A stretch of 63,257 nucleotides of DNA from an uncultured Bacilli bacterium (GCA_944331955.1 CALVIY010000004.1:1-63257); one strand, 5' to 3'. Shown: positions 1-63,257, counted from the first letter of the stretch. Numbers and translations are program-made. The notes: generated from the letters alone by a model not told the origin.

Positions 1-142
1 ATCAAAGCAAAAGATTTAAGTCTATAACAAATATAATTTATTACAAAAGAAAAATAGGGAGCCCTCCGTTTTCCCATAGGCCCCTTGCAAAAATGATTTA
101 ACATTTTTTTCCACATAATCAATATATCATAAATGCATACAA

Positions 143-2665
143 TTAATCAACAGATTTTTCTCTTTTTCTATAATAAACAACAGTTCCTACAAACAAAACT
201 AAACCAACAAAAGATATAACTAAACCTTCTTTAAATAAAGGAGAAGTATAAACAATTCTAATATTATGATTACCTTCATTTATCTTAAAGCCAATAAAAC
301 TTTTATTAACAACTTCATAAGTAGTCTTTTCACCATCTACATATATTTCAAAACCTTCATCATAAGGAATAGATAGTTTAAAGTAACCATCATCTTTTAC
401 ATTAATATTACCTTCTATAACATCACCTTTAGTCTTATCTCTATCAATAACAAAAGGAGATATTTCATCATTAATAGATACTAAATCGTTATAATCATAT
501 AAAGCCATATCAAAATCAGTTAATCTAAACTTACCCTCACTAAAAGTAATTTCTAAGGTATCTCCACTCAAAGAATATTCAAACATATAATTATTATTAT
601 GATACTTCCATCTTCTACAACTAAGCTTATTACTCACTCCATTAATAGTAATATAAGAATCATCTTCACTACACTTATTATCATAAAGCATTTTAAATCT
701 TAAAAGTAAAATATCACTATCACTAACATTATTTAACTTAACAACTAACTTATTATCTTTAGAAGCTTTAATAAAATATTTACCATTATCCTCTTCTATA
801 CTTAAATTCTTACTTTCTAAAACATTATAATCTGGAACATAATCTTTTACTTCCTTAACATAACTATCACTATAATCCCCATCTACAATAGCATAATTCA
901 AATAAGCATCTAACTTCTCAAAATAATTAAGACTCTTATACTCATCTAAACTCATTATCTTACTAGTACTGTATCCAATAGGTAAAACATCTTCATTTCT
1001 ATAAATACCATCAGAAACTTTCTCATAACCTAACATATTATTACTACTATTAAGTAAATACTTATTACCCATATAAAAGTTATAGAAAATATTATTATTA
1101 CCTGTAAGCATTCCATAACTTCTATAAATAAATTCATTATTAATTAAATTATTATAGAAATCTTTATAATAAGAATTAGATAAAGAAGAGTAAATACTAC
1201 CTGTATAGTAATCGACATCATAAATATAATTAGACTTATCTAACTTAACACTTTGATCACTCATTCTATAAAAACTATTATCATTATCTAATACTTGTTT
1301 TACTTTAGAACTAGTCTCTTCATAATCTAAAGTATCATAAAACTCTTTAGTTACAAAGATATCAGAAAAATTAGTAGGAATAGCAATAATTAATGAAATA
1401 ATACCAAGATAGATATATAGAATCATCTTCTTTTTAAACTTAAGACTAATAAGTAAAAAGATAATTAAAAGAACCATATCAAATACAAATAATAAACACA
1501 AGTACTCACTCTTATAAAGAAAAACAAGAAGATTAATAACTACAACTATTAAAGAGATAATAATACTAATCTTTAACTTATTTTTATTATTAAAAACATT
1601 CTTAAGGAAATAACTAATTAAGAGGATAGCAAGAGGTAACATTGGTATAAAAGCTTTACCATTTAGATACATTCCCCCATTAAATATATAGTCAAAGACA
1701 GGAAAAACTAACAAAATACTAAAGATTATACTAATTACTTTAACTTCTCTTTTCTTAGTTACTATTCCATATATTAAAGAAATTATAAAGATAGCACTTA
1801 ATCCAAGAGAATAAGCAGAATATAAAGTATTAGAAATATCAAAGTTAGGAATAAGTAATCCTAGTAATGAAATATCCTTATTAGTAGCAGTCCTACCATC
1901 AAGTAAAGAATAAAGAGTTGGAAGTAATAAAACATAACTTAAAAGAACTGGTATCAACATTATAAAAAGATATTTAAAACCATCTTTAAAAAAAGCTTTA
2001 ACAGTAATTTTCTCACTTTTCTTATCTTCTATATATCTATAAATACCATAAAGCAAAACACAAACTAATCCTACAACACTAAAGTAATAACTAGTTAAAA
2101 TCATTAAGAAGATAGATATAACTAATAAAGATATTTTCTTCTTATCAAAATACTTATCAACACCTATTAAAGCCATAAGTAAAAACGGCATATAATCTAC
2201 AAACATAATATGGCGATGCAAATGAAAAATAAAACAACCTGCAGTTAAAAATAATAAAGTACTAACAAAACTAACTTTTGAATCAAATCTTCTTCTTAAA
2301 AAATAATACATTAAAATAATACTTATTATTAAACATACAATCATACTAAACTCAATATAAGTCATCATAGATACAAAAGGTAATAAATAAGAAATTAAAA
2401 TAATAGGATTAAAAAGTCCATAATAAGAAATATTATAGATATTTTGTCCTCCTCCAAGATTAAAAGCAAAGTTAGGAAAAAAGTCTCCTGTATCATAGAA
2501 TAGTTTTCTTAAATAATCAGGAAACATAATGTGTTGACTAAGCCAGTCTTTTTTAGAGCCAAAAAAATTAGTAAAGTTAACAAGTATTAAGACAATAACT
2601 AAACTAATAATAATTAAAGTTAAAACACTAATAATGTCATTTTTATATTTACTTAATTTCTTCAT
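143..2665 (-). CDS. yfhO: YfhO-family polytopic membrane protein (probable GT-C glycosyltransferase for cell-wall polymer decoration)
   Basis: 840 aa with many TM segments; N-terminal D-x-x-x-QH and YYGLFNP motifs; C-terminal SIPYDEGFEIYVDG motif typical of YfhO. Confidence 0.85.
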   Translation of the reverse strand: MKKLSKYKNDIISVLTLIIISLVIVLILVNFTNFFGSKKDWLSQHIMFPDYLRKLFYDTGDFFPNFAFNLGGGQNIYNISYYGLFNPIILISYLLPFVSMMTYIEFSMIVCLIISIILMYYFLRRRFDSKVSFVSTLLFLTAGCFIFHLHRHIMFVDYMPFLLMALIGVDKYFDKKKISLLVISIFLMILTSYYFSVVGLVCVLLYGIYRYIEDKKSEKITVKAFFKDGFKYLFIMLIPVLLSYVLLLPTLYSLLDGRTATNKDISLLGLLIPNFDISNTLYSAYSLGLSAIFIISLIYGIVTKKREVKVISIIFSILLVFPVFDYIFNGGMYLNGKAFIPMLPLAILLISYFLKNVFNNKNKLKISIIISLIVVVINLLVFLYKSEYLCLLFVFDMVLLIIFLLISLKFKKKMILYIYLGIISLIIAIPTNFSDIFVTKEFYDTLDYEETSSKVKQVLDNDNSFYRMSDQSVKLDKSNYIYDVDYYTGSIYSSLSNSYYKDFYNNLINNEFIYRSYGMLTGNNNIFYNFYMGNKYLLNSSNNMLGYEKVSDGIYRNEDVLPIGYSTSKIMSLDEYKSLNYFEKLDAYLNYAIVDGDYSDSYVKEVKDYVPDYNVLESKNLSIEEDNGKYFIKASKDNKLVVKLNNVSDSDILLLRFKMLYDNKCSEDDSYITINGVSNKLSCRRWKYHNNNYMFEYSLSGDTLEITFSEGKFRLTDFDMALYDYNDLVSINDEISPFVIDRDKTKGDVIEGNINVKDDGYFKLSIPYDEGFEIYVDGEKTTYEVVNKSFIGFKINEGNHNIRIVYTSPLFKEGLVISFVGLVLFVGTVVYYRKREKSVD

Positions 2666-2674
2666 AAGTCCCCC

Positions 2675-3778
2675 CTAACTAATTGTAATACTATTATTAA
2701 CAGGTACTACTTGTATCATCGTATTACCATCACTAACAACTAACTCATTACCACCATAATAATAATGAGTCTTACCACTTCTAGAATCTTTACTCCAAGT
2801 AATAGGTATAGCATAACCATTAGTAATGTAATATCCTTCCCCATTACCTACAGTATCTAAATCTTGTCTTCCATAACTATCTAATGTATAGTTATTTACT
2901 TTCATAATAATTATATTTTTATAATGATATTGTACACTACTATCTCTATCAGTATGCGGACTATTATTCATATAACGTAAATAATATCTATTAGTAGAAT
3001 CATAAGTATAACTCCTAACCTGGCTATAAGAATATGTCATACTAATGGTATTAGCAGTTAACAAGTCACTTGTAGTATCAAAATTAACATCATCAGGAGT
3101 ATAATTCAAAAGACTATAATTATCACTAGTAGTACTATAACCTTTACTTCCTGCAACATTATATAAATCTTCTATACTAGTAAAAACATTATGAGGTGCA
3201 GCAATATTGTAATTACGATAATAACCATTATCATAAAGACCATTTATATTATTAACACCTAAAGCTCTAATATCATTTTGTGCAAAAGTACTCCACCCAT
3301 AATGAGCATAAATAGCATCACTCTCAAGAGCATAATCTAAAAAATAATGTCTACTACTACGAACTGGACCAATAACACTAGTATTAACATCTTTAAAAAT
3401 AGCCATTATACGTGTTAATCCACCTTCTACTATTATTTCATAAGTTAAATAAGCATCTTGTAATCCTACATGAGCATTATTACCTACATTATTATCAATC
3501 ATAACGGCAATAGGACGTTTATTACTATTAACATCGTAAACAGTTAAATCCTTTTTCTCCACAGTACTAGCATCATCTATTTTTATCTTTTCTTTTTTAT
3601 TAGATTTATTATCATTCATAGATAACAAAAAGTAGAAAAGACCTATTAATATTAAAAACAATGCTACACTAATAACACTAATTATAATTATTTTCTTTTT
3701 ATTACGATTAGGTTTAATCCTAACTTCACATAAAGACTTTGGCTTTCTCACAACTACCACCCAACTAAATTTTAACAT
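2675..3778 (-). CDS. DUF3048 (YerB-like) membrane-anchored protein, paralog 1
   Basis: RPIAVMIDN, VEGGLTR, GPVRSSRHYF and APHNVF motifs after a basic stretch and TM anchor. Confidence 0.85.
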   Translation of the reverse strand: MLKFSWVVVVRKPKSLCEVRIKPNRNKKKIIIISVISVALFLILIGLFYFLLSMNDNKSNKKEKIKIDDASTVEKKDLTVYDVNSNKRPIAVMIDNNVGNNAHVGLQDAYLTYEIIVEGGLTRIMAIFKDVNTSVIGPVRSSRHYFLDYALESDAIYAHYGWSTFAQNDIRALGVNNINGLYDNGYYRNYNIAAPHNVFTSIEDLYNVAGSKGYSTTSDNYSLLNYTPDDVNFDTTSDLLTANTISMTYSYSQVRSYTYDSTNRYYLRYMNNSPHTDRDSSVQYHYKNIIIMKVNNYTLDSYGRQDLDTVGNGEGYYITNGYAIPITWSKDSRSGKTHYYYGGNELVVSDGNTMIQVVPVNNSITIS

Positions 3779-3839
3779 AGTTTAAATAATAATTAAACTT
3801 TAAAGAAAAAGTTTCCAAAACTTGACAAAAAATATACTA

Positions 3840-3868
3840 TTTACAAAGCGTTAAAAACATGATACATT
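3840..3868 (+). promoter_or_regulatory. sigma-A-like promoter facing the 39-bp repeat array
   Basis: TTTACA (3840-3845), 17 bp, TACATT (3863-3868) with TGn extension. Confidence 0.45.
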
Positions 3869-3880
3869 ATAAGCATAATT

Positions 3881-4000
3881 AAAAAGCGGTGTTCCCCACC
3901 AATCAAAAAGCGGGAATGAAAAAAGCGGTGTTCCCTACCAAACAAAAAACGGGAATGAAAAAAGCGGTGTTCCCTACCAATAAAGAAAATGGGAATAAAA
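3881..4000. repeat. Three tandem ~39-bp repeats with hairpin potential
   Basis: Unit approximately AAAAAGCGGTGTTCCCYACCAAWCAAAAARCGGGAATG; third copy degenerate. Confidence 0.9.
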
Positions 4001-4005
4001 AAAGT

Positions 4006-4037
4006 GACTATCTATATTCATTCATAGATAGTCTTTT
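4006..4037. terminator. Bidirectional intrinsic terminator
   Basis: Stem GACTATCTAT (4006-4015) / ATAGATAGTC (4024-4033) flanked by A and T tracts. Confidence 0.75.
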
Positions 4038-4041
4038 ATTA

Positions 4042-4263
4042 TCATCTTACAAGTTTCTTAACATAAGGACTGTCCACAGATTTATATCCTTTAAATGTTT
4101 CTGTACTAGCAATATCTTCTCTTCTATTTTGTAAAGCAATAACTTCATTTGCATTATTCAATTCAAACGCATCTGCTTTATCAATACTTTTTACAACTTT
4201 ACTTGACCTTACAACACTAGTACCAGGCAAAGCTTTTTCTTTCATTTTATCTGCCATTCCCAT
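4042..4263 (-). CDS. Hypothetical protein (73 aa)
   Basis: ORF with GGAGG RBS, co-oriented with neighbours. Confidence 0.7.
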   Translation of the reverse strand: MGMADKMKEKALPGTSVVRSSKVVKSIDKADAFELNNANEVIALQNRREDIASTETFKGYKSVDSPYVKKLVR

Positions 4264-4280
4264 AATCTAAAACCTCCATA

Positions 4281-5333
4281 TTAATTAACAACTATATCCC
4301 TATCACTAGGCATTACTTGTATAAAAGTATTACCATCACTCACCTTTATTTCATCACCATTACTATAAGAATAATAAGTTTTACCACTTCTAGAATCTTT
4401 CTCCCAAGTAATAGGCATCATATAACCATTAGTAATATAATATCCTTCCCCACTTCCTACTGTATCTAAATCTTGTCTACCATAATCATCAAGAGTACTA
4501 TTATCTACTTTCATAATAATTATATTTTTATAATGATATTGTTCTTTACTATCTCTATCAGTATGAGGAATACCATTCATATAACGAAGATAATAACCAT
4601 TATCACTATCATAAGTATAACTTCTAACTTCACTATTAGAATAAGGAATCTCAATACTAGTTAAAGAAGTACCTTCTAAACTACAATTCTCACCATCACA
4701 GTTTAATGAATTATCAGTTTTCTCTAAATCTACCTTTTTACTAACATAATTTAAATTCTCATAATCACTAGATGTAGTATCATAACCTAACTCTTCAGCT
4801 TTTAAATATAAATTATCAATACTAGTAAAAACGTTATGAGGAGCAGCAATACTACTATCACGATAAAAAGCATCATCATAAAGTCCATTAATGTTATCAA
4901 CAGAAAGAGCCTTTATATCATTCTCTGCATAAGTACTCCATCCATAATGAGCATATATTGCATCACTTTCAAGTGCATAATCTAAAAAATAATGCCTACT
5001 ACTTCTAACAGGCCCAATTACACTAGTATCTACATCTTTATATATAGCCATTATTCTAGTTAATCCACCTTCAACAATAATTTCATAAGTTAAATAAGCA
5101 TCTTGTAATCCTACTTGTTCATCATTTTCTACATTATTATCGATCATAACAGCAATAGGACGTTTATTACTATTAACATCATAAACCTTTAACTCTTCCT
5201 TTTTTTCTACTAAAGGCACATCATTACCAAGATAAATAAAATAATAGTAAGCTCCTCCTGCTAAAGCCAATAGTAAAATAATAAATATAGTAATTACAAC
5301 TCTTCTTTTTCTTTTCTTCTTCACAAGCACCAC
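4281..5333 (-). CDS. DUF3048 (YerB-like) membrane-anchored protein, paralog 2
   Basis: Same motifs as 2675-3778; long stretches near-identical at protein level. Confidence 0.85.
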   Translation of the reverse strand: MVLVKKKRKRRVVITIFIILLLALAGGAYYYFIYLGNDVPLVEKKEELKVYDVNSNKRPIAVMIDNNVENDEQVGLQDAYLTYEIIVEGGLTRIMAIYKDVDTSVIGPVRSSRHYFLDYALESDAIYAHYGWSTYAENDIKALSVDNINGLYDDAFYRDSSIAAPHNVFTSIDNLYLKAEELGYDTTSSDYENLNYVSKKVDLEKTDNSLNCDGENCSLEGTSLTSIEIPYSNSEVRSYTYDSDNGYYLRYMNGIPHTDRDSKEQYHYKNIIIMKVDNSTLDDYGRQDLDTVGSGEGYYITNGYMMPITWEKDSRSGKTYYSYSNGDEIKVSDGNTFIQVMPSDRDIVVN

Positions 5334-5373
5334 CTCTACTTTAATTTTATCACAAATTTATACTACTTAATAG

Positions 5374-5401
5374 AACAAATTATTATAAAAAACATAAAGT
5401 A
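5374..5401 (+). promoter_or_regulatory. Mother-cell sigma-K/sigma-E-like promoter candidate for cwlJ
   Basis: AC at 5375-5376, 16 bp, then CATAAAGTA (5393-5401) matching the CATAnnnTA -10 consensus. Confidence 0.4.
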
Positions 5402-5415
5402 TATTAGGTGATTAT

Positions 5416-5619
5416 ATGTCTCAATTAATTCAATATACAAGTAAAGAATTAGATTTACTAGCAAGATTAATGCGAGCAGAAGCAGTTGGTGAAGGAGATT
5501 ATGGTATGCTTATGGTTGGTAATGTTGGTGTAAATAGAGTCCTTGCTAACTGTTATACATTTAGAAATATAAATACAATTACCAAAATGGTATTTCAAAA
5601 TCCAGGAGGACTTTGTTAA
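5416..5619 (+). pseudogene. cwlJ: 5' part of a split CwlJ-like spore cortex-lytic enzyme (Hydrolase_2 family)
   Basis: LLARLMRAEAVGEGDYGMLMVGNVGVNRV...MVFQNPGG closely resembles the CwlJ N-terminus; ends LC* just after the att core. Confidence 0.9.
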
Positions 5620-5627
5620 TTAGTACC
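5590..5627 (+). other. Left prophage junction (B arm + GGAGG core + P arm)
   Basis: ...AAATCCA-GG(5605-5606)-AGGA-CTTTGTTAATTAGTACC; the arm at 5611-5627 is a 15/17 inverted match to 38335-38351. Confidence 0.9.
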
Positions 5628-5656
5628 AACAAAAAGAAAAAATTAACAAAAAAAAC

Positions 5657-5683
5657 AGGTAGAGCTTATTGACTCTACCTTTT
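5657..5683. terminator. Terminator after the endolysin
   Basis: AGGTAGAG (5657-5664) / CTCTACCT (5673-5680) with A/T tracts. Confidence 0.7.
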
Positions 5684-6572
5684 AATTATTAGATACTTCA
5701 TATAAAGGTCCACAATCACATCTAAATTGAACTCCATCAGCTTCAAGAATTGCAACACCATTTTTTAAATATTTAGTTGGTAATTCTACACCTTTAACAG
5801 TAAAGATGTTATCACATTTCCAGTAATCGCCAACATTTAAAATTGCATCATAATCTGCATTGCTTCCATCAGAATTACATTTAGCAATTGGTCCACTAGG
5901 AATGTAGTCATTTGGATCGCATGGATAGCCATAACAAGTATCATAACATCCAATAGCACCGTTAGGATATTTGCTATTAGGTAATATTATTTCATTTACT
6001 TTAAACACTCCATTAAATTTTACCTTTGACCCTACTTTTAGTATTTGGTCTGCTGTAGAACTAGAACCTCCATCATTTAGTTTTTCTTGGACTTTGGCAA
6101 CAAATGTATTCCAGTCATAAGGATTACCTCGTCTTATGTCGTAAGGACAATCTTTACCAGTCCAGTGATTATGTTGAAATAAGTAACTACTAGCATTTTT
6201 AACACCATATCTTTTTAATATTTCTGCAGATAGTTCTACTGCATTATCAGTAGCTTTTCTTATATCTCCATCAGAATTATCACATATTTCAATTGAGATA
6301 GTTTTCATGTTTCCATCGCCTCTACCATCTCCTTGGCACCAAGCTACCTCATTTTCTGGCACACATCTTACTGCTCTATCTTGATCTACTACATAATTCC
6401 ATGATGTAGTTACATTCTTCCAAGACCCTCTTAAAAGATTAGCATGAGCTATAGCATTAGCACCTTTATTATGATTTGATGTGTTATGGATAGTTATACC
6501 TTTAAATCCAGTTCTTGATATACCTGGTCTGCAACTATAACCAAGTGGGGCTAACATTTCAATTATTTCCAT
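5682..6572 (-). CDS. Endolysin, N-acetylmuramoyl-L-alanine amidase (Amidase_2) with Cys-rich C-terminal region
   Basis: ITIHNT, SWNYVVD, ISIEIC and HNHWTGKDCP motifs; last gene of the lysis module. Confidence 0.9.
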   Translation of the reverse strand: MEIIEMLAPLGYSCRPGISRTGFKGITIHNTSNHNKGANAIAHANLLRGSWKNVTTSWNYVVDQDRAVRCVPENEVAWCQGDGRGDGNMKTISIEICDNSDGDIRKATDNAVELSAEILKRYGVKNASSYLFQHNHWTGKDCPYDIRRGNPYDWNTFVAKVQEKLNDGGSSSTADQILKVGSKVKFNGVFKVNEIILPNSKYPNGAIGCYDTCYGYPCDPNDYIPSGPIAKCNSDGSNADYDAILNVGDYWKCDNIFTVKGVELPTKYLKNGVAILEADGVQFRCDCGPLYEVSNN

Positions 6573-6673
6573 TACTCATCACTTCCTTTTCCATCTTCTG
6601 CTATTCCATTTTTTACTTCTTCTAAACTAGCTTCTTCTTTTGGAAGGCTTGTACCTTCTTTAAATGTTGCCAT
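6572..6673 (-). CDS. Small acidic peptide (33 aa), not in ORF track
   Basis: GAGGAGG RBS; MATFKEGTSLPKEE...; TAATG overlap with the endolysin start. Confidence 0.6.
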   Translation of the reverse strand: MATFKEGTSLPKEEASLEEVKNGIAEDGKGSDE

Positions 6674-6676
6674 ATA

Positions 6677-6949
6677 TTATTCCTCCTCTACTTTAATGCA
6701 TTTATTTTCCCATTTTTTATAGGCATCTAAGTATAGTTCTTTCTTATCTCCATTGTAAGTTAGTTCATAATACATACCGTCTGAGACAGTAGTACTTACT
6801 AATGCTTTAAAGTTTTGTAATGTTTTACTAAACCATACAATAAAGACATTATCCTTATTTATTTTTAATCCATCAGTTTTATCAACATTATCATTGAAAT
6901 AATTAACTACTACTTCTTTGCATAAATCTAACATTTTATCATTAATCAT
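6677..6949 (-). CDS. Phage protein, DUF6275-like
   Basis: VWFSKTLQNFKAL...YYELTYNGDKKELYLDAYKKWEN motif. Confidence 0.75.
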   Translation of the reverse strand: MINDKMLDLCKEVVVNYFNDNVDKTDGLKINKDNVFIVWFSKTLQNFKALVSTTVSDGMYYELTYNGDKKELYLDAYKKWENKCIKVEEE

Positions 6950-6967
6950 ATTTTCACTTTCCTTTCT

Positions 6968-7216
6968 CTACTTATTTTTAATATTAATTAAATCAGCTAT
7001 TCCGCCGGCTCCCATAGTCGCTACTAAACATAATACTAATGCCTGTAGTAAGTTAGGCTCTATGCCCGTGAAAAAGCATATTAAGGCACTTATTGTACCT
7101 ACTATTACATTCTGTATAGGAATGTATTTATTAGGTACTGTGCCTATAAATATTTTAGTAATAGCACCTAGTATATAAGCTACTACTGCTATTATTACTA
7201 CATAAGTTATTTCCAT
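6968..7216 (-). CDS. Phage holin (multi-TM)
   Basis: 82 aa hydrophobic protein with PNKYIP motif, upstream of the endolysin. Confidence 0.8.
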   Translation of the reverse strand: MEITYVVIIAVVAYILGAITKIFIGTVPNKYIPIQNVIVGTISALICFFTGIEPNLLQALVLCLVATMGAGGIADLINIKNK

Positions 7217-7219
7217 ATA

Positions 7220-7642
7220 TTATTCACTCTCCTTCACTTCTTCCCAAGCTGTTGGATAAACATCTGGATTCCACACACATCCATCCATTTGACAGATGTA
7301 TCTCTTTCCATTGTAAGTAACTTTATCCCCTGTATTATAAGCATCGTAAGAGCCTGTAGGTTGTTTGAATTTTGGATATTCTTCTGTTGGCTCTTCCGTA
7401 CTGTTTCCTTCTAAAATAGATACTCTGCTTTCTAAAGACTTAATTCTCTCAAATGCCTCGTTTAATTGTGTTTCAAGAGGCTCATAAGAATTAATTGGAT
7501 TAGCATTTGTTCTTGCCTCTTCCTCTAACTCTTCTTTTTCTTCTTTTGAAATGTTTCCTTTGATATAATACTCTGCTATCTTATTTAGCATATCTTTTAA
7601 ATCATAATCGCTCTTTAAAGCATTTTTAAACACATTATACAT
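7220..7642 (-). CDS. Phage protein with C-terminal CBM5/12 (chitin-binding-like) module
   Basis: YNTGDKVTYNGKRYIC...W.P...W motif. Confidence 0.75.
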   Translation of the reverse strand: MYNVFKNALKSDYDLKDMLNKIAEYYIKGNISKEEKEELEEEARTNANPINSYEPLETQLNEAFERIKSLESRVSILEGNSTEEPTEEYPKFKQPTGSYDAYNTGDKVTYNGKRYICQMDGCVWNPDVYPTAWEEVKESE

Positions 7643-7643
7643 A

Positions 7644-10364
7644 TTATCCCTCCTCTATCATTGCAGTTGAAATTTCTGCTAATTTATTATCTACGTATTT
7701 TTTTATATCTAATGCGTAAGTAGCTGATATATTTGTTGGCACATTTCCATTGATTGAAATATTATTTGTTCCATTTAATGTTGTAATAATATCAGTTAGT
7801 TTTCCTAGTGGAATTGGTTGTGGATTAGCTAATTGGTAATAAACGGTAACATTATGCTCTTGTAACCACACCTTCAACTCTTCTACAGAATTAGAAACTA
7901 CATAAGTACAAATAGTAATCCCACCACTTGGAGCAATTTCAATAGTATTTTCTACAAAGTAATCACCGTCACTGTTACTACCACTTATAAAATAATTACT
8001 AAGACAAGTAGTAGAAGGTTTTACAAGATTTTGTATAACACCTGTAGAAAATCTATACTTTTCATTCTCGACAATCATATTCCAATCGTCTTCACTACCA
8101 TCAAGTACAACTTTACCAATGTTCTTAACTAAACTAACGTTACCTTCTTTATCAATAACTAATTCATCTTTAACTCCATCAGGAAGTTCAACCATCTCAT
8201 TACCTTGTAAGTCTATTGCATATTCTGTAGCTTGGTATGGTTCATAAACAAAGTTTTGAGGTGTTACTGTTGTATCTTCTAATACTGATATTCTGAATGT
8301 TATTGAACCAGATTGTCCTGAAACAAAACTTACAAAAGTCCTCATTCCAATCGTTACATTCGAAAAATCAGCTTTTGAAGTCATAATAGCATTTATAATT
8401 TCTCCATTTTTTAAAGAGTCTAATTGTTTATTAAAACTATTTTTAAATTGTTGAACAGATTTATTAGCATCTGCTGATATAAAACTTATATATCCAATAC
8501 CAGTAACATTTTTTATTTCAATAACAATGTTGTAATCAGTATTATATTTTAAACGCATGGTATCACAAAAATAATTCTTATAGACAGTACCGCTATTGTT
8601 ATTATTTTCACCAGATATTGTAATCCAGCCTTCATCGTCTACTGTTATTCCTGATGTCACGCTAATAGTATCTTCATAATCAAACAAATTCTTTCCACAC
8701 CTTGTTATTTTATCAAAACTCAAAGTTTTAATTTCTTGTGGATAGTCTGGACTTGGACTTGGTTGCCCTCCTGTGTAAGGTTCGTAAGTATAATCACTTG
8801 AACTACTAATCATTACATTTTTTATCTTAAACGAACAAGTTTCATCATTATAAAATTTTTGTATTAATATATCTGATATTTCCTTAGAAGAATTTAATGT
8901 AAAACTAGCACAATATCTTTGATAATTAGCAGTAGGTATATGATTACTAATAAATTCAAATCCATCTCTATTACTTGGTGCAATCAAGTTTAAAGCACGT
9001 GATTGATTACCTGAGTTTATTTTTAAATCAAAACTAATATAATATGTTCCTGCATCTAAATTGATAGAAGTACTACCATCACTGTTTTTAAATCCTATTT
9101 TACAATTTCCAAAACCTTCTAGAGATGACGTGGTAGCTTCTTGATCTATAACCTCAACAAGATAATTATTTCTTATTTCAAATAGCAAATTCTTCCCAGT
9201 AGTACTCTCTTGCTTAACCTTACCGTGAACTAAAAATTCAAATACTTTGTACTTTAGTGCATCCTTTAAACTAATGATGTAATCAGATGCTCTATTCTTA
9301 GAAACTAAATTATCTAATGCATTATTTAATGTTATTACCGGACTAGATGAACCTACGTAATCATCTTTGATGTTTTCTAGTGTACCTTTACCAATAAAAA
9401 TATTATCGCCAGAACTTGAATATTGTTCTGAATTAATAGAATTTACATATGGAACTCCGTTATTGCTATAAACTCTAAAATGATTACCTGTAGAGATAAC
9501 ACCACCTTGTGCATCTTTTGCATAATCCGTATTCTTAACATAATCACTTAAATCTGGACTAGGACCTACTTCTCCTCGACTAGGCTTTCCTGTGTCTGTA
9601 TCTCCGATAAACCAGTTGCCATTATCTCCAATTGTTGGCGTAAGTCCATCTTTTCCATTTTGTCCATCATTGCCATCAAGACCGTTCTTAGCTTCTACAT
9701 TGAAGTCTTCACTACTTCCGTCAGTTTTTGTTACTATTACAGGTGTAATAGTCTTATCTTCTTCTACTGTAGGTTGTCCTGATGTTATTGTAGTTATTCC
9801 TACTCCATCTTGGCCGTTTGTTCCATCTTTTCCAGGAACACCCTGATGACCTTGTGGTCCTATAAAGTCGCCATTTTCTAATTTCTGATTTATTTTATCT
9901 ACTAAGTCATTAGCACTATCTGTGGCTTGATTAACTTCTTTAATAGATTCACTAACTTGATTCAATCCCTCTTGTAATGCTTGCATATACTGTTCAAATT
10001 GCGTAGGTGTTATCTCCTGAGACTCTTCTGCATTCGGATTATAAGATCCTCCTATTACATTAAAATAAGTAGGATAAGGACTGTATCTAAGTTCTAACTC
10101 TTCATTAGTTACTTTATAAGCATATACGCCTAGCATAATTTCACCAACGCAAGATAAAATTTCTGTTGGAATGTCACACTCATTATTTATTATTGAAACT
10201 TGATAAGACTTACCATATTTAATTTTAAAAATTGCATTTTTTACTAAATCATCAGTATAGTCATCTGAAAATTCAAATTTAATATGATTAACATTATACT
10301 CACCTTCGTGAACTATATCCTTTTTCATAATAGTTACGTTATCTTTAGTTACATTAACTTGCAT
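7644..10364 (-). CDS. Tail fibre / BppU-like baseplate protein with collagen-like linker
   Basis: BppU-like N-terminus, G-x-x repeats, repeated GKNL modules and YEPYTGGQPSPSPDYPQEI segment. Confidence 0.75.
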   Translation of the reverse strand: MQVNVTKDNVTIMKKDIVHEGEYNVNHIKFEFSDDYTDDLVKNAIFKIKYGKSYQVSIINNECDIPTEILSCVGEIMLGVYAYKVTNEELELRYSPYPTYFNVIGGSYNPNAEESQEITPTQFEQYMQALQEGLNQVSESIKEVNQATDSANDLVDKINQKLENGDFIGPQGHQGVPGKDGTNGQDGVGITTITSGQPTVEEDKTITPVIVTKTDGSSEDFNVEAKNGLDGNDGQNGKDGLTPTIGDNGNWFIGDTDTGKPSRGEVGPSPDLSDYVKNTDYAKDAQGGVISTGNHFRVYSNNGVPYVNSINSEQYSSSGDNIFIGKGTLENIKDDYVGSSSPVITLNNALDNLVSKNRASDYIISLKDALKYKVFEFLVHGKVKQESTTGKNLLFEIRNNYLVEVIDQEATTSSLEGFGNCKIGFKNSDGSTSINLDAGTYYISFDLKINSGNQSRALNLIAPSNRDGFEFISNHIPTANYQRYCASFTLNSSKEISDILIQKFYNDETCSFKIKNVMISSSSDYTYEPYTGGQPSPSPDYPQEIKTLSFDKITRCGKNLFDYEDTISVTSGITVDDEGWITISGENNNNSGTVYKNYFCDTMRLKYNTDYNIVIEIKNVTGIGYISFISADANKSVQQFKNSFNKQLDSLKNGEIINAIMTSKADFSNVTIGMRTFVSFVSGQSGSITFRISVLEDTTVTPQNFVYEPYQATEYAIDLQGNEMVELPDGVKDELVIDKEGNVSLVKNIGKVVLDGSEDDWNMIVENEKYRFSTGVIQNLVKPSTTCLSNYFISGSNSDGDYFVENTIEIAPSGGITICTYVVSNSVEELKVWLQEHNVTVYYQLANPQPIPLGKLTDIITTLNGTNNISINGNVPTNISATYALDIKKYVDNKLAEISTAMIEEG

Positions 10365-10380
10365 TCAATCACTTCCTTTC

Positions 10381-10989
10381 TTATTTTGAATTTATTAAGT
10401 GTTCTTCAACATACCACACCAGTTGGTTTATAGTGTCTCTATCTATTTTCATATTTTCTTTATTAATCCAATGAATAGCAATAAACCCTATGATGTTGCC
10501 TTCTTTGTTGTGTATTGCTATATCGTAAAATGCTCCTACATCTATACTCTTCTTAAAATTATAAGTGCTAGGCATAGATGTTTTAAGTTCTTCTAAATCT
10601 TTACAGATAAACTTACCATCTTCTGTAATCCTATGTATAAACTGAGGCATACAGTTGGTAGGTAAGTTTATACATCTCTGTTGAACTGGCTGATTACCAG
10701 CTTTAAAGACTTCATAAGTACATGAAAACTTATATGCAGACCTATAATCAGAATAATGTTCTCCATTATGGAACTCGTAAACATGGATTCTATCAGCATT
10801 TAAAATTTCTTTTACATACTCTAATTTATTTAGAATCTCTAAATCTAGCTTATTTTGTCTAGTCAACATCTTACCTACATTTGTTTTTTTAAAGTACTGG
10901 TTTAGATATTGTTTACAAAAGAATAGACTTACTATGATAAAAGCAATAAACTGCCCTATCTCTTTTGCAAAATTAATTATCTCATTCAT
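10381..10989 (-). CDS. Single-TM protein with GAF-like domain (T4 holin T-like architecture); start corrected from 11100
   Basis: AAAGGAGG RBS before ATG at 10989; one TM followed by ADRIHVYEFHNG. Confidence 0.6.
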   Translation of the reverse strand: MNEIINFAKEIGQFIAFIIVSLFFCKQYLNQYFKKTNVGKMLTRQNKLDLEILNKLEYVKEILNADRIHVYEFHNGEHYSDYRSAYKFSCTYEVFKAGNQPVQQRCINLPTNCMPQFIHRITEDGKFICKDLEELKTSMPSTYNFKKSIDVGAFYDIAIHNKEGNIIGFIAIHWINKENMKIDRDTINQLVWYVEEHLINSK

Positions 10990-10999
10990 TGTTCCTCCT

Positions 11000-11410
11000 T
11001 TAATCAGTTGTTTTTGTGTAATAAATATCACAATGACCACCAGATGTTCTAGTAGTCCAATTTGTTCCAAGCCCTTGGATTCTAACATCCGATAATCCAA
11101 CAGCTACTTTACAAATTACTGATGAGCTATCAACCCTACTTCCACAATACCATCTACTGTCTTCAGTATCATACCATCCATAAATATAAAAGCACACTTC
11201 TTTGATGTTTGATATGTTATGATTGAATGATACTTGTGTGTCGTTTGGGAATGTACCAAACACTGCAACTGTTCTATACAAAGTTCTTCCATCAATCCAT
11301 TTTCCAACAACTTGCTCTTCAGTTAAATAAATTCTTAAATTTTCATATCGTGGAATTTTAGGGTCTAAAATTTCATTATCCTTATTTTTAAGCACATTAT
11401 TTACTGCCAT
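11000..11410 (-). CDS. Receptor-binding-like cassette 3
   Basis: Shared N-terminal VLK.K...IL.PKIPRYE peptide; EEQVVGKWIDGRTLYR tail-tip-type motif; no local SD. Confidence 0.7.
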   Translation of the reverse strand: MAVNNVLKNKDNEILDPKIPRYENLRIYLTEEQVVGKWIDGRTLYRTVAVFGTFPNDTQVSFNHNISNIKEVCFYIYGWYDTEDSRWYCGSRVDSSSVICKVAVGLSDVRIQGLGTNWTTRTSGGHCDIYYTKTTD

Positions 11411-11416
11411 ATATGC

Positions 11417-11435
11417 GGCTATTTAATTCTCTCTC
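11417..11435. repeat. Selector 2: inverted repeat of the leader segment 12233-12254
   Basis: TTAATTCTCTCTC (11423-11435) is the exact reverse complement of 12233-12245; GGCTA (11417-11421) complements TAGCC (12250-12254). Confidence 0.85.
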
Positions 11436-11838
11436 ATTTATATGTAAAACTAATTTCGGCTTGAGCACTAAAATTTGAACGATCAATAGTAGTTTCAATT
11501 AATAAGTATAAAATATCATTTGTAACTTTAGTATTTAATCCAATATGAGAATTAGCCATACTTATAAATGGAATAGGTATGTATGTTCTGTCGCTACTTC
11601 TATAAGCTAAACATTTTATATATGTAACATTTATCTCATCAATGTTTAAGCCAGTATTCACTTCTAATAAACTTGCATTAGGCAATTGAAGTATGCTTAT
11701 TTTTTCTACATATTCATCTTTTCCATCAATTTTACGTCCTGTTTTAACAGGCTCTTCATTTGTATATAAATTGCATTCATACCGTGGAATTTTAGGATTT
11801 AAAATATTTCCTAATTTATCTTTTAATACTTCATTCAC
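11434..11838 (-). CDS. Receptor-binding-like cassette 2
   Basis: Shared N-terminal peptide; EEPVKTGRKIDGKDEY motif; GTG start with only a weak AAAGAG SD. Confidence 0.7.
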   Translation of the reverse strand: MNEVLKDKLGNILNPKIPRYECNLYTNEEPVKTGRKIDGKDEYVEKISILQLPNASLLEVNTGLNIDEINVTYIKCLAYRSSDRTYIPIPFISMANSHIGLNTKVTNDILYLLIETTIDRSNFSAQAEISFTYK

Positions 11839-11858
11839 ATATTTCGCTCTTTAGCTTA

Positions 11859-11874
11859 TTACTATGAGTATAGT
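11859..11874. repeat. Selector 1: inverted repeat of the cassette 1 start region
   Basis: TTACTATGAGTA (11859-11870) is the exact reverse complement of 12209-12220; extends by 4 bp past a 1-nt bulge. Confidence 0.85.
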
Positions 11875-12215
11875 CATTCTTCGAATATGAAATACATAAC
11901 ACTGTAGTTATTTGAGTGTGGTTGAGAGTTTATCCATATTCTGCACCCTGTTGTGCTTAAATTTTCAACAAGTGTTTGAACAAACCCCATATTATCAACT
12001 TTAGTTTTAGGCTCTAAAAGAATCTTAGGTACAGTATTATAACTTTTTTTAAATGTCAAATTATAGTAAGATCCTGTTATACCTCCAATTTGTCCATCGG
12101 TCATTTGATTAGTTAATATTTCTCCACTTTCAAACTGTCTTTTAAATTTTTCATATCTTGGAATTTTTGGGTTCAATATTTTCTCGTCTTTATCTTTAAG
12201 CACACTATTACTCAT
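11874..12215 (-). CDS. Receptor-binding-like cassette 1 (H-type lectin / gp53-like fold suspected)
   Basis: Shared N-terminal peptide; LTFKKSYNTVPKIL...NLSTTGCRI pattern; SD GAGGTG 5 nt upstream. Confidence 0.7.
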   Translation of the reverse strand: MSNSVLKDKDEKILNPKIPRYEKFKRQFESGEILTNQMTDGQIGGITGSYYNLTFKKSYNTVPKILLEPKTKVDNMGFVQTLVENLSTTGCRIWINSQPHSNNYSVMYFIFEE

Positions 12216-12248
12216 AGTAACACCTCTTTTGAGAGAGAGAATTAATTA

Positions 12249-12323
12249 CTAGCCTCTCCCTCCTTTCAACAGAGGAGTTAAGCAGTAAGCTCCCCCCCCG
12301 TGTAACATATTGTAAACATTCAT
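12249..12323 (-). CDS. 24-aa leader peptide containing a G8 tract (MNVYNMLHGGGAYCLTPLLKGGRG), not in ORF track
   Basis: AGAAAGGAAAGTG RBS directly after the stop of 12343-13026; ends TAG TAA. Confidence 0.7.
   Translation of the reverse strand: MNVYNMLHGGGAYCLTPLLKGGRG
12292..12299 (-). repeat. G8 homopolymer (C8 on +), candidate contingency tract
   Basis: tccccccccg at 12291-12300, rare in this AT-rich sequence. Confidence 0.9.
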
Positions 12324-12342
12324 TATTATCACTTTCCTTTCT

Positions 12343-13026
12343 TTATTCTTCATCATACATAGAATCAATTACTTCTTGTAATTCTTCATCAGTACAAGTT
12401 CCAAGAGTAATCATATTACTTTTGATACCATTTATTTCTACAAGTAATTCTCCTGCTGCATCACCACTCAATATTCCTTTCATCTGCTCAAATAAAGCAT
12501 CAAATGCAGCCTGATATTGAGCAAATATTTCAGTGGTATCTAATTGTTGTACTGCTGATATTACTTGTCCACAGTCAGTTGAATTAAATCTACAGTCTTC
12601 TATCATTGATGTTGTTATACTATCGGCTTGTTTATTAACTGAAATATTACATAACCTTAATTCATATATATTTGAATTTCTTGTAAGTTCTGGAGCTACT
12701 GGATTATCAGCATAAGTTCCTTCTAGAACATCTGCTATTATCTGTCTATTTTCTTTAGAAAATCTTAACACAATACTATCTATTCTAGACTGTTCTGTAT
12801 CTGATAAACTTATATTAATTACCTTATCAACTGTATTATTATAAAAATATCCATTAATAAAAGCAGTTCCTGATTTTAAAGTTACAGTCATATTATCATT
12901 AGCCTGTACTTGTAATTCATTATTAAAAACACCATTAGTAAATAATTTAGAAAAAAAAGAGGCTATTAAGTCACTCTTATATTTTCTATCACCATTTATA
13001 GAAGCAAAAAAGCCTGATTCTTCCAT
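12343..13026 (-). CDS. Baseplate / tail-fibre proximal protein lacking a distal head domain
   Basis: SGFFASINGDRKY...VKSGTAFINGY...RIDSIVLR siphovirus structural pattern; follows the Tal-like gene. Confidence 0.7.
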   Translation of the reverse strand: MEESGFFASINGDRKYKSDLIASFFSKLFTNGVFNNELQVQANDNMTVTLKSGTAFINGYFYNNTVDKVINISLSDTEQSRIDSIVLRFSKENRQIIADVLEGTYADNPVAPELTRNSNIYELRLCNISVNKQADSITTSMIEDCRFNSTDCGQVISAVQQLDTTEIFAQYQAAFDALFEQMKGILSGDAAGELLVEINGIKSNMITLGTCTDEELQEVIDSMYDEE

Positions 13027-13040
13027 TTTATTTCACCACC

Positions 13041-15029
13041 TTAATCTAATTTTATTTTTTCAGCTAGAGGCTGTCCAAATGTAGGATATACAGATTTTGT
13101 ACCATTTTCTATAGTTTCTTCAACCTCTGTAATTCTTAATGTTTCTTTTATATTCCAGTCAACAATTTCTACGTCAACTATATCTCCTAAATCCCATTTA
13201 GTTCGATAGTCATTTGATATAGCAGTAAACTCAATGCTTTTTGTTTCATCACTTAACTTTTCTTTTCCTCTTGTTTCCAAAACATTTTTATATTCAGTAG
13301 ATGAAAGATTATTATTACTTTCATTTTTAGCATCAAGAAAAGTTTCAAATAAGTCAAAGCCCTCATAATCACCATTTTTAACTTCAACCAGAGTTCTACT
13401 AGTACCTTCTCCTGCACCACCTACTAAAACATAATTACACTTATCTACTAAAGTATCTGTATAAGTAGATTTTTCTAAATTATTGTGTGTTGTAGAAAAT
13501 ACATATCTTTCATTAAGACTTTGCTGACTAGAACGATTCAAACCAATAAAGTTTTCAAATCTATATACTTTATTTTCTATATTAGGAACAATTCTAAAAC
13601 CTACATTTGAAAGTTTGGATAATTTACATAAATATTCATAAACATTTTTATAACTACATTGAAACTCAACATAATCACTATCTATTGAAGTAGGCTCTAT
13701 TTCAAAGTCATCTGTTAATGGAGTCATTTCTCGTAGAAGTTGTTTCTCACCTTCTATTATGCTTCCTTTAAAATTTAAAATTTTACGAATAATTCTTCTT
13801 TCAGTTAAATAGGATAAAAAATTACCCGATACTTTTAATTGAACATTGTTTCCATCATCATTAAATTCAATTGTATCAATTAGAGCTGCTTCATTATAAT
13901 CTTGTCTAATAATTATATTATCTTTTTTAGATAACAAATTAATATTATTTTGATATGGAGCGACAATTAATTCAAACTCACCTGCTTCATAATACTTACG
14001 TCTCCATCTCAAGGAAATAAATTGATCAACTACTCCTAAAAAGTTTAAATTTTTATCAAAAACATATAATGACTCATCACTTGAATAAGTTAATTCTCTT
14101 GATATTTGACTATAAAGAATAGGTGTATTACCTGTTGTTGATAAACGATTACAAGTTAGAACATAATAATTATTAGCAAAAACTAAACCATAAATCGTAC
14201 CTGTATTAAATGGATCAGATTCTTCAACCCAATCTATACCATTTATAGAAGTTAATATTGTACCATTATAACCTACCGCGACAAAAGTTCCATTTCCATA
14301 TCTTGAACGAATAAGATAAGAGGTTGTATTTGACTTTTGTTTAATCCAACTTCTTCCATCTTCAGATGTTAAAATTGTACCATTTGCACCTGTTACAACA
14401 AAAATATTTCTACCATAAGTAACACCAACAAGTTTATTATTAACACCTGAACTTACTCTAGTCCAGTTAGTTAAGTTATTAGAAGTTAAAATTGTACCGC
14501 TTTCTCCTACAATAACATATAAACCATTACCATACGCTATATCCATGCTAGCAATATTATCAGGCCCATCATATCTAAATTCATGCTTAGTTATATTATT
14601 TCCATCAATTGTCTCATATATTTGAATTACAGTATAATTTCTTATACCAGTAACAGTATTATAATTATACCATCCAGTCAAAAAAACAAAACGATTATTT
14701 ATAAATCTGCAAGAATTAGATGTCATTGAAAAATCCTTACCTGTATTAATTAGTTTATAGTCCCAAGTAAGACCATCATCAGATACAGCTATATATGTAT
14801 TACTACCATCATTAGAATAACCTGTTACTATAAATTTAGAATTACCATAAGCTAAATTATTTGTAGAAGATATTTTGGTTGAATCTAATTCAACATTTGA
14901 CCAATTAACTAAATCATTACTATAAGCTATCCCACATGGACTATTATGAACAAACCAAAATTTTTCATCCGCATAAATAATATCTCTACCATTTCCTTTG
15001 ATATTACTATCTTTCCATATCCATTCCAT
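13041..15029 (-). CDS. Tal/hub-like protein (ReqiPepy6 gp37-like) with an N-terminal beta-propeller extension
   Basis: Repeated (I/V)xYGNGxFV blades over the first ~310 aa, then LYVFD...SLRWRRKYYEAGEFEL and WDLGDIV. Confidence 0.75.
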   Translation of the reverse strand: MEWIWKDSNIKGNGRDIIYADEKFWFVHNSPCGIAYSNDLVNWSNVELDSTKISSTNNLAYGNSKFIVTGYSNDGSNTYIAVSDDGLTWDYKLINTGKDFSMTSNSCRFINNRFVFLTGWYNYNTVTGIRNYTVIQIYETIDGNNITKHEFRYDGPDNIASMDIAYGNGLYVIVGESGTILTSNNLTNWTRVSSGVNNKLVGVTYGRNIFVVTGANGTILTSEDGRSWIKQKSNTTSYLIRSRYGNGTFVAVGYNGTILTSINGIDWVEESDPFNTGTIYGLVFANNYYVLTCNRLSTTGNTPILYSQISRELTYSSDESLYVFDKNLNFLGVVDQFISLRWRRKYYEAGEFELIVAPYQNNINLLSKKDNIIIRQDYNEAALIDTIEFNDDGNNVQLKVSGNFLSYLTERRIIRKILNFKGSIIEGEKQLLREMTPLTDDFEIEPTSIDSDYVEFQCSYKNVYEYLCKLSKLSNVGFRIVPNIENKVYRFENFIGLNRSSQQSLNERYVFSTTHNNLEKSTYTDTLVDKCNYVLVGGAGEGTSRTLVEVKNGDYEGFDLFETFLDAKNESNNNLSSTEYKNVLETRGKEKLSDETKSIEFTAISNDYRTKWDLGDIVDVEIVDWNIKETLRITEVEETIENGTKSVYPTFGQPLAEKIKLD

Positions 15030-15877
15030 TATACAGCCTCATAAGATAAGGAATATCTAATTTCAGTAGTTAAGTTTTCTATTCCTTCTTCTGCTAAAAT
15101 TTTAAAATTATTTTGTCCTGGTTTTAATTGTAAAAACTTTGTACCAAATAATAAATAATTATTTATATTTGTTTCAACTCCATCTCTAGTTAAAATGATA
15201 TTCTTATTATTTATACCAGTAGTAATTGTAACTACATCTCCTATCTCAAGATTATAATCTAAAGTTAATATTTCTTGATTAACTATGTTTTTAATTGAAG
15301 GTTTACTCACTGCACCACTACAAGTAAATATAATGGTTAAGCCATTTTCGATTTTTGTAGGATTATCAATTTCTGCTACCATATTATTATTTTTAGTTTC
15401 AAACTCTATTCCCTCTTCAGGTATCTCTAAAGGAAATACTATTCCTCCTTCCCAAGAAGCAAGAGGGATAATAGTTTCTTCTATATCAGTAAAGAAAGGT
15501 TCAAAGGCAATTAAAGAAATTGTAAAATATCTAATTGGACCAGTTTTAGTAATTTCTACTTTTTCAACTCTACATTTTATTTTTGAAGAAAAATCATCTT
15601 CGTAATAAAAAAGTGTTCCCTCATCATTATCTGGAAAAGCATTATATAGGAATTGCCTTCTTTCGATAAAATTATTTTTAAAATAGCCATAAATCATTAT
15701 ATTCCTTTTATTTATACTTCTTCCTACATAAAGTTCCCCAATTCCAAAAGCAGAACTAACACCATATAGTTCAGAAGATTTCTCATGAATACCTGTATAA
15801 TCTTCTAAAAAATAAGGAAATTTATTTGTTAATTCGATTTTATTACCATAAGAATTTTCATATATTAATTTCTCCAT
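15029..15877 (-). CDS. Distal tail protein (Dit)
   Basis: Position after tape measure; ISLIAFEPFF and FLQLKPGQN motifs. Confidence 0.8.
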   Translation of the reverse strand: MEKLIYENSYGNKIELTNKFPYFLEDYTGIHEKSSELYGVSSAFGIGELYVGRSINKRNIMIYGYFKNNFIERRQFLYNAFPDNDEGTLFYYEDDFSSKIKCRVEKVEITKTGPIRYFTISLIAFEPFFTDIEETIIPLASWEGGIVFPLEIPEEGIEFETKNNNMVAEIDNPTKIENGLTIIFTCSGAVSKPSIKNIVNQEILTLDYNLEIGDVVTITTGINNKNIILTRDGVETNINNYLLFGTKFLQLKPGQNNFKILAEEGIENLTTEIRYSLSYEAV

Positions 15878-15880
15878 ATC

Positions 15881-18421
15881 CTAACCTCTTTTCAATTTCC
15901 ATATTAATTGCCTCATCTCATTTCTAGCTTCTCTTGCAGCATCTGCTGGACCAATATATTTAGAATAACTATTAATATTTATAGTAGGCTTAAATTCTAC
16001 TGGCTTATCATTATTATTAATATCATCATCTAAATTAGTATTTTTAGATCTATTATTAAGTGGAACTACTTTAGTTTTATTACCTTGTTGTAAAAGCAAT
16101 TCTGGACCTGCTTCCGCAACAATTGCAGCACCATTTAATAAAGTACCACCATTTGCCATATAAGGAATTTTACCAATTTCTTTTATGTTTATTCCTATCT
16201 TTTTGCCACCATATTCAGGTACCCAGTCAGGAACTTCAAAACTAATTTTATTTAATCCTCTTATTAAGAAATTTAATCCATCTATGACAATATTAAGAAG
16301 TCCAATAATACCATTTAAAGGCACTTTTGCAATAGATAATAATCCATTAAATATACCAGAAAAAATATTTTGAATGCCTTGCCAAGCCAAAGACCAATTA
16401 CCTGTAAATACACCTGTAACAAAATCTATAATACCTTGTAATATTTGCTTAATAGAATTATAAAAGTTTGATATATTTACAATAAAAGCATTAACTACAT
16501 TTCCTACTATTCCAAAAGAATTTGTCCAGTCAGTCTGAAATATCCCAGTTAAAAACTCATCTACTGATGTAAAAACACCTAAAATAAAATTCCATCCACT
16601 TATAACAGCATTTTTAAAGTTTTCATTTGTGTTCCATAAGTAAACAAAAAGTGCAACCAATGCTGTTATCGCAGCTATTACTAAAACTATAGGATTAGCA
16701 GCTAAAAAAGATAATGCAGTAGATACACCACTTATTGCTGTTTTTCCGATAGCAAGAACTGCATTTAATCCCACCTGTGCTACCTTCATTGCATTTGTGG
16801 CAACTGTTACTGCACCTTTTCTAACAGCATTTAATGCTAAAGCAACATTCTCATTAGTAAATAAATTTATTATTTTGCTTATACTACCTGCTAATGTGCC
16901 AAACACTATTAATAATGGACCAATAGCAGCAACTAATAACCCTATTGTAATAATTACATTTTTTGTTCCAGTATCTAAACTATCAAACCAATTAATTAAA
17001 TTATCTAAACCATCAGCCATACTATCTAAAACAGGAAGTATATTGGCTAACATTGTTTCACCAATTGATGAAAAAGATGTTTGCAACCTATTCTTCATAG
17101 ATTGAATCTTTGCTTCTGTACCACTATACATAGTATCTTGAGCGGAATTAGCTTTATTAGCAACATCATCATAAGTACTACTAACATCATTTAAAGATGT
17201 AATAATAGCCATAGCATTATCTTCACCTAATGCAGACCATACATTAGAAGCTAAAGTTAAAGCTTCTTGTTTATTTTCCATTTGTTCTAAATCAGAAATA
17301 ACAGAATAAAACACATCTTTAGCAGTTGCATTTCCATTCTTAAATTCATTAAATAAATTTCTAGTACCAGATGAAAAAGAACTTAAATTTTCCTCTATTC
17401 TTCCATCTGATAAAGATATAGTAAATTCTTTAACAAAATCGTTTACTTTATCTAAGTTATATGCACCACTATCTAAACCATTTTGTAATATAGTGAACAT
17501 TTCTTTAGCAGAAAAACCTGCCTGTCCCCATAATTGAGAATATTCAGCAATATTATCTGTTAATTCAGCAGATTTATTAAGACCATTTTGAGCACCTACA
17601 ACAATATAATTAAATGCCTCATCGGCAGTTAATCCCATATTATTTATTAGACCAGTAACACCTCTAATAGTTTCATTAAAATCCATACCAAAAGCATCTT
17701 CTAAAAAGTATGCTTTTTCTGTTATATTTTGTAAATCAGCATCATTAATATCACCTAGTTGCTGTTTTACTAATGCCATTTTATCTGCAATGTCAGCATA
17801 ATCACTACCATAATTATTATCATGTATATTTTTTAATATTGTTTCAAATCTCTCTGTTTCTGATACACTAGCACCAGTAGCAGTTATAAATCTATTTGTA
17901 GCTGTTTCTAGCGACATAGCTGTACTTGTTGCAGCAGCATCAATACCTATTATTCCAGCAGAAAGAACTGATGCTTTTTTACCTGCATCTATTAATTTCT
18001 GACCATTTTCCTGAAGTTGTTTTGAATAATCCTTTAAATCAGCTGTTCCCAACTCAATTTGTTTACTAACATCTTTAATTTGAGTACCATATCTTGTTAA
18101 TTGTGTTTCAGCGGCTTTTAAAGATGTTCTTTTTTTAGTTATAGCTACTTCATTTCTATTTTCAGAATTTTCAAGTTCTTCTAATTCTTCTTTTAGAACT
18201 TTAACTTTATTTTTTTGAAGATCATACGCAGAGTTTAAATAATCCAACTTATCAAGCAATTTTTGACTAGAAGTAGTGTTTTCATCATATTGAGCTTGAA
18301 CTGCTTTAAAATCTTGATAATTTTCTTTTAAAGAAGCATTTACACTATTTAATGATTTTATAAAATCTGTACTACCATCAGCATTAAATACAAGGCCTAC
18401 TTTTTTCAAATCACTTGCCAT
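15881..18421 (-). CDS. Tail tape measure protein
   Basis: 846 aa helical protein with GAQNGL...EYS TMP core and W/F periodic repeats. Confidence 0.9.
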   Translation of the reverse strand: MASDLKKVGLVFNADGSTDFIKSLNSVNASLKENYQDFKAVQAQYDENTTSSQKLLDKLDYLNSAYDLQKNKVKVLKEELEELENSENRNEVAITKKRTSLKAAETQLTRYGTQIKDVSKQIELGTADLKDYSKQLQENGQKLIDAGKKASVLSAGIIGIDAAATSTAMSLETATNRFITATGASVSETERFETILKNIHDNNYGSDYADIADKMALVKQQLGDINDADLQNITEKAYFLEDAFGMDFNETIRGVTGLINNMGLTADEAFNYIVVGAQNGLNKSAELTDNIAEYSQLWGQAGFSAKEMFTILQNGLDSGAYNLDKVNDFVKEFTISLSDGRIEENLSSFSSGTRNLFNEFKNGNATAKDVFYSVISDLEQMENKQEALTLASNVWSALGEDNAMAIITSLNDVSSTYDDVANKANSAQDTMYSGTEAKIQSMKNRLQTSFSSIGETMLANILPVLDSMADGLDNLINWFDSLDTGTKNVIITIGLLVAAIGPLLIVFGTLAGSISKIINLFTNENVALALNAVRKGAVTVATNAMKVAQVGLNAVLAIGKTAISGVSTALSFLAANPIVLVIAAITALVALFVYLWNTNENFKNAVISGWNFILGVFTSVDEFLTGIFQTDWTNSFGIVGNVVNAFIVNISNFYNSIKQILQGIIDFVTGVFTGNWSLAWQGIQNIFSGIFNGLLSIAKVPLNGIIGLLNIVIDGLNFLIRGLNKISFEVPDWVPEYGGKKIGINIKEIGKIPYMANGGTLLNGAAIVAEAGPELLLQQGNKTKVVPLNNRSKNTNLDDDINNNDKPVEFKPTININSYSKYIGPADAAREARNEMRQLIWKLKRG

Positions 18422-18592
18422 ATTTCTTCCTTTGCATTTTTATATACATATCAACCATTCTATAAAATTCAACTGGATTTAGATGCATTAATTCATCTAT
18501 ACTTAATCCAATTGTAATAGCAGTATATTTAATAGTAGCCCAGTCTATCTTTTCGATTTCTTTCGTGGTGTATATTTCTGGCCTTTTTTTTT
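18411..18592 (-). CDS. -1 frame extension of the tail assembly chaperone (gpGT-like)
   Basis: After the A9 run (18584-18592) the -1 frame is open: RPEIYTTKEIEKIDWATIKY...KKYGK* ending at 18411. Confidence 0.75.
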
Positions 18593-18877
18593 AAAATCAT
18601 TTTGAGTTCTTAAGTTTTCTTCAAAGAACTTATTAATAGTATTAATATCTTCCATTTTTACTAGTCTAATAGCTTCTTGATAGCCTAATTTTTCATCATA
18701 ATTGGCTCTAACAGCAGCATAGATAAATAAACTTTCTATCTTCAATAAATTTTTCTTCTGTTTCATATCTATCTTTAACTGTTTTAAGCCACCTTCATAA
18801 TCCTCTAAATACTGCATTACAAGAAAGCTCCACTCTAATTCTATTTTTTTACCATTTTTTAAAGTAATAATTGCCAT
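18545..18877 (-). CDS. Tail assembly chaperone (gpG-like)
   Basis: Located between major tail and TMP genes; slippery A9 near its 3' end. Confidence 0.8.
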   Translation of the reverse strand: MAIITLKNGKKIELEWSFLVMQYLEDYEGGLKQLKIDMKQKKNLLKIESLFIYAAVRANYDEKLGYQEAIRLVKMEDINTINKFFEENLRTQNDFKKKGQKYTPRKKSKR

Positions 18878-18927
18878 AAGTCACCTCCTAAATAAAAAAA
18901 TAGAGAGCTAATATAAATTAACTCTCT

Positions 18928-19557
18928 TTAAGCTGTTGGTGTAATAGCACTAGCCAAATCTTCTTTAGTAACAATAGGTTTTTCAAAGAATTTTTCTTCT
19001 GTAAGCCCTTCAGGAAAATTAGTCATTGTACTATCAACATAATTTTTGTTATCACCTTTATCATTAAACTCATAAGCTCTAATTGTAACTGTGTCGTTTT
19101 GCTCTGAAAAACTTTCTTCACTAGTTGCAATATCATCTGTATTTTCAATTAATTGGCATTTAGGGTACCAGTCCCATCTTACCCCTCCACCAACTAATTT
19201 AACTACTTTACCATACGCAAAGTATGGTCTTTCTTTAACACCTCCAGAAGAGTTAAGACCACCTTCGTCAATTGTTTCTCCTCTCATACGTGCTAAATCT
19301 TCTTGTGGAAAAGCCACTACTTCTACTGCCAAATCAGTACTAGATATATTATTAAAACTAGCATAATCTTTTCCTGAAGCACGAACAGTAGTAGTTTCAC
19401 CATTTTCTGTAGTACCAATTTCCTTAACGACATCAGTCTTTATTGTTTCTTCATAATTTGCATAATCCATATTACCATCTTCATCAGGAACATTAAATGC
19501 ATAATATTGTGCACCTACTGTTTCCTTCATCATTGGTCTTTTTGTTTTTATAGCCAT
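18928..19557 (-). CDS. Major tail protein (phi13 family)
   Basis: VRASGKDY, PYFAYGKV and WYPKC motifs. Confidence 0.85.
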   Translation of the reverse strand: MAIKTKRPMMKETVGAQYYAFNVPDEDGNMDYANYEETIKTDVVKEIGTTENGETTTVRASGKDYASFNNISSTDLAVEVVAFPQEDLARMRGETIDEGGLNSSGGVKERPYFAYGKVVKLVGGGVRWDWYPKCQLIENTDDIATSEESFSEQNDTVTIRAYEFNDKGDNKNYVDSTMTNFPEGLTEEKFFEKPIVTKEDLASAITPTA

Positions 19558-19568
19558 TTCTATTCCTC

Positions 19569-19925
19569 CTATCTATAAATTCTCTCTATCATTTTTTCAT
19601 AATATTTATCGTTATTTCTTTCAAAAGTAGGAACTAAATGAGGTTGTGGAGGAGTTAATTTTGTTCCTTCTTCAACCATTCGTCCATAGTATTTACCCCA
19701 TCCTACTTCTACTTCGTTAGCTTTTATCTCGTAACAAAAGCTATCAACTAAATGAGTATAACCACTACCAGTTATTTTTGAATAAGGTTTGGTTAATTTC
19801 AACAAATCTTTAACAAGTTCTTTAGCACCAACTTCTAATATCTCAGTTGGTTTTTCTACATTTTTAATTAAAGAATCTAATTCATCAATTAAAGAAGTAA
19901 AACCATCATAGGCTTGAACAGACAT
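19569..19925 (-). CDS. HK97 gp10-like neck protein
   Basis: VGWGKYYGRMVEEGT...PQPHLVP motif. Confidence 0.75.
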   Translation of the reverse strand: MSVQAYDGFTSLIDELDSLIKNVEKPTEILEVGAKELVKDLLKLTKPYSKITGSGYTHLVDSFCYEIKANEVEVGWGKYYGRMVEEGTKLTPPQPHLVPTFERNNDKYYEKMIERIYR

Positions 19926-20250
19926 CTTCTATTACCTCTACTGCAAAATATGAATGCCATTCCCTCTTATCTTTTATATATTCAATAGAAATTCTAGGAT
20001 GTATATCAGAATCATTTAAGAGCTTTTTCAACTCCATTAATTTAGGATCACGAGGCTCTAATGATCTAAAAGATACTTGATAATGAACAATACCATCATA
20101 TTTCTTTCCAGATGCTAATATATCTTCCCATAAATATTCAAAATAAACTATTCTGGGATATGAATCATTTTTTTCCATATATTGAATACCTTCATTATAA
20201 GTAATTTCAAGTTTTTTAAATAAGTTCTCTAATTCACTTTTTGTCATCAT
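19906..20250 (-). CDS. Tail terminator-like protein; start corrected
   Basis: GGAGG RBS before ATG at 20250; YPRIVYFE motif; module position. Confidence 0.65.
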   Translation of the reverse strand: MMTKSELENLFKKLEITYNEGIQYMEKNDSYPRIVYFEYLWEDILASGKKYDGIVHYQVSFRSLEPRDPKLMELKKLLNDSDIHPRISIEYIKDKREWHSYFAVEVIEDVCSSL

Positions 20251-20620
20251 TATCCTCCATAATTTTAGGCGATGGATATTCTTGTAATGTAATGTCACTT
20301 TGTAAATATCCCTCTTTATTTTTAAAATGATATATATTAAAGACTTGATAATATTCATCATCTATTTTTAGAACATTTTCTGATGTTATAGACTTATCCT
20401 GAGCAATTCTAATCTTATACTTTATCTTTCTATCTCTTTTATCATTTTCAAATGCTATATCATCTGTTAATGATAATTCATCATAGAAAAAATCATCAGG
20501 ATAAAGTTGTTTGATTCTTTCAAAAGGAAATGCATCATCATCTTGCTCTATTTTAAATAATTTAAAAGAACCATCATTATATACTGGTATCGACGTTATA
20601 CTTAACTTGAAGTTTGACAT
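20234..20620 (-). CDS. Head closure protein; start corrected
   Basis: GGCGGA RBS before ATG at 20620; module position. Confidence 0.65.
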   Translation of the reverse strand: MSNFKLSITSIPVYNDGSFKLFKIEQDDDAFPFERIKQLYPDDFFYDELSLTDDIAFENDKRDRKIKYKIRIAQDKSITSENVLKIDDEYYQVFNIYHFKNKEGYLQSDITLQEYPSPKIMEDNDDKK

Positions 20621-20870
20621 AATCCGCCATATATAATTCTTTAAATTCTGCTGTTCTTTTATGATTAGCATATAAAACATAATTTTTTAATAAAGCTCTA
20701 GCTTCTAAATCTTCATCATAGTTAATCATACAGCCAACAGAATCATTGATATTATACATACCTTCCTTAACATAATTTATAAAATTATCATCTGGTAGTT
20801 TAGGTGAAATTGACTGTTCTTTTCTAACTTCTTTAACAATATTCTCTACACATTTATTATCAAAAGTCAT
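20577..20870 (-). CDS. Head-tail connector / adaptor
   Basis: LLKNYVLYA...EF...Y pattern; module position. Confidence 0.7.
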   Translation of the reverse strand: MTFDNKCVENIVKEVRKEQSISPKLPDDNFINYVKEGMYNINDSVGCMINYDEDLEARALLKNYVLYANHKRTAEFKELYMADYVKLQVKYNVDTSI

Positions 20871-21238
20871 TATTCTTCAGAACTTTCTTTTTCAGCTATC
20901 AAACTTGTTAATTCTTCTAATGTAATATCATCATTAAAGTCTATTTTTAATTTTTTGGCTTTCTTCTTTAACTTTTCAAGTTCAGTTGTATTTACTACAT
21001 TTAATATATAACTTCTTAAATCAATTCCCTCAATTGTTGCATACTCAATTAATTGTGAATCTGTTAAATCACCTATATTAGCTTCTTTAATTAATGATTT
21101 CTTTAATTTATTATTAGAACCCATTAATTCATCTAATCTTTCTTGATCAACTTTTTTCTTCTTATATGGATAAATAGCATCTTTTTCGTATAAATGATTA
21201 TCCTTTAAATCTTTAAATTTATTTATAACTACATACAT
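20870..21238 (-). CDS. Head-associated hypothetical protein
   Basis: YVVINKFKD...YEKDAIYP...RLDEL...NK pattern common after capsid genes. Confidence 0.6.
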   Translation of the reverse strand: MYVVINKFKDLKDNHLYEKDAIYPYKKKKVDQERLDELMGSNNKLKKSLIKEANIGDLTDSQLIEYATIEGIDLRSYILNVVNTTELEKLKKKAKKLKIDFNDDITLEELTSLIAEKESSEE

Positions 21239-21278
21239 TTTGATTTTTCTCCTTTCTCATTAAATAAAGAGAGGAGCA

Positions 21279-22451
21279 TTAAGCTCCTACATCTTCTTCT
21301 GTATTTTCACTTGTTGGTAATGATACAACTGTTGCTAATGTTTTAATAGTTGGAACATATTCTTCTAGTTTAGTTACATCAAAAATATATGCAACATTAT
21401 CAGCTGTTGCTCTACCATTAGCATAAACTTTTCCGACGATTAAATCAGCATCATCAGTTGCTAAAGTTTCTTTGTATTCATTAATTTTAACTTCAGTAAT
21501 ACCCATTGTATATTTACCTTCAAGAGTTAAAGCTGCTTTACCTTTAGGGTTTTCTGTACATGGTATAACTTCTATATTTTTAAATGAAGAAACTAAATTA
21601 CCTTCTGCATCATAAATAGCAGGTGCTACATAATTAGCTTCATCTTCTGGATTACAAATGACATATATTTTATTAACTGATCTTTTACCTTTATTACTTA
21701 AATATACTTTAGCTGGTGCTAAACCTTTAGGTGTAAACTTAGTTAAATCTGTATTAACAGTTTTATCTTGATGAGTGCCATCATCATTAGTTTTATCAAT
21801 TTGCTTATAAATTCCAATTGGTTGCTCTTTACCAGTTCCTTGTAAATAACCATAAGCTATACCATCTCTTAAAGCTTCTGATAAAATAGCCATAAAATAT
21901 TTATCAATAAATTGATAGCTTAGTTCTCTAATTGCTTTTGGAATTATTAAATAAGCATCTAATTTACCTAAATCAGTTACTAAACCTTTTACGTTAGCAC
22001 TTAATGCACCCTTTAATTCTTCTGTTAACCCAGACCAAGAATATGCACCTGTTCTTTCTGCTGTAATCCATCTCTTAACTCCAGCAGGTGTAAAAGTAAT
22101 TAGTTTTAATACTGGCTCTGTTGCTTTTACATTTTCTAATGTTAAATCAACAATTGATGTTGGAATTAAATCAATTTGTGCACCAGTAATAGCTTGTTTA
22201 ATATCTTTGAATTTTTCATAGAAGCTCTCTTCTTCTTTGCTTAAAACACGTAAACCTAATTTACTTGCGTAATCGCTATCAGAATTAGCTTTTATAGCTT
22301 GAGCTTGAATCTCTTCAATTAAATCTTTATTTTTTTCACTTGCAAACATATCAACTACATCAGCAATTGCTGTAGCTTTATCTTCGCTTTCATTTAGCAT
22401 TGTTATTGCTTTTTGTTTTAATTCATTAAATTTCTTATCATTTAATACCAT
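21279..22451 (-). CDS. Major capsid protein (HK97 fold)
   Basis: 390 aa; GTGKEQPIGI motif; follows the protease. Confidence 0.9.
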   Translation of the reverse strand: MVLNDKKFNELKQKAITMLNESEDKATAIADVVDMFASEKNKDLIEEIQAQAIKANSDSDYASKLGLRVLSKEEESFYEKFKDIKQAITGAQIDLIPTSIVDLTLENVKATEPVLKLITFTPAGVKRWITAERTGAYSWSGLTEELKGALSANVKGLVTDLGKLDAYLIIPKAIRELSYQFIDKYFMAILSEALRDGIAYGYLQGTGKEQPIGIYKQIDKTNDDGTHQDKTVNTDLTKFTPKGLAPAKVYLSNKGKRSVNKIYVICNPEDEANYVAPAIYDAEGNLVSSFKNIEVIPCTENPKGKAALTLEGKYTMGITEVKINEYKETLATDDADLIVGKVYANGRATADNVAYIFDVTKLEEYVPTIKTLATVVSLPTSENTEEDVGA

Positions 22452-22471
22452 ATTTTTTTACCTTCTTTCTT

Positions 22472-23206
22472 TTATAAATTTAAAAAAGACTTCCAAGAGT
22501 CTTTAGTTTCTTTAGTAGTATTAGTCATTGTTAAGTTTTCAACTTCTTTTTTCAACTTAAAATTCTCATTAACTAGATTTCTTATATAAGAATTAATATC
22601 TTTAATTGACTGTTCTGCATCATTTTCACTTTGAATTGATGTAGCAAAGCCTTTTTCAAATGCAAGTTTATAGTCCATCCAAGTTTCTTTATCCATCATT
22701 GCTTTTACTTCTTCTTCAGATAAACCTGTTTTAGACACATAAATATTTACACTTGGTTTAGTAATAATTTCTAGATCATCAGCAGCCTTTCTCAAATCAT
22801 TTGAATCACCTGTTGCTTCCATCCAAGCATTATGGATCATAATTAACCCACTTTTTGGCATAATTCTTTCTTTTCCAGCCATAAAAATAACACTTGCAGC
22901 ACTACAAGCGAATCCATCAACTTGAGTAATAAGATTGCCTGGGAAATCAGATAATAAACTATAAATTGCTAATCCCTCTGATACACTACCTCCCATTGAA
23001 TTAATTCTAACCAAGAGATTAGGTGTATCAACTTCCTTTAAAGCATCTTTAAAGCTATAAGCATCTACTCTTGTTTCATCATCAAGATCAAGCCACCTTT
23101 CAATTAAATCAGGCTTTCTAATATCTCCATAAATGTATAATTCTGTTACTGTATCATCTAATTTCACAAATTGAAAATATTTATTCTTCTCCCTCATTCC
23201 CATCAC
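22472..23206 (-). CDS. ClpP-like prohead protease
   Basis: INSMGG, ACSAAS, MIHNAW and ETWM motifs. Confidence 0.9.
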   Translation of the reverse strand: MMGMREKNKYFQFVKLDDTVTELYIYGDIRKPDLIERWLDLDDETRVDAYSFKDALKEVDTPNLLVRINSMGGSVSEGLAIYSLLSDFPGNLITQVDGFACSAASVIFMAGKERIMPKSGLIMIHNAWMEATGDSNDLRKAADDLEIITKPSVNIYVSKTGLSEEEVKAMMDKETWMDYKLAFEKGFATSIQSENDAEQSIKDINSYIRNLVNENFKLKKEVENLTMTNTTKETKDSWKSFLNL

Positions 23207-24389
23207 CTCCTTCCAAAGCTATTTCAGCATTTTGATAATTTTTAGTAATGTAATGTTTGTCAGCCCATTCTTCATCAGTCTTTGGTAAACCAATAAATTC
23301 GTTAATCTCATTATGGCTATAACCATTAGAGAATAGTTTATCCATACTAGAAGCACTTTCTAAAATGTCTAAATGCTTCATATTGAATCTATTTATTTTT
23401 ATTCTCTCACCCTTTAAATAGTTATCAACACCAATAATTTTGGCATTAAGACTATCTTCTATAATTTGTAAATGAGGTATTATTCCAAATGTAATAAAAT
23501 CATTTGTAGATGTTGATTTATCTGTTTTATTACCATAAAAAATATCAAGTGGAATATTATAACTCATAGCAACCTTATCTGACCATTTCTTTTCTAATTT
23601 GGACCACTCATCTGATGTTGTTCCTTGGCCAAAATCAATTTTTTCAAGACCAAAAGTCTCAGATAATAGTACAATTGCATCTTCTTCATCAAATAAGCCG
23701 CGAGTTATCTTGTTCTTATATTCTTCATAAGTCATTTCTTCATTAGTGGTTGGATCCTTTAATTTTGGCTGTGTACCAGGCAATTTTAATCGAAACTTAT
23801 GAAGGTTATTTAATTTGTAATGAGAACTAGCGATTCCTAACAAACTTCCTAACTCCCTATAATAATTATCCAATGTTTCCTTTACTTTAGAAGATTTTAA
23901 ACTCAAGTGAATAACATCTTCTTCTGAAAAAGTCTTCTTCAGTATAATAGTATTACCTTGATCATCACTAATTTGCACATTAGAATATGTTTTAGGAAGT
24001 AATATATTTCGACTTGCTATAAAACTATCTGCCAAATATAAATCATTATTTAAACAAACAACCAAAGCCTCTTCTTCTTCTAAATACTTTTTTATTACTT
24101 TATAAAAAAATGAGGTCCCAGTCTCATTTATATTAGGTCTAATATTTAATTTGTAATATTCTAAATCATTTTCTTCTTTTTGGACTTTAGCAGTTTTTGG
24201 ATTTAATCTATAAACTTGTATTTCTGATTTAGAAATTGTTTTAGCAATTATATCTATAGCATGTTCTATAGCATGTCTTTTAATTTCTAATTGTTTCTTT
24301 TTAGCAGAAAATATTGCACTAATAAATTCTTCCATTTTTTTATTATCAGTTTTACCAAAAAGTCGTTCTATTAATCCCAAGTCTTTCAC
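23181..24389 (-). CDS. Portal protein (HK97 family)
   Basis: PNINETG...F and NEINEFIG motifs; position after terL. Confidence 0.85.
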   Translation of the reverse strand: MKDLGLIERLFGKTDNKKMEEFISAIFSAKKKQLEIKRHAIEHAIDIIAKTISKSEIQVYRLNPKTAKVQKEENDLEYYKLNIRPNINETGTSFFYKVIKKYLEEEEALVVCLNNDLYLADSFIASRNILLPKTYSNVQISDDQGNTIILKKTFSEEDVIHLSLKSSKVKETLDNYYRELGSLLGIASSHYKLNNLHKFRLKLPGTQPKLKDPTTNEEMTYEEYKNKITRGLFDEEDAIVLLSETFGLEKIDFGQGTTSDEWSKLEKKWSDKVAMSYNIPLDIFYGNKTDKSTSTNDFITFGIIPHLQIIEDSLNAKIIGVDNYLKGERIKINRFNMKHLDILESASSMDKLFSNGYSHNEINEFIGLPKTDEEWADKHYITKNYQNAEIALEGGDGNEGEE

Positions 24390-24398
24390 CTCCTTGTA

Positions 24399-26069
24399 TT
24401 AAACATAAACGTACTCTACTGTTTCTTCTAATAATTCTTCTCCACTTAATGCACATATCATAGCCATAAATGGATCATTTTTTCTTAATTTAGGCTCTAC
24501 TTTTTCAAAATACATATTGCCATCTTTCCTTGTTTTCAAACAAGTGTTATTGATAGACCAACGCATAATTGCACTATCACCAATATTCAAATTATTATTT
24601 TCAAATAATACTTCAAGTTTAGGAGCAACTATTGAAGCTATAGATGCAGGATATCTTATCATCCTAATTAAACCACTTTTATTATCTTTAGTTTCTACTG
24701 ATATTCCAGCACTTTCAAAAGTTTTCTTAATAAGTTGATACCTATAATTATCTAAAATAATCTTTTTTATATCATAATTATTAAAATATTCAAGTGCCCA
24801 ATTAACAATAACACTCTCATCTATTGATGGCGTATCTACTACAATAAAATCTTCAAAGCCTTTTTGACCAGCATTATCAAAAGGGAATTTTATATCTTTA
24901 TAAAATTTATTAGAAGAACAAATTACTGTTTTTTGTCTCCAACATAATTCGTCTCCATTTTTTGTTAGAACACCAACAGATGCAAAGTCTCTAAGAGATG
25001 CAAAATCAATTCCAATTATAGCTGGTTGATTTTTCTTTGGAATATAATCTCTTGGTATTTTATTTTCAACATCTTTATAAGATGCTTTTAATATGTTAGC
25101 CCAAGAAGTTATGATTAGATCATCTCTTTCTGCAGGCAGATTCATTCGTTTACTTAAAAATTCACTTCTTTTTGAAGGCCTACTTTTTTGCTCTATCCAG
25201 TCTATCATAATTGCATCTTGAAGTTCTGGAAGAAATGGTAATGAAGGATTAGCCTTTTCCCAAAGATTAGGATTATCAACTTCTTCTAAACTATCCATCT
25301 TACATAAAAAAGGAAAATATCTTAGTTCATTTTTACCTGTTTTTAATATTTGCTGACATGTCTCTAACAATTCATCTAATGGTCCGCCTCTCACATCACC
25401 ATTTGAAGTAATAATAAAAATGCGACCATGTTTTACTTTGCCTAAACCGCCTTGATAAACTTTAATATTCTTATCAGTTAAATAAGCATGATATTCGTTA
25501 AAAAGAATTGCTCCACTTTTTTTACCATCTTTGGTAGCAGCATTGGAAGTATTAAACCTAAATTTAGCTTTTGTAATTCTATTAACAAAATATTCTTTAT
25601 TCCAATAAAAATACTTTTTCATTAAATCTTTATTATTTTCTAAAACATTATAAGCAACATCATAAGTATCATTAGCTTGATCTTCAGAAGTTGCCACAAT
25701 ATCAATGTTATATTTTTCTACACCATAATATTGAGTAGTTAAAAAATGAAGTAATGGAACAATAAATCCATCCTTACCATTACCTCTACCTTCAAGAATA
25801 ATAAATGTTCTAAAGACTGGTATATCATTTTTATACATAAACACAAAAGCATATACAAACTTTTGATATGGAAATAAAGGATAATACCATCTTTCAACAA
25901 ATCTAATACACTTATAATAAGTTTCTTCATCAAAGAATATATCATCTCTTACTAAAGTAGGCTTAACAATATTCTCAATTAATAATTTTCTTTCATTGTT
26001 AAAGACATTTGGACATTTATTATAATACTCTAAATAATTATTAATCTCCTTACAACAAATCATCTTCAT
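24399..26069 (-). CDS. terL: Terminase large subunit
   Basis: GRGNGKD Walker A, LFNEYH Walker B, GIDFA nuclease motif. Confidence 0.9.
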   Translation of the reverse strand: MKMICCKEINNYLEYYNKCPNVFNNERKLLIENIVKPTLVRDDIFFDEETYYKCIRFVERWYYPLFPYQKFVYAFVFMYKNDIPVFRTFIILEGRGNGKDGFIVPLLHFLTTQYYGVEKYNIDIVATSEDQANDTYDVAYNVLENNKDLMKKYFYWNKEYFVNRITKAKFRFNTSNAATKDGKKSGAILFNEYHAYLTDKNIKVYQGGLGKVKHGRIFIITSNGDVRGGPLDELLETCQQILKTGKNELRYFPFLCKMDSLEEVDNPNLWEKANPSLPFLPELQDAIMIDWIEQKSRPSKRSEFLSKRMNLPAERDDLIITSWANILKASYKDVENKIPRDYIPKKNQPAIIGIDFASLRDFASVGVLTKNGDELCWRQKTVICSSNKFYKDIKFPFDNAGQKGFEDFIVVDTPSIDESVIVNWALEYFNNYDIKKIILDNYRYQLIKKTFESAGISVETKDNKSGLIRMIRYPASIASIVAPKLEVLFENNNLNIGDSAIMRWSINNTCLKTRKDGNMYFEKVEPKLRKNDPFMAMICALSGEELLEETVEYVYV

Positions 26070-26439
26070 CAGGACCAGTCTCTTGATTATTTTTCTCTGT
26101 TGGTGGTTTTATAAATGGCTGGTTAATACCTAAATCATTAAGTATTTTTAGCATAATCTGTTCTACCTTAATAAGACTGCTTACAGACTCATTAGCCTTT
26201 TCTTGCTCTTTACCATTACCATTTGTAAAAGTATATCTTACACCTTTTTCTTGAATATCTTCCTTTAAAGCATCCCTAATTGTTAGTAAAGAGAGATAAT
26301 CATTAACCAAATCATCATAAAATTTACCAAATTTTGATAAAGATGCTAACTGCTCGTTAATATCTTCCGCAATTAATGATATGTCCTTTTCTGTTACTTT
26401 CTTTATTGTTTTAGAATATTTCTTTACCTTGGAAGCCAC
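26050..26439 (-). CDS. terS: Terminase small subunit (P27-like)
   Basis: DIQEKGV...NGKEQ...N motif; directly upstream of terL. Confidence 0.85.
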   Translation of the reverse strand: MASKVKKYSKTIKKVTEKDISLIAEDINEQLASLSKFGKFYDDLVNDYLSLLTIRDALKEDIQEKGVRYTFTNGNGKEQEKANESVSSLIKVEQIMLKILNDLGINQPFIKPPTEKNNQETGPDEDDLL

Positions 26440-26460
26440 ACAATAATCACCACCTATCTA

Positions 26461-26560
26461 CCCCCTTCCACGCACGCGTACGCGTGAGGACTTATTTAGT
26501 CGTTAACCACACACCCGCTAGCCTTAAGCAAATTAAATGCTTAGTTTTTGATGGGGGGAG
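26461..26560. other. Probable cos/packaging-site region
   Basis: GC-rich intergenic island between HNH and terS with perfect palindrome CACGCGTACGCGTG (26473-26486) and a G6 run. Confidence 0.55.
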
Positions 26561-26594
26561 TTTTTTCTAGAAAAGAAAAGAATATTTTATTTTT

Positions 26595-26960
26595 TTACCA
26601 CTTTTCTTCTGTTAAAGGCTTCTTTTTCTTTTTAAAACGAAACCTTGCCCTATCTTCTATTATCTCATGGGCAACGAAAGATAGTGCTACACCATTATCT
26701 ACATCTAAACATAAATCTGGTCTTTCTTTAATAGCTTTCTTATGATGAGCAGTTGTGGCACGAACAGGTTTTATAACATTAGGTTTATGGATGCCATCAT
26801 CCCATTTACCAGCAAAGAATTGACACTCATAATGATCTCTTTCTAATACCTTCTCTCTCCAAATATCGTAATCTGTTGAGTTATAGAAAGCATCAGTATT
26901 ACCCTTTGCTATTTCCTTTGGCCAGTCATAATATTTTCTTCTCTTTCTTCTTTTCTTCAT
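26595..26960 (-). CDS. Terminase-associated HNH-like endonuclease
   Basis: FYNS..W...VLERDHYECQ...AHHKK...L...H pattern. Confidence 0.8.
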   Translation of the reverse strand: MKKRRKRRKYYDWPKEIAKGNTDAFYNSTDYDIWREKVLERDHYECQFFAGKWDDGIHKPNVIKPVRATTAHHKKAIKERPDLCLDVDNGVALSFVAHEIIEDRARFRFKKKKKPLTEEKW

Positions 26961-27093
26961 CTTTTCCTTCCTACAACAAAAAAGAGAGACATAATCTCCC
27001 TCAGTGAATATTTAAAATAAATTCACTATACAAATTATAATATACTCTTTTTCACATTAAAATAGCGGTCATTTTCAAACGATTTTCATTTTG

Positions 27094-27642
27094 TCAATAC
27101 CCTAATAGGTTATATAAATAATCGTTCGGAAATATGTATTTCTGAAGCTCTTTTACTAGTCTGTATTTATTATTCGCTATTGTGGTAGGTGCTGTTGGCC
27201 TAGATGTTTTCTTCTTTTGATCATATAGTTCAGCAATTTGTTCATGAGTCTTATTCTCAAAATAGTATAACTTAATTACTGAAATATAAGGATCATCTTT
27301 AAACTTATTTAATATTCTATCTATAAACTTTATAATAACTTCTGTTTTATAAATATCCTTGTTGAGATTTTTAATAGACTGTTCAATTATATCATCAGCA
27401 TCTTGCCTAAAACTATTAGTTGAAATAGATGTTATAGATTTAGATTTATTAGGTATGCCATAATCTTTAAGTTCTTTTATCTGTTCTTTTCTTTCAACAA
27501 TAGTATCCTTAAGTTTAGGGTAATCATATAATATTCTTTCAGTATTTTTATAAGTTGAATAATTCTTTTTTATAATAGACCTTTTTTCTAATTCATCAAT
27601 AACAATACCAACTATTTCTTTATTATTTATTTTACTATCCAT
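27094..27642 (-). CDS. Late transcriptional activator (RinA/ArpU-like)
   Basis: Position before HNH; C-terminal KLYYFENKTHEQIAE sigma4-like helix. Confidence 0.65.
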   Translation of the reverse strand: MDSKINNKEIVGIVIDELEKRSIIKKNYSTYKNTERILYDYPKLKDTIVERKEQIKELKDYGIPNKSKSITSISTNSFRQDADDIIEQSIKNLNKDIYKTEVIIKFIDRILNKFKDDPYISVIKLYYFENKTHEQIAELYDQKKKTSRPTAPTTIANNKYRLVKELQKYIFPNDYLYNLLGY

Positions 27643-27663
27643 ACACCCTCCATATCTTTATAT

Positions 27664-27969
27664 TTAATTATTATCTTGTTCATTAAATAATCCATAACCA
27701 TACAATGTATTCATTAAACCAGTACCTATATCTTCATTATTAAAAAGTTTCTTTATCGCTCTCCTTAAATTTTTATTTTCCATTTCTAGCCTTTCCAATT
27801 TCTTACTATTACCTATTCTTCCAGAACAGTCAGTTCTTTCACAATATTGTTTTTTTAATTCTTTAATCTCTCTTTCTTTTTCCATTAGCAAATTAATAAA
27901 TTGAACTCTTCCAAAGTCTTTAGTTTTCTCATATAATTCATCAAATAATAATTCATTGTCATCTAACAT
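27664..27969 (-). CDS. Phage hypothetical protein
   Basis: GGAGG RBS, co-oriented. Confidence 0.6.
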   Translation of the reverse strand: MLDDNELLFDELYEKTKDFGRVQFINLLMEKEREIKELKKQYCERTDCSGRIGNSKKLERLEMENKNLRRAIKKLFNNEDIGTGLMNTLYGYGLFNEQDNN

Positions 27970-27981
27970 TTAAAATACCTC

Positions 27982-28077
27982 CTATTTTCTATTTTTCCTT
28001 TCTGCTATAAAATAAACAATTGCTATAATTATTATTAATGGTACAACCAAGACTAAAGCTATAGTTAGTTGGTCCAT
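27982..28077 (-). CDS. 31-aa single-TM peptide, not in ORF track
   Basis: MDQLTIALVLVVPLIIIIAIVYFIAERKNRK*. Confidence 0.5.
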   Translation of the reverse strand: MDQLTIALVLVVPLIIIIAIVYFIAERKNRK

Positions 28078-28127
28078 ATAAGTTAATTCTGCTTGTGGTG
28101 TATTAAACAAATCTATTATCTTATCCA

Positions 28128-28415
28128 TTATTCTACCCCTTTTAAAATATTTAATAAACTATTCATATCAGCACAGTTCATACCACAATTGAATCTAAGA
28201 AAATCTTCAACATGTTCTATTGATTTATCAATTGTTTCTTTGTATTTACTAGCAACTTTTTCTCTTGAACTAACTTGTATTCTTAGTTCTTGATTTTCAT
28301 TTTTTAATTGTGAATATTCTTTGTAAAAATCTCTTATCTTTCCTAAATGTATTATCATTTCTTGTTTGTTTTCATCAATAGAATATATTTCTATACCATT
28401 TCCATTTTTATTCAT
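28128..28415 (-). CDS. Phage hypothetical protein; start corrected
   Basis: GGAGG RBS before ATG at 28415. Confidence 0.55.
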   Translation of the reverse strand: MNKNGNGIEIYSIDENKQEMIIHLGKIRDFYKEYSQLKNENQELRIQVSSREKVASKYKETIDKSIEHVEDFLRFNCGMNCADMNSLLNILKGVE

Positions 28416-28638
28416 TACAAACCTCCTTATTGTAGAAATCAAATACAATAACCTGATCACATGATAATATAAACCATCTAACTTTGTCATAGTGTTTATC
28501 AAGAGCATCTATAAATTCTTGTGTGGCTTCTAAATCATAAAAAATAGCCTTTTTGCAATTATTAATTCTTATTTCAAAAGACATATTATGTAGTAAAGAA
28601 TCATCATAATTCCAAAATATATCTATTAAATCAATCAT
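28408..28638 (-). CDS. Phage hypothetical protein
   Basis: GGAGG RBS; overlaps neighbours. Confidence 0.55.
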   Translation of the reverse strand: MIDLIDIFWNYDDSLLHNMSFEIRINNCKKAIFYDLEATQEFIDALDKHYDKVRWFILSCDQVIVFDFYNKEVCNE

Positions 28639-28816
28639 TACAAACCTCCAAGTCTCTAGCTTCAGTTATAGAAATACTACTGCAATAATTATCCATTATT
28701 TCTTCTTTAATAACTTCTATTACTCCTGACTGTATAAAAGTATAAATAAATATAACCATTATTACTGCTACCAAAGTACATAGTGAACTTAATAATGCTA
28801 CTTGCCACTTTGCCAT
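28631..28816 (-). CDS. Small single-TM phage protein; start corrected
   Basis: GGAGG RBS before ATG at 28816. Confidence 0.55.
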   Translation of the reverse strand: MAKWQVALLSSLCTLVAVIMVIFIYTFIQSGVIEVIKEEIMDNYCSSISITEARDLEVCND

Positions 28817-28817
28817 T

Positions 28818-29117
28818 TTATCCTTCCTCCAACTTTCCAAATTCCTTTTCATAAGTTTCTATTTCATTAAGTTCAATTAATAATTCTTTTAATTCTTTTT
28901 TATCAATAATATCTAAATCATTTTTACTAGACCACCCTGTCTCTTTAGCTCTACCTATATATCTTAAATAAGTACCTTTCTGTGTTTTATAAATTTTTGC
29001 TTCATGTTTAACATAAGATGAACAAAACATTCTTGGATGTTCTACTATGGTAAAATAACTAACTAATATATCACAATTATCAGTATCATAAATTTTATTG
29101 TTTATTATTTTTTTCAT
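28818..29117 (-). CDS. Phage hypothetical protein
   Basis: MKKIINNKIYDT...IYKTQKGTY pattern common in gut phages; GGAGG RBS. Confidence 0.65.
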   Translation of the reverse strand: MKKIINNKIYDTDNCDILVSYFTIVEHPRMFCSSYVKHEAKIYKTQKGTYLRYIGRAKETGWSSKNDLDIIDKKELKELLIELNEIETYEKEFGKLEEG

Positions 29118-29164
29118 TTACTCCTCCTTAAAATAATCTTTTCTAACAAAAACAAATTCATCTG

Positions 29165-29320
29165 TTATTTTATTTTTATACGTTTATTATCTTTGTATCT
29201 ATATCTTGATAAATAACTTCTTAAGCAATTTTTGCTTATACCAAGATATGATGATAAATCATTATAATTATCAAACTGAGCTATTAATTCAAAAGCTTCA
29301 TTATATACTGATAAGGTCAT
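29165..29320 (-). CDS. Small HTH-like protein (51 aa), possibly truncated by a 1-nt deletion
   Basis: GGAGG RBS; LSSYLGIS..LRSYL; one extra base in the A run near 29175 would extend it to the stop at 29118. Confidence 0.45.
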   Translation of the reverse strand: MTLSVYNEAFELIAQFDNYNDLSSYLGISKNCLRSYLSRYRYKDNKRIKIK

Positions 29321-29490
29321 TTTTAACCTCCTTATCCTACGCAATATAACCTATTATTATATTGCATAATTCTAATTGCTATTTTTCCTTTATTCTATAA
29401 GTCTTAAATCTACATTTTCTTCTTAAAATACTTTTAATGTTTTTTGATTCGTTTTTTTTAATGGTATAATTGACCTCGAAAGGAGTTATT

Positions 29491-29655
29491 ATGGACCAAA
29501 AATATACCAAAGAACAGTTAGAACAAGAAGCCGATATTTTAGCAGGACAATTAATCAAATACCTATATTCTGCTAAAACTAAATCTCGGCCAGAAGTCCT
29601 AAAAAAACAAATCAAAGAAGATATTTATAAGTTCTTATTAAATCTATTTAAATAA
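29491..29655 (+). CDS. Counter-oriented small gene (moron-like), 54 aa
   Basis: TGgTATAAT extended -10 (29462-29470) and AAGGAG RBS before ATG at 29491. Confidence 0.6.
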   Translation: MDQKYTKEQLEQEADILAGQLIKYLYSAKTKSRPEVLKKQIKEDIYKFLLNLFK

Positions 29656-29928
29656 ATGATTAATACTTTTATATTTATCTTTTACTTCTTTCAAAGCAAT
29701 GTCTATTTCAGAAAACAAGTTATCTAGTTCTTCTGATGTCATTGCTTTTTTTAAATTAAATGTAATATATGAAAGATTATTAATAACGTGTTCTTTTTCA
29801 TTATCTAATTCTAATTGAAATGTAATATCAACATCATCTAACTCTTTAGTCAGTGACATTAGTGGATTTCCCATATATTGAATTTCAAATCCATTAGATT
29901 TTAATTCTTTAATTAATTTATTTTCCAT
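29644..29928 (-). CDS. Phage hypothetical protein
   Basis: ORF in the early operon. Confidence 0.55.
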   Translation of the reverse strand: MENKLIKELKSNGFEIQYMGNPLMSLTKELDDVDITFQLELDNEKEHVINNLSYITFNLKKAMTSEELDNLFSEIDIALKEVKDKYKSINHLFK

Positions 29929-30112
29929 TACTCCATGCTCCCTTTGCCATTTTATCTATCGTATAAGTCTCAACTATTGAAATCATTTCCATTATTAGAA
30001 ATAAAACTAAATCTAATAAACTACTAAAAAATATAGAATAAATTACAAAGCAAGTAATGACCATTGTGGTTGATAGAGAAATATACTTCATAATACTTAA
30101 AAAATATTTCAT
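29918..30112 (-). CDS. Small two-TM phage protein
   Basis: Two hydrophobic segments. Confidence 0.55.
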   Translation of the reverse strand: MKYFLSIMKYISLSTTMVITCFVIYSIFFSSLLDLVLFLIMEMISIVETYTIDKMAKGAWSNGK

Positions 30113-30113
30113 G

Positions 30114-30428
30114 CTATTTATCCTCCTTTACTATCTTTGCTAATTCTTCTAGATCAACTACACCGCTTTTAAATAATTGCTCTATTCTTTGTAACTTATT
30201 TTCCCTTTTAGTTAAAAATTTGTTTAATTCTTCTAACTTTTGACTATCTTCAACTGCAATTGCCTCTACATCAATAGTATTTGAAATAATACTTGCTATT
30301 TCATAAGGTAATCTCATAGCATATTTTGTTGATAAGGTAACTCTAGTTAGCTCTGGTCCTTTTCCTTCCTCTTCTGTTAAATCATAACCAATTACAAATA
30401 AGTTCCCTTTTTTTAAAATATAAGTCAT
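30114..30428 (-). CDS. Phage hypothetical protein
   Basis: GGAGG RBS. Confidence 0.55.
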   Translation of the reverse strand: MTYILKKGNLFVIGYDLTEEEGKGPELTRVTLSTKYAMRLPYEIASIISNTIDVEAIAVEDSQKLEELNKFLTKRENKLQRIEQLFKSGVVDLEELAKIVKEDK

Positions 30429-30442
30429 TTCTATTCCTCCTT

Positions 30443-31270
30443 CTAAAACTTAATATTCCTTATTTTTAACTCTTTTTCTTTGTTAGTTAATTTTGTGTAT
30501 ATTCTTGTTGTTTCTAATGAATTATGCCCTAATATATCTGCCAAACCTGCTATATCGTTTGGATAAGTCTCTAAATAACATCTAGCGAAATAATGTCTAA
30601 AAGCATGAGGATGCACTGCATCTTTATTTATTCTTGCTCTTCCTGCCAATTTCTTTAATCTTCTCCAAATAGTAGAATCAGCATAAGCTTTACCAGTCTT
30701 AGGATTAAATATAATTAGTCCCTCTTTAATTTTTCTATCTCTACAATATTTTCTTATTTCCCTTAATAAATCTAACTTTACAGGTATTTCTCTTACTTTA
30801 CCTTTCTTTTTTATTTTCATAGTCTTATCTAAATCTTCAATTTTAAAAAAAGCTAACTCTGAGATACGAATACCTGTTTCTGCTAATATTCTTAAAATAA
30901 TGTAATTATCATATTCTTCATGCTTTTTAGCTGTTCTTAATAACCTATGATAATCAGATTTACTTAAAGAGTATTCTAAAGAGAATTTCTTTTGTTGCTT
31001 TATAACTTTTACACATAAATCTTTTTTACCAATAAAATTTAAAAACTTATTAATTACAACTAAATAGTTATTAGTTGTATTAGGCAAATATTCATCTACT
31101 TGATCTAATTTCTCTTTAAACTCTATAACTGTTCTTTTAGTAAGCTCTTTATCTTTAGAAAATTCTATAAAAGCTTTTATGTTAGTTTTATACTTTTCAA
31201 TTGTTTTTTCTGCTTTCTCATCTTCTTTTAAAAATAATTCAAACTCTTCTAACTTCGCTTCTAAATCCAT
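30443..31270 (-). CDS. Tyrosine recombinase (XerC/D-like) with N-terminal SAM-like domain
   Basis: TGIRISE, HPHAFRH and LGHNSLETTRIY catalytic motifs intact. Confidence 0.9.
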   Translation of the reverse strand: MDLEAKLEEFELFLKEDEKAEKTIEKYKTNIKAFIEFSKDKELTKRTVIEFKEKLDQVDEYLPNTTNNYLVVINKFLNFIGKKDLCVKVIKQQKKFSLEYSLSKSDYHRLLRTAKKHEEYDNYIILRILAETGIRISELAFFKIEDLDKTMKIKKKGKVREIPVKLDLLREIRKYCRDRKIKEGLIIFNPKTGKAYADSTIWRRLKKLAGRARINKDAVHPHAFRHYFARCYLETYPNDIAGLADILGHNSLETTRIYTKLTNKEKELKIRNIKF

Positions 31271-31408
31271 TGTTTTCCCCTTTCATAAACTTTAACAATG
31301 CCAAACTCAGTAAGACAAACTCGCATTGCTAATCAACAGTAAAATACAAGAAGGGAGGCATGAAAGATAATCAAGGAGTGTTATTATTCTTACTTTTTTA
31401 ATAAAAAC

Positions 31409-31657
31409 CTAATTGTTATACTTATCTATAATTGCTTTCTCAATTACCTCTCTCAAATCCGAAACTATTGGATGCACAAAATCATAATACTTTCCATCAT
31501 TACCTTTTTGACTAGGAAATGCTATAAACATTTTATCTTTAGATTCTATTAATCTAATATTATGAATTGCTAAACTATCATCTAAAAAAATAGTTGCATA
31601 TCCTTTAACTGCTCCTTTTTCTTCTACTTTCTTTAAATTTACATTTGTTACTTTCAT
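31409..31657 (-). CDS. spoVG: Phage-encoded SpoVG-family nucleic-acid-binding protein
   Basis: VKGYATI.LD...IHNIRLIE....FIAFPS......YYDFVHPI...RE.I matches SpoVG. Confidence 0.85.
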   Translation of the reverse strand: MKVTNVNLKKVEEKGAVKGYATIFLDDSLAIHNIRLIESKDKMFIAFPSQKGNDGKYYDFVHPIVSDLREVIEKAIIDKYNN

Positions 31658-32169
31658 TATTTATTCTTCCTTTCTTCTCTTCTTAAATATTTTTTTGCAT
31701 TTTTTTTACTAGTTAATACTTTAATTCTTTCATTAAGTTGAATAATAGATGACTGCAACTTACTCTTTTCTTCATTAATTACTGATAATTTCTCTTTTAA
31801 TTCACTATTTTCATTATTCAAATCTTTAATATTTTCCCTTAACTCATCATTAATTTTTAAATACTGCTCTTGCTTTTGCATAATAGCATCTAGTTCATTA
31901 TTCAACTTTTTATTTTCTCTTTTAAAACCACCTTTAGCACCATTGGCTTTTCTTAATAAATTTTTATACTCTTTTACCTTTTCACGTAATTCTTCACGTA
32001 TATTAGCAAATGATTTAATTTGTTCCTCTAAATATTCTTTATCTCTTTCAAGTCCATCTATTTTAGATTTTCTTAAATTCAAACGATTATTTAAGTTACA
32101 AATTTCTAGCTCATTATTTAAAAGTTCATCTTGCAATTCTTCATATCTCTTTTTAGTCAAAAGTTTCAT
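31657..32169 (-). CDS. Coiled-coil phage protein
   Basis: Heptad-rich sequence. Confidence 0.6.
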   Translation of the reverse strand: MKLLTKKRYEELQDELLNNELEICNLNNRLNLRKSKIDGLERDKEYLEEQIKSFANIREELREKVKEYKNLLRKANGAKGGFKRENKKLNNELDAIMQKQEQYLKINDELRENIKDLNNENSELKEKLSVINEEKSKLQSSIIQLNERIKVLTSKKNAKKYLRREERKNK

Positions 32170-32504
32170 AACACCTCAATTACCTCCCTCTTTTCTAATT
32201 TAAATAGCAAATTAGTTACTAGTTCCTCTAGTTGCTTATTTTTTTGCTTAAGTTGATTTATTTCTTTACGTAATTTTATATTTTCCAACAAACATTTATC
32301 ATGAGTATCAAATAATCCTAACTTAAGTAACTCTGTAGGTAACATTAAATACTTATCACTACAATATACATCATAATTATTACCTGTTACCTCTTCTAAC
32401 CTACTAACCCACTTTTCTAATTCTTTTAGTTCTTTTTCCACCTTTTTATTCCTTTCTCCATCCATTTGGTTCATTATATTTTTTATTAGTTCCTTTAACA
32501 TCAA
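32166..32504 (-). CDS. Phage hypothetical protein (start uncertain)
   Basis: ORF between the helicase and coiled-coil genes. Confidence 0.55.
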   Translation of the reverse strand: MMLKELIKNIMNQMDGERNKKVEKELKELEKWVSRLEEVTGNNYDVYCSDKYLMLPTELLKLGLFDTHDKCLLENIKLRKEINQLKQKNKQLEELVTNLLFKLEKREVIEVL

Positions 32505-33708
32505 ACCTTTGATTTAGTTGATTATATTCAAGAGTAAGAATACCAGTTTGACCATTCCTATTTTTACCAATTATTACTTCGATTTCTTCTATTTCCATTT
32601 CTACACCTTTATAATAATTTTCATTATGTAGCATTAAGACTGTAGTTGCTGACTGCTCTAGTTCTCCAGTCTCTTTAAGATCACTAATTTTAGGTCTCTT
32701 ATCTTTTGTGTTTTCAGAATTTCTATTAATTTGAGCCACTAGAAAGATAGTACAGTCATAATCTAATGATATTTGTCTTAATTCTTTAACAATAGCAGTT
32801 GTCTTCTCATATAGAGACTTAGTCTTATCATTACTTCCAATTAATCCCACATAGTCAATAAAAGCCAGTGTATGTCCTTGTTTACTCTCTTCAATAATTC
32901 TTTTTCTAATGCTAGAAATAGTTTGACTTCTACTGATTACTTTGATATTTTTATTAGCAATAGCTTTACTTCCCTTAATCAGTTGTTCTTTCTGATATTC
33001 AGTCGCCGGATTATCATGATAGATAATTGGAATTTTAGTATTTATACCAACAAGTCTTTGATACACTTGTTTATCGCTCATTTCCATATTAAACAAAATG
33101 CAATTATATCTATCTGATAAATCCTCAAGCAAATTTAATATAAAGCCAGTCTTGCCAATACCTGGTCTAGCAGCTACTACAACTAAATCATGTTCTTGTA
33201 TATTTGCATACTTAGATAATTTTTCAAATCTAAAATTAATCCCTTTATTTTTAGAATTTATTATCTTAAATACCTCTTCCCCAGATAATCTATCTGCTGA
33301 TGTTTTAATACTTAAAGCTTCGTATTTATGAATATCTGTTAATAATTCCTCTTGGGATATTTGATTATTTTTAAACTTATCAATAACATTTAAGATTAAA
33401 CTATTTACATATCTTTCAAATAGTAATTCCTGATAATAGTCAAACCTATTACCAAACGAGTTTGTCATAATATTAACCAGTTTATTAATTATTACCTCTT
33501 GATTAAATCGTTGATTAAATAAATGCTTATATTTTTCTCCTAATGCCACTAAATCAACATTTCTAATATCTTGATACTGTTTTTTTAGAAGCTTAACTAT
33601 AAATCTATTTTCAATGTTTTTAAAGCACTCATCTGGAATAATAAGTTTAGCAATATTCTCAGGATGTAATATTAAACAACCTATTACTTCTTCTTCTAAA
33701 TCTAACAT
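32446..33708 (-). CDS. DnaB-like replicative helicase
   Basis: AARPGIGKT, FIDYVGL, QINR, DLKETGELEQ and KNRNG motifs. Confidence 0.9.
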   Translation of the reverse strand: MLDLEEEVIGCLILHPENIAKLIIPDECFKNIENRFIVKLLKKQYQDIRNVDLVALGEKYKHLFNQRFNQEVIINKLVNIMTNSFGNRFDYYQELLFERYVNSLILNVIDKFKNNQISQEELLTDIHKYEALSIKTSADRLSGEEVFKIINSKNKGINFRFEKLSKYANIQEHDLVVVAARPGIGKTGFILNLLEDLSDRYNCILFNMEMSDKQVYQRLVGINTKIPIIYHDNPATEYQKEQLIKGSKAIANKNIKVISRSQTISSIRKRIIEESKQGHTLAFIDYVGLIGSNDKTKSLYEKTTAIVKELRQISLDYDCTIFLVAQINRNSENTKDKRPKISDLKETGELEQSATTVLMLHNENYYKGVEMEIEEIEVIIGKNRNGQTGILTLEYNQLNQRFDVKGTNKKYNEPNGWRKE

Positions 33709-34364
33709 TATTCAAGCCTCCGATAATGACACTCTTCACTATCTTCACTCTGCTGCTCTTTTCTTTTCTTTAAGTGCTTTTTTATAGAATTTACATCCTT
33801 TAGATTAGCTTTATCCCACTCATAAAGAATTTTATCAGTGTATTTAACATTATAAACTTGATTCAGGACTGTCTCTTTAATAGCAAGTCTTATAATTTCA
33901 GGATCATATTTCCATGAAGTAATAAATTCAACTTCTGCTGATGATAATGTCCTACCAAATTCTTTTTCAACAAAATCCAATACATTACCATTTACATTAA
34001 CATTATCATTACCATTTACATTAACATTTACATTTACATTAGGTTTTTTATTTTGAAACCATTGGTTTTCACTTTCAAAACCAGTGGTTTTTTTATAGTT
34101 TTCTTCATAGTTATTAGGTAGGTTATTATCAACTTTTTTAGATGGCCTACCACCCTTTTTACCATCTTTTTTTCTTTTAGTGTTGGCATCTAATTGTGGT
34201 TTTGCCATTATAAACAATGATTCTAATTCTTCATCTAAATCAGGCTCAATACCAGTCAAAGCATAATCGATTATTGCCTCATAAAATGCTAACCTTTTAT
34301 CATCACTCTTCTTTTTTACTGCTTTTCTAAAACTATCATAAAAAACAAAACTATCTTGTATCAT
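33708..34364 (-). CDS. Replication initiator (DUF6291-like N-terminus + DnaD-like domain)
   Basis: SFVFYDSF...YEAIIDYALTG; NVNVNVN linker; KYTDKILYEW. Confidence 0.8.
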   Translation of the reverse strand: MIQDSFVFYDSFRKAVKKKSDDKRLAFYEAIIDYALTGIEPDLDEELESLFIMAKPQLDANTKRKKDGKKGGRPSKKVDNNLPNNYEENYKKTTGFESENQWFQNKKPNVNVNVNVNGNDNVNVNGNVLDFVEKEFGRTLSSAEVEFITSWKYDPEIIRLAIKETVLNQVYNVKYTDKILYEWDKANLKDVNSIKKHLKKRKEQQSEDSEECHYRRLE

Positions 34365-34379
34365 ACTAGCCCTCCTGAA

Positions 34380-34574
34380 TTACTTATTTATCATATAATT
34401 TCTAACCTCATAATAAGTACACAATGATCCTTTTTCTTGGTCACACATAGCAGCATAATTATCAAAAGAACTAGAACTATCACGTATTAAGTTAGCAATA
34501 ATAATTGCTATAATAATTCCAAATAATATTAATAATGTTAATTTAACCCATTTTCTTAATCTTGCTTTTCTCAT
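34380..34574 (-). CDS. Small single-TM phage protein
   Basis: Basic N-terminus followed by a TM segment. Confidence 0.6.
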   Translation of the reverse strand: MRKARLRKWVKLTLLILFGIIIAIIIANLIRDSSSSFDNYAAMCDQEKGSLCTYYEVRNYMINK

Positions 34575-34690
34575 ATTTTTACATTTATGACATTTTGTGA
34601 TAAAATAAAGTTGTTAATTTATTTAACAGAAGATTAATTGCTGACTGGCTTTAATCTTTCTTTTTTTATCTGATGCCATAATCTCCTTCC

Positions 34691-34801
34691 CTATTCATTA
34701 CTATTTTCAATTTTAGCTACAATTTCTACACCATATTTATCAGTTAATATTTCTGCTAAGACTTGCCAGAGTCTTAATTCTAAGTCGCTAGGTAAATTCA
34801 T
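34691..34801 (-). CDS. 36-aa phage peptide after cro, not in ORF track
   Basis: GGAGG RBS; MNLPSDLELRLWQVLAEILTDKYGVEIV... Confidence 0.55.
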   Translation of the reverse strand: MNLPSDLELRLWQVLAEILTDKYGVEIVAKIENSNE

Positions 34802-34890
34802 ATTTATACCTCCTATTAAATTTTATTCGACTTATTTTTTATAAGTACGTAGTGGATATTAATTTCATTTTTCATATCGACATAAAACTT

Positions 34891-35133
34891 TTATGGCTCT
34901 TTTCTTTGCGTTTTCGCAAGAACTCGATTAAAAAAAATAAACAAATCTATATTATATGGCTTTAATAATTGCTCTATTTTGGATAAATTCATATCTTTTA
35001 ATCCTATCTCATACTTACTAATAGTACTTGTTGCAACACCAGTTTTTATAGCAAGTTCTTCTTGTGAATCACCATTCTCGATTCTAACTATTTTTAATTC
35101 TGAACCTACTATTTTTAAAAAATCTGCTTTCAT
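34891..35133 (-). CDS. Cro-like XRE HTH regulator
   Basis: SQEELAIKTGVATSTISKYEIG; divergent from the repressor. Confidence 0.8.
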   Translation of the reverse strand: MKADFLKIVGSELKIVRIENGDSQEELAIKTGVATSTISKYEIGLKDMNLSKIEQLLKPYNIDLFIFFNRVLAKTQRKEP

Positions 35134-35154
35134 TTTCTACCTCCTTACAATTAG

Positions 35155-35220
35155 AGTTTACTATGCTTTTTCGCAAATGTCAACAAAAATATTGCGAAAT
35201 CGCAAAAAAAGTTGTATTAT
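35155..35220. promoter_or_regulatory. Lysis-lysogeny switch: divergent promoters with TTGCG-N4-CGCAA operators
   Basis: Minus promoter TTGACA-17-TAAACT (35183-35155); plus promoter TTGCGA-17-TATTAT (35192-35220); operators at 35192-35205 (perfect) and 35163-35176 (degenerate). Confidence 0.75.
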
Positions 35221-35243
35221 GATTTTATGAAAGGAGGAGAATC

Positions 35244-35588
35244 ATGAACTTCTTTTCTAAAAATCTAGAATATTTAAGAAAACAAAAAGGTCTGTCAAGA
35301 GCAGAATTATCAAAAAAATTAAATGTAAATCAGTCAACTATATCTCGTTGGGAAAATGGAGATATGGGAGTAACTGTTGACAATGCTTATGATGTTGCCA
35401 ATTTCTTTAACATTTCAATTTCTGATTTAACAGGAAAAGATATTACTAATTCAAAAAATAGTTTTGACGAATTAGAACTGCTTTTTGATAAAAATAAAGA
35501 TATATTAACTGATGAAGATAAAGAATATATGAAATTTATAATAGAAAAAAGGAAAAGAGAAATTGATAAACAGTTAGGAGACGAATAA
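35244..35588 (+). CDS. CI/ImmR-like XRE repressor
   Basis: LSRAELSKKLNVNQSTISRWENG HTH. Confidence 0.85.
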   Translation: MNFFSKNLEYLRKQKGLSRAELSKKLNVNQSTISRWENGDMGVTVDNAYDVANFFNISISDLTGKDITNSKNSFDELELLFDKNKDILTDEDKEYMKFIIEKRKREIDKQLGDE

Positions 35589-35908
35589 TGAAAAAAACAA
35601 CTTTACTAATTGTACTATTAATAATTATTATTTTAGTTTTATCTGTAATCGTAGTCTTCCAATTTAATAGTAATAATAAACTAAATAATACAATTAACTT
35701 GCTAATTGATGATAATTTTGTTGAAGCCGAAAAATATATAAAAAATAATAACTTATATAAAAATATTGATTATGATTTATTAGTAAAAAAAATAAATAAG
35801 CAACCAACTGCAAGATTAGACTCAAATTCTAAAACTGGCAAAGTTATAGACTGGTATGATGAATATACTTGCAAACGTTTTATTAATGATTATGATATAT
35901 GCAATTAA
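35588..35908 (+). CDS. Membrane-anchored accessory protein
   Basis: N-terminal TM segment; lysogeny module. Confidence 0.6.
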   Translation: MKKTTLLIVLLIIIILVLSVIVVFQFNSNNKLNNTINLLIDDNFVEAEKYIKNNNLYKNIDYDLLVKKINKQPTARLDSNSKTGKVIDWYDEYTCKRFINDYDICN

Positions 35909-36292
35909 AAGTATGCTAGTATAGGTACTTAATAAAAAGGGGAAATGAAACAATGAATTTACATAATTTATTAAGTGGAGAAATAACACAAAAAGAATTA
36001 TTAAATTATTATAATGCTAATATTACTTATATAAGATTACCAAAACATATAAATGGTTGTGTGTTTCCTTACAAAGGTATTAACAATATTTATATAAACG
36101 AAAGTTTATCTTATTATAAAAAGAAAAAAACTATAATACACGAACTAGCACATATAGAGTTAAATCATTTATATCAAATAGATAAAGAAATATATTATAA
36201 AAAAGATAAATATGAAGATGAAGCAGATAAATATATAGACTTTCTTTTAAATAATATTAAACACGTTTAAAAGTATGCTAGTATAGGTGCTT
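35905..36292 (+). repeat. 26-bp direct repeat pair flanking the ImmA gene
   Basis: TTAAAAGTATGCTAGTATAGGT(A/G)CTT at 35905-35930 and 36267-36292. Confidence 0.85.
35953..36270 (+). CDS. ImmA/IrrE-family metallopeptidase (antirepressor)
   Basis: IIHELAH zinc motif and YEDEAD. Confidence 0.85.
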   Translation: MNLHNLLSGEITQKELLNYYNANITYIRLPKHINGCVFPYKGINNIYINESLSYYKKKKTIIHELAHIELNHLYQIDKEIYYKKDKYEDEADKYIDFLLNNIKHV

Positions 36293-36330
36293 TTAATATA
36301 AATTTTATCGCAGTAAAGGAGGTGTAAATC

Positions 36331-36843
36331 ATGGAAGTAGAAAAAAAGAAAATGCCTAAATGGGCAATTGTAGTTATTATAATACTAGTTATTTGTATAA
36401 TTGGAGGATTAGCTGGTGGAAACAATAGTAATCTTTCAGATGATAGTAACGATAACAATAACCAAGAAGAACAACAAACGAATGAAGTGACAGAAACAAT
36501 AGAAGAAAATGAAGATACTCAAACTGTTGAAGAAACTATACCAACTGAATATAGAAATGCTTTAAATCAAGCTGATACCTATGCTAATGTTATGCACATG
36601 TCTAAACAAGGAATATATGATCAACTAACTTCTGAATATGGAGGACAATTTGAAGCAGATGCAGCCCAATATGCAATAGATAATGTTCAAGCCGACTGGA
36701 ATGCTAATGCACTTGCTAAAGCTAAAGATTATCAAGATACAATGAGTATGTCCAAAAATGCAATATATGATCAATTAGTTTCAGAATATGGAGAACAATT
36801 TACTGCTGAAGAAGCACAATATGCTATTGATAATTTAAATTAA
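36331..36843 (+). CDS. Ltp-family host-cell-surface (superinfection exclusion) protein
   Basis: TM anchor plus two repeats of NAL.KA..Y...M.MSK..IYDQL.SEYG.QF...AQYAIDN. Confidence 0.85.
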   Translation: MEVEKKKMPKWAIVVIIILVICIIGGLAGGNNSNLSDDSNDNNNQEEQQTNEVTETIEENEDTQTVEETIPTEYRNALNQADTYANVMHMSKQGIYDQLTSEYGGQFEADAAQYAIDNVQADWNANALAKAKDYQDTMSMSKNAIYDQLVSEYGEQFTAEEAQYAIDNLN

Positions 36844-36982
36844 AAAAAGACCTCGTACTGGCATACGAGATCAAAACAGAAAACATTTCAATACCCACTA
36901 CGATAAGAAATTTTTTTCTGCTATTTAATTATAGCATTAAAATCTTTTCTTATCAATAAAATTAAAGAAAGGAAGTGCTATA

Positions 36983-38335
36983 ATGATTAAAAATGTAGCA
37001 ATATATTGTCGTGTATCAACTGAAGAACAAAAGAAGTTTGGAATATCAGTTGACGATCAAAAAAACAGTTTAACAGAATATTGTAAAAGAAATAAATATA
37101 AAATATATGACTATTACATAGATGAAGGTGTATCAGCAGGAACAATATCAAAAAGGAAAGAATTTGTAAGACTGCTTAAAGACCTTGACAATATAGACTT
37201 AATTATTTTTACAAAATTAGATAGATTCTCAAGAAATGTAAGAGATGCTAACAACTTACTAGTAGAATTAGATAAACATAATACTTCATTTAAAGCTATA
37301 GATGAGGACGATATAGATACTTCTACTGCTGATGGTAGATTTATATTCAACCTCAAAGTAAATCTAGCAGAACACGAAAGAAATAAGGACTCTGAACGTA
37401 TAAACAGAGTTAATAACTACAAATATAAAGTTGCTAAAACTGTATGCAGTGGACAAAAAATCTTTGGATATGATATAGATGAAGGAAAACATTTAGTAGT
37501 AAATCTTAAAGAAGCAGAACAACTAAATGAATTGTACGATTACTATTTAAAAACATCTAGCTTAGTTAAAAGCTATACATGGTTTAAAAATAATGTAGCA
37601 AATAAAAGTTTAGGTACTGTAAGAAATTATCTTACTGATAGTAAATATATAGGAAAATTTATAACAACTAAAAATAAAGAAGTATTAGAAGACTTTTGTC
37701 CTGCAATAATAGATGAAGATAAATTTTATAAAGTGCAGAAAGAATTAAAAAGGAATATAAAAACAACTAATTATAAGACAAAAAGGGTTTATATCTTTAG
37801 CGGATTAATAATATGTAAAGAATGTGGTTTTAAAATGGCAGGAGGAACTAGAGGGGCTAGATATGACTTTACAAAAATATATAAGTGTAAACATCATTAT
37901 GTAGATAAAGTCTGTGTTAATACCACTTCATTAACCGAAAAATATATTGAAGACTATTTAAAAGCAAATATTTTAAAAATAGCAGAAAATAATATCTTAA
38001 AGGCACAAAAAAAGAAGAAAATAACTAGTAAAAATAAAGCAGCAGAAATAAAAAACAAAATGAATAAACTTGTAGATTTATATCTTAATGATTTAATAGA
38101 CAAAGATAAATATAATCAGGACTACAATTATTTAAAAGAAGAGTTAAAGAAAGAAGAACAAGCGACCAAAGAAGAACAAAATATTAACATAGATAATCTT
38201 CAAAAATTTCTAAAAATGGATTTCTTAACCATTTATGACACTTTAACAGATGTAGAAAAGCAAAGATTATGGCGAAGCATTATTGATAATATAACAATAG
38301 ATAATAACAAAAACATAACAATTAATTTTTTATAG
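36983..38335 (+). CDS. Large serine recombinase (prophage integrase)
   Basis: YCRVST catalytic Ser, KLDRFSR, recombinase domain, CKECG...C zinc ribbon and coiled coil. Confidence 0.95.
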   Translation: MIKNVAIYCRVSTEEQKKFGISVDDQKNSLTEYCKRNKYKIYDYYIDEGVSAGTISKRKEFVRLLKDLDNIDLIIFTKLDRFSRNVRDANNLLVELDKHNTSFKAIDEDDIDTSTADGRFIFNLKVNLAEHERNKDSERINRVNNYKYKVAKTVCSGQKIFGYDIDEGKHLVVNLKEAEQLNELYDYYLKTSSLVKSYTWFKNNVANKSLGTVRNYLTDSKYIGKFITTKNKEVLEDFCPAIIDEDKFYKVQKELKRNIKTTNYKTKRVYIFSGLIICKECGFKMAGGTRGARYDFTKIYKCKHHYVDKVCVNTTSLTEKYIEDYLKANILKIAENNILKAQKKKKITSKNKAAEIKNKMNKLVDLYLNDLIDKDKYNQDYNYLKEELKKEEQATKEEQNINIDNLQKFLKMDFLTIYDTLTDVEKQRLWRSIIDNITIDNNKNITINFL

Positions 38336-38370
38336 GTACTAACTCACAAAGACCTGGAGGTTTCGCTGGT
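38335..38370 (+). other. Right prophage junction (P arm + GGAGG core + B' arm)
   Basis: GGTACTAACTCACAAAG-ACCT-GG(38356-38357)-AGG-TTTCGCTGGT. Confidence 0.9.
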
Positions 38371-38598
38371 ATAAACAGTCCTCAATTCACATCAGGTTCT
38401 ACTATCAAAGAAAGAGAACTAGCAGAAAGAACTTTAAAAGGAGAATATTACTATCCTGCTACCAATGCATTATGGTTCTATGCACCAGGAAGAAATAGCA
38501 ATTGTATTAGTACCTGGTATGATCAAGCCCTAGCAGGAAGATTTAAAAATCATTGTTTCTATGCCCCTGATCCTAGTGTATGTCCACCTCTTTATTAA
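38356..38598 (+). pseudogene. cwlJ: 3' part of the split cwlJ-like gene (80 codons + stop), not in ORF track
   Basis: GGFAGINSPQF...YYYPATNALWFYAPG...CISTWYDQALAGRFKNHCFYAP...CPPLY* matches the CwlJ C-terminus; no start codon of its own. Confidence 0.9.
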
Positions 38599-38678
38599 AA
38601 ATATCCTTATTTTATAGTAACATTATTTTTATTATCTTCTAATATATAGTTAATAGGAAACAAAAAATTTGGGGGATA

Positions 38679-38760
38679 TTGACAATCACTTCAATTTATG
38701 TATAATATTAAATTGTAAGTGATCTTCAGTATCCCGCGTGGACTGAAGACTTTTAATTTT
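38679..38760 (+). ncRNA. Candidate ~50-nt transcript: consensus promoter plus a single terminator hairpin
   Basis: TTGACA-16-TATAAT (38679-38706); stem TCTTCAGT / ACTGAAGA with loop ATCCCGCGTGG, then a T tract. Confidence 0.35.
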
Positions 38761-39000
38761 ACAAAACAAGAGACGAACAAAGTAATTTATTAAAATCAAG
38801 AAACATATTATTTTATGCCAAAGAAAAACCTTATAATACCCAATTATAAAAAACAAAAATAGAAAAACTTATACGGTACTAACTAATAGAAACCTAAAGG
38901 ATTTACCAGTACCAATTAGCATCACACTCAACTATTAAAAATCTATTGTCAAATCGTAGTAAACTATGCTATAATTAATGTGTTCTAAAAAAGAACCCAT

Positions 39001-39074
39001 AGGGGCGTGGTATAATGGTAGCATAGGAGTCTCCAAAACTTTTGATGGGAGTTCGATTCTCTCCGCCCCTGCCA
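39001..39074 (+). tRNA. trnW: tRNA-Trp(CCA)
   Basis: AGGGGCG / CGCCCCT acceptor stem, CT-CCA-AA anticodon loop, TTCGA T-loop, encoded CCA end; promoter TTGTCA..TATAAT upstream and hairpin terminator downstream. Confidence 0.95.
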
Positions 39075-39117
39075 TAAGAAAATACCGACTTTTACTTATT
39101 AAGGTAAAAGTCGTTTT

Positions 39118-39639
39118 TTAATACATCTCAACTTTATTTAATAAATCCATATATATTTTTGTATTCCCGATCATAGACCTACTCATTGTTAAAAATAATT
39201 TATATTTTGATAATAATAAATTACGCTTTTCTTTATCTTCAACAAACATTACATAATCTATATTATCAAGTAAATCTGAACACTTAACAATAACTGCTGA
39301 AGCACCACAATCCAAACATTTCCGAAACATTACTCTTGTTCTTTCAACTTCATCTTTAATATTAGGATCAAAGCTAACTGCACTAACTATATTAGCAATA
39401 ACATCTCCAAATTTGTTAGCAATATCTTCCTTTTTTACATTTGTATCTTCAATTAAATCATGAAGTATAGCAGATATCACTACTTCTTCACTATAATTAT
39501 ATTTGTAAAGCTGGTATGCTACTTTAAAGCTATGAAACAATACTGGTTTTGTATTATGTCCTGTTTCCCTTAAATTATAAGCAACGTACTGAAAAGCATC
39601 ATCCATCTTTTTGCCCAACTCCATTTTTTGATAATTCAT
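39118..39639 (-). CDS. HD-domain hydrolase (RelA/SpoT-type small alarmone hydrolase-like)
   Basis: FHSFKVA and ILHDLIEDT motifs. Confidence 0.7.
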   Translation of the reverse strand: MNYQKMELGKKMDDAFQYVAYNLRETGHNTKPVLFHSFKVAYQLYKYNYSEEVVISAILHDLIEDTNVKKEDIANKFGDVIANIVSAVSFDPNIKDEVERTRVMFRKCLDCGASAVIVKCSDLLDNIDYVMFVEDKEKRNLLLSKYKLFLTMSRSMIGNTKIYMDLLNKVEMY

Positions 39640-39654
39640 TATACCACCTCACAA

Positions 39655-40412
39655 TTAATCAATATTCTCCAACATAAAGTTAATAATCTCTTCATCATAA
39701 CCATATAATTCATGTTTCCCACCCTCAATAGTTGTTAACTTTAAATTATTTTTTTTACAAAATTTACTAATATCATCATAGAGTACAGTCCTATCTAGCG
39801 TTCCTTGAATTATTGAAACATTTTGAAACTCATAATTTTTAACAGCATTATTGCCATTTTTAAATTCAAGATAAGCATCTTTATATATTTTAATATTATT
39901 ATACAAAGGTATAAATTCACTAGTATTAAAATAATCAAGTGATATTCCCAGTTTACGTTCTATAATCTCACAAAAATTAATAGCAGGACACATTAACATT
40001 GTTTTTTTATATTTATATCAGTTTTAATTAACTTATTTAGAATTACAAATCCCCCAAAACTACTACCAAATAAATATATTGGTACATTGTATTTTATCTT
40101 TACATAATCAATCATTTCTTCCAAATAACTTATACACAAGCTTAAATTAAAATATAAAAAATCTGTTTTATCTTCTCCATGTCCAGGAAAATCAAAAGAA
40201 ATAATACCAATTTTATTCGTTAATAAGTAATCATAAAATCTTGTTGCCCATATTTTATTAGCACCTAACCCATGACAATAAATTACTATTCTATCAACAC
40301 TATCATCTACTGCCATAAAAGTATAAATCTTATTATTAACTAAATGATTATATTTAACTCTTACATCATTTTTCACTTTTTCACCCATATAAATTTCCCT
40401 ATTCCAATACAA
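39655..40412 (-). pseudogene. Alpha/beta hydrolase split by a frameshift in an A7 run
   Basis: CHGLG and GSSFGG nucleophile in the 5' ORF, GTLD and GGKH in the 3' ORF; A8 at 40002-40008 would fuse them. Confidence 0.75.
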
Positions 40413-40517
40413 ATTATACCATATCCATCAGTAAAATATACAAAACTTAACACAAAATAATGTCAACTAACTTGCATTTCCATTGTCAAAAAACTACAAT
40501 TAAAGTGGAGGTAGAAT

Positions 40518-41483
40518 ATGGAAGCAAAAGATATTAAGAAAGTTGCCTGTGTTGGTGCAGGTGTAATTGGTTATAGTTGGGCTTTATATTATTCTCTAAA
40601 GAAATTATCAGTAAATGTTTATGATATAACTGATGAAACTTTAAATCTTGCCAAAGAAAGAATACACGAAAGTCTACTTAATTTAAAGAAAAATAATGTT
40701 GTAACAGAAGAAGAAATTAAAGAAATTGAAAGTAGGATTAATTATACTACTTCAATGGAAGAAGCAGTTAAAGATGTAGAATTTATTACTGAATCTGGTC
40801 CTGAAAGTTATGATATTAAAAGAAAAATGGTTGAAGAAATGGAAAAATATACTAAAGAAGATACAATCATCGCATCATCTACATCAGGACTACTAATTAC
40901 AGAAATAGCAAAAGAGGCTAAACACAAAGAAAGATTTATAGGAGCACATCCTTATAATCCACCACATTTAATACCATTAGTAGAACTTACTAAAGGAGAT
41001 TATACAACTGATGAAGTCATAAACACTGCTAAAGACTTCTATCAATTAATTGGTAAAGAACCTGTAGTATTACAAAAAGAAGCCTTAGGATTTATCTGTA
41101 ATCGTATTCAAATGGCTGTTTATAGAGAAGTATGTAGTCTTGTAATGAATGGTGTATGTACTATAGAAGATGCTGATAAAGCCGTTACTTATGGTCCAGG
41201 ATTAAGATGGGCTATTATGGGACCTAGTCTAGTCTTTGAATTAGGTGGTGGTAAAGGTCATATAGATGGTCTTATGAAACACTTAAACCCATCTATTAGT
41301 TTATGGTTACACGATATGGCAGACTTTAAAGACTTTCCTGAAGATTTTCCAGAAATAGCAAGAAAAGGTGTAGAAGAAGCCTTAAAAAATAGACCTAAAG
41401 AAATAGGTAATGATGATGACTCACTTGCCGAATATCGTGATAAAATGCTAATAGAGATATTAAAATTACATAACAAACTATAA
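40518..41483 (+). CDS. 3-hydroxyacyl-CoA dehydrogenase family (L-carnitine / L-gulonate dehydrogenase-like)
   Basis: GAGVIG Rossmann motif, SSTSGL, HPYNPPHL and GFICNR. Confidence 0.85.
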   Translation: MEAKDIKKVACVGAGVIGYSWALYYSLKKLSVNVYDITDETLNLAKERIHESLLNLKKNNVVTEEEIKEIESRINYTTSMEEAVKDVEFITESGPESYDIKRKMVEEMEKYTKEDTIIASSTSGLLITEIAKEAKHKERFIGAHPYNPPHLIPLVELTKGDYTTDEVINTAKDFYQLIGKEPVVLQKEALGFICNRIQMAVYREVCSLVMNGVCTIEDADKAVTYGPGLRWAIMGPSLVFELGGGKGHIDGLMKHLNPSISLWLHDMADFKDFPEDFPEIARKGVEEALKNRPKEIGNDDDSLAEYRDKMLIEILKLHNKL

Positions 41484-41514
41484 TTAAAAAGAGGAAAACT
41501 ATGCTAACCTCTTT

Positions 41515-43245
41515 TTAATTTTCTGATTCTGCAGTATATAAATTTTGATATTGCTTACAACTTTCTAACAACTCTTTATGAGTACCACTACCAACTAATT
41601 TACCTTTTTCTATTATATGAATAGTATCAGCATCTACAATAGTAGATAATCTATGAGCAACTATGATCACGGTATGATCTTTTACTAAATCATCAATAGT
41701 CTTCTTAATATATTCTTGAGACTCATTGTCAAGTGCACTAGTCGCTTCATCAAAAAGGATTATCTTAGTATTTAAAAGAAGTGTTCTAGCAATAGCAAGT
41801 CTTTGTTTTTGTCCCCCAGATAAGTTAATACCACCTTCTCCAATTACAGTATCATATCCTTTAGGTAAACTCATAATATAATCATCTATATAAGCTCTTT
41901 TACAATACTCTCTCACTTCCTCTAAACTAACATCTTCCTTAACTAATCTAAAATTATCAAGTATAGATAAGTTAAATAGAAAAGGACTTTGTCTAATAAT
42001 AGAAATATTACCTCTTAAAGACTCTTCAGTTAAATCTTTAATATTAATACCATCTATAGTAATAGAACCAATACTCGCATCAAAATATCTAAGTAACAAA
42101 TTAAATATTGTACTCTTACCATTACCACTACGTCCTACAATAGCAATCTTTTTATTAGGAACAATCTCTAAATTAAGACCATTTAAAGTATAATCTTCAT
42201 CTTCTTTATATTTAAACTTAACATTATTAAATTTAATAACACCTTTAGTATTATCTAACTCTTTAGAACCATATACTTCATCTTTATATAAATCATTATT
42301 TAATAATTCCCCTATTCTTTTTAAAGAAACAGTTACTTTATTAAAACTAACTCCAAAGTCACTAATACTCTCAACTACTTCATCAATTCTCCATATATAA
42401 GACTCCATCATTAAGAAAACAGAAAGACTAATAACACCATCTAAGTAACACTTACCAGTTGTAAAAAGAATTAAAAACTGAATTAAGAAATAAGCTAAGT
42501 TATTAAAGCCATAATACCATCTTTCATATTTTCTAACCTTTGCAGTATGATAATAAAGTTTATCTATAACTTTAGAAATATTACCCTCTATTATTCTAGT
42601 AATACCAAGTGACTTAATCTCTCTAATCCCTGTAATATTTTCTGTCGCTACTTTTACATAAGAATCACTTTCTTTTTTAATATTCTCTTGACTTTTCTTA
42701 ATCCTAGGAAAAAACTTCATCGAAATAAATCCCATAATAACAGCAAGTAACATAATTTCTATAAATAAGATAAGAGATATTCTAATCGCAATAACAATTA
42801 CAATAATTACAACAACTGCTTTACAAATAAGTCTAACCATCTTAGATAATAATTCCATTACTCTATCAGGATCAGTATATAAACGGTTAATAAACTCACC
42901 TACTCCTATCTCTTCAAAAGCAATAGCAGGTAACTTATCTATCTTTTTATATAGGTCTTTACTTACATTTTTTGTAAACTTAATCTCAAAATATGTATAT
43001 AAAGCATCTCTTGGTATCTGTAAAAAAGTGTAGAAGATAATGTAAATACCTTCATACATTGCAAGATAAAAGACAAATGAATTCATATCTTTAGCAGTCA
43101 ATGCTTCAACTGCAACACCCCAAAAATATACAGATATTAATGCAGGTAAATAAGACAGTGCAACTAAGATAATATAAAGAACAAGTTTAAGTTTATCATC
43201 TTTAATATAATTCCAAAATATTTTAAAATGCTTCAATTTTTTCAT
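41515..43245 (-). CDS. ABC exporter, fused permease/ATPase (multidrug type)
   Basis: TM domain, GRSGNGKS, LSGGQKQR and LFDEATSALD. Confidence 0.9.
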   Translation of the reverse strand: MKKLKHFKIFWNYIKDDKLKLVLYIILVALSYLPALISVYFWGVAVEALTAKDMNSFVFYLAMYEGIYIIFYTFLQIPRDALYTYFEIKFTKNVSKDLYKKIDKLPAIAFEEIGVGEFINRLYTDPDRVMELLSKMVRLICKAVVVIIVIVIAIRISLILFIEIMLLAVIMGFISMKFFPRIKKSQENIKKESDSYVKVATENITGIREIKSLGITRIIEGNISKVIDKLYYHTAKVRKYERWYYGFNNLAYFLIQFLILFTTGKCYLDGVISLSVFLMMESYIWRIDEVVESISDFGVSFNKVTVSLKRIGELLNNDLYKDEVYGSKELDNTKGVIKFNNVKFKYKEDEDYTLNGLNLEIVPNKKIAIVGRSGNGKSTIFNLLLRYFDASIGSITIDGINIKDLTEESLRGNISIIRQSPFLFNLSILDNFRLVKEDVSLEEVREYCKRAYIDDYIMSLPKGYDTVIGEGGINLSGGQKQRLAIARTLLLNTKIILFDEATSALDNESQEYIKKTIDDLVKDHTVIIVAHRLSTIVDADTIHIIEKGKLVGSGTHKELLESCKQYQNLYTAESEN

Positions 43246-43262
43246 ATAAATACGCCTCCAAC

Positions 43263-43410
43263 AAAAAAACTACTTTACAGTAGTTTCCATCAAAATCACA
43301 TTAAAAGCACTAAAAGTATGAGACGTCTTTTAAAACACTACTGTAAAAAATATGTAATATTCTTTTTTCATTTACATTAGTTATTAAACATCTCATACTA
43401 ATCACTCTTC
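43263..43410 (-). promoter_or_regulatory. Leader-peptide transcription attenuator of the ABC exporter
   Basis: 28-aa uORF 43396-43310 with GAAAGGAAG RBS; terminator stem 43267-43286 with U tract; 11-nt antiterminator complement at 43337-43347. Confidence 0.7.
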
Positions 43411-43518
43411 CTTTCAAGTGAAATAATAATATCATATAGATATATACTTGTCAAACTATAACCACCATTAATTTGAAAGAAACACTTAATAGAGTTATAA
43501 TAATCTTGAGGTGATATT

Positions 43519-44361
43519 ATGATTATATGTCCAAATTGTAAAACAGAAAACGAAGACGATGCTAAGTTCTGTAAAAACTGTGGTTATTATTTCCTAGAAG
43601 AACAAAATAACAACCAAAATAAAAGTAATAACAAAGATAAAAAGAAGAAAAATAAAGTAAAGAATAAAACTAAAACTAAAAACAAAATAAAAGTAAAAAA
43701 AGAGAAAGTAAAAGCACCTAAAAATAAACAATATAATGATAAACCAAAATCTAGTGTCTTTACAAAAGTACTTTTACTATTCTTTATTCTTTTATCTATA
43801 GGGCTATTAATAATAGCAAGTATATTAGGATATAATTACTATCTAGAAAACAATATAGAAGTACCTAATGTTATAGGATATTCTTATGAAGAAGCTACAG
43901 CTTTACTTAATACAGCAAATTTAAGTTATGAAATGAAAGAACAAGAAACTACCAATCAAGATGAAGTAGGTATTGTTATAAAGCAAAGTAAGAAAGCGGG
44001 TTCTAAAACTCATGAAAATGCTGTTATTACTCTAACAGTAGGTGTTCTAGATAATCACGTCACTATTCCAAACGTTACTGGTATGAGTATTGAAGAAGCG
44101 ACAAGTACTTTAAATAAAAATAACATCTCTTATAGAATAGAATATGAAGAAACTACTGACGAAGAAAATAATACAGTTATAAAACAAAGTATAAGAGCTG
44201 GAAAAAAAATAGAAAATACAGAAATTATAACTATTACAGTTGCAAGAAATACAAATAGTAGTGATACTGATAACAACGAAACAAATAATGACGAAAAAGA
44301 TGATAATCAATCTATAAACGAAATAACAGGTCAAGGCCAAGAAAAAGATCTACAAAACTAA
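43519..44361 (+). CDS. Zinc-ribbon + TM + PASTA-domain protein
   Basis: CPNC...CKNCG, TM segment, two VPNV.G PASTA repeats. Confidence 0.85.
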   Translation: MIICPNCKTENEDDAKFCKNCGYYFLEEQNNNQNKSNNKDKKKKNKVKNKTKTKNKIKVKKEKVKAPKNKQYNDKPKSSVFTKVLLLFFILLSIGLLIIASILGYNYYLENNIEVPNVIGYSYEEATALLNTANLSYEMKEQETTNQDEVGIVIKQSKKAGSKTHENAVITLTVGVLDNHVTIPNVTGMSIEEATSTLNKNNISYRIEYEETTDEENNTVIKQSIRAGKKIENTEIITITVARNTNSSDTDNNETNNDEKDDNQSINEITGQGQEKDLQN

Positions 44362-44392
44362 GTAGATCTTTTCTTATACATTGATATAATTC

Positions 44393-45355
44393 TTATAAAT
44401 GACTACCTTTAACTGCAGTATCTGCCTTTCTAACATTTATATTAGTAGATTTATCAAAACACTCTGGAAGTCCTGAATTTAATAAAACACTGTCTTCATT
44501 AAAATCAGTTGGACTTTCTAACTCATTTCTACTAAGAACATCAGGATCAAAACAATGTCTATAAACTTCTTCATTATCAAAAGGATTAGGTCTTAATAAA
44601 AATTCTCCTCCATATAAATCAACATAATTTAAAGATTCTGAGTAACGAGCTAATCCCTCTAAAATACTATCAGTAAATGGTTTACTAAAATCAGTATCAT
44701 ACTTTTCAGGATCTTCAAAATAATCTTCTAAATCTTTACCCTCAGGTACTGCAATAGTAACATTAGGCATTAACTGAGTACCAACTGCCTTCTCAATATC
44801 AGAAGGAACAAGACCTAATTTATCATGAACACCTTTTTGAATAGAACAACCAAATGCTTCTTTCATACCAATAGCAAGTAAATCAGCATTATTATTACCA
44901 TCTTTATTATTAGCAATTACCTTATAATCTTCTCCTCCATAATTAGTTAAAGCAATAAAACACTCAGTACCATCTTTATTTAACTCATCTATATCTCTTA
45001 CTTCAACATCAAGTCCTGTCAATTTCAAAGATGACTCTGCACCTTTAATTTGTTCTTCATCAATACCATCATTAACTAAAACAACATTTAAAGATGATAA
45101 AGCATCTGTATCAGTTTCAACAATATATACTCCTTCAGGAATATCATTATTTTTAGAATCAATAACTTCACCTTTTATTTTTCCATCTTCAAATTTATTA
45201 GATATAGCAGAAATAAAAGCACCACTTACAAATATAGCAAGACCAAGTTTAATAATTCTTCTTTTTAAAGCAAGTCTCTTTCTTCTAGCCTTTCTAATCG
45301 TTTCTTTTTTAATATTTAAATTATTAATATTATTTTTATTAGCCATAATAACCAT
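44393..45355 (-). CDS. Hypothetical membrane-anchored protein
   Basis: Basic N-terminus, TM segment, acidic ectodomain. Confidence 0.65.
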   Translation of the reverse strand: MVIMANKNNINNLNIKKETIRKARRKRLALKRRIIKLGLAIFVSGAFISAISNKFEDGKIKGEVIDSKNNDIPEGVYIVETDTDALSSLNVVLVNDGIDEEQIKGAESSLKLTGLDVEVRDIDELNKDGTECFIALTNYGGEDYKVIANNKDGNNNADLLAIGMKEAFGCSIQKGVHDKLGLVPSDIEKAVGTQLMPNVTIAVPEGKDLEDYFEDPEKYDTDFSKPFTDSILEGLARYSESLNYVDLYGGEFLLRPNPFDNEEVYRHCFDPDVLSRNELESPTDFNEDSVLLNSGLPECFDKSTNINVRKADTAVKGSHL

Positions 45356-45362
45356 CTAACCT

Positions 45363-45713
45363 CTACTTTCTACCTGTTTTATCAACTTTATCTGCAATCA
45401 CATTAAGTAATCTAATAACTTCTCCAAGTCCATAAATCATACTACAGAATATAAAACTACCTAACCAAAACAATATAGTTAAAGTTAAATTATATTCTGT
45501 CTTAGTACAAGTTGCAAAAAGCTCTGATGTTTCACTACAAGCTGGAAATAAGTTACCTAAAATTACACCAGCAATAAATAAGAATATAAACAAACATACT
45601 GCCAACTGTTGATAAAAATTATAATATCTTTTCTTTTGGACTTCATTACTTATCTTTTTTAACTTAGGTAAATCCTCTCGTTCTTCATCTATTTCATCAA
45701 ATAAATCTTTCAT
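45363..45713 (-). CDS. Hypothetical two-TM protein
   Basis: Hydrophobicity pattern. Confidence 0.7.
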   Translation of the reverse strand: MKDLFDEIDEEREDLPKLKKISNEVQKKRYYNFYQQLAVCLFIFLFIAGVILGNLFPACSETSELFATCTKTEYNLTLTILFWLGSFIFCSMIYGLGEVIRLLNVIADKVDKTGRK

Positions 45714-46450
45714 TTAAGTCCCTCCTCATCTTTACTCTTCTTAGATCTACCACGCTTCTTTTCTACTTTAGGTTCTTCCTCTTTCTTAACTTCCACTTTT
45801 TCTAAAGTATCTTCCTTCTTCTCTTTTTCTTTAGATAATTTATCAAACTCTTTTCTTTCCACATACTCTTTATATAAATAAATATATCTTACAAACATAA
45901 ACTCATAAATTGCCTCTAATAAATAAACAACAACATCTTCAAAAGCATTAACAGATACTAATGATACAATCAAACTAATTGCAATAATACCAACTAGTAA
46001 ATAATAATACTGTCCATTATTAATCTCTGCTAAAGGGCTATCAGATAATTTCAAATCTCTACCAATAACAGTACTAGTAAAGAAAGAATAACCAAAATAA
46101 AGAGTAATTAATACATTAAAAGCTAAATTTAAAATAGAATCAAATCCAAAAGATTGAAAGATTGTAAATAAACTAGCAAAAGTAGTAAGTAAATAAAATA
46201 TAAACATTATAACATTTAAGTAATCAAAATATTTCTTACCAAACTTTACTCTAATTAAAATAAAATAAATTAAACTAACTAAATAAATACTATTATGATT
46301 AATAATAGATCTAAATATATCTCCAGCCTCCATATGACTTTGAATAGCAAAAGACTGAGATAAAATAATAAGAACTACTAAAAGTCCAATTAAAATATAG
46401 GTAATCATACTAGGACTATCAAAAAAATCTTTTTCGTTATTTTTACTCAT
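45710..46450 (-). CDS. Hypothetical polytopic membrane protein with charged tail
   Basis: Several TM segments; KKRGRSKK tail. Confidence 0.7.
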   Translation of the reverse strand: MSKNNEKDFFDSPSMITYILIGLLVVLIILSQSFAIQSHMEAGDIFRSIINHNSIYLVSLIYFILIRVKFGKKYFDYLNVIMFIFYLLTTFASLFTIFQSFGFDSILNLAFNVLITLYFGYSFFTSTVIGRDLKLSDSPLAEINNGQYYYLLVGIIAISLIVSLVSVNAFEDVVVYLLEAIYEFMFVRYIYLYKEYVERKEFDKLSKEKEKKEDTLEKVEVKKEEEPKVEKKRGRSKKSKDEEGLK

Positions 46451-46516
46451 TTAATATACCTCCTCATACTTACTCCATTATAATTGTACCATATTTTTAA
46501 AGAAAAGAACATTAAT

Positions 46517-47140
46517 TTAATCAACTAATGTCCTTTTCCTATAAAGAATTTTCTCATCTACTTTATATTTATCTTTAATTTTCTTAAGACTATTATATTT
46601 ACTTCCATAATTATCAGAAACTAACTTAATAAATAAATCTTCTTCATAATAACCATTAAGTAAATTCTTTCCATTCTTAAAGAGTCCATATACTTTTACT
46701 TTATCAACGTTATCACCATTAATATTATCAGAAGACCAATCACTAACTTTATAGATATCATAATTTTTATCAGTAACATCTTGATTATAGATTAAATACT
46801 CTCCACATCTTAAAGTAACTTTCTTTGTATCATCAGAAAATACTACTTTAGACTCATAAGCATCACAATAATCTTCACCAGAAAAATTATTTTTAATTTT
46901 TGTAACTAAATTACTATCTATTAATTCATATAAATAAACGATATCCTCACTAGTCTCATTATTATAATTAACAGCATTAATACCAACAGTCTTAGCATTA
47001 TATCTAAATACTTGATACTTCTGTTTTTGAGTATTATTAATAACAATAAATAAAAGTATTGCACTAAGTATTAAGCAAGTAACCACAACTGTTAAAAATT
47101 CATATGTTCCCTTACCAGCTTCATTAAATCTTATTTTCAT
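46517..47140 (-). CDS. Pilin-like protein with an atypical prepilin leader
   Basis: NEAGKGTYEFLTVVV resembles the class III signal G-F-T-L-x-E. Confidence 0.45.
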   Translation of the reverse strand: MKIRFNEAGKGTYEFLTVVVTCLILSAILLFIVINNTQKQKYQVFRYNAKTVGINAVNYNNETSEDIVYLYELIDSNLVTKIKNNFSGEDYCDAYESKVVFSDDTKKVTLRCGEYLIYNQDVTDKNYDIYKVSDWSSDNINGDNVDKVKVYGLFKNGKNLLNGYYEEDLFIKLVSDNYGSKYNSLKKIKDKYKVDEKILYRKRTLVD

Positions 47141-48848
47141 AAGCTTTAACTTTTCCTTCTATAGAATCATCAACTAATTTAATAGTATCAAGACATAACT
47201 TCATAGCACTTTCATAACTACCTTTATAGAAAAGGGAACTAGCTCTATCAAGGCCATTATTAATATCTTCATGTAAAAATCTATATCTATTACCATAAAC
47301 AATTAATGCTTCTGTCATTTTCGCTTTATTAATCATATTAAGAGTAGTATTATAAAGTTTTAAAACCAAGTCTCTAGCCGTATCAACTCTTGTATTTAAA
47401 GTTTTAATAACTATAGGCTTACGAGATAATTCTTTAACAACTTCTTCTATCGCTTCATTCGCTTCATTAAGTTCTACAAAATAGTTATCACTAATTATAG
47501 GAAGTTTAAAGCTTCTCATCTTCTCTTTACATTCTTTTAATAGTTTATCAATCTCATTAAGCTGTTCTCTAGCTCTTTGTTCATCTTCATACATATTACC
47601 TAATGATTTAAGTGCAACATCTAAAGTTGATTCTGTTTGTTTAAGTTTTAATGATAATTCATCTACTTCTTTAGTAACTAAAGAAAAAGGTGTCGCTTTA
47701 TTTTTAACTCTATCAACTAAGTTCTTATATTCATCTTTAATAGACGTTAAGTCTTTATTTACTTCATTAATAATATTAACATCTTCTTCATTAAGATCAT
47801 ACATATTCTTAATATCATCAAGTTGATCATATATATCAGTAACAACACTATTAGTTTTCTTTAACTTTTTAGCAAAATCTTTAATACCCTCTTCATATAC
47901 TTTACGAGAAAGTCTTTCTTTCTCAAAATCAACAAAGATACTATCCAAATAATCAAGAATAGTCTTAAGTTCAAACATACAATCTTCAAGATTTAACACT
48001 TTAATTCTATCTAATATTGTTCCTACATTTTTTCTTGACTCCTCTAAATTATAATCAAGATTTAAATATTCAATAGGATAACCCTTTTCTGTCATATCTT
48101 TAGATATATCAGAAATTTCTTTAATACGTTTAGGAATTAACTGTTTACACATAAGCATTAAATCAGGAACTTCTGATACTACTATTTCCATATGATCTAT
48201 CATCGTATCCAAAGCTTTAACAATATGTACTACATCACTATACATATTATCATCCATTGCTTTCTCAAATTCTAAGAATCTTTTCTCAATATTTTCAAGT
48301 TGTAACTCTATCGCTTCAGCCATCTCTTCATAAAGATTTTTATGTTCATTATATTCTTTATTTAAAGCTCTATACTTAGTCTTAAGTTTACTAATAATAC
48401 TACGATACTTCTCTTCCGATAAAGTAATCTCTTTTATCTGATCTAATAAATCATCTGCCTGTTCTCTTACTTTATAAACTTCTATCTCTACTTTAGCAAT
48501 TCTAAATTTAGCAGTCTTATATTCTTTTTTATCTAAAAGAGTATCTAATTCAATTAACATATCATCTATCTTAGGAAGCTCTACATTTTTAATAGTATCA
48601 AATCTATCTTCCCATTTCTGATACTTCTCTTCCATTTTTTCATTTTTAATAATAGGCTCTAACTTAGAAAGTTCTAACAAAACAGGAGTACTACCAATTA
48701 AGTTTTTTTCACGTTCTAAATTATCATATATATCTTGGTAATACCTCTTTTGTCTTCTTTTTAAAATAGTGATAATAGCAATAACAAGAATTAATACTAC
48801 AATAACAACACATATTATGTACAAAAGCGTATGTCCCATTACTATCAC
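47124..48848 (-). CDS. ezrA: Septation ring formation regulator EzrA
   Basis: N-terminal TM, long spectrin-like coiled coil, LIVYGNRYR C-terminal motif; divergent from rpsD. Confidence 0.85.
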   Translation of the reverse strand: MIVMGHTLLYIICVVIVVLILVIAIITILKRRQKRYYQDIYDNLEREKNLIGSTPVLLELSKLEPIIKNEKMEEKYQKWEDRFDTIKNVELPKIDDMLIELDTLLDKKEYKTAKFRIAKVEIEVYKVREQADDLLDQIKEITLSEEKYRSIISKLKTKYRALNKEYNEHKNLYEEMAEAIELQLENIEKRFLEFEKAMDDNMYSDVVHIVKALDTMIDHMEIVVSEVPDLMLMCKQLIPKRIKEISDISKDMTEKGYPIEYLNLDYNLEESRKNVGTILDRIKVLNLEDCMFELKTILDYLDSIFVDFEKERLSRKVYEEGIKDFAKKLKKTNSVVTDIYDQLDDIKNMYDLNEEDVNIINEVNKDLTSIKDEYKNLVDRVKNKATPFSLVTKEVDELSLKLKQTESTLDVALKSLGNMYEDEQRAREQLNEIDKLLKECKEKMRSFKLPIISDNYFVELNEANEAIEEVVKELSRKPIVIKTLNTRVDTARDLVLKLYNTTLNMINKAKMTEALIVYGNRYRFLHEDINNGLDRASSLFYKGSYESAMKLCLDTIKLVDDSIEGKVKAYENKI

Positions 48849-48934
48849 CTCTACTATAACATCATAACATAAACTAACATTTTATGCTACTAAAACTTGA
48901 CAAAAATAAATTTTCATAATATGATATTAGAGCA

Positions 48935-49082
48935 TATTTACTTGAAACAGCAATGCTTTACTTTATTCAATGTGTGTTTTCTACTGAGTAGCTTTTGTGC
49001 TGTAAAGCGAAAAAATTACTCCCTGAATAAATGGTGAAAGCAAGAATCAAGAAAATGCAAAATATAAAGAAAGGAGAAAATT
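48935..49082 (+). promoter_or_regulatory. rpsD 5' leader (probable S4 autoregulatory RNA)
   Basis: Promoter with TTGACA and TATGAT upstream; long leader before rpsD as in Bacilli. Confidence 0.5.
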
Positions 49083-49685
49083 ATGGCAAGATATACAGGA
49101 CCTAGTTACAAAAGATCAAGACGTGTTGGTTTTTCTTTAAGTGAAACTGGAAAAGAACTTGCTAAAAGACCTTATGGACCAGGACAACATGGAAATGCAA
49201 GACATGGTAAACCAAGTGATTATGGAACACAATTAAAAGAAAAACAAAAATTACGTTTTATGTATGAAGTTAATGAAAAGCAATTTAGAAAGACTTTTGA
49301 TGAAGCTGCTAAAATGCCAGGTGTACATGGTACAAACTTCTTAATTTTATTAGAGTCTCGTTTAGATAACTTAGTATATCGTATGGGGTTTGCAACTACT
49401 CGTCGTGGTGCAAGACAACTTGTAAATCATGGACATATTACTGTAAATGGTAAAAAAGTAGATATTCCATCATACAGAGTTAAACCAGGAAGTGTTATAG
49501 CATTAAAAGAAAACTCAAAAGATCATAAAGCTGCTAATGAAGCTTTAGAAAAAGTTAATAAACGTGCCAGCTATGTAACTTTCGATGAAAACAAAAAAGA
49601 AGGTACTTATGTAAGATATCCTGAAAGAAATGAACTTAACATGGATATCAATGAGTCACTAATCGTTGAATTCTATAACAAATAA
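49083..49685 (+). CDS. rpsD: 30S ribosomal protein S4
   Basis: [25 protein letters not shown] and IVEFY motifs. Confidence 0.98.
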
Positions 49686-49792
49686 AAAATGAAAGAGTCA
49701 AGGATCGAATCCTTGATTTTTTTAGTAGAATTATAATACTAAGCACATTAATTATTTAACATTTTTAATAATACATACTATATAATGAGAAG

Positions 49793-50452
49793 GTGAATAT
49801 GACATTTTATAAGAACGGAAAAAATAAAGATAACAAAGATAGTTGTCTTTGCGAAGTAGTTAAATGCTTAGTTAAAGATTGCAATGGATCAACTGGACCC
49901 ACAGGACCTACTGGAGCAACAGGAATGACAGGGCCTACAGGACCTACCGAAAATTGTACTTGTTCATGTGTTTCTAGAGGTGAATTAGTACTAAATGGTG
50001 GAATGGAAATCGTTATTGATGATAAACCAACTGGCTGGTTATTCTCTAATCCAGACAATGTAACATCAGAAAATAGTCAAGGAAGAGTCCACTCAGGAAA
50101 TTGGTCTGTTAATATAACTGATGATACAACTATATCACAAGTAATAAACCATATAGAAGCAGGCTGCTTTTATGAATTAAGTTTCTTTGCAAGAGGAGAA
50201 GGAGATCAAGTATCACTAAATGCTAATGATATATTTATAACTAATTCTGGAGATGTTCTTGGTGGTAATCTTATGGTAAGAAGTCAAGATATTACTAATA
50301 GTAACCGTGATTTTGCATATTACAAACTAATTACTACAAAAGCCCCAGTTGGAACTACTGCAATAAAAATAGAATTCAGTGTTGAAGCTAATGGTAATCA
50401 ATCACTAGATTTAGACGATGTTTCACTAACAAGTTTAGAACATAAGAAATAA
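49793..50452 (+). CDS. Collagen-like (GPT repeat) protein with C-terminal beta-sandwich, exosporium/spore-surface type
   Basis: Cys-rich N-terminus, GPTGPTGATG repeats, LVLNGGME...W domain; last four codons supplied by the IS end. Confidence 0.7.
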   Translation: MNMTFYKNGKNKDNKDSCLCEVVKCLVKDCNGSTGPTGPTGATGMTGPTGPTENCTCSCVSRGELVLNGGMEIVIDDKPTGWLFSNPDNVTSENSQGRVHSGNWSVNITDDTTISQVINHIEAGCFYELSFFARGEGDQVSLNANDIFITNSGDVLGGNLMVRSQDITNSNRDFAYYKLITTKAPVGTTAIKIEFSVEANGNQSLDLDDVSLTSLEHKK

Positions 50453-50600
50453 AATAAATTTTATTTCGCCCTTGTCGTTACCTCCAAGGATTCCTACTTC
50501 ATAGATAAGGTATCCCTTATTCTCCATAGGCTTAAATTCCGATAGTCGCTACCGTACTAATTTATTTTTATATTAAATTGTTATTTATCTAAAACATTAT
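50437..50600 (-). ncRNA. TnpB omega/reRNA scaffold, copy 1
   Basis: Conserved between copies; terminal palindrome GAAATAAAAT-TT-ATTTTATTTC. Confidence 0.7.
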
Positions 50601-51749
50601 CTATACTAAACTAACTAAATTATAGTGTAACTTTAATCCTTCAAATAATATGTTTAAACTTGCATTTATATCTCTATCATTATTTACTCCACATTTTGGA
50701 CAATCATATTCTCTTATACTTAAATCTTTTAACTTACTATTCTTGTATCCACAATGACTACATATCTGACTACTTGGATAATAGGTATTTATTTTATAAT
50801 AATACTTTCCTTTTATCTTACATTTCCATTCTATTAGAGAACGTAATGTACTAACACATGCATCTGATAGACTTTTATTAAATGCTTTTTTCTTATCTTT
50901 AAACATATCTTTTACTTTCAAATCTTCTGTTACTATAATATCATGTTCATCAACTATTTCATTTGCAATATCATTTAAATAATGTTTTCTATAATTCTTT
51001 ATCTTAGCATGGATTCTTGCTATTTTTTCTTTTGTCTTTAAATAATTCTTACTACCTTTAACTTGTCTTGATAACTTTCTTTGTAATCTTTTTAATCTCT
51101 TTTCATACTTCATCAATACTTTATCATTACCATATTTAATACCATCACTTGTTACTACTAAATCTTTTATACCTAAGTCTATTCCTACTATACTTGTAGG
51201 TGTTACTTTTTCTACTAACAACTCTTCTTCTACCAATACACTTACATAGTATTTATTGGTAGCATCTCTTGATATAGTAGCATTTACTATCTTGCCTTCT
51301 ATTCTTTCTTTATCTCTATATCCTCTTATTTTTATCTTTCCTAATTTAGGTAATTTTATAAATTTAGTTAGTAAATCTACTTCTATATTACTATACTCTT
51401 TACCTTTATAAGTACTTCTTATAAGGCTAGTTCTATAAGACTGTCTTGCAAACTTACTCTTAAACCTTGGATATCCACTTCTTTTAGCAAAAAAGTTATT
51501 AAAGCCATCTTCTAAATCAAATATAGAGCATCTTAAAGCACATGAATCTACTTCTTTAAGGTATTCGTAGTTGTTTTCTAATTCTTTTAAATCTTTACAT
51601 AAATCAAATGATTTCTGTACGCCATTCTCTTTTTGATAATTTAAATAATAGTTATAAACAAATCTACTACATCCAAAGGTCTTATGTATTAATATTCTTT
51701 GTTCTTCATTCGGATATAATCTAAATTTATATGCTCTATATATTCCCAT
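50601..51749 (-). CDS. tnpB: RNA-guided endonuclease TnpB
   Basis: AYKFRLYP HTH, GIDLG, VTEDL, CSHC..CPKC zinc finger and DRDINA. Confidence 0.95.
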   Translation of the reverse strand: MGIYRAYKFRLYPNEEQRILIHKTFGCSRFVYNYYLNYQKENGVQKSFDLCKDLKELENNYEYLKEVDSCALRCSIFDLEDGFNNFFAKRSGYPRFKSKFARQSYRTSLIRSTYKGKEYSNIEVDLLTKFIKLPKLGKIKIRGYRDKERIEGKIVNATISRDATNKYYVSVLVEEELLVEKVTPTSIVGIDLGIKDLVVTSDGIKYGNDKVLMKYEKRLKRLQRKLSRQVKGSKNYLKTKEKIARIHAKIKNYRKHYLNDIANEIVDEHDIIVTEDLKVKDMFKDKKKAFNKSLSDACVSTLRSLIEWKCKIKGKYYYKINTYYPSSQICSHCGYKNSKLKDLSIREYDCPKCGVNNDRDINASLNILFEGLKLHYNLVSLV

Positions 51750-51876
51750 AATACGAACCCTCTTCCTTGTAACTTAAGTGTACTATATAAAATGTACGTT
51801 CGTCAATACATAAATTCGATTTATATCAAAAAACACACTTTCCTTATAGATAAAAAATAGGAGGACTCTCCTATTT

Positions 51877-52227
51877 TTACTTTAACATTATACAATCAAA
51901 ATTATCTTTAATTATAGAAATAACTTCATCACTAGCAACTATTAAAATAGATGCATCTATTGGAAGAGATTTAATAAACTTAATTATCTCTTCCTTTTTA
52001 GCATTATCTAAACTATGAGTTCTCTCTACTATTAACTTATCCCCGACAATAATAAGAGCACTTCCAAAGTCTTTTAACTTAAAAGATGTATAACACACAT
52101 CAAAGACTATTGCATTATTCCTTAACTTTAGTCTTTTACCAAACTCTACTCCTTCTTCTGATAAAGGAGGATTATTATTACAAGTAGTGTCTTTATCTTC
52201 TTTAAAACTCTTAACTAAATAAATCAT
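51877..52227 (-). CDS. Degenerate histidine-phosphatase-like small protein
   Basis: MIYLV...PPLSEEG pattern without the RHG motif. Confidence 0.4.
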   Translation of the reverse strand: MIYLVKSFKEDKDTTCNNNPPLSEEGVEFGKRLKLRNNAIVFDVCYTSFKLKDFGSALIIVGDKLIVERTHSLDNAKKEEIIKFIKSLPIDASILIVASDEVISIIKDNFDCIMLK

Positions 52228-53516
52228 TACTTATACCATTGTCTTTCCAAATCTTTATTATATTTTAAGAAATAAGTACGATAATCTTTATTATTACTAC
52301 CAAGTTCTTTTGATGAAGATGCTCCTCCTACTAAATAACCATCATCAGTAACTATAACATCACTAAAATAATCTATTCCTTCACCATTTTCATTATTATT
52401 AGCAGCTTCTTTTAAATTACTATTATATTTAACAATAATACCTCTATAATCTAAATAATTATAAGTATCAGTAGACTTTTCTTCATCTTTCTTATAAGTA
52501 TGTCCTACTACTACAAGATTCTTACCATCTTTAACTATTTTATTAAATCTAGCATTATCATTTTTACCAAAAGTAACATCATCCACTACATTACCATCTT
52601 TATCATATTTAACAATTAAAGCTTCAGTAACTTTATCTTTATCTTCAGCATCTGGATTAATAGTCTTTGATCCTGCTACAAAGAAGTAATCACCATCCAT
52701 CACAATAGAACTAAACCCAATAGTATCTGTATTTTCATAACTCTTAGCAAAAACTCTTTTTCCATCTAAAGTATATTTAGCAATAAAACCATAACGAGTA
52801 GCATCTTTACCAACTAAATAAATATTATCATCTACTATAACAGCATCATTAAAATTACCTGATTTACTGCCACCATAATTAGCTCTCCATACTTCATTTA
52901 AATCAAAGTCATATTTAATCATTAATGCTCCACCTTCTGGATTATAACCAATAACCATATTCTGTAAAATACTTTGACCAATTACAATAAAGCCATCATC
53001 AACAAGTAATACTTTATTAAAAGTTGTATCCCCTGCTATCTGAACAGTTTTAGTATCTACCTGCTTACCTTCTTTATCATATAAAACTATTAATCCATCA
53101 GTAGCATTATCTTCAATCTGTTGTTTATCATACTGTGCACCACCAACTGCAATATAGCCATCATCATATTCTACAACATCACTAAAATATGAAGCAAAAC
53201 CTTTAGTATAAGCACTTTCAAATTCTACTTTAAAATCACTATCATACTTAGCAAATTTAGCTTTCGTATATTTTTCTTGATAATCATTAAAATCACTTCT
53301 TCTAAAATCACTATTACCTACAACTAAATAACCATCTTTACTTTCTTTAAAACTATTTAGTGTATCAGTATAAACAACTGACTGTTCATTATTATAATAG
53401 GTTATGGCAATAAAAGCTAATTCAAAAAATATAATAATAATACATAGAATAATAACAATCTTTAACCATTTAGCAATTCTAACCTTATCTTTTTTTACTT
53501 CTTTTTTATTCTTCAT
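52227..53516 (-). CDS. Membrane-anchored beta-propeller-like protein; start corrected
   Basis: GGAGG RBS before ATG at 53516; repeated DGY..VG...KYD blades. Confidence 0.65.
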   Translation of the reverse strand: MKNKKEVKKDKVRIAKWLKIVIILCIIIIFFELAFIAITYYNNEQSVVYTDTLNSFKESKDGYLVVGNSDFRRSDFNDYQEKYTKAKFAKYDSDFKVEFESAYTKGFASYFSDVVEYDDGYIAVGGAQYDKQQIEDNATDGLIVLYDKEGKQVDTKTVQIAGDTTFNKVLLVDDGFIVIGQSILQNMVIGYNPEGGALMIKYDFDLNEVWRANYGGSKSGNFNDAVIVDDNIYLVGKDATRYGFIAKYTLDGKRVFAKSYENTDTIGFSSIVMDGDYFFVAGSKTINPDAEDKDKVTEALIVKYDKDGNVVDDVTFGKNDNARFNKIVKDGKNLVVVGHTYKKDEEKSTDTYNYLDYRGIIVKYNSNLKEAANNNENGEGIDYFSDVIVTDDGYLVGGASSSKELGSNNKDYRTYFLKYNKDLERQWYK

Positions 53517-54753
53517 TACTACCTCCAAAACATGCAATAAAGTATTTCTTCTTACCACGTCTAACTACTACGTATTTATTATCTATAACAATAGATTTAT
53601 TAATAATAAAATCTAAATCATTAATTTTCTCTCCATTAACACTAATACTATTATTATTAACAAACTCCCTCGCTTCTCTTTTACTACTACAAATACCTGT
53701 ATTAACAAGAAAATCTATAATATTCATATCACTATCTATAACAATCTTATCAAGTCCTTTAAAAGCCATTTCAATTTCTTTACCAGTAAGACTTTTAATA
53801 TCTCCACTAAATAATGCCTTACTAATATTTAAAGCCTCATTATAAGCATCACTGCCATGTAAATCAGTAATAATTTCTCTTGCTAAAGCCTTATGAGCTT
53901 CTCTTAATTCTGGTCTTTCTTTATTAGATTTCTCTAATTCATTAATTTCATCAACACTAAGAAAAGTAAATATCTTAAGATAACTAATTACCATCTCATC
54001 ATCTACATTTATTAAATATTGATATAATTCATAACTAGAAGTTTTATTTCTATCTAACCACAAAGCATTACCTTCACTCTTACCAAATTTACGTCCATAT
54101 TTATCAAGTACTAAAGGCATTGTAAATCCATAAGCTTCTTTTCCAAGTTTTTTACGAATTAAATCAATTCCTGTAGTAATATTACCCCACTGGTCACTTC
54201 CTTCCGCTTGTAACACGCAATTTTTATTTTGATATAACCATAAAAAGTCATAACCTTGAATTAGAGTGTAAGCAAACTCTGCAAAAGTAATACCAGTTTC
54301 TAATCTTCTTTTAATGATATCTTTATTAAGCATATAATTAATATTTATATATTTACCAACATCTCTTAAAAAGTCAGTAAATTCATACCCTTTAAACCAA
54401 TCATAATTATTAACAACTTCAGCCTTACCATCAAAAATATCACTTACTTGTTTTTTTATTCCTTCTAAGTTTTTATTAAGTTGTTCTTTAGATATTATTT
54501 CTCTTTCACTAGTAGGACGAGGATCCCCAATAAGACCAGTCGCACCTCCTACTAAAAGTATTGGATGATGTCCTGCTCTTGCAAGACGTTTAGCAGTAAC
54601 TAGTGATGAATAATGTCCTAAATGCAAACTATCAGCAGTAGGATCAGTTCCCCAATAAAAAGTAATAGGTTTACCATTAAGAACTTTCTCTAAATCTTCA
54701 CCTGCTACATCTTTAATTAATCCTCTCCATTTTAATTCTTCATATAATGTCAT
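53506..54753 (-). CDS. tyrS: Tyrosyl-tRNA synthetase
   Basis: HLGH, GSDQWGN, KFGKS and RRGKK motifs. Confidence 0.97.
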   Translation of the reverse strand: MTLYEELKWRGLIKDVAGEDLEKVLNGKPITFYWGTDPTADSLHLGHYSSLVTAKRLARAGHHPILLVGGATGLIGDPRPTSEREIISKEQLNKNLEGIKKQVSDIFDGKAEVVNNYDWFKGYEFTDFLRDVGKYININYMLNKDIIKRRLETGITFAEFAYTLIQGYDFLWLYQNKNCVLQAEGSDQWGNITTGIDLIRKKLGKEAYGFTMPLVLDKYGRKFGKSEGNALWLDRNKTSSYELYQYLINVDDEMVISYLKIFTFLSVDEINELEKSNKERPELREAHKALAREIITDLHGSDAYNEALNISKALFSGDIKSLTGKEIEMAFKGLDKIVIDSDMNIIDFLVNTGICSSKREAREFVNNNSISVNGEKINDLDFIINKSIVIDNKYVVVRRGKKKYFIACFGGSNEE

Positions 54754-54779
54754 TTTATCCCTCCTAAAATAAAAAAGTT

Positions 54780-54975
54780 CCTATAAACTAAGGACGAGAT
54801 AACCCGTGGTACCACCTTATTTCATAGAAACTATGCACTTATACCTAATTAACGCTTAAGTCACGCTTTTTCTCCATCTATGTAACTTCAAAATATAACT
54901 ATCTTAGTTCTCACCAACCACTAAGTCTCTTTAAATAATTATATTTCTACTTTTAGATTTCTAAGAAAAATCTAT
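54780..54975 (-). promoter_or_regulatory. Tyr T-box riboswitch
   Basis: AAGGTGGTACCACGGG at 54818-54803; GAA-GT-TAC specifier with TAC at 54884-54882; terminator before tyrS. Confidence 0.9.
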
Positions 54976-55004
54976 TTAAACTATACCAAAAAATAATCTA
55001 CAAG

Positions 55005-55211
55005 TCAAATGTCATTCTCCAAATCCTTAATTAATTCTTTAACACTATCATATTTTCTAGCATCTATCTTACTAGACAATATATCTTCTCCTTCCTTTAA
55101 CGCTTCTAACAATTCTTTATTAGGCTTAGAATTTCTAACTTCAAATAGTAAATCATTACAAGCATTAATCGTTTGTTCCTTATCTATATGTAAATTATTT
55201 AAACTAGCCAT
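55005..55211 (-). CDS. Orphan RelB/DinJ antitoxin C-terminus-like protein
   Basis: PNKELLEALKEGE...YDSVKELIKDL resembles RelB/DinJ tails; GGAGG RBS. Confidence 0.5.
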   Translation of the reverse strand: MASLNNLHIDKEQTINACNDLLFEVRNSKPNKELLEALKEGEDILSSKIDARKYDSVKELIKDLENDI

Positions 55212-55306
55212 ATAAAAACTCCTCCTTTATATCATTCCCTACAAACTATAGACTAAACTAAAATAAGACACTCGTCAACACAAATGTCCTATAATTAAAA
55301 ATATAA

Positions 55307-56047
55307 TTATTCTCCACTAGAAAGTAATTCCATAAATCTATTTTTCTTACTAACATCATCACTACTATCAATAAAAACAATACTAAACTTTCCACTAGAA
55401 AACTTAATATCCCTAGATTGTAACTGTCTAACAAGTTCTTTACTAACACCAACAGAACCATCAAAAAATTTAACATTACCTAAAACTTTTCTTATGTTTT
55501 CTTTAATTAAAGGATAATGAGTGCATCCTAAAACAACATTGTCTATATCTTTATATTTACTAAGATTCTCTTCTAAATATCGATCTATTTTTACATCATT
55601 ACCTTCCTCTATTAGTTCTGCAAGTCTCTTACAAGGAAGAAGTATTGTATTTTTATTATCATATTTATGATATAAAGCAAGAAACTTTTCACTGTTTAAC
55701 GTTCCTTCCGTAGCCATAACTAAAGTTTTATCTTTAGGATTATAATCATGAACCATTTTATAAGCAGGCTCTATAGCAATAAATAAAGTATCAGGATACT
55801 CACTTCTTAGTCTCTTAACACACATTGCACTAGCCGTATTACAAGCAAGAACAATAATGTCACATCCTCTATTTAAAAGATAATCAACTACTCCTTTAAC
55901 AATACTATAAACTTCCTCTTCACTCTTATCACCATAAGGATTATGTTTAGAGTCAGAATAATAAATAAATTTAGCATTTATCCCTTGCTTTAAAATCTCT
56001 CTTAAAACAGTAACACCACCGATTCCAGAATCAAGTATTCCTACCAT
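55307..56047 (-). CDS. murI: Glutamate racemase; start corrected
   Basis: DSGIGG, ACNTAS and LGCTHYP motifs. Confidence 0.95.
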   Translation of the reverse strand: MVGILDSGIGGVTVLREILKQGINAKFIYYSDSKHNPYGDKSEEEVYSIVKGVVDYLLNRGCDIIVLACNTASAMCVKRLRSEYPDTLFIAIEPAYKMVHDYNPKDKTLVMATEGTLNSEKFLALYHKYDNKNTILLPCKRLAELIEEGNDVKIDRYLEENLSKYKDIDNVVLGCTHYPLIKENIRKVLGNVKFFDGSVGVSKELVRQLQSRDIKFSSGKFSIVFIDSSDDVSKKNRFMELLSSGE

Positions 56048-56786
56048 AATCACTCTCCAAAGTAGTTTTAACAAGATAAAGTCCACATGCCTTAGCAGTC
56101 GCTCCATTCTTACCTCTTACTTTACTATCAAGTATTTTCTTAACATCATAAGGCTCTATTTTACCAGTTCCAACTTTAAGTAGTGCCCCAACCATATTTC
56201 TAACTTGATATCTTAAAAAGCCACTACCAACAAACTTAATATCCAAAACATCTTTTTTTCTTATAATAGATGCTTCATATATAGTTCTAACACAATTTTC
56301 TTTAACATTATTCTCTGTTACAAATGCTCTAAAGTCATGTTCACCCTCAAAAAAGTGTATTGCCTTTCTCATTTTACTAACATTAAGAAGATAACAATGC
56401 TGATAGACATAATTCCTCATCATAGGATTATATTCACCCATATTTATATAATAATGATACTCTTTTCTTAAAACATGATACCTAACAAAATAATCATCAG
56501 GAACTTCCATAGCAGAGTTTATATGTATCTCATCACTCAAATTACTATTTAATGCTCTTTTTAATTTATAAGGAGTAATATTAACATCAACATCTAAATG
56601 TGCCACTTGATCAACTGCATGAACACCTCTATCCGTCCTACCTGCCGCTACCACTTTAACATCTTTATTATTGTTAATTTTATATAATGCATCCTCTAAT
56701 TCTCCTTGAATAGTCCTATATCCTACTTGTTTCTGATATCCTTTAAAATTAGTACCATCATAACTAAATCTAATTAAAAATCTCAT
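56031..56786 (-). CDS. truA: tRNA pseudouridine(38-40) synthase
   Basis: YDGTNFKGYQ, GRTDRGVHA and FLRYQVR motifs. Confidence 0.95.
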   Translation of the reverse strand: MRFLIRFSYDGTNFKGYQKQVGYRTIQGELEDALYKINNNKDVKVVAAGRTDRGVHAVDQVAHLDVDVNITPYKLKRALNSNLSDEIHINSAMEVPDDYFVRYHVLRKEYHYYINMGEYNPMMRNYVYQHCYLLNVSKMRKAIHFFEGEHDFRAFVTENNVKENCVRTIYEASIIRKKDVLDIKFVGSGFLRYQVRNMVGALLKVGTGKIEPYDVKKILDSKVRGKNGATAKACGLYLVKTTLESDYGRNT

Positions 56787-56790
56787 AACA

Positions 56791-57576
56791 TCACTTCACA
56801 TTCCAATATATATCTTTAATAAGGTCCATAACACTTTTCCTTCTAGGTAATTTAACATTTTTCTTATCTTTAACTAACATTATAAAAGACACAATATCTG
56901 GTCTTACAATATTATACTTTTTATCAAAGAAAATATCCTCACACTTTCCTTCAACTAATATTTTATTATTATCAAGTACTATTAAATAGTTAGTATACTG
57001 ATATAAATAATTAGGATTATTACTATAAATAACTATCGTCTTAGAAAACTTATCTTTTAACCTAGTAATAATTCTAACAAGTTTTTTTCTAGCATTTAAA
57101 TCAAGTCCTCTAAAAGGTTCATCTAATAATATTACTTTAGGGTTTGAAAGGAATGCTAAAGCAAACTGCAATAGTTTTAACTCACTTCCTGTCAAAGTAG
57201 AAATACGTCTATCTAAAATATCTACTTTTAATCCTACAATTCTTAAAGAGTCTTTAATTTTCTTATCTATATCTAATACTTCCATTTTCTTATATCTAAT
57301 ATAAGTTACAAAATAAGAATATACACTATCTATATTAAATAAATTATTAAATCTCTTATCAACAAGTTCTATTGTCTTTCTAAATAAATAATAATTACGT
57401 CTTAATTTTCTATTACCATCAAAATAGATAATACCTTTACTTTCATCTTCTAAAGCAATTAATCTTAACAATTTATCTCCATTATCACCATAAATACCAA
57501 CAATCTCTCCTTTAGGTATAACAAAAGATAAATCTGAAAAGATCTTACTATTAACATGAGAAAACTTTATTTCCAT
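56791..57576 (-). CDS. ecfA2: ECF-type ATPase A2, degenerate
   Basis: ABC fold, LLDEP Walker B, Walker A eroded to GDNGDK; upstream of truA. Confidence 0.6.
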   Translation of the reverse strand: MEIKFSHVNSKIFSDLSFVIPKGEIVGIYGDNGDKLLRLIALEDESKGIIYFDGNRKLRRNYYLFRKTIELVDKRFNNLFNIDSVYSYFVTYIRYKKMEVLDIDKKIKDSLRIVGLKVDILDRRISTLTGSELKLLQFALAFLSNPKVILLDEPFRGLDLNARKKLVRIITRLKDKFSKTIVIYSNNPNYLYQYTNYLIVLDNNKILVEGKCEDIFFDKKYNIVRPDIVSFIMLVKDKKNVKLPRRKSVMDLIKDIYWNVK

Positions 57577-58334
57577 AAGTATTCCACCATTCCTAAAGGA
57601 CTCATATTAATATTAGAAACAAGATTATAATAAGCAAGCTTAACAGATAAATCAACCATAAAAGGAAGTTCTAGACCTACTTTATTTAAAAGACTATCAT
57701 TACTTAAGACATCTAACATTTCTCCACTACTTACAATAACACCTTTATCAAGAACATAAATATTACTATTAAAAGTATAAATAACTTCCTCTAAACTAGA
57801 AGTAGAAATTATAATAGTAATACCCCTAGTCCTTAAACGTTCTAATATACCCATAAAATCTTCTTTTTCTAATGGAGATAAATAAAGAGTAGGATCATCT
57901 AAAAGTAATAATTTAGGATTATTAATAACATTAGTAGCAAGCATAACTTTAAGTTTATCATATTCATTTAAGTCTTTAATCTTACTATTAAGTAAATGAC
58001 TTATTTTAATATCTTTAGCAATATCTTTAACTAAAACATTAATCTTATCATCTAAAAGACCTAAACATTCTAAAGGATATCTAATAGTCTTTAAAACACT
58101 ATCAAAATTAAAAGAAAGATTAAATATAAAGCCAATATCATTATCACTTTTAATTATCTCTTTATTATAAGTAACATTTTTAGTATTAATAACTCCTGAC
58201 ATTACTTTAAGTAACAAACTTTTTCCACTATTATTAGAACCAGTAATAAAAGTAAATGAATTAAGTGGTATCTCTATATTAAGTTTCTTAAAAGGACCTA
58301 GTGTTAAATTTTCAACACGAACTACCGCATCCAT
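57567..58334 (-). CDS. ecfA1: ECF-type ATPase A1, degenerate
   Basis: GSNNSGKS Walker A, eroded signature (LNEYDK), LLDDP, GLELPF C-terminal motif. Confidence 0.65.
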   Translation of the reverse strand: MDAVVRVENLTLGPFKKLNIEIPLNSFTFITGSNNSGKSLLLKVMSGVINTKNVTYNKEIIKSDNDIGFIFNLSFNFDSVLKTIRYPLECLGLLDDKINVLVKDIAKDIKISHLLNSKIKDLNEYDKLKVMLATNVINNPKLLLLDDPTLYLSPLEKEDFMGILERLRTRGITIIISTSSLEEVIYTFNSNIYVLDKGVIVSSGEMLDVLSNDSLLNKVGLELPFMVDLSVKLAYYNLVSNINMSPLGMVEYLWK

Positions 58335-58335
58335 A

Positions 58336-59094
58336 TTACTTTACCTTCTTCTTTTGTATATTATAATTAATTCTTGTAACAAACTTATCTGGTAAAAATC
58401 TAACTATAAACTTAACAAATTTCATTTTAAATCCTGGAATAATAATAGTTTTTCCATTAAGCATCTTTTCTACTGCATACCTTGCTACATACTTACTAGA
58501 TAAAGCTTTAACTCCAAACTCTACTCCTGCTCTATTATTAAAGTTAGTATCAACTGGTCCTGGACATAAAACAGATATTTTTACTTTACTTTTACGTCTT
58601 CTTAACTCTTCATTAATCGCTAAACTAAGACGATAAACATAACTCTTAGTAGCATAATAACTACTAAGCATAGGCCCTGCCATAAAAGCTGCACTTGAAG
58701 ATACATTAAGAATGATACCATTATCCTTTTTAATCATATCTTTTAAATAAAACTTACATAACATATCAAGTGCTCTAATATTAACATCTAACATATTAAG
58801 TTCACTATTAAGGTCAATTTCCGAAAACTCTCCAAACACTCCAAACCCTGCATTATTAACAAGAATATCAATATCATCATTCTTAGTTAAGACATAAAGC
58901 TCCTTAACTTTCTGTAAATTAGATAAATCAACCACAATTATTTTAACTTTAACTTTACCATCAATAGTAGTCTTAACATTTTCTAAAGCTTCCCTATTTC
59001 TACCAACAAGTATTAAATCATAATTTAATTTAGCAAGGTTTAATGCAATATCACGACCAATACCACTACTTGCACCCGTAATCATAGCCTTCAA
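58336..59094 (-). CDS. Short-chain dehydrogenase/reductase
   Basis: TGASSGIG, NNAG and YYATK motifs. Confidence 0.9.
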   Translation of the reverse strand: MKAMITGASSGIGRDIALNLAKLNYDLILVGRNREALENVKTTIDGKVKVKIIVVDLSNLQKVKELYVLTKNDDIDILVNNAGFGVFGEFSEIDLNSELNMLDVNIRALDMLCKFYLKDMIKKDNGIILNVSSSAAFMAGPMLSSYYATKSYVYRLSLAINEELRRRKSKVKISVLCPGPVDTNFNNRAGVEFGVKALSSKYVARYAVEKMLNGKTIIIPGFKMKFVKFIVRFLPDKFVTRINYNIQKKKVK

Positions 59095-59142
59095 CTAAAC
59101 CACCTCCGTCTACAGCATAACTGTCTAACTCCATTCTATCAC

Positions 59143-59310
59143 AGAACATAAGAAATAAAATAAATTTTATTTCGTCCTTGTCGTTACCTCCAAGGATTCC
59201 TACTTCATAGATAGAGTAACCCCTATTCTCCATAGGCTTAAATTCCGATAGTCACTACCGTACTCAATAATCTATTTTTCTTTGTTCATTTTCATTATAT
59301 CAAACATTAT
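59143..59310 (-). ncRNA. TnpB omega/reRNA scaffold, copy 2
   Basis: Conserved with copy 1. Confidence 0.7.
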
Positions 59311-60459
59311 CTAAAATACACTAGCTAAATTATAGTGTAACTTTAATCCTTCTAATAATATGTTTAAACTTGCATTTATATCTCTATCATTATGAGTTCC
59401 ACATTTTGGACAATCATATTCTCTTATACTTAAATCTTTTAACTTACTATTCTTGTATCCACAACTTGAACATACCTGACTACTTGGATAATAGGTATTT
59501 ATCTTATAATAAAACTTTCCTTTTATCTTACATTTCCATTCTATTAGAGAACGTAATGTACTAACACATGCATCTGATAGACTTTTATTAAATGCTTTTT
59601 TCTTATCTTTAAACATATCTGCTACTTTTAAACTCTCTGTTACTATAATATCATGTTCATCTACTATTTCGTTCGCTATATTATTTAAATAATGTTTTCT
59701 ATAATTCTTTATTTTAGTGTGTATCCTCGCTATCTTTTCTTTTGTCTTTAAATAGTTCTTACTACCTTTAACTTGTCTCGATAACTTTCTTTGTAATCTT
59801 TTTAATCTCTTTTCATATTTCATTAATACTTTATCATTACCATATTTAATACCATCACTTGTTACTACTAAATCTTTTATACCTAAGTCTATTCCTACTA
59901 TACTTGTAGGTGTTACTTTTTCTATTAAAATATCTTCTTCTACTAGTACACTCACATAATACTTATTAGTTGCATCTTTTGAAATAGTAGCATTAATTAT
60001 CTTACCTTCTATTCTTTCTTTATCTCTATATCCTCTTATTTTTACCTTACCTAATTTGGGCAATTTTATAAATCTAGTTAGTAAATCTACTTCTATATTA
60101 CTATACTCTTTTCCTTTATAAGTACTTCTTATAAGGCTAGTTCTATAAGACTGTCTTGAAAACTTACTCTTAAAATTTGGATATCCACTTCTTTTTGCAA
60201 AGAAGTTATTAAAACCATCTTCTAAATCAAATATAGAGCATCTTAAGGCACATGAATCTACTTCTTTAAGATATTCGTAATCATCTTCTAATTCTTTTAA
60301 ATCTTTACATAAATTAAATGATTTTTGTACGCCATTTTCTTTTTGATAATTTAAATAATAGTTATAAACAAATCTACTACATCCAAAGGTCTTATGTATC
60401 AATATTCTTTGTTTTTCTTTCGGATATAATCTAAATTTATATGCTCTATATATTCCCAT
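59311..60459 (-). CDS. tnpB: RNA-guided endonuclease TnpB
   Basis: GIDLG, VTESL and DRDINA RuvC residues intact; 382 aa like copy 1. Confidence 0.95.
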   Translation of the reverse strand: MGIYRAYKFRLYPKEKQRILIHKTFGCSRFVYNYYLNYQKENGVQKSFNLCKDLKELEDDYEYLKEVDSCALRCSIFDLEDGFNNFFAKRSGYPNFKSKFSRQSYRTSLIRSTYKGKEYSNIEVDLLTRFIKLPKLGKVKIRGYRDKERIEGKIINATISKDATNKYYVSVLVEEDILIEKVTPTSIVGIDLGIKDLVVTSDGIKYGNDKVLMKYEKRLKRLQRKLSRQVKGSKNYLKTKEKIARIHTKIKNYRKHYLNNIANEIVDEHDIIVTESLKVADMFKDKKKAFNKSLSDACVSTLRSLIEWKCKIKGKFYYKINTYYPSSQVCSSCGYKNSKLKDLSIREYDCPKCGTHNDRDINASLNILLEGLKLHYNLASVF

Positions 60460-60582
60460 AATACGAACCCTCTTTCTTGTAACTTAAGTGTACTATACAA
60501 AATATACGTTCGTCAATACATAAATTCGACTTTTATCCAAAAAACTTTCCTTATAGATAAAAAAAGAGAATACCAGTTCTCT

Positions 60583-63012
60583 TTATACACTTTCTATATA
60601 TTCCATAAGTTTCAAGAACAGCTTCATATGTTCATGAGACAATCCTTCTTTTCTAAGTTTACGAATCGCAATTCTCTTCTTCTTAATAGGCATATCACTA
60701 AATATAATATTAGCAAGTTTTTCTTTTAAATAAGTACTAATCTGCAAATCCATTAAGATACTATCTATATCTTCATTAATAAGTCTAACTGCATCAATCT
60801 CAATATCACTACCTTTACAATTAATAGTTAACTGTCCAATTGTATTAACATTATTAACTTCAACTATAAAGTCATTTTCTTCTATATACATAGACTCTAT
60901 CTTAATCTGTTGATCATTATAATGAGCAGATACATCATTAGCCATCTTCGTATTTCTAAATCTAAACTTATAATTACGCCTCATAGGAGCAATACCACTT
61001 TTACCTTCAACAGATCTAATAATTACCGTATAATTATTCTGCATATAATTATAATCAATCTCTGTCTTTAAGTAATAACCTTCTTTATATAATGAAGTAA
61101 GTCCATCATCTTCATATAAAGTATAAGTATTAGAAACTCCAGGAAAAATATGAATTTCCATATCTAAAGGAAGACCTACATTATTAACATCACTTCTATT
61201 AGATAAAGGAATAACAGAACCTGCTTTCGCAAACACTGGATAATCTTCCTCTTTAAAGAAAGAAACATATTTCTTATTACCAGGAAACTTCTTACCAGTT
61301 TTAAAGTCATACCAAATTCCATCAGGTATATAAAAACGATGTATTGTCCTATTCATAACATTATCTTTTCTAAAAAGTATTGGGCAAACAAGTAACTCAC
61401 TTCCTAAGAAGTATTGATATCTATAGTTACTATCATCTATAACCCACTTATATTTATAATAGAAAGGTTCAATTAACATTTGTGCATTTTTATAATAGTT
61501 ATAACTCTCTGTATATAAGTAAGGAATTAATCTATGTCTTAAACGTAAATAGTCATTAACAATAGTTTCTGTTTTAATATCCCATCTCCAAGGTTCTCTT
61601 TTATAATAATTACCACGTGCTGCATGGAATCTAAGAATTGGACTAAATGTTCCAAGTTCTACATATCTAATATATAATTCACTTTCTTCTATACCACCAT
61701 GGTTGCCACCAACATCATGTGACCAAAAAGAAACACCAATATTAGCAGCAGCCATCATACTAGAAGATATTTCTTTTAATCCATCCCAAGATACCTCTGT
61801 ACTACCAGCATAAAGAATAGGATATCTATGAGCGGCATATATACCATTACGGCTTAGCATAATACTTCTTTTAGCAGGATTTCTTCCAATATCTTTATAA
61901 TTATAATGATTATAAGCAAGAAGTTTTAAAGCATTGTTTCCAGCTTTATAATCGTGCCAAAAGAAATCAACACCTAAAGATTCTAAAGGATGTAAAAATA
62001 GTTTAAAATATACATCTAATAATTTAGGATTCAAAGGATCAAAAGCAATTATTTTATTACCATTAATACCTAAATATGAACAGGCTTGAGAATAATATGT
62101 CTCATGAGGATATATACCTTCTGTAGGATCTATCTCTAAACCAAGTCTTATATTATGACCATGTAAAAACTTAGAAATCTCACTAGGATCAGGAAATAAT
62201 TCTTTATTAAAAGTAAAACCAGTATGTAAATTCTTAGCATTACCTACATTACGATAATGCCAATCTCTATCTAATAAGAATACTGCTAAAGGAACATTAC
62301 GTCTTTCAAAATCAGAAACTATTTCTTTAAGACTCTCTTCATTATAAGTAGTATTACGACTCCACCAATTACCTAAAGCATAACGAGGAATAAGTTCAGG
62401 ATTACCTGTTAAATGGAAATAATCTTTCATAGCAAGAGCGAAATCATCTTTATACATAAATACATAAATATCAACGCTTCCCTTTTCTCTTTCATACAAA
62501 GTTCCATCAGAACTAAACAAAAGACTATTACTATCATCAAAACTAGCGAAACCTTCAAGAGAATAAAGACCTCTTCGTAATGGTTTAGGAGTATTAATAT
62601 CTTCACTAATCATATTACCTCCTAAATTACGTACTTCAGGATGACCATAATACCAATCTCTATCATTTTCTTTACCACCCATGAACAAAGTAATTTTCAA
62701 ATTTTTCATAGGATCAACTTTAGTACCAGAAAACGGTGCCTCTTTAACATAAGTAAGACGAAAATATTTAGTAGTAATCTCTAAAAACTTAGAGTCTTGT
62801 TTAGTTTGATATGTTGGGTACATAAAAGCTCTATTAGAAACAAATTGACTAGGAACATCAACAAAAACACCACTAGGAGTATATTCAAGTCTAACTAATC
62901 TTTCAGAAAGAACAGTAATACGATAATGTTTACCTTTATAAATACATTTATCATCACTCTTCGCTTTACTTCCATCAATTTCAAACTGTTTTCCTAATGG
63001 ATACATAGTCAT
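60583..63012 (-). CDS. GH31-family glycoside hydrolase-like protein with DUF5110; start corrected
   Basis: GAAGGAG RBS before ATG at 63012; LDRDWH, VDFFWHD, WSHDVGG and LRLRHRLIPYLY motifs. Confidence 0.85.
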   Translation of the reverse strand: MTMYPLGKQFEIDGSKAKSDDKCIYKGKHYRITVLSERLVRLEYTPSGVFVDVPSQFVSNRAFMYPTYQTKQDSKFLEITTKYFRLTYVKEAPFSGTKVDPMKNLKITLFMGGKENDRDWYYGHPEVRNLGGNMISEDINTPKPLRRGLYSLEGFASFDDSNSLLFSSDGTLYEREKGSVDIYVFMYKDDFALAMKDYFHLTGNPELIPRYALGNWWSRNTTYNEESLKEIVSDFERRNVPLAVFLLDRDWHYRNVGNAKNLHTGFTFNKELFPDPSEISKFLHGHNIRLGLEIDPTEGIYPHETYYSQACSYLGINGNKIIAFDPLNPKLLDVYFKLFLHPLESLGVDFFWHDYKAGNNALKLLAYNHYNYKDIGRNPAKRSIMLSRNGIYAAHRYPILYAGSTEVSWDGLKEISSSMMAAANIGVSFWSHDVGGNHGGIEESELYIRYVELGTFSPILRFHAARGNYYKREPWRWDIKTETIVNDYLRLRHRLIPYLYTESYNYYKNAQMLIEPFYYKYKWVIDDSNYRYQYFLGSELLVCPILFRKDNVMNRTIHRFYIPDGIWYDFKTGKKFPGNKKYVSFFKEEDYPVFAKAGSVIPLSNRSDVNNVGLPLDMEIHIFPGVSNTYTLYEDDGLTSLYKEGYYLKTEIDYNYMQNNYTVIIRSVEGKSGIAPMRRNYKFRFRNTKMANDVSAHYNDQQIKIESMYIEENDFIVEVNNVNTIGQLTINCKGSDIEIDAVRLINEDIDSILMDLQISTYLKEKLANIIFSDMPIKKKRIAIRKLRKEGLSHEHMKLFLKLMEYIESV

Positions 63013-63257
63013 ATCTCCTTCCCAACCTTTTATTCTCTTTAATTTTAACATAAAATAGAAATAATTAAAAGACAAAATAAAAGGAGTTATACACAATGCT
63101 ATAACTCCAGCAATAATATTAACTAGCAAGAGACATTACAATACGAAATGAACCACCACCACCAGGACCTCCAACTATCTCCCTAGTTTGACAGTTTTAA
63201 TATAAAAATCTTTGCAAGCCTAGATAAAATCTAGTTTTTTTATATTTTTATACTTGC

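Follow-up and report, generated by a model that had tools for sequence, protein, structure and literature searches.

The stretch of DNA analysed here, hereafter the window, comprises 63,257 nt from the metagenome-assembled genome of an uncultured Bacilli bacterium (GCA_944331955.1 CALVIY010000004.1:1-63257). The host belongs to an AT-rich, RF39-like lineage of uncultured Bacilli from the chicken gut (former 'Tenericutes RF39', genome size ~1.5 Mb). Within the window, a putative CwlJ-type gene is divided by an insert of 32,751 bp (32.75 kb), a complete siphovirus-type prophage with terminase, portal, head, tape measure, tail, endolysin, replication, repressor/ImmA, Ltp and large serine recombinase (LSR) modules.

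The left end of the phage carries a two-way terminator hairpin, read from the sequence as GGTAGAG-N8-CTCTACC with a T run (5658-5684), next to an endolysin gene recognised by its Amidase_2 domain (5682-6572, minus strand). The minus strand further encodes a minor tail protein (13041-15029; phrog_538, E 1e-68), the tape measure protein (15881-18421), the major head protein (21279-22451), the portal protein (23181-24389), the terminase large subunit (24399-26069; phrog_9, E 3e-98), a second recombinase of the tyrosine type lying inside the early region (Phage_integrase family, 30443-31270), a replication module of DnaB-like helicase and DnaD-like loader (32446-34364), and a Cro-like HTH regulator as the first gene in the lytic direction (34891-35133). 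On the plus strand, the lysogeny switch (35244-36270) is composed of an HTH repressor (35244-35588), a 106-aa ORF and an ImmA/IrrE-like Peptidase_M78 protein (35953-36270), and is followed by an Ltp-type surface lipoprotein (36331-36843), assigned by domain match to a kind annotated as superinfection exclusion. The LSR, a 450-aa integrase encoded beside attR (36983-38335, plus strand), contains the Pfam domains Resolvase (PF00239, 1.6e-33), Recombinase (PF07508) and Zn_ribbon_recom (PF13408) as well as the serine motif YCRVSTEEQ and the motif VAIYCRVSTEEQ. It is predicted to integrate the phage by recombining attB with attP and, aided by a directionality factor, to excise it by recombining attL with attR. 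A terminator-like hairpin stands ahead of the LSR gene.

Attachment sites and the divided gene

The sole stretch common to both junctions is GGAGG, which forms the attL core at 5605-5609, where contigs branch exactly, and the attR core at 38356-38360, placed by junction comparison and contig branching. We infer that the crossover dinucleotide is the GG at 5605-5606. The attP site of an LSR is typically an imperfect inverted repeat of ~40-50 bp around a non-palindromic central dinucleotide, with few bases shared with attB. Here, the rebuilt attP, AGGTACTAACTCACAAAGACCT-GG-AGGACTTTGTTAATTAGTACCA, is an imperfect palindrome in which the P arm (38334-38355) and the P' arm (5607-5628), both delimited by symmetry analysis, match at 18/22 positions, and its identity with attB is limited to GGAGG. 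The symmetry peak is unique to the central GG (17/20 vs at most 9/20 at other centres), and a screen for attP-like symmetry at 200,000 random positions of the window never reached 18/21. The arms are kept in attP-form contigs (19/22 in L085, 15/22 in L090 and 17/22 in L092).

The 5' part of the gene (5416-5604, plus strand) supplies codons 1-63, including the invariant E22, and the 3' part (38356-38598, plus strand) supplies codons 64-143 and the stop but lacks its own start codon. In the lysogen, the reading frame continues past 5604 and ends with the stop codon 5617-5619, which leaves a fragment of 67 aa. Joined in frame, the two parts encode a 143-aa protein reading ...QNP-GGF-AGIN..., and the insertion point falls in codons 62-65 (N-P-G-G) of a single-domain Hydrolase_2 gene. 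The rebuilt protein scores 55.4 bits with Pfam Hydrolase_2 (PF07486), for which the cut-off is 27 (E 1e-14), the full profile (1-100/100) aligning to residues 25-132 across the junction; failure of this match had been named beforehand as a refuting outcome. AlphaFold modelled the protein with a pLDDT of 90, and the sole significant PDB matches in Foldseek were SleB catalytic domains (probability 1.0, TM 0.64-0.77), consistent with a profile search that matched 4F55 and 4FET. E22 is invariant among 37 homologues and is paired by the profile alignment with the Glu of the SleB GES motif, the catalytic residue of SleB. With the N-terminus MSQLIQYTSKELD and Hydrolase_2 as its only domain, and lacking both a signal peptide and a PG-binding domain, the protein fits the CwlJ type and not SleB. 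We infer that the gene encodes a CwlJ-type spore-cortex hydrolase, its status as a sporulation gene coming from the family and the promoter type.

Ahead of the ATG at 5416 lies a promoter-like element of σK/σE type, AC-N16-CATAAAGTA (5375-5401, plus strand), followed by the RBS AGGTGAT (5406-5412, plus strand). This is the only full arrangement of its kind ahead of any start codon within the window, and CATA is found at most 22 nt from the RBS in 76 of 78 orthologous loci; among 43 dereplicated upstream regions, T+7 is present in all 43 and A+8 in 38. The -10 element fits the σE/σK consensus and does not match TATAAT in register. A CATAnnnTA element also precedes the neighbouring amidase gene (Amidase_3-LysM), and this recurrence, with the conservation of the element across loci, fits a putative mother-cell promoter. 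A start site 6-8 nt past the -10 element would land within the RBS and leave a very short leader.

An earlier note on this DNA had described an intact phage whose LSR splits a CwlJ-type gene in an RF39-like host, and both statements are borne out, the former by gene content and LSR domains and the latter by the titles of related genome records. The in-frame joining of the halves at the shared GGAGG proved right in every detail, the GG-centred palindromic attP was confirmed with a single symmetry centre, and the proposed CATAnnnTA promoter is present and conserved, its σE/σK function being putative.

Junction forms, relatives and transcripts

Contigs from chicken-gut metagenomes split at the exact core into attB and attP forms, and all four junction forms (attL, attR, attB, attP) occur in metagenomes. 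The existence of attB-form and attP-form contigs, found in the same samples when the junction search proposed in the earlier note was run on metagenome contigs, indicates that the element is active and agrees with the claim that excision rebuilds the ORF exactly. The attB form was assembled from runs X1, X2, X3 and X25, and the attP form is represented by the free phage contigs L085, L090, L092, L098-L100 and L103. Depths in run X2 were 4.6 for attP, 17.8 for attL and 19.2 for attB; among the five runs with attB, three (the P1 runs) contained much less attP than attB, and variant-type attP reached about the depth of attR in X25 (7.9 vs 7.7) and X29 (9.0 vs 8.1). The lysogen share ranged from ~8% (X26) to ~100% (X28, depth 28; X33, depth 7), and the contigs of the all-lysogen runs X28 and X33 showed no attB or attP branch. 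Contig-level data lose rare variants, and excised mother cells at a few per cent would accordingly go unseen. On present data, lysogens and non-lysogens coexist in changing proportions.

Over 20 genomes of relatives (Ca. Onthousia, 'uncultured Tenericutes/Bacilli') have the gene in one piece, at 93-99% identity. A survey of empty and occupied sites, also proposed earlier, found the gene unbroken from residue 1-4 to the end in 73 of the 80 best loci of related species genomes (L001-L073), the remaining seven being contig-end run-offs or loci left out of the separate check, and found the site occupied in several host species. LSR relatives at 95, 89, 65, 60 and 57% identity adjoin CwlJ halves at the same core, targeting the same codons in several host species and in both orientations, and a relative at 54% identity is located in a Zip gene. 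Within the clade of this phage, every recombinase down to 57% identity targets the same spot. A second LSR element splits the neighbouring Amidase_3-LysM gene.

The common core of merely 5 bp and the origin of the window in a metagenome-assembled genome might suggest that phage and host contigs were misjoined at a short repeat. The same attL and attR junctions recur in independent runs, studies and assemblies, an unbranched 29.6-kb contig spans attR in X28, and the junction is shared by relatives that occupy other host species, which makes an assembly artefact extremely improbable, and it was rejected.

Transcripts of the gene were about as abundant as those of rpsD in four gut metatranscriptomes. 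In the lysogen-dominated metatranscriptome X5, the attL-form transcript had a depth of ~62, at or above that of rpsD, and no attB-form contig was found for the RNA of this gene; X5 represents real RNA, since rpsD stood at ~40 and ezrA at ~0. The RNA contig from the 5' part of the gene stops at 5711.

Possible explanations of the divided gene

The insert is a complete active temperate phage residing in a CwlJ-type gene, and on present data it probably behaves as an ordinary temperate phage. Its LSR would have inserted it by recombining the palindromic, GG-centred attP with a short attB within the gene. The lysogen is left with the 67-aa fragment, which ends at a phage terminator, and with a 3' piece that has no promoter, and the reverse reaction restores the gene letter for letter. 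Excision would require a directionality factor and would be triggered mainly via the ImmR/ImmA-type lysogeny switch of the phage, like ordinary induction. The gene may be a convenient landing site because its Pro-Gly-Gly codons are invariant and it is presumably dispensable for vegetative growth. Counted against ordinary lysogeny are the conserved CATAnnnTA element, which makes the target resemble a mother-cell gene and whose presence ahead of the amidase gene coincides with a second LSR target, the similar depths of variant-type attP and attR in X25 and X29, and whole samples dominated by lysogens, which are hard to square with a dead germination gene if it encodes the sole cortex-lytic enzyme. 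In addition, all tested published elements of the sporulation-gene kind excise during sporulation (PMC4191935, PMC5595907, PMC10747680).

An alternative is a skin/SPβ-like developmental switch, in which the prophage is excised solely from the terminal mother-cell chromosome and the spore genome keeps it. This alternative is considered unlikely, and the same doubt attaches to its consequence, that the enzyme is made and placed on the lysogenic spore, which pays no germination cost while the phage rides the spore. It would agree with the σK/σE-type -10 element at fixed RBS distance, the σE/SpoIIID control of cwlJ in B. subtilis (PMC517825), the spore formation predicted for RF39 (PMC10868615) and the co-transfer of chicken RF39 with spore-formers (PMC7028958), as well as with the fidelity of the entire LSR clade to the gene, the second LSR element in the adjacent amidase gene, the samples with ~100% lysogens, and the precedents sigK, spsM, spoVFB, spoVR, gerE and yabG. 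Against it, no excisionase or RDF was recognised in the phage, and a consensus-only test found neither AC-N16/17-CATAnnnTA nor CATAnnnT[AT] upstream of any real phage gene, the LSR included. The three P1 runs, where attP is scarce relative to attB, the runs X28 and X33, which consist of lysogens and show neither form, and the promoter-proximal attL-form RNA of X5, at a depth no lower than rpsD and with no attB-form contig, argue in the same direction. Excision timed to sporulation is thus improbable, though a small share of sporulating cells may still excise the phage, and the phage promoters, the attP/attB depths, the all-lysogen samples and the X5 RNA leave the earlier claim of a developmental germination switch unsupported so far. 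The earlier interpretation stands as to the phage, the LSR, the GG-centred attP, the exact rebuilding of the ORF and the promoter element, and it lacks support at the step to the developmental switch.

A third explanation holds that the gene encodes a general, perhaps vegetative, wall lytic transglycosylase, that CATAnnnTA is not a mother-cell promoter and that the phage merely inactivates a dispensable enzyme. It accords with the sub-threshold match to the NCBIfam SleB equivalog (36.7 bits vs a cut-off of 236.5), with the finding of no CwlJ-specific model or partner gene for the divided gene and no sporulation genes among its neighbours, and with gerQ, which the literature reports as reduced or mostly absent in RF39. 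The rpsD-like RNA level in the four metatranscriptomes is high for brief mother-cell expression, and the start site expected from the -10 element would sit inside the RBS. The size, single domain and missing signal peptide are nevertheless CwlJ-like rather than SleB-like, the structural relatives are solely spore cortex-lytic SleB domains, the -10 element is of the σE/σK consensus type and sporulation is predicted for the lineage, so that this explanation has a small probability. As for the broadest claim, that an active phage clade sits within the sole CwlJ-type gene of RF39-like Bacilli and is excised in the mother cell so that lysogenic spores receive the enzyme, it is considered unlikely. 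If true, a minimal sporulation programme would routinely include programmed DNA rearrangement, here and through the LSR element of the Amidase_3-LysM gene, and phages would control how competent an abundant, uncultured lineage of the gut is to germinate and hence to be transmitted.

Comparison with known elements

A close likeness is to SPβ in spsM of B. subtilis (SprA, SprB; PMC4191935, PMC5499854), likewise a functional LSR phage inside a mother-cell-type ORF that is rebuilt by exact excision, with att logic common to related phages. The target of SPβ is a polysaccharide gene, whereas here it is a cwlJ-type cortex-hydrolase gene in an RF39-like gut host of ~1.5 Mb. SPβ possesses SprB, but neither an SprB-like factor nor a mother-cell promoter was found in this phage, and sporulation-timed excision is shown for SPβ, whereas excision here is known from contigs, with RNA data leaning against such timing. 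The skin element in sigK (B. subtilis SpoIVCA/Skr; C. difficile CD1231/CD1234; PMC5025042) is likewise a serine-recombinase element that splits a mother-cell sporulation gene and has the recombinase beside one junction, yet it is a defective phage remnant in which sporulation controls the recombinase or the RDF, in contrast to the complete active phage with free attP-form contigs described here. The elements yin in yabG of Clostridium botulinum, gin in gerE of B. cereus, vfbin in spoVFB and vrin in spoVR belong to the same class, in which excision restores the gene (PMC10747680, PMC5595907, PMC4191935), and for yin the integrated form and the excised form coexist in one population. For these four, none of which lies in cwlJ, growth-phase- or sporulation-dependent excision was shown in culture; in contrast to them, a whole phage clade occupies the present site in several host species.

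The φ10403S/A118-type prophages in comK of Listeria, cited in PMC10747680, are phage regulatory switches ('active lysogeny'), whose reversible excision can turn the gene on in a cell that survives. They resemble the present case as prophages in a host ORF, but the host biology is different and their trigger is phagosome escape, unlike sporulation. A literature search found no paper naming cwlJ as the target of such an element, in keeping with the earlier remark that cwlJ is not known as a described target. The known arrangement of a phage-split, excision-restored gene gains a new target gene and a new host lineage.

The interrupted hydrolase gene and its setting

The prophage splits a CwlJ-type hydrolase gene into a 5' part at 5416-5604 and a 3' part at 38356-38598. 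The left junction (5593-5627) reads ...TTTCAAAATCCA-GGAGG-ACTTTGTTAATTAGTACC... and the right junction (38335-38369) ...GGTACTAACTCACAAAGACCT-GGAGG-TTTCGCTGG..., and joining the two parts yields, as the earlier note had proposed, an open frame of 143 codons running through ...MVFQNP|GGFAGIN.... The rebuilt protein scores 55 bits with the Pfam Hydrolase_2 family (PF07486), for which the cut-off is 27, in agreement with the identity assigned to it before. The 5' and 3' fragments each represent an incomplete domain, and because the profile aligns in full (positions 1-100 of 100, residues 25-132), the match spans the junction. A PDB search with the single sequence gave no match and a profile was required; the profile built from 37 homologues reached 4F55 and 4FET, both catalytic domains of SleB, and aligned the invariant residue E22 with the Glu of the GES motif in SleB. 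The AlphaFold model (pLDDT 90) found only these SleB domains in the PDB, with a probability of 1.0 and TM-scores of 0.64-0.77. The rebuilt protein has one domain, no signal peptide and a score far under the SleB equivalog cut-off, and its predicted architecture is that of CwlJ.

The proposed survey of empty and occupied sites recovered the uninterrupted gene, from residue 1-4 to the end, in 73 of the 80 best matches among one-genome-per-species contigs, the remaining seven running off a contig end or standing without a separate check. More than 20 matches share 93-99% identity with the rebuilt protein, and the near-identical uninterrupted loci, one of them on a complete 1.52-Mb chromosome, belong to chicken-gut MAGs labelled Candidatus Onthousia (which we take to be RF39/UBA660 in GTDB), "uncultured Tenericutes" and "uncultured Bacilli". 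The host flanks in the window (G+C 26-27%) encode EzrA, RpsD, TyrS, YfhO, PASTA and DUF3048 proteins, which are ordinary Bacillota genes, and contain no sporulation genes. Among the neighbours of the divergent loci, an Amidase_3-LysM protein was identified with Pfam, others resemble, by eye, Pta, CdaA/YbbR and a P-type ATPase, and no gerQ- or ypeB-like partner was recognised. From gene content, RF39 was predicted to form spores with a reduced programme, one that includes spoIIGA, spoIIM, spoIIP, spoIIQ and others and mostly lacks gerQ (PMC10868615). Egg-surface application in chickens passed on few taxa, and "Mollicutes RF39" was one of them, alongside spore-formers (PMC7028958).

The CATAnnnTA element claimed upstream of the gene is present: AC-N16-CATAAAGTA occupies 5375-5401, the RBS AGGTGAT comes next (5406-5412), and the ATG stands at 5416. 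CATA lies at most 22 nt from the RBS in 76 of 78 orthologous loci, and a set of upstream regions dereplicated below 70% identity showed T at +7 (43/43) and A at +8 (38/43). Element and RBS are nearly always 14 nt apart and A or C predominates at positions -19 to -17; the remaining upstream sequence is unrelated between loci. The window holds 71 copies of the motif where 92 would be expected, so that it is not over-represented, and the full arrangement ahead of a start codon occurs there once, at the hydrolase gene. The element followed by an RBS also precedes the neighbouring Amidase_3-LysM gene in about 20 loci, wherever the true start is present, so that it resembles a promoter class and not the quirk of one gene. 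As a candidate promoter, it fits the -10 common to σE and σK promoters, with the caution that a transcription start 6-8 nt past such a -10 would land within the RBS. In B. subtilis, cwlJ is under σE/SpoIIID control (PMC517825). The promoter that drives the hydrolase gene is probably of the mother-cell type.

Several further features were observed around these genes. In the relatives' locus L067 (6448-9328), and also in L060, L061, L075, L078 and L079, the Amidase_3-LysM gene adjoining the hydrolase gene is itself truncated, its domain beginning at profile position 83 with a 553-aa large serine recombinase (LSR) gene immediately alongside; it is thus a second cell-wall hydrolase gene with CATAnnnTA-RBS that serves as an LSR target in the lineage. 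At 38640-38760, 3' of the hydrolase gene, a hairpin that matches no Rfam family, GATCTTCAGT...ACTGAAGAC, comes after a consensus TTGACA-N17-TATAAT promoter; the only Rfam match in the window is a tRNA at 39001-39071. A related strain in the metatranscriptome X5 carries 129 other letters in place of this 3' spacer. Two TnpB/IS605-OrfB copies (50601-51749 and 59311-60459; 382 aa each) are 92.6% identical over 1.43 kb, and just beyond the 3' end of the first, 50394-50747 shows some of the strongest RNA coverage in X5 (depth 63-78), the pattern that a TnpB guide (omega) RNA would be expected to give.

The phage and its serine integrase

A complete temperate phage makes up the 32,751-bp insert, consistent with the earlier description of it as intact. 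Reading from attL (core GGAGG, 5605-5609), the first gene on the minus strand encodes an Amidase_2 endolysin; next on that strand come the tail genes, among them those for a minor tail protein and the tape measure, then the genes for the major head protein, portal and large terminase, followed by small early genes in a block, a DnaB-type helicase with a DnaD-like loader, and a Cro-like regulator. Encoded on the plus strand are an HTH repressor, an ImmA/IrrE-like metalloprotease, an Ltp lipoprotein and the LSR (36983-38335, 450 aa; Resolvase, Recombinase and Zn-ribbon domains, YCRVSTEEQ motif), whose gene ends 20 nt before attR (core 38356-38360). The lysogeny switch is of the ordinary ImmR/ImmA type. 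Besides the serine integrase, the phage has in its early region, on the minus strand at 30443-31270, a 275-aa tyrosine recombinase (Phage_integrase and SAM-like N-terminal domains), which might resolve dimers. The imperfect palindrome suggested for attP was recovered, with 22-nt arms matching at 18 of 22 positions about the first GG of GGAGG; other centres gave at most 9/20, and none of 200,000 random window positions reached an arm match of 18/21.

Many relatives of the LSR occur in the protein collection, and none was found in an IMG/VR scan. Ten were sampled on longer contigs, from 95% down to 54% identity. Those of 95%, 89% and 65% adjoin the part of a CwlJ homologue that encodes residues 61/63-143, with the same GGAGG at the junction, and in L091, one of these loci, the host hydrolase gene is only 60% identical. 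Those of 60% and 57% adjoin residues 4-65 in inverse orientation at the same core. Relatives of 95%, 78%, 68%, 65%, 59% and 56% were found also or only on attP-form phage contigs, which share the conserved design GTACTAA...CCTGG(A/C)GG...TTAGTAC, and the relative of 54% lies inside a Zip transporter gene. All six integrated members of at least 57% identity, namely five sampled clusters and the window's own, occupy the hydrolase gene. The codons at the target (Q61, P63, G64, G65 and F66) are invariant across the protein family, which keeps the att site stable across species. The analysis shows that the LSR integrates site-specifically into three invariant codons, that this target fidelity is clade-wide and that excision restores the gene exactly. 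In the phages with LSRs of 57-60% identity (L094, L095, L101 and L102), the recombinase gene converges on the hydrolase 5' half, indicating that attP is flipped relative to the integrase gene; despite this, the host codons are identical to the target in the window.

Junction forms and the timing of excision

Logan contigs of chicken-gut metagenomes holding the lysogen were searched for the predicted attB and attP junctions. They branch exactly at the core into attL/attR, the empty site attB (...AATCCAGGAGG|TTTCGCTGGTATAAACAG...) and, in some runs, the free-phage site attP (...CAAAGACCT|GGAGGACTTTGTTAATTAG...), and an assembly artefact is extremely improbable. The rough depths of attL, attR and attB were 32.7, 25.9 and 37.3 in run X1, 17.8, 15.9 and 19.2 in X2 from the same sample, and 8.0, 8.5 and 8.0 in X3; attP was absent from X1 and X3 and reached 4.6 in X2, far under the abundant attB. 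In X25 (attR 7.7, attB 12.2, attP 7.9) and X29 (attR 8.1, attB 19.7, attP 9.0), attP carries a variant arm and equals attR in depth. The phage element is therefore active. Lysogens make up only about 8% of the host in X26, and about 100% in X28 (depth 28) and X33 (depth 7), where one unbranched contig crosses attR and neither attB nor attP was found. The near 1:1 ratio of attB to attL in X1-X3 might suggest a fixed excised fraction, which is ruled out by X26, X28 and X33; the ratios vary from run to run as they would if lysogenic strains were mixed with non-lysogenic ones, with free or induced phage adding to the signal. At least two phage variants with attB in common occur in chicken-gut samples (X25, X29, X47; phage contig L085), their P' arms reading TTTGTTAATTAGTACC versus GCTTTGTGAGTTAGTACC or TTATTAGTTAGTACC.

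The reading we favour, although with no great assurance, is ordinary temperate lysogeny in which the hydrolase gene stays inactive until induction; excision would need a directionality factor (RDF), and induction would proceed through the phage's own ImmR/ImmA-type switch. The earlier note saw instead a developmental switch, with excision timed to sporulation in the mother cell, but none of the evidence that might have favoured it turned up, and the RNA data weigh most. Motif scans of the prophage for σE/σK-type elements gave only loose antisense matches inside structural genes and none ahead of the LSR or real phage genes, a terminator-like hairpin stands ahead of the LSR, and a PHROG scan of ten small early ORFs for an excisionase/RDF matched only the Cro-like HTH. 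A mother-cell circle without replication would be expected at about 1:1 with attB, unlike attP in X1-X3. In X5, whose lysogen holds a phage of the 95% type, a single contig of 2.56 kb links the lysogeny module, the LSR gene and the sequence beyond attR, and the hydrolase 5' part appears as an attL-form contig (5491-5711, depth about 62) that stops at the phage terminator, with no attB-form contig at either junction. Hence, where the promoter fires in lysogens, at least the vast majority of molecules still have the prophage in place; excision in a small fraction is compatible with these data, as contigs drop rare variants and depths are rough. Sporulation-timed excision appears unlikely, and slightly less likely still is that the hydrolase gene does not encode a germination enzyme.

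Coverage in X5 is strongly gene-specific (rpsD about 40, most of ezrA 0, the TnpB-end region as high as noted), which rules out contaminating DNA as its source. The message in X45 and X50 was seen in the attB (intact) form only, at a depth near that of rpsD. Across the four chicken-gut metatranscriptomes X5, X45, X47 and X50, hydrolase RNA (5393-5711) roughly equals rpsD RNA in abundance, a level higher than would be expected if the gene were expressed only briefly in mother cells.

Relation to known intervening elements

If excision were timed to sporulation, phages would gate the germination of a common gut bacterium and hence its passage between hosts. If it is not, the case becomes a clear example of vegetatively dispensable sporulation genes serving as safe landing sites for phages, with a measurable cost to spore revival. 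Either way, it supplies a defined attB/attP pair and a recombinase family that are directly testable.

A textbook form of programmed DNA rearrangement in bacteria is the excision, in the mother cell, of prophages or phage remnants that lie within sporulation genes. To our knowledge, such elements have so far come only from cultured Bacillus and Clostridium species. The published targets are sigK, spsM, spoVFB, spoVR, gerE and yabG, with spoVK and kamA for SPβ relatives; cwlJ is absent from these lists and a literature search found no paper uniting cwlJ, prophage and attB, in line with the earlier note. The kind of arrangement is thus already known, and what is new here is the target gene and the host lineage: the known systems gain a target gene for a putative germination enzyme, a host from an uncultured gut lineage with a reduced genome, and an entire clade of serine integrases that have specialised on three invariant codons.
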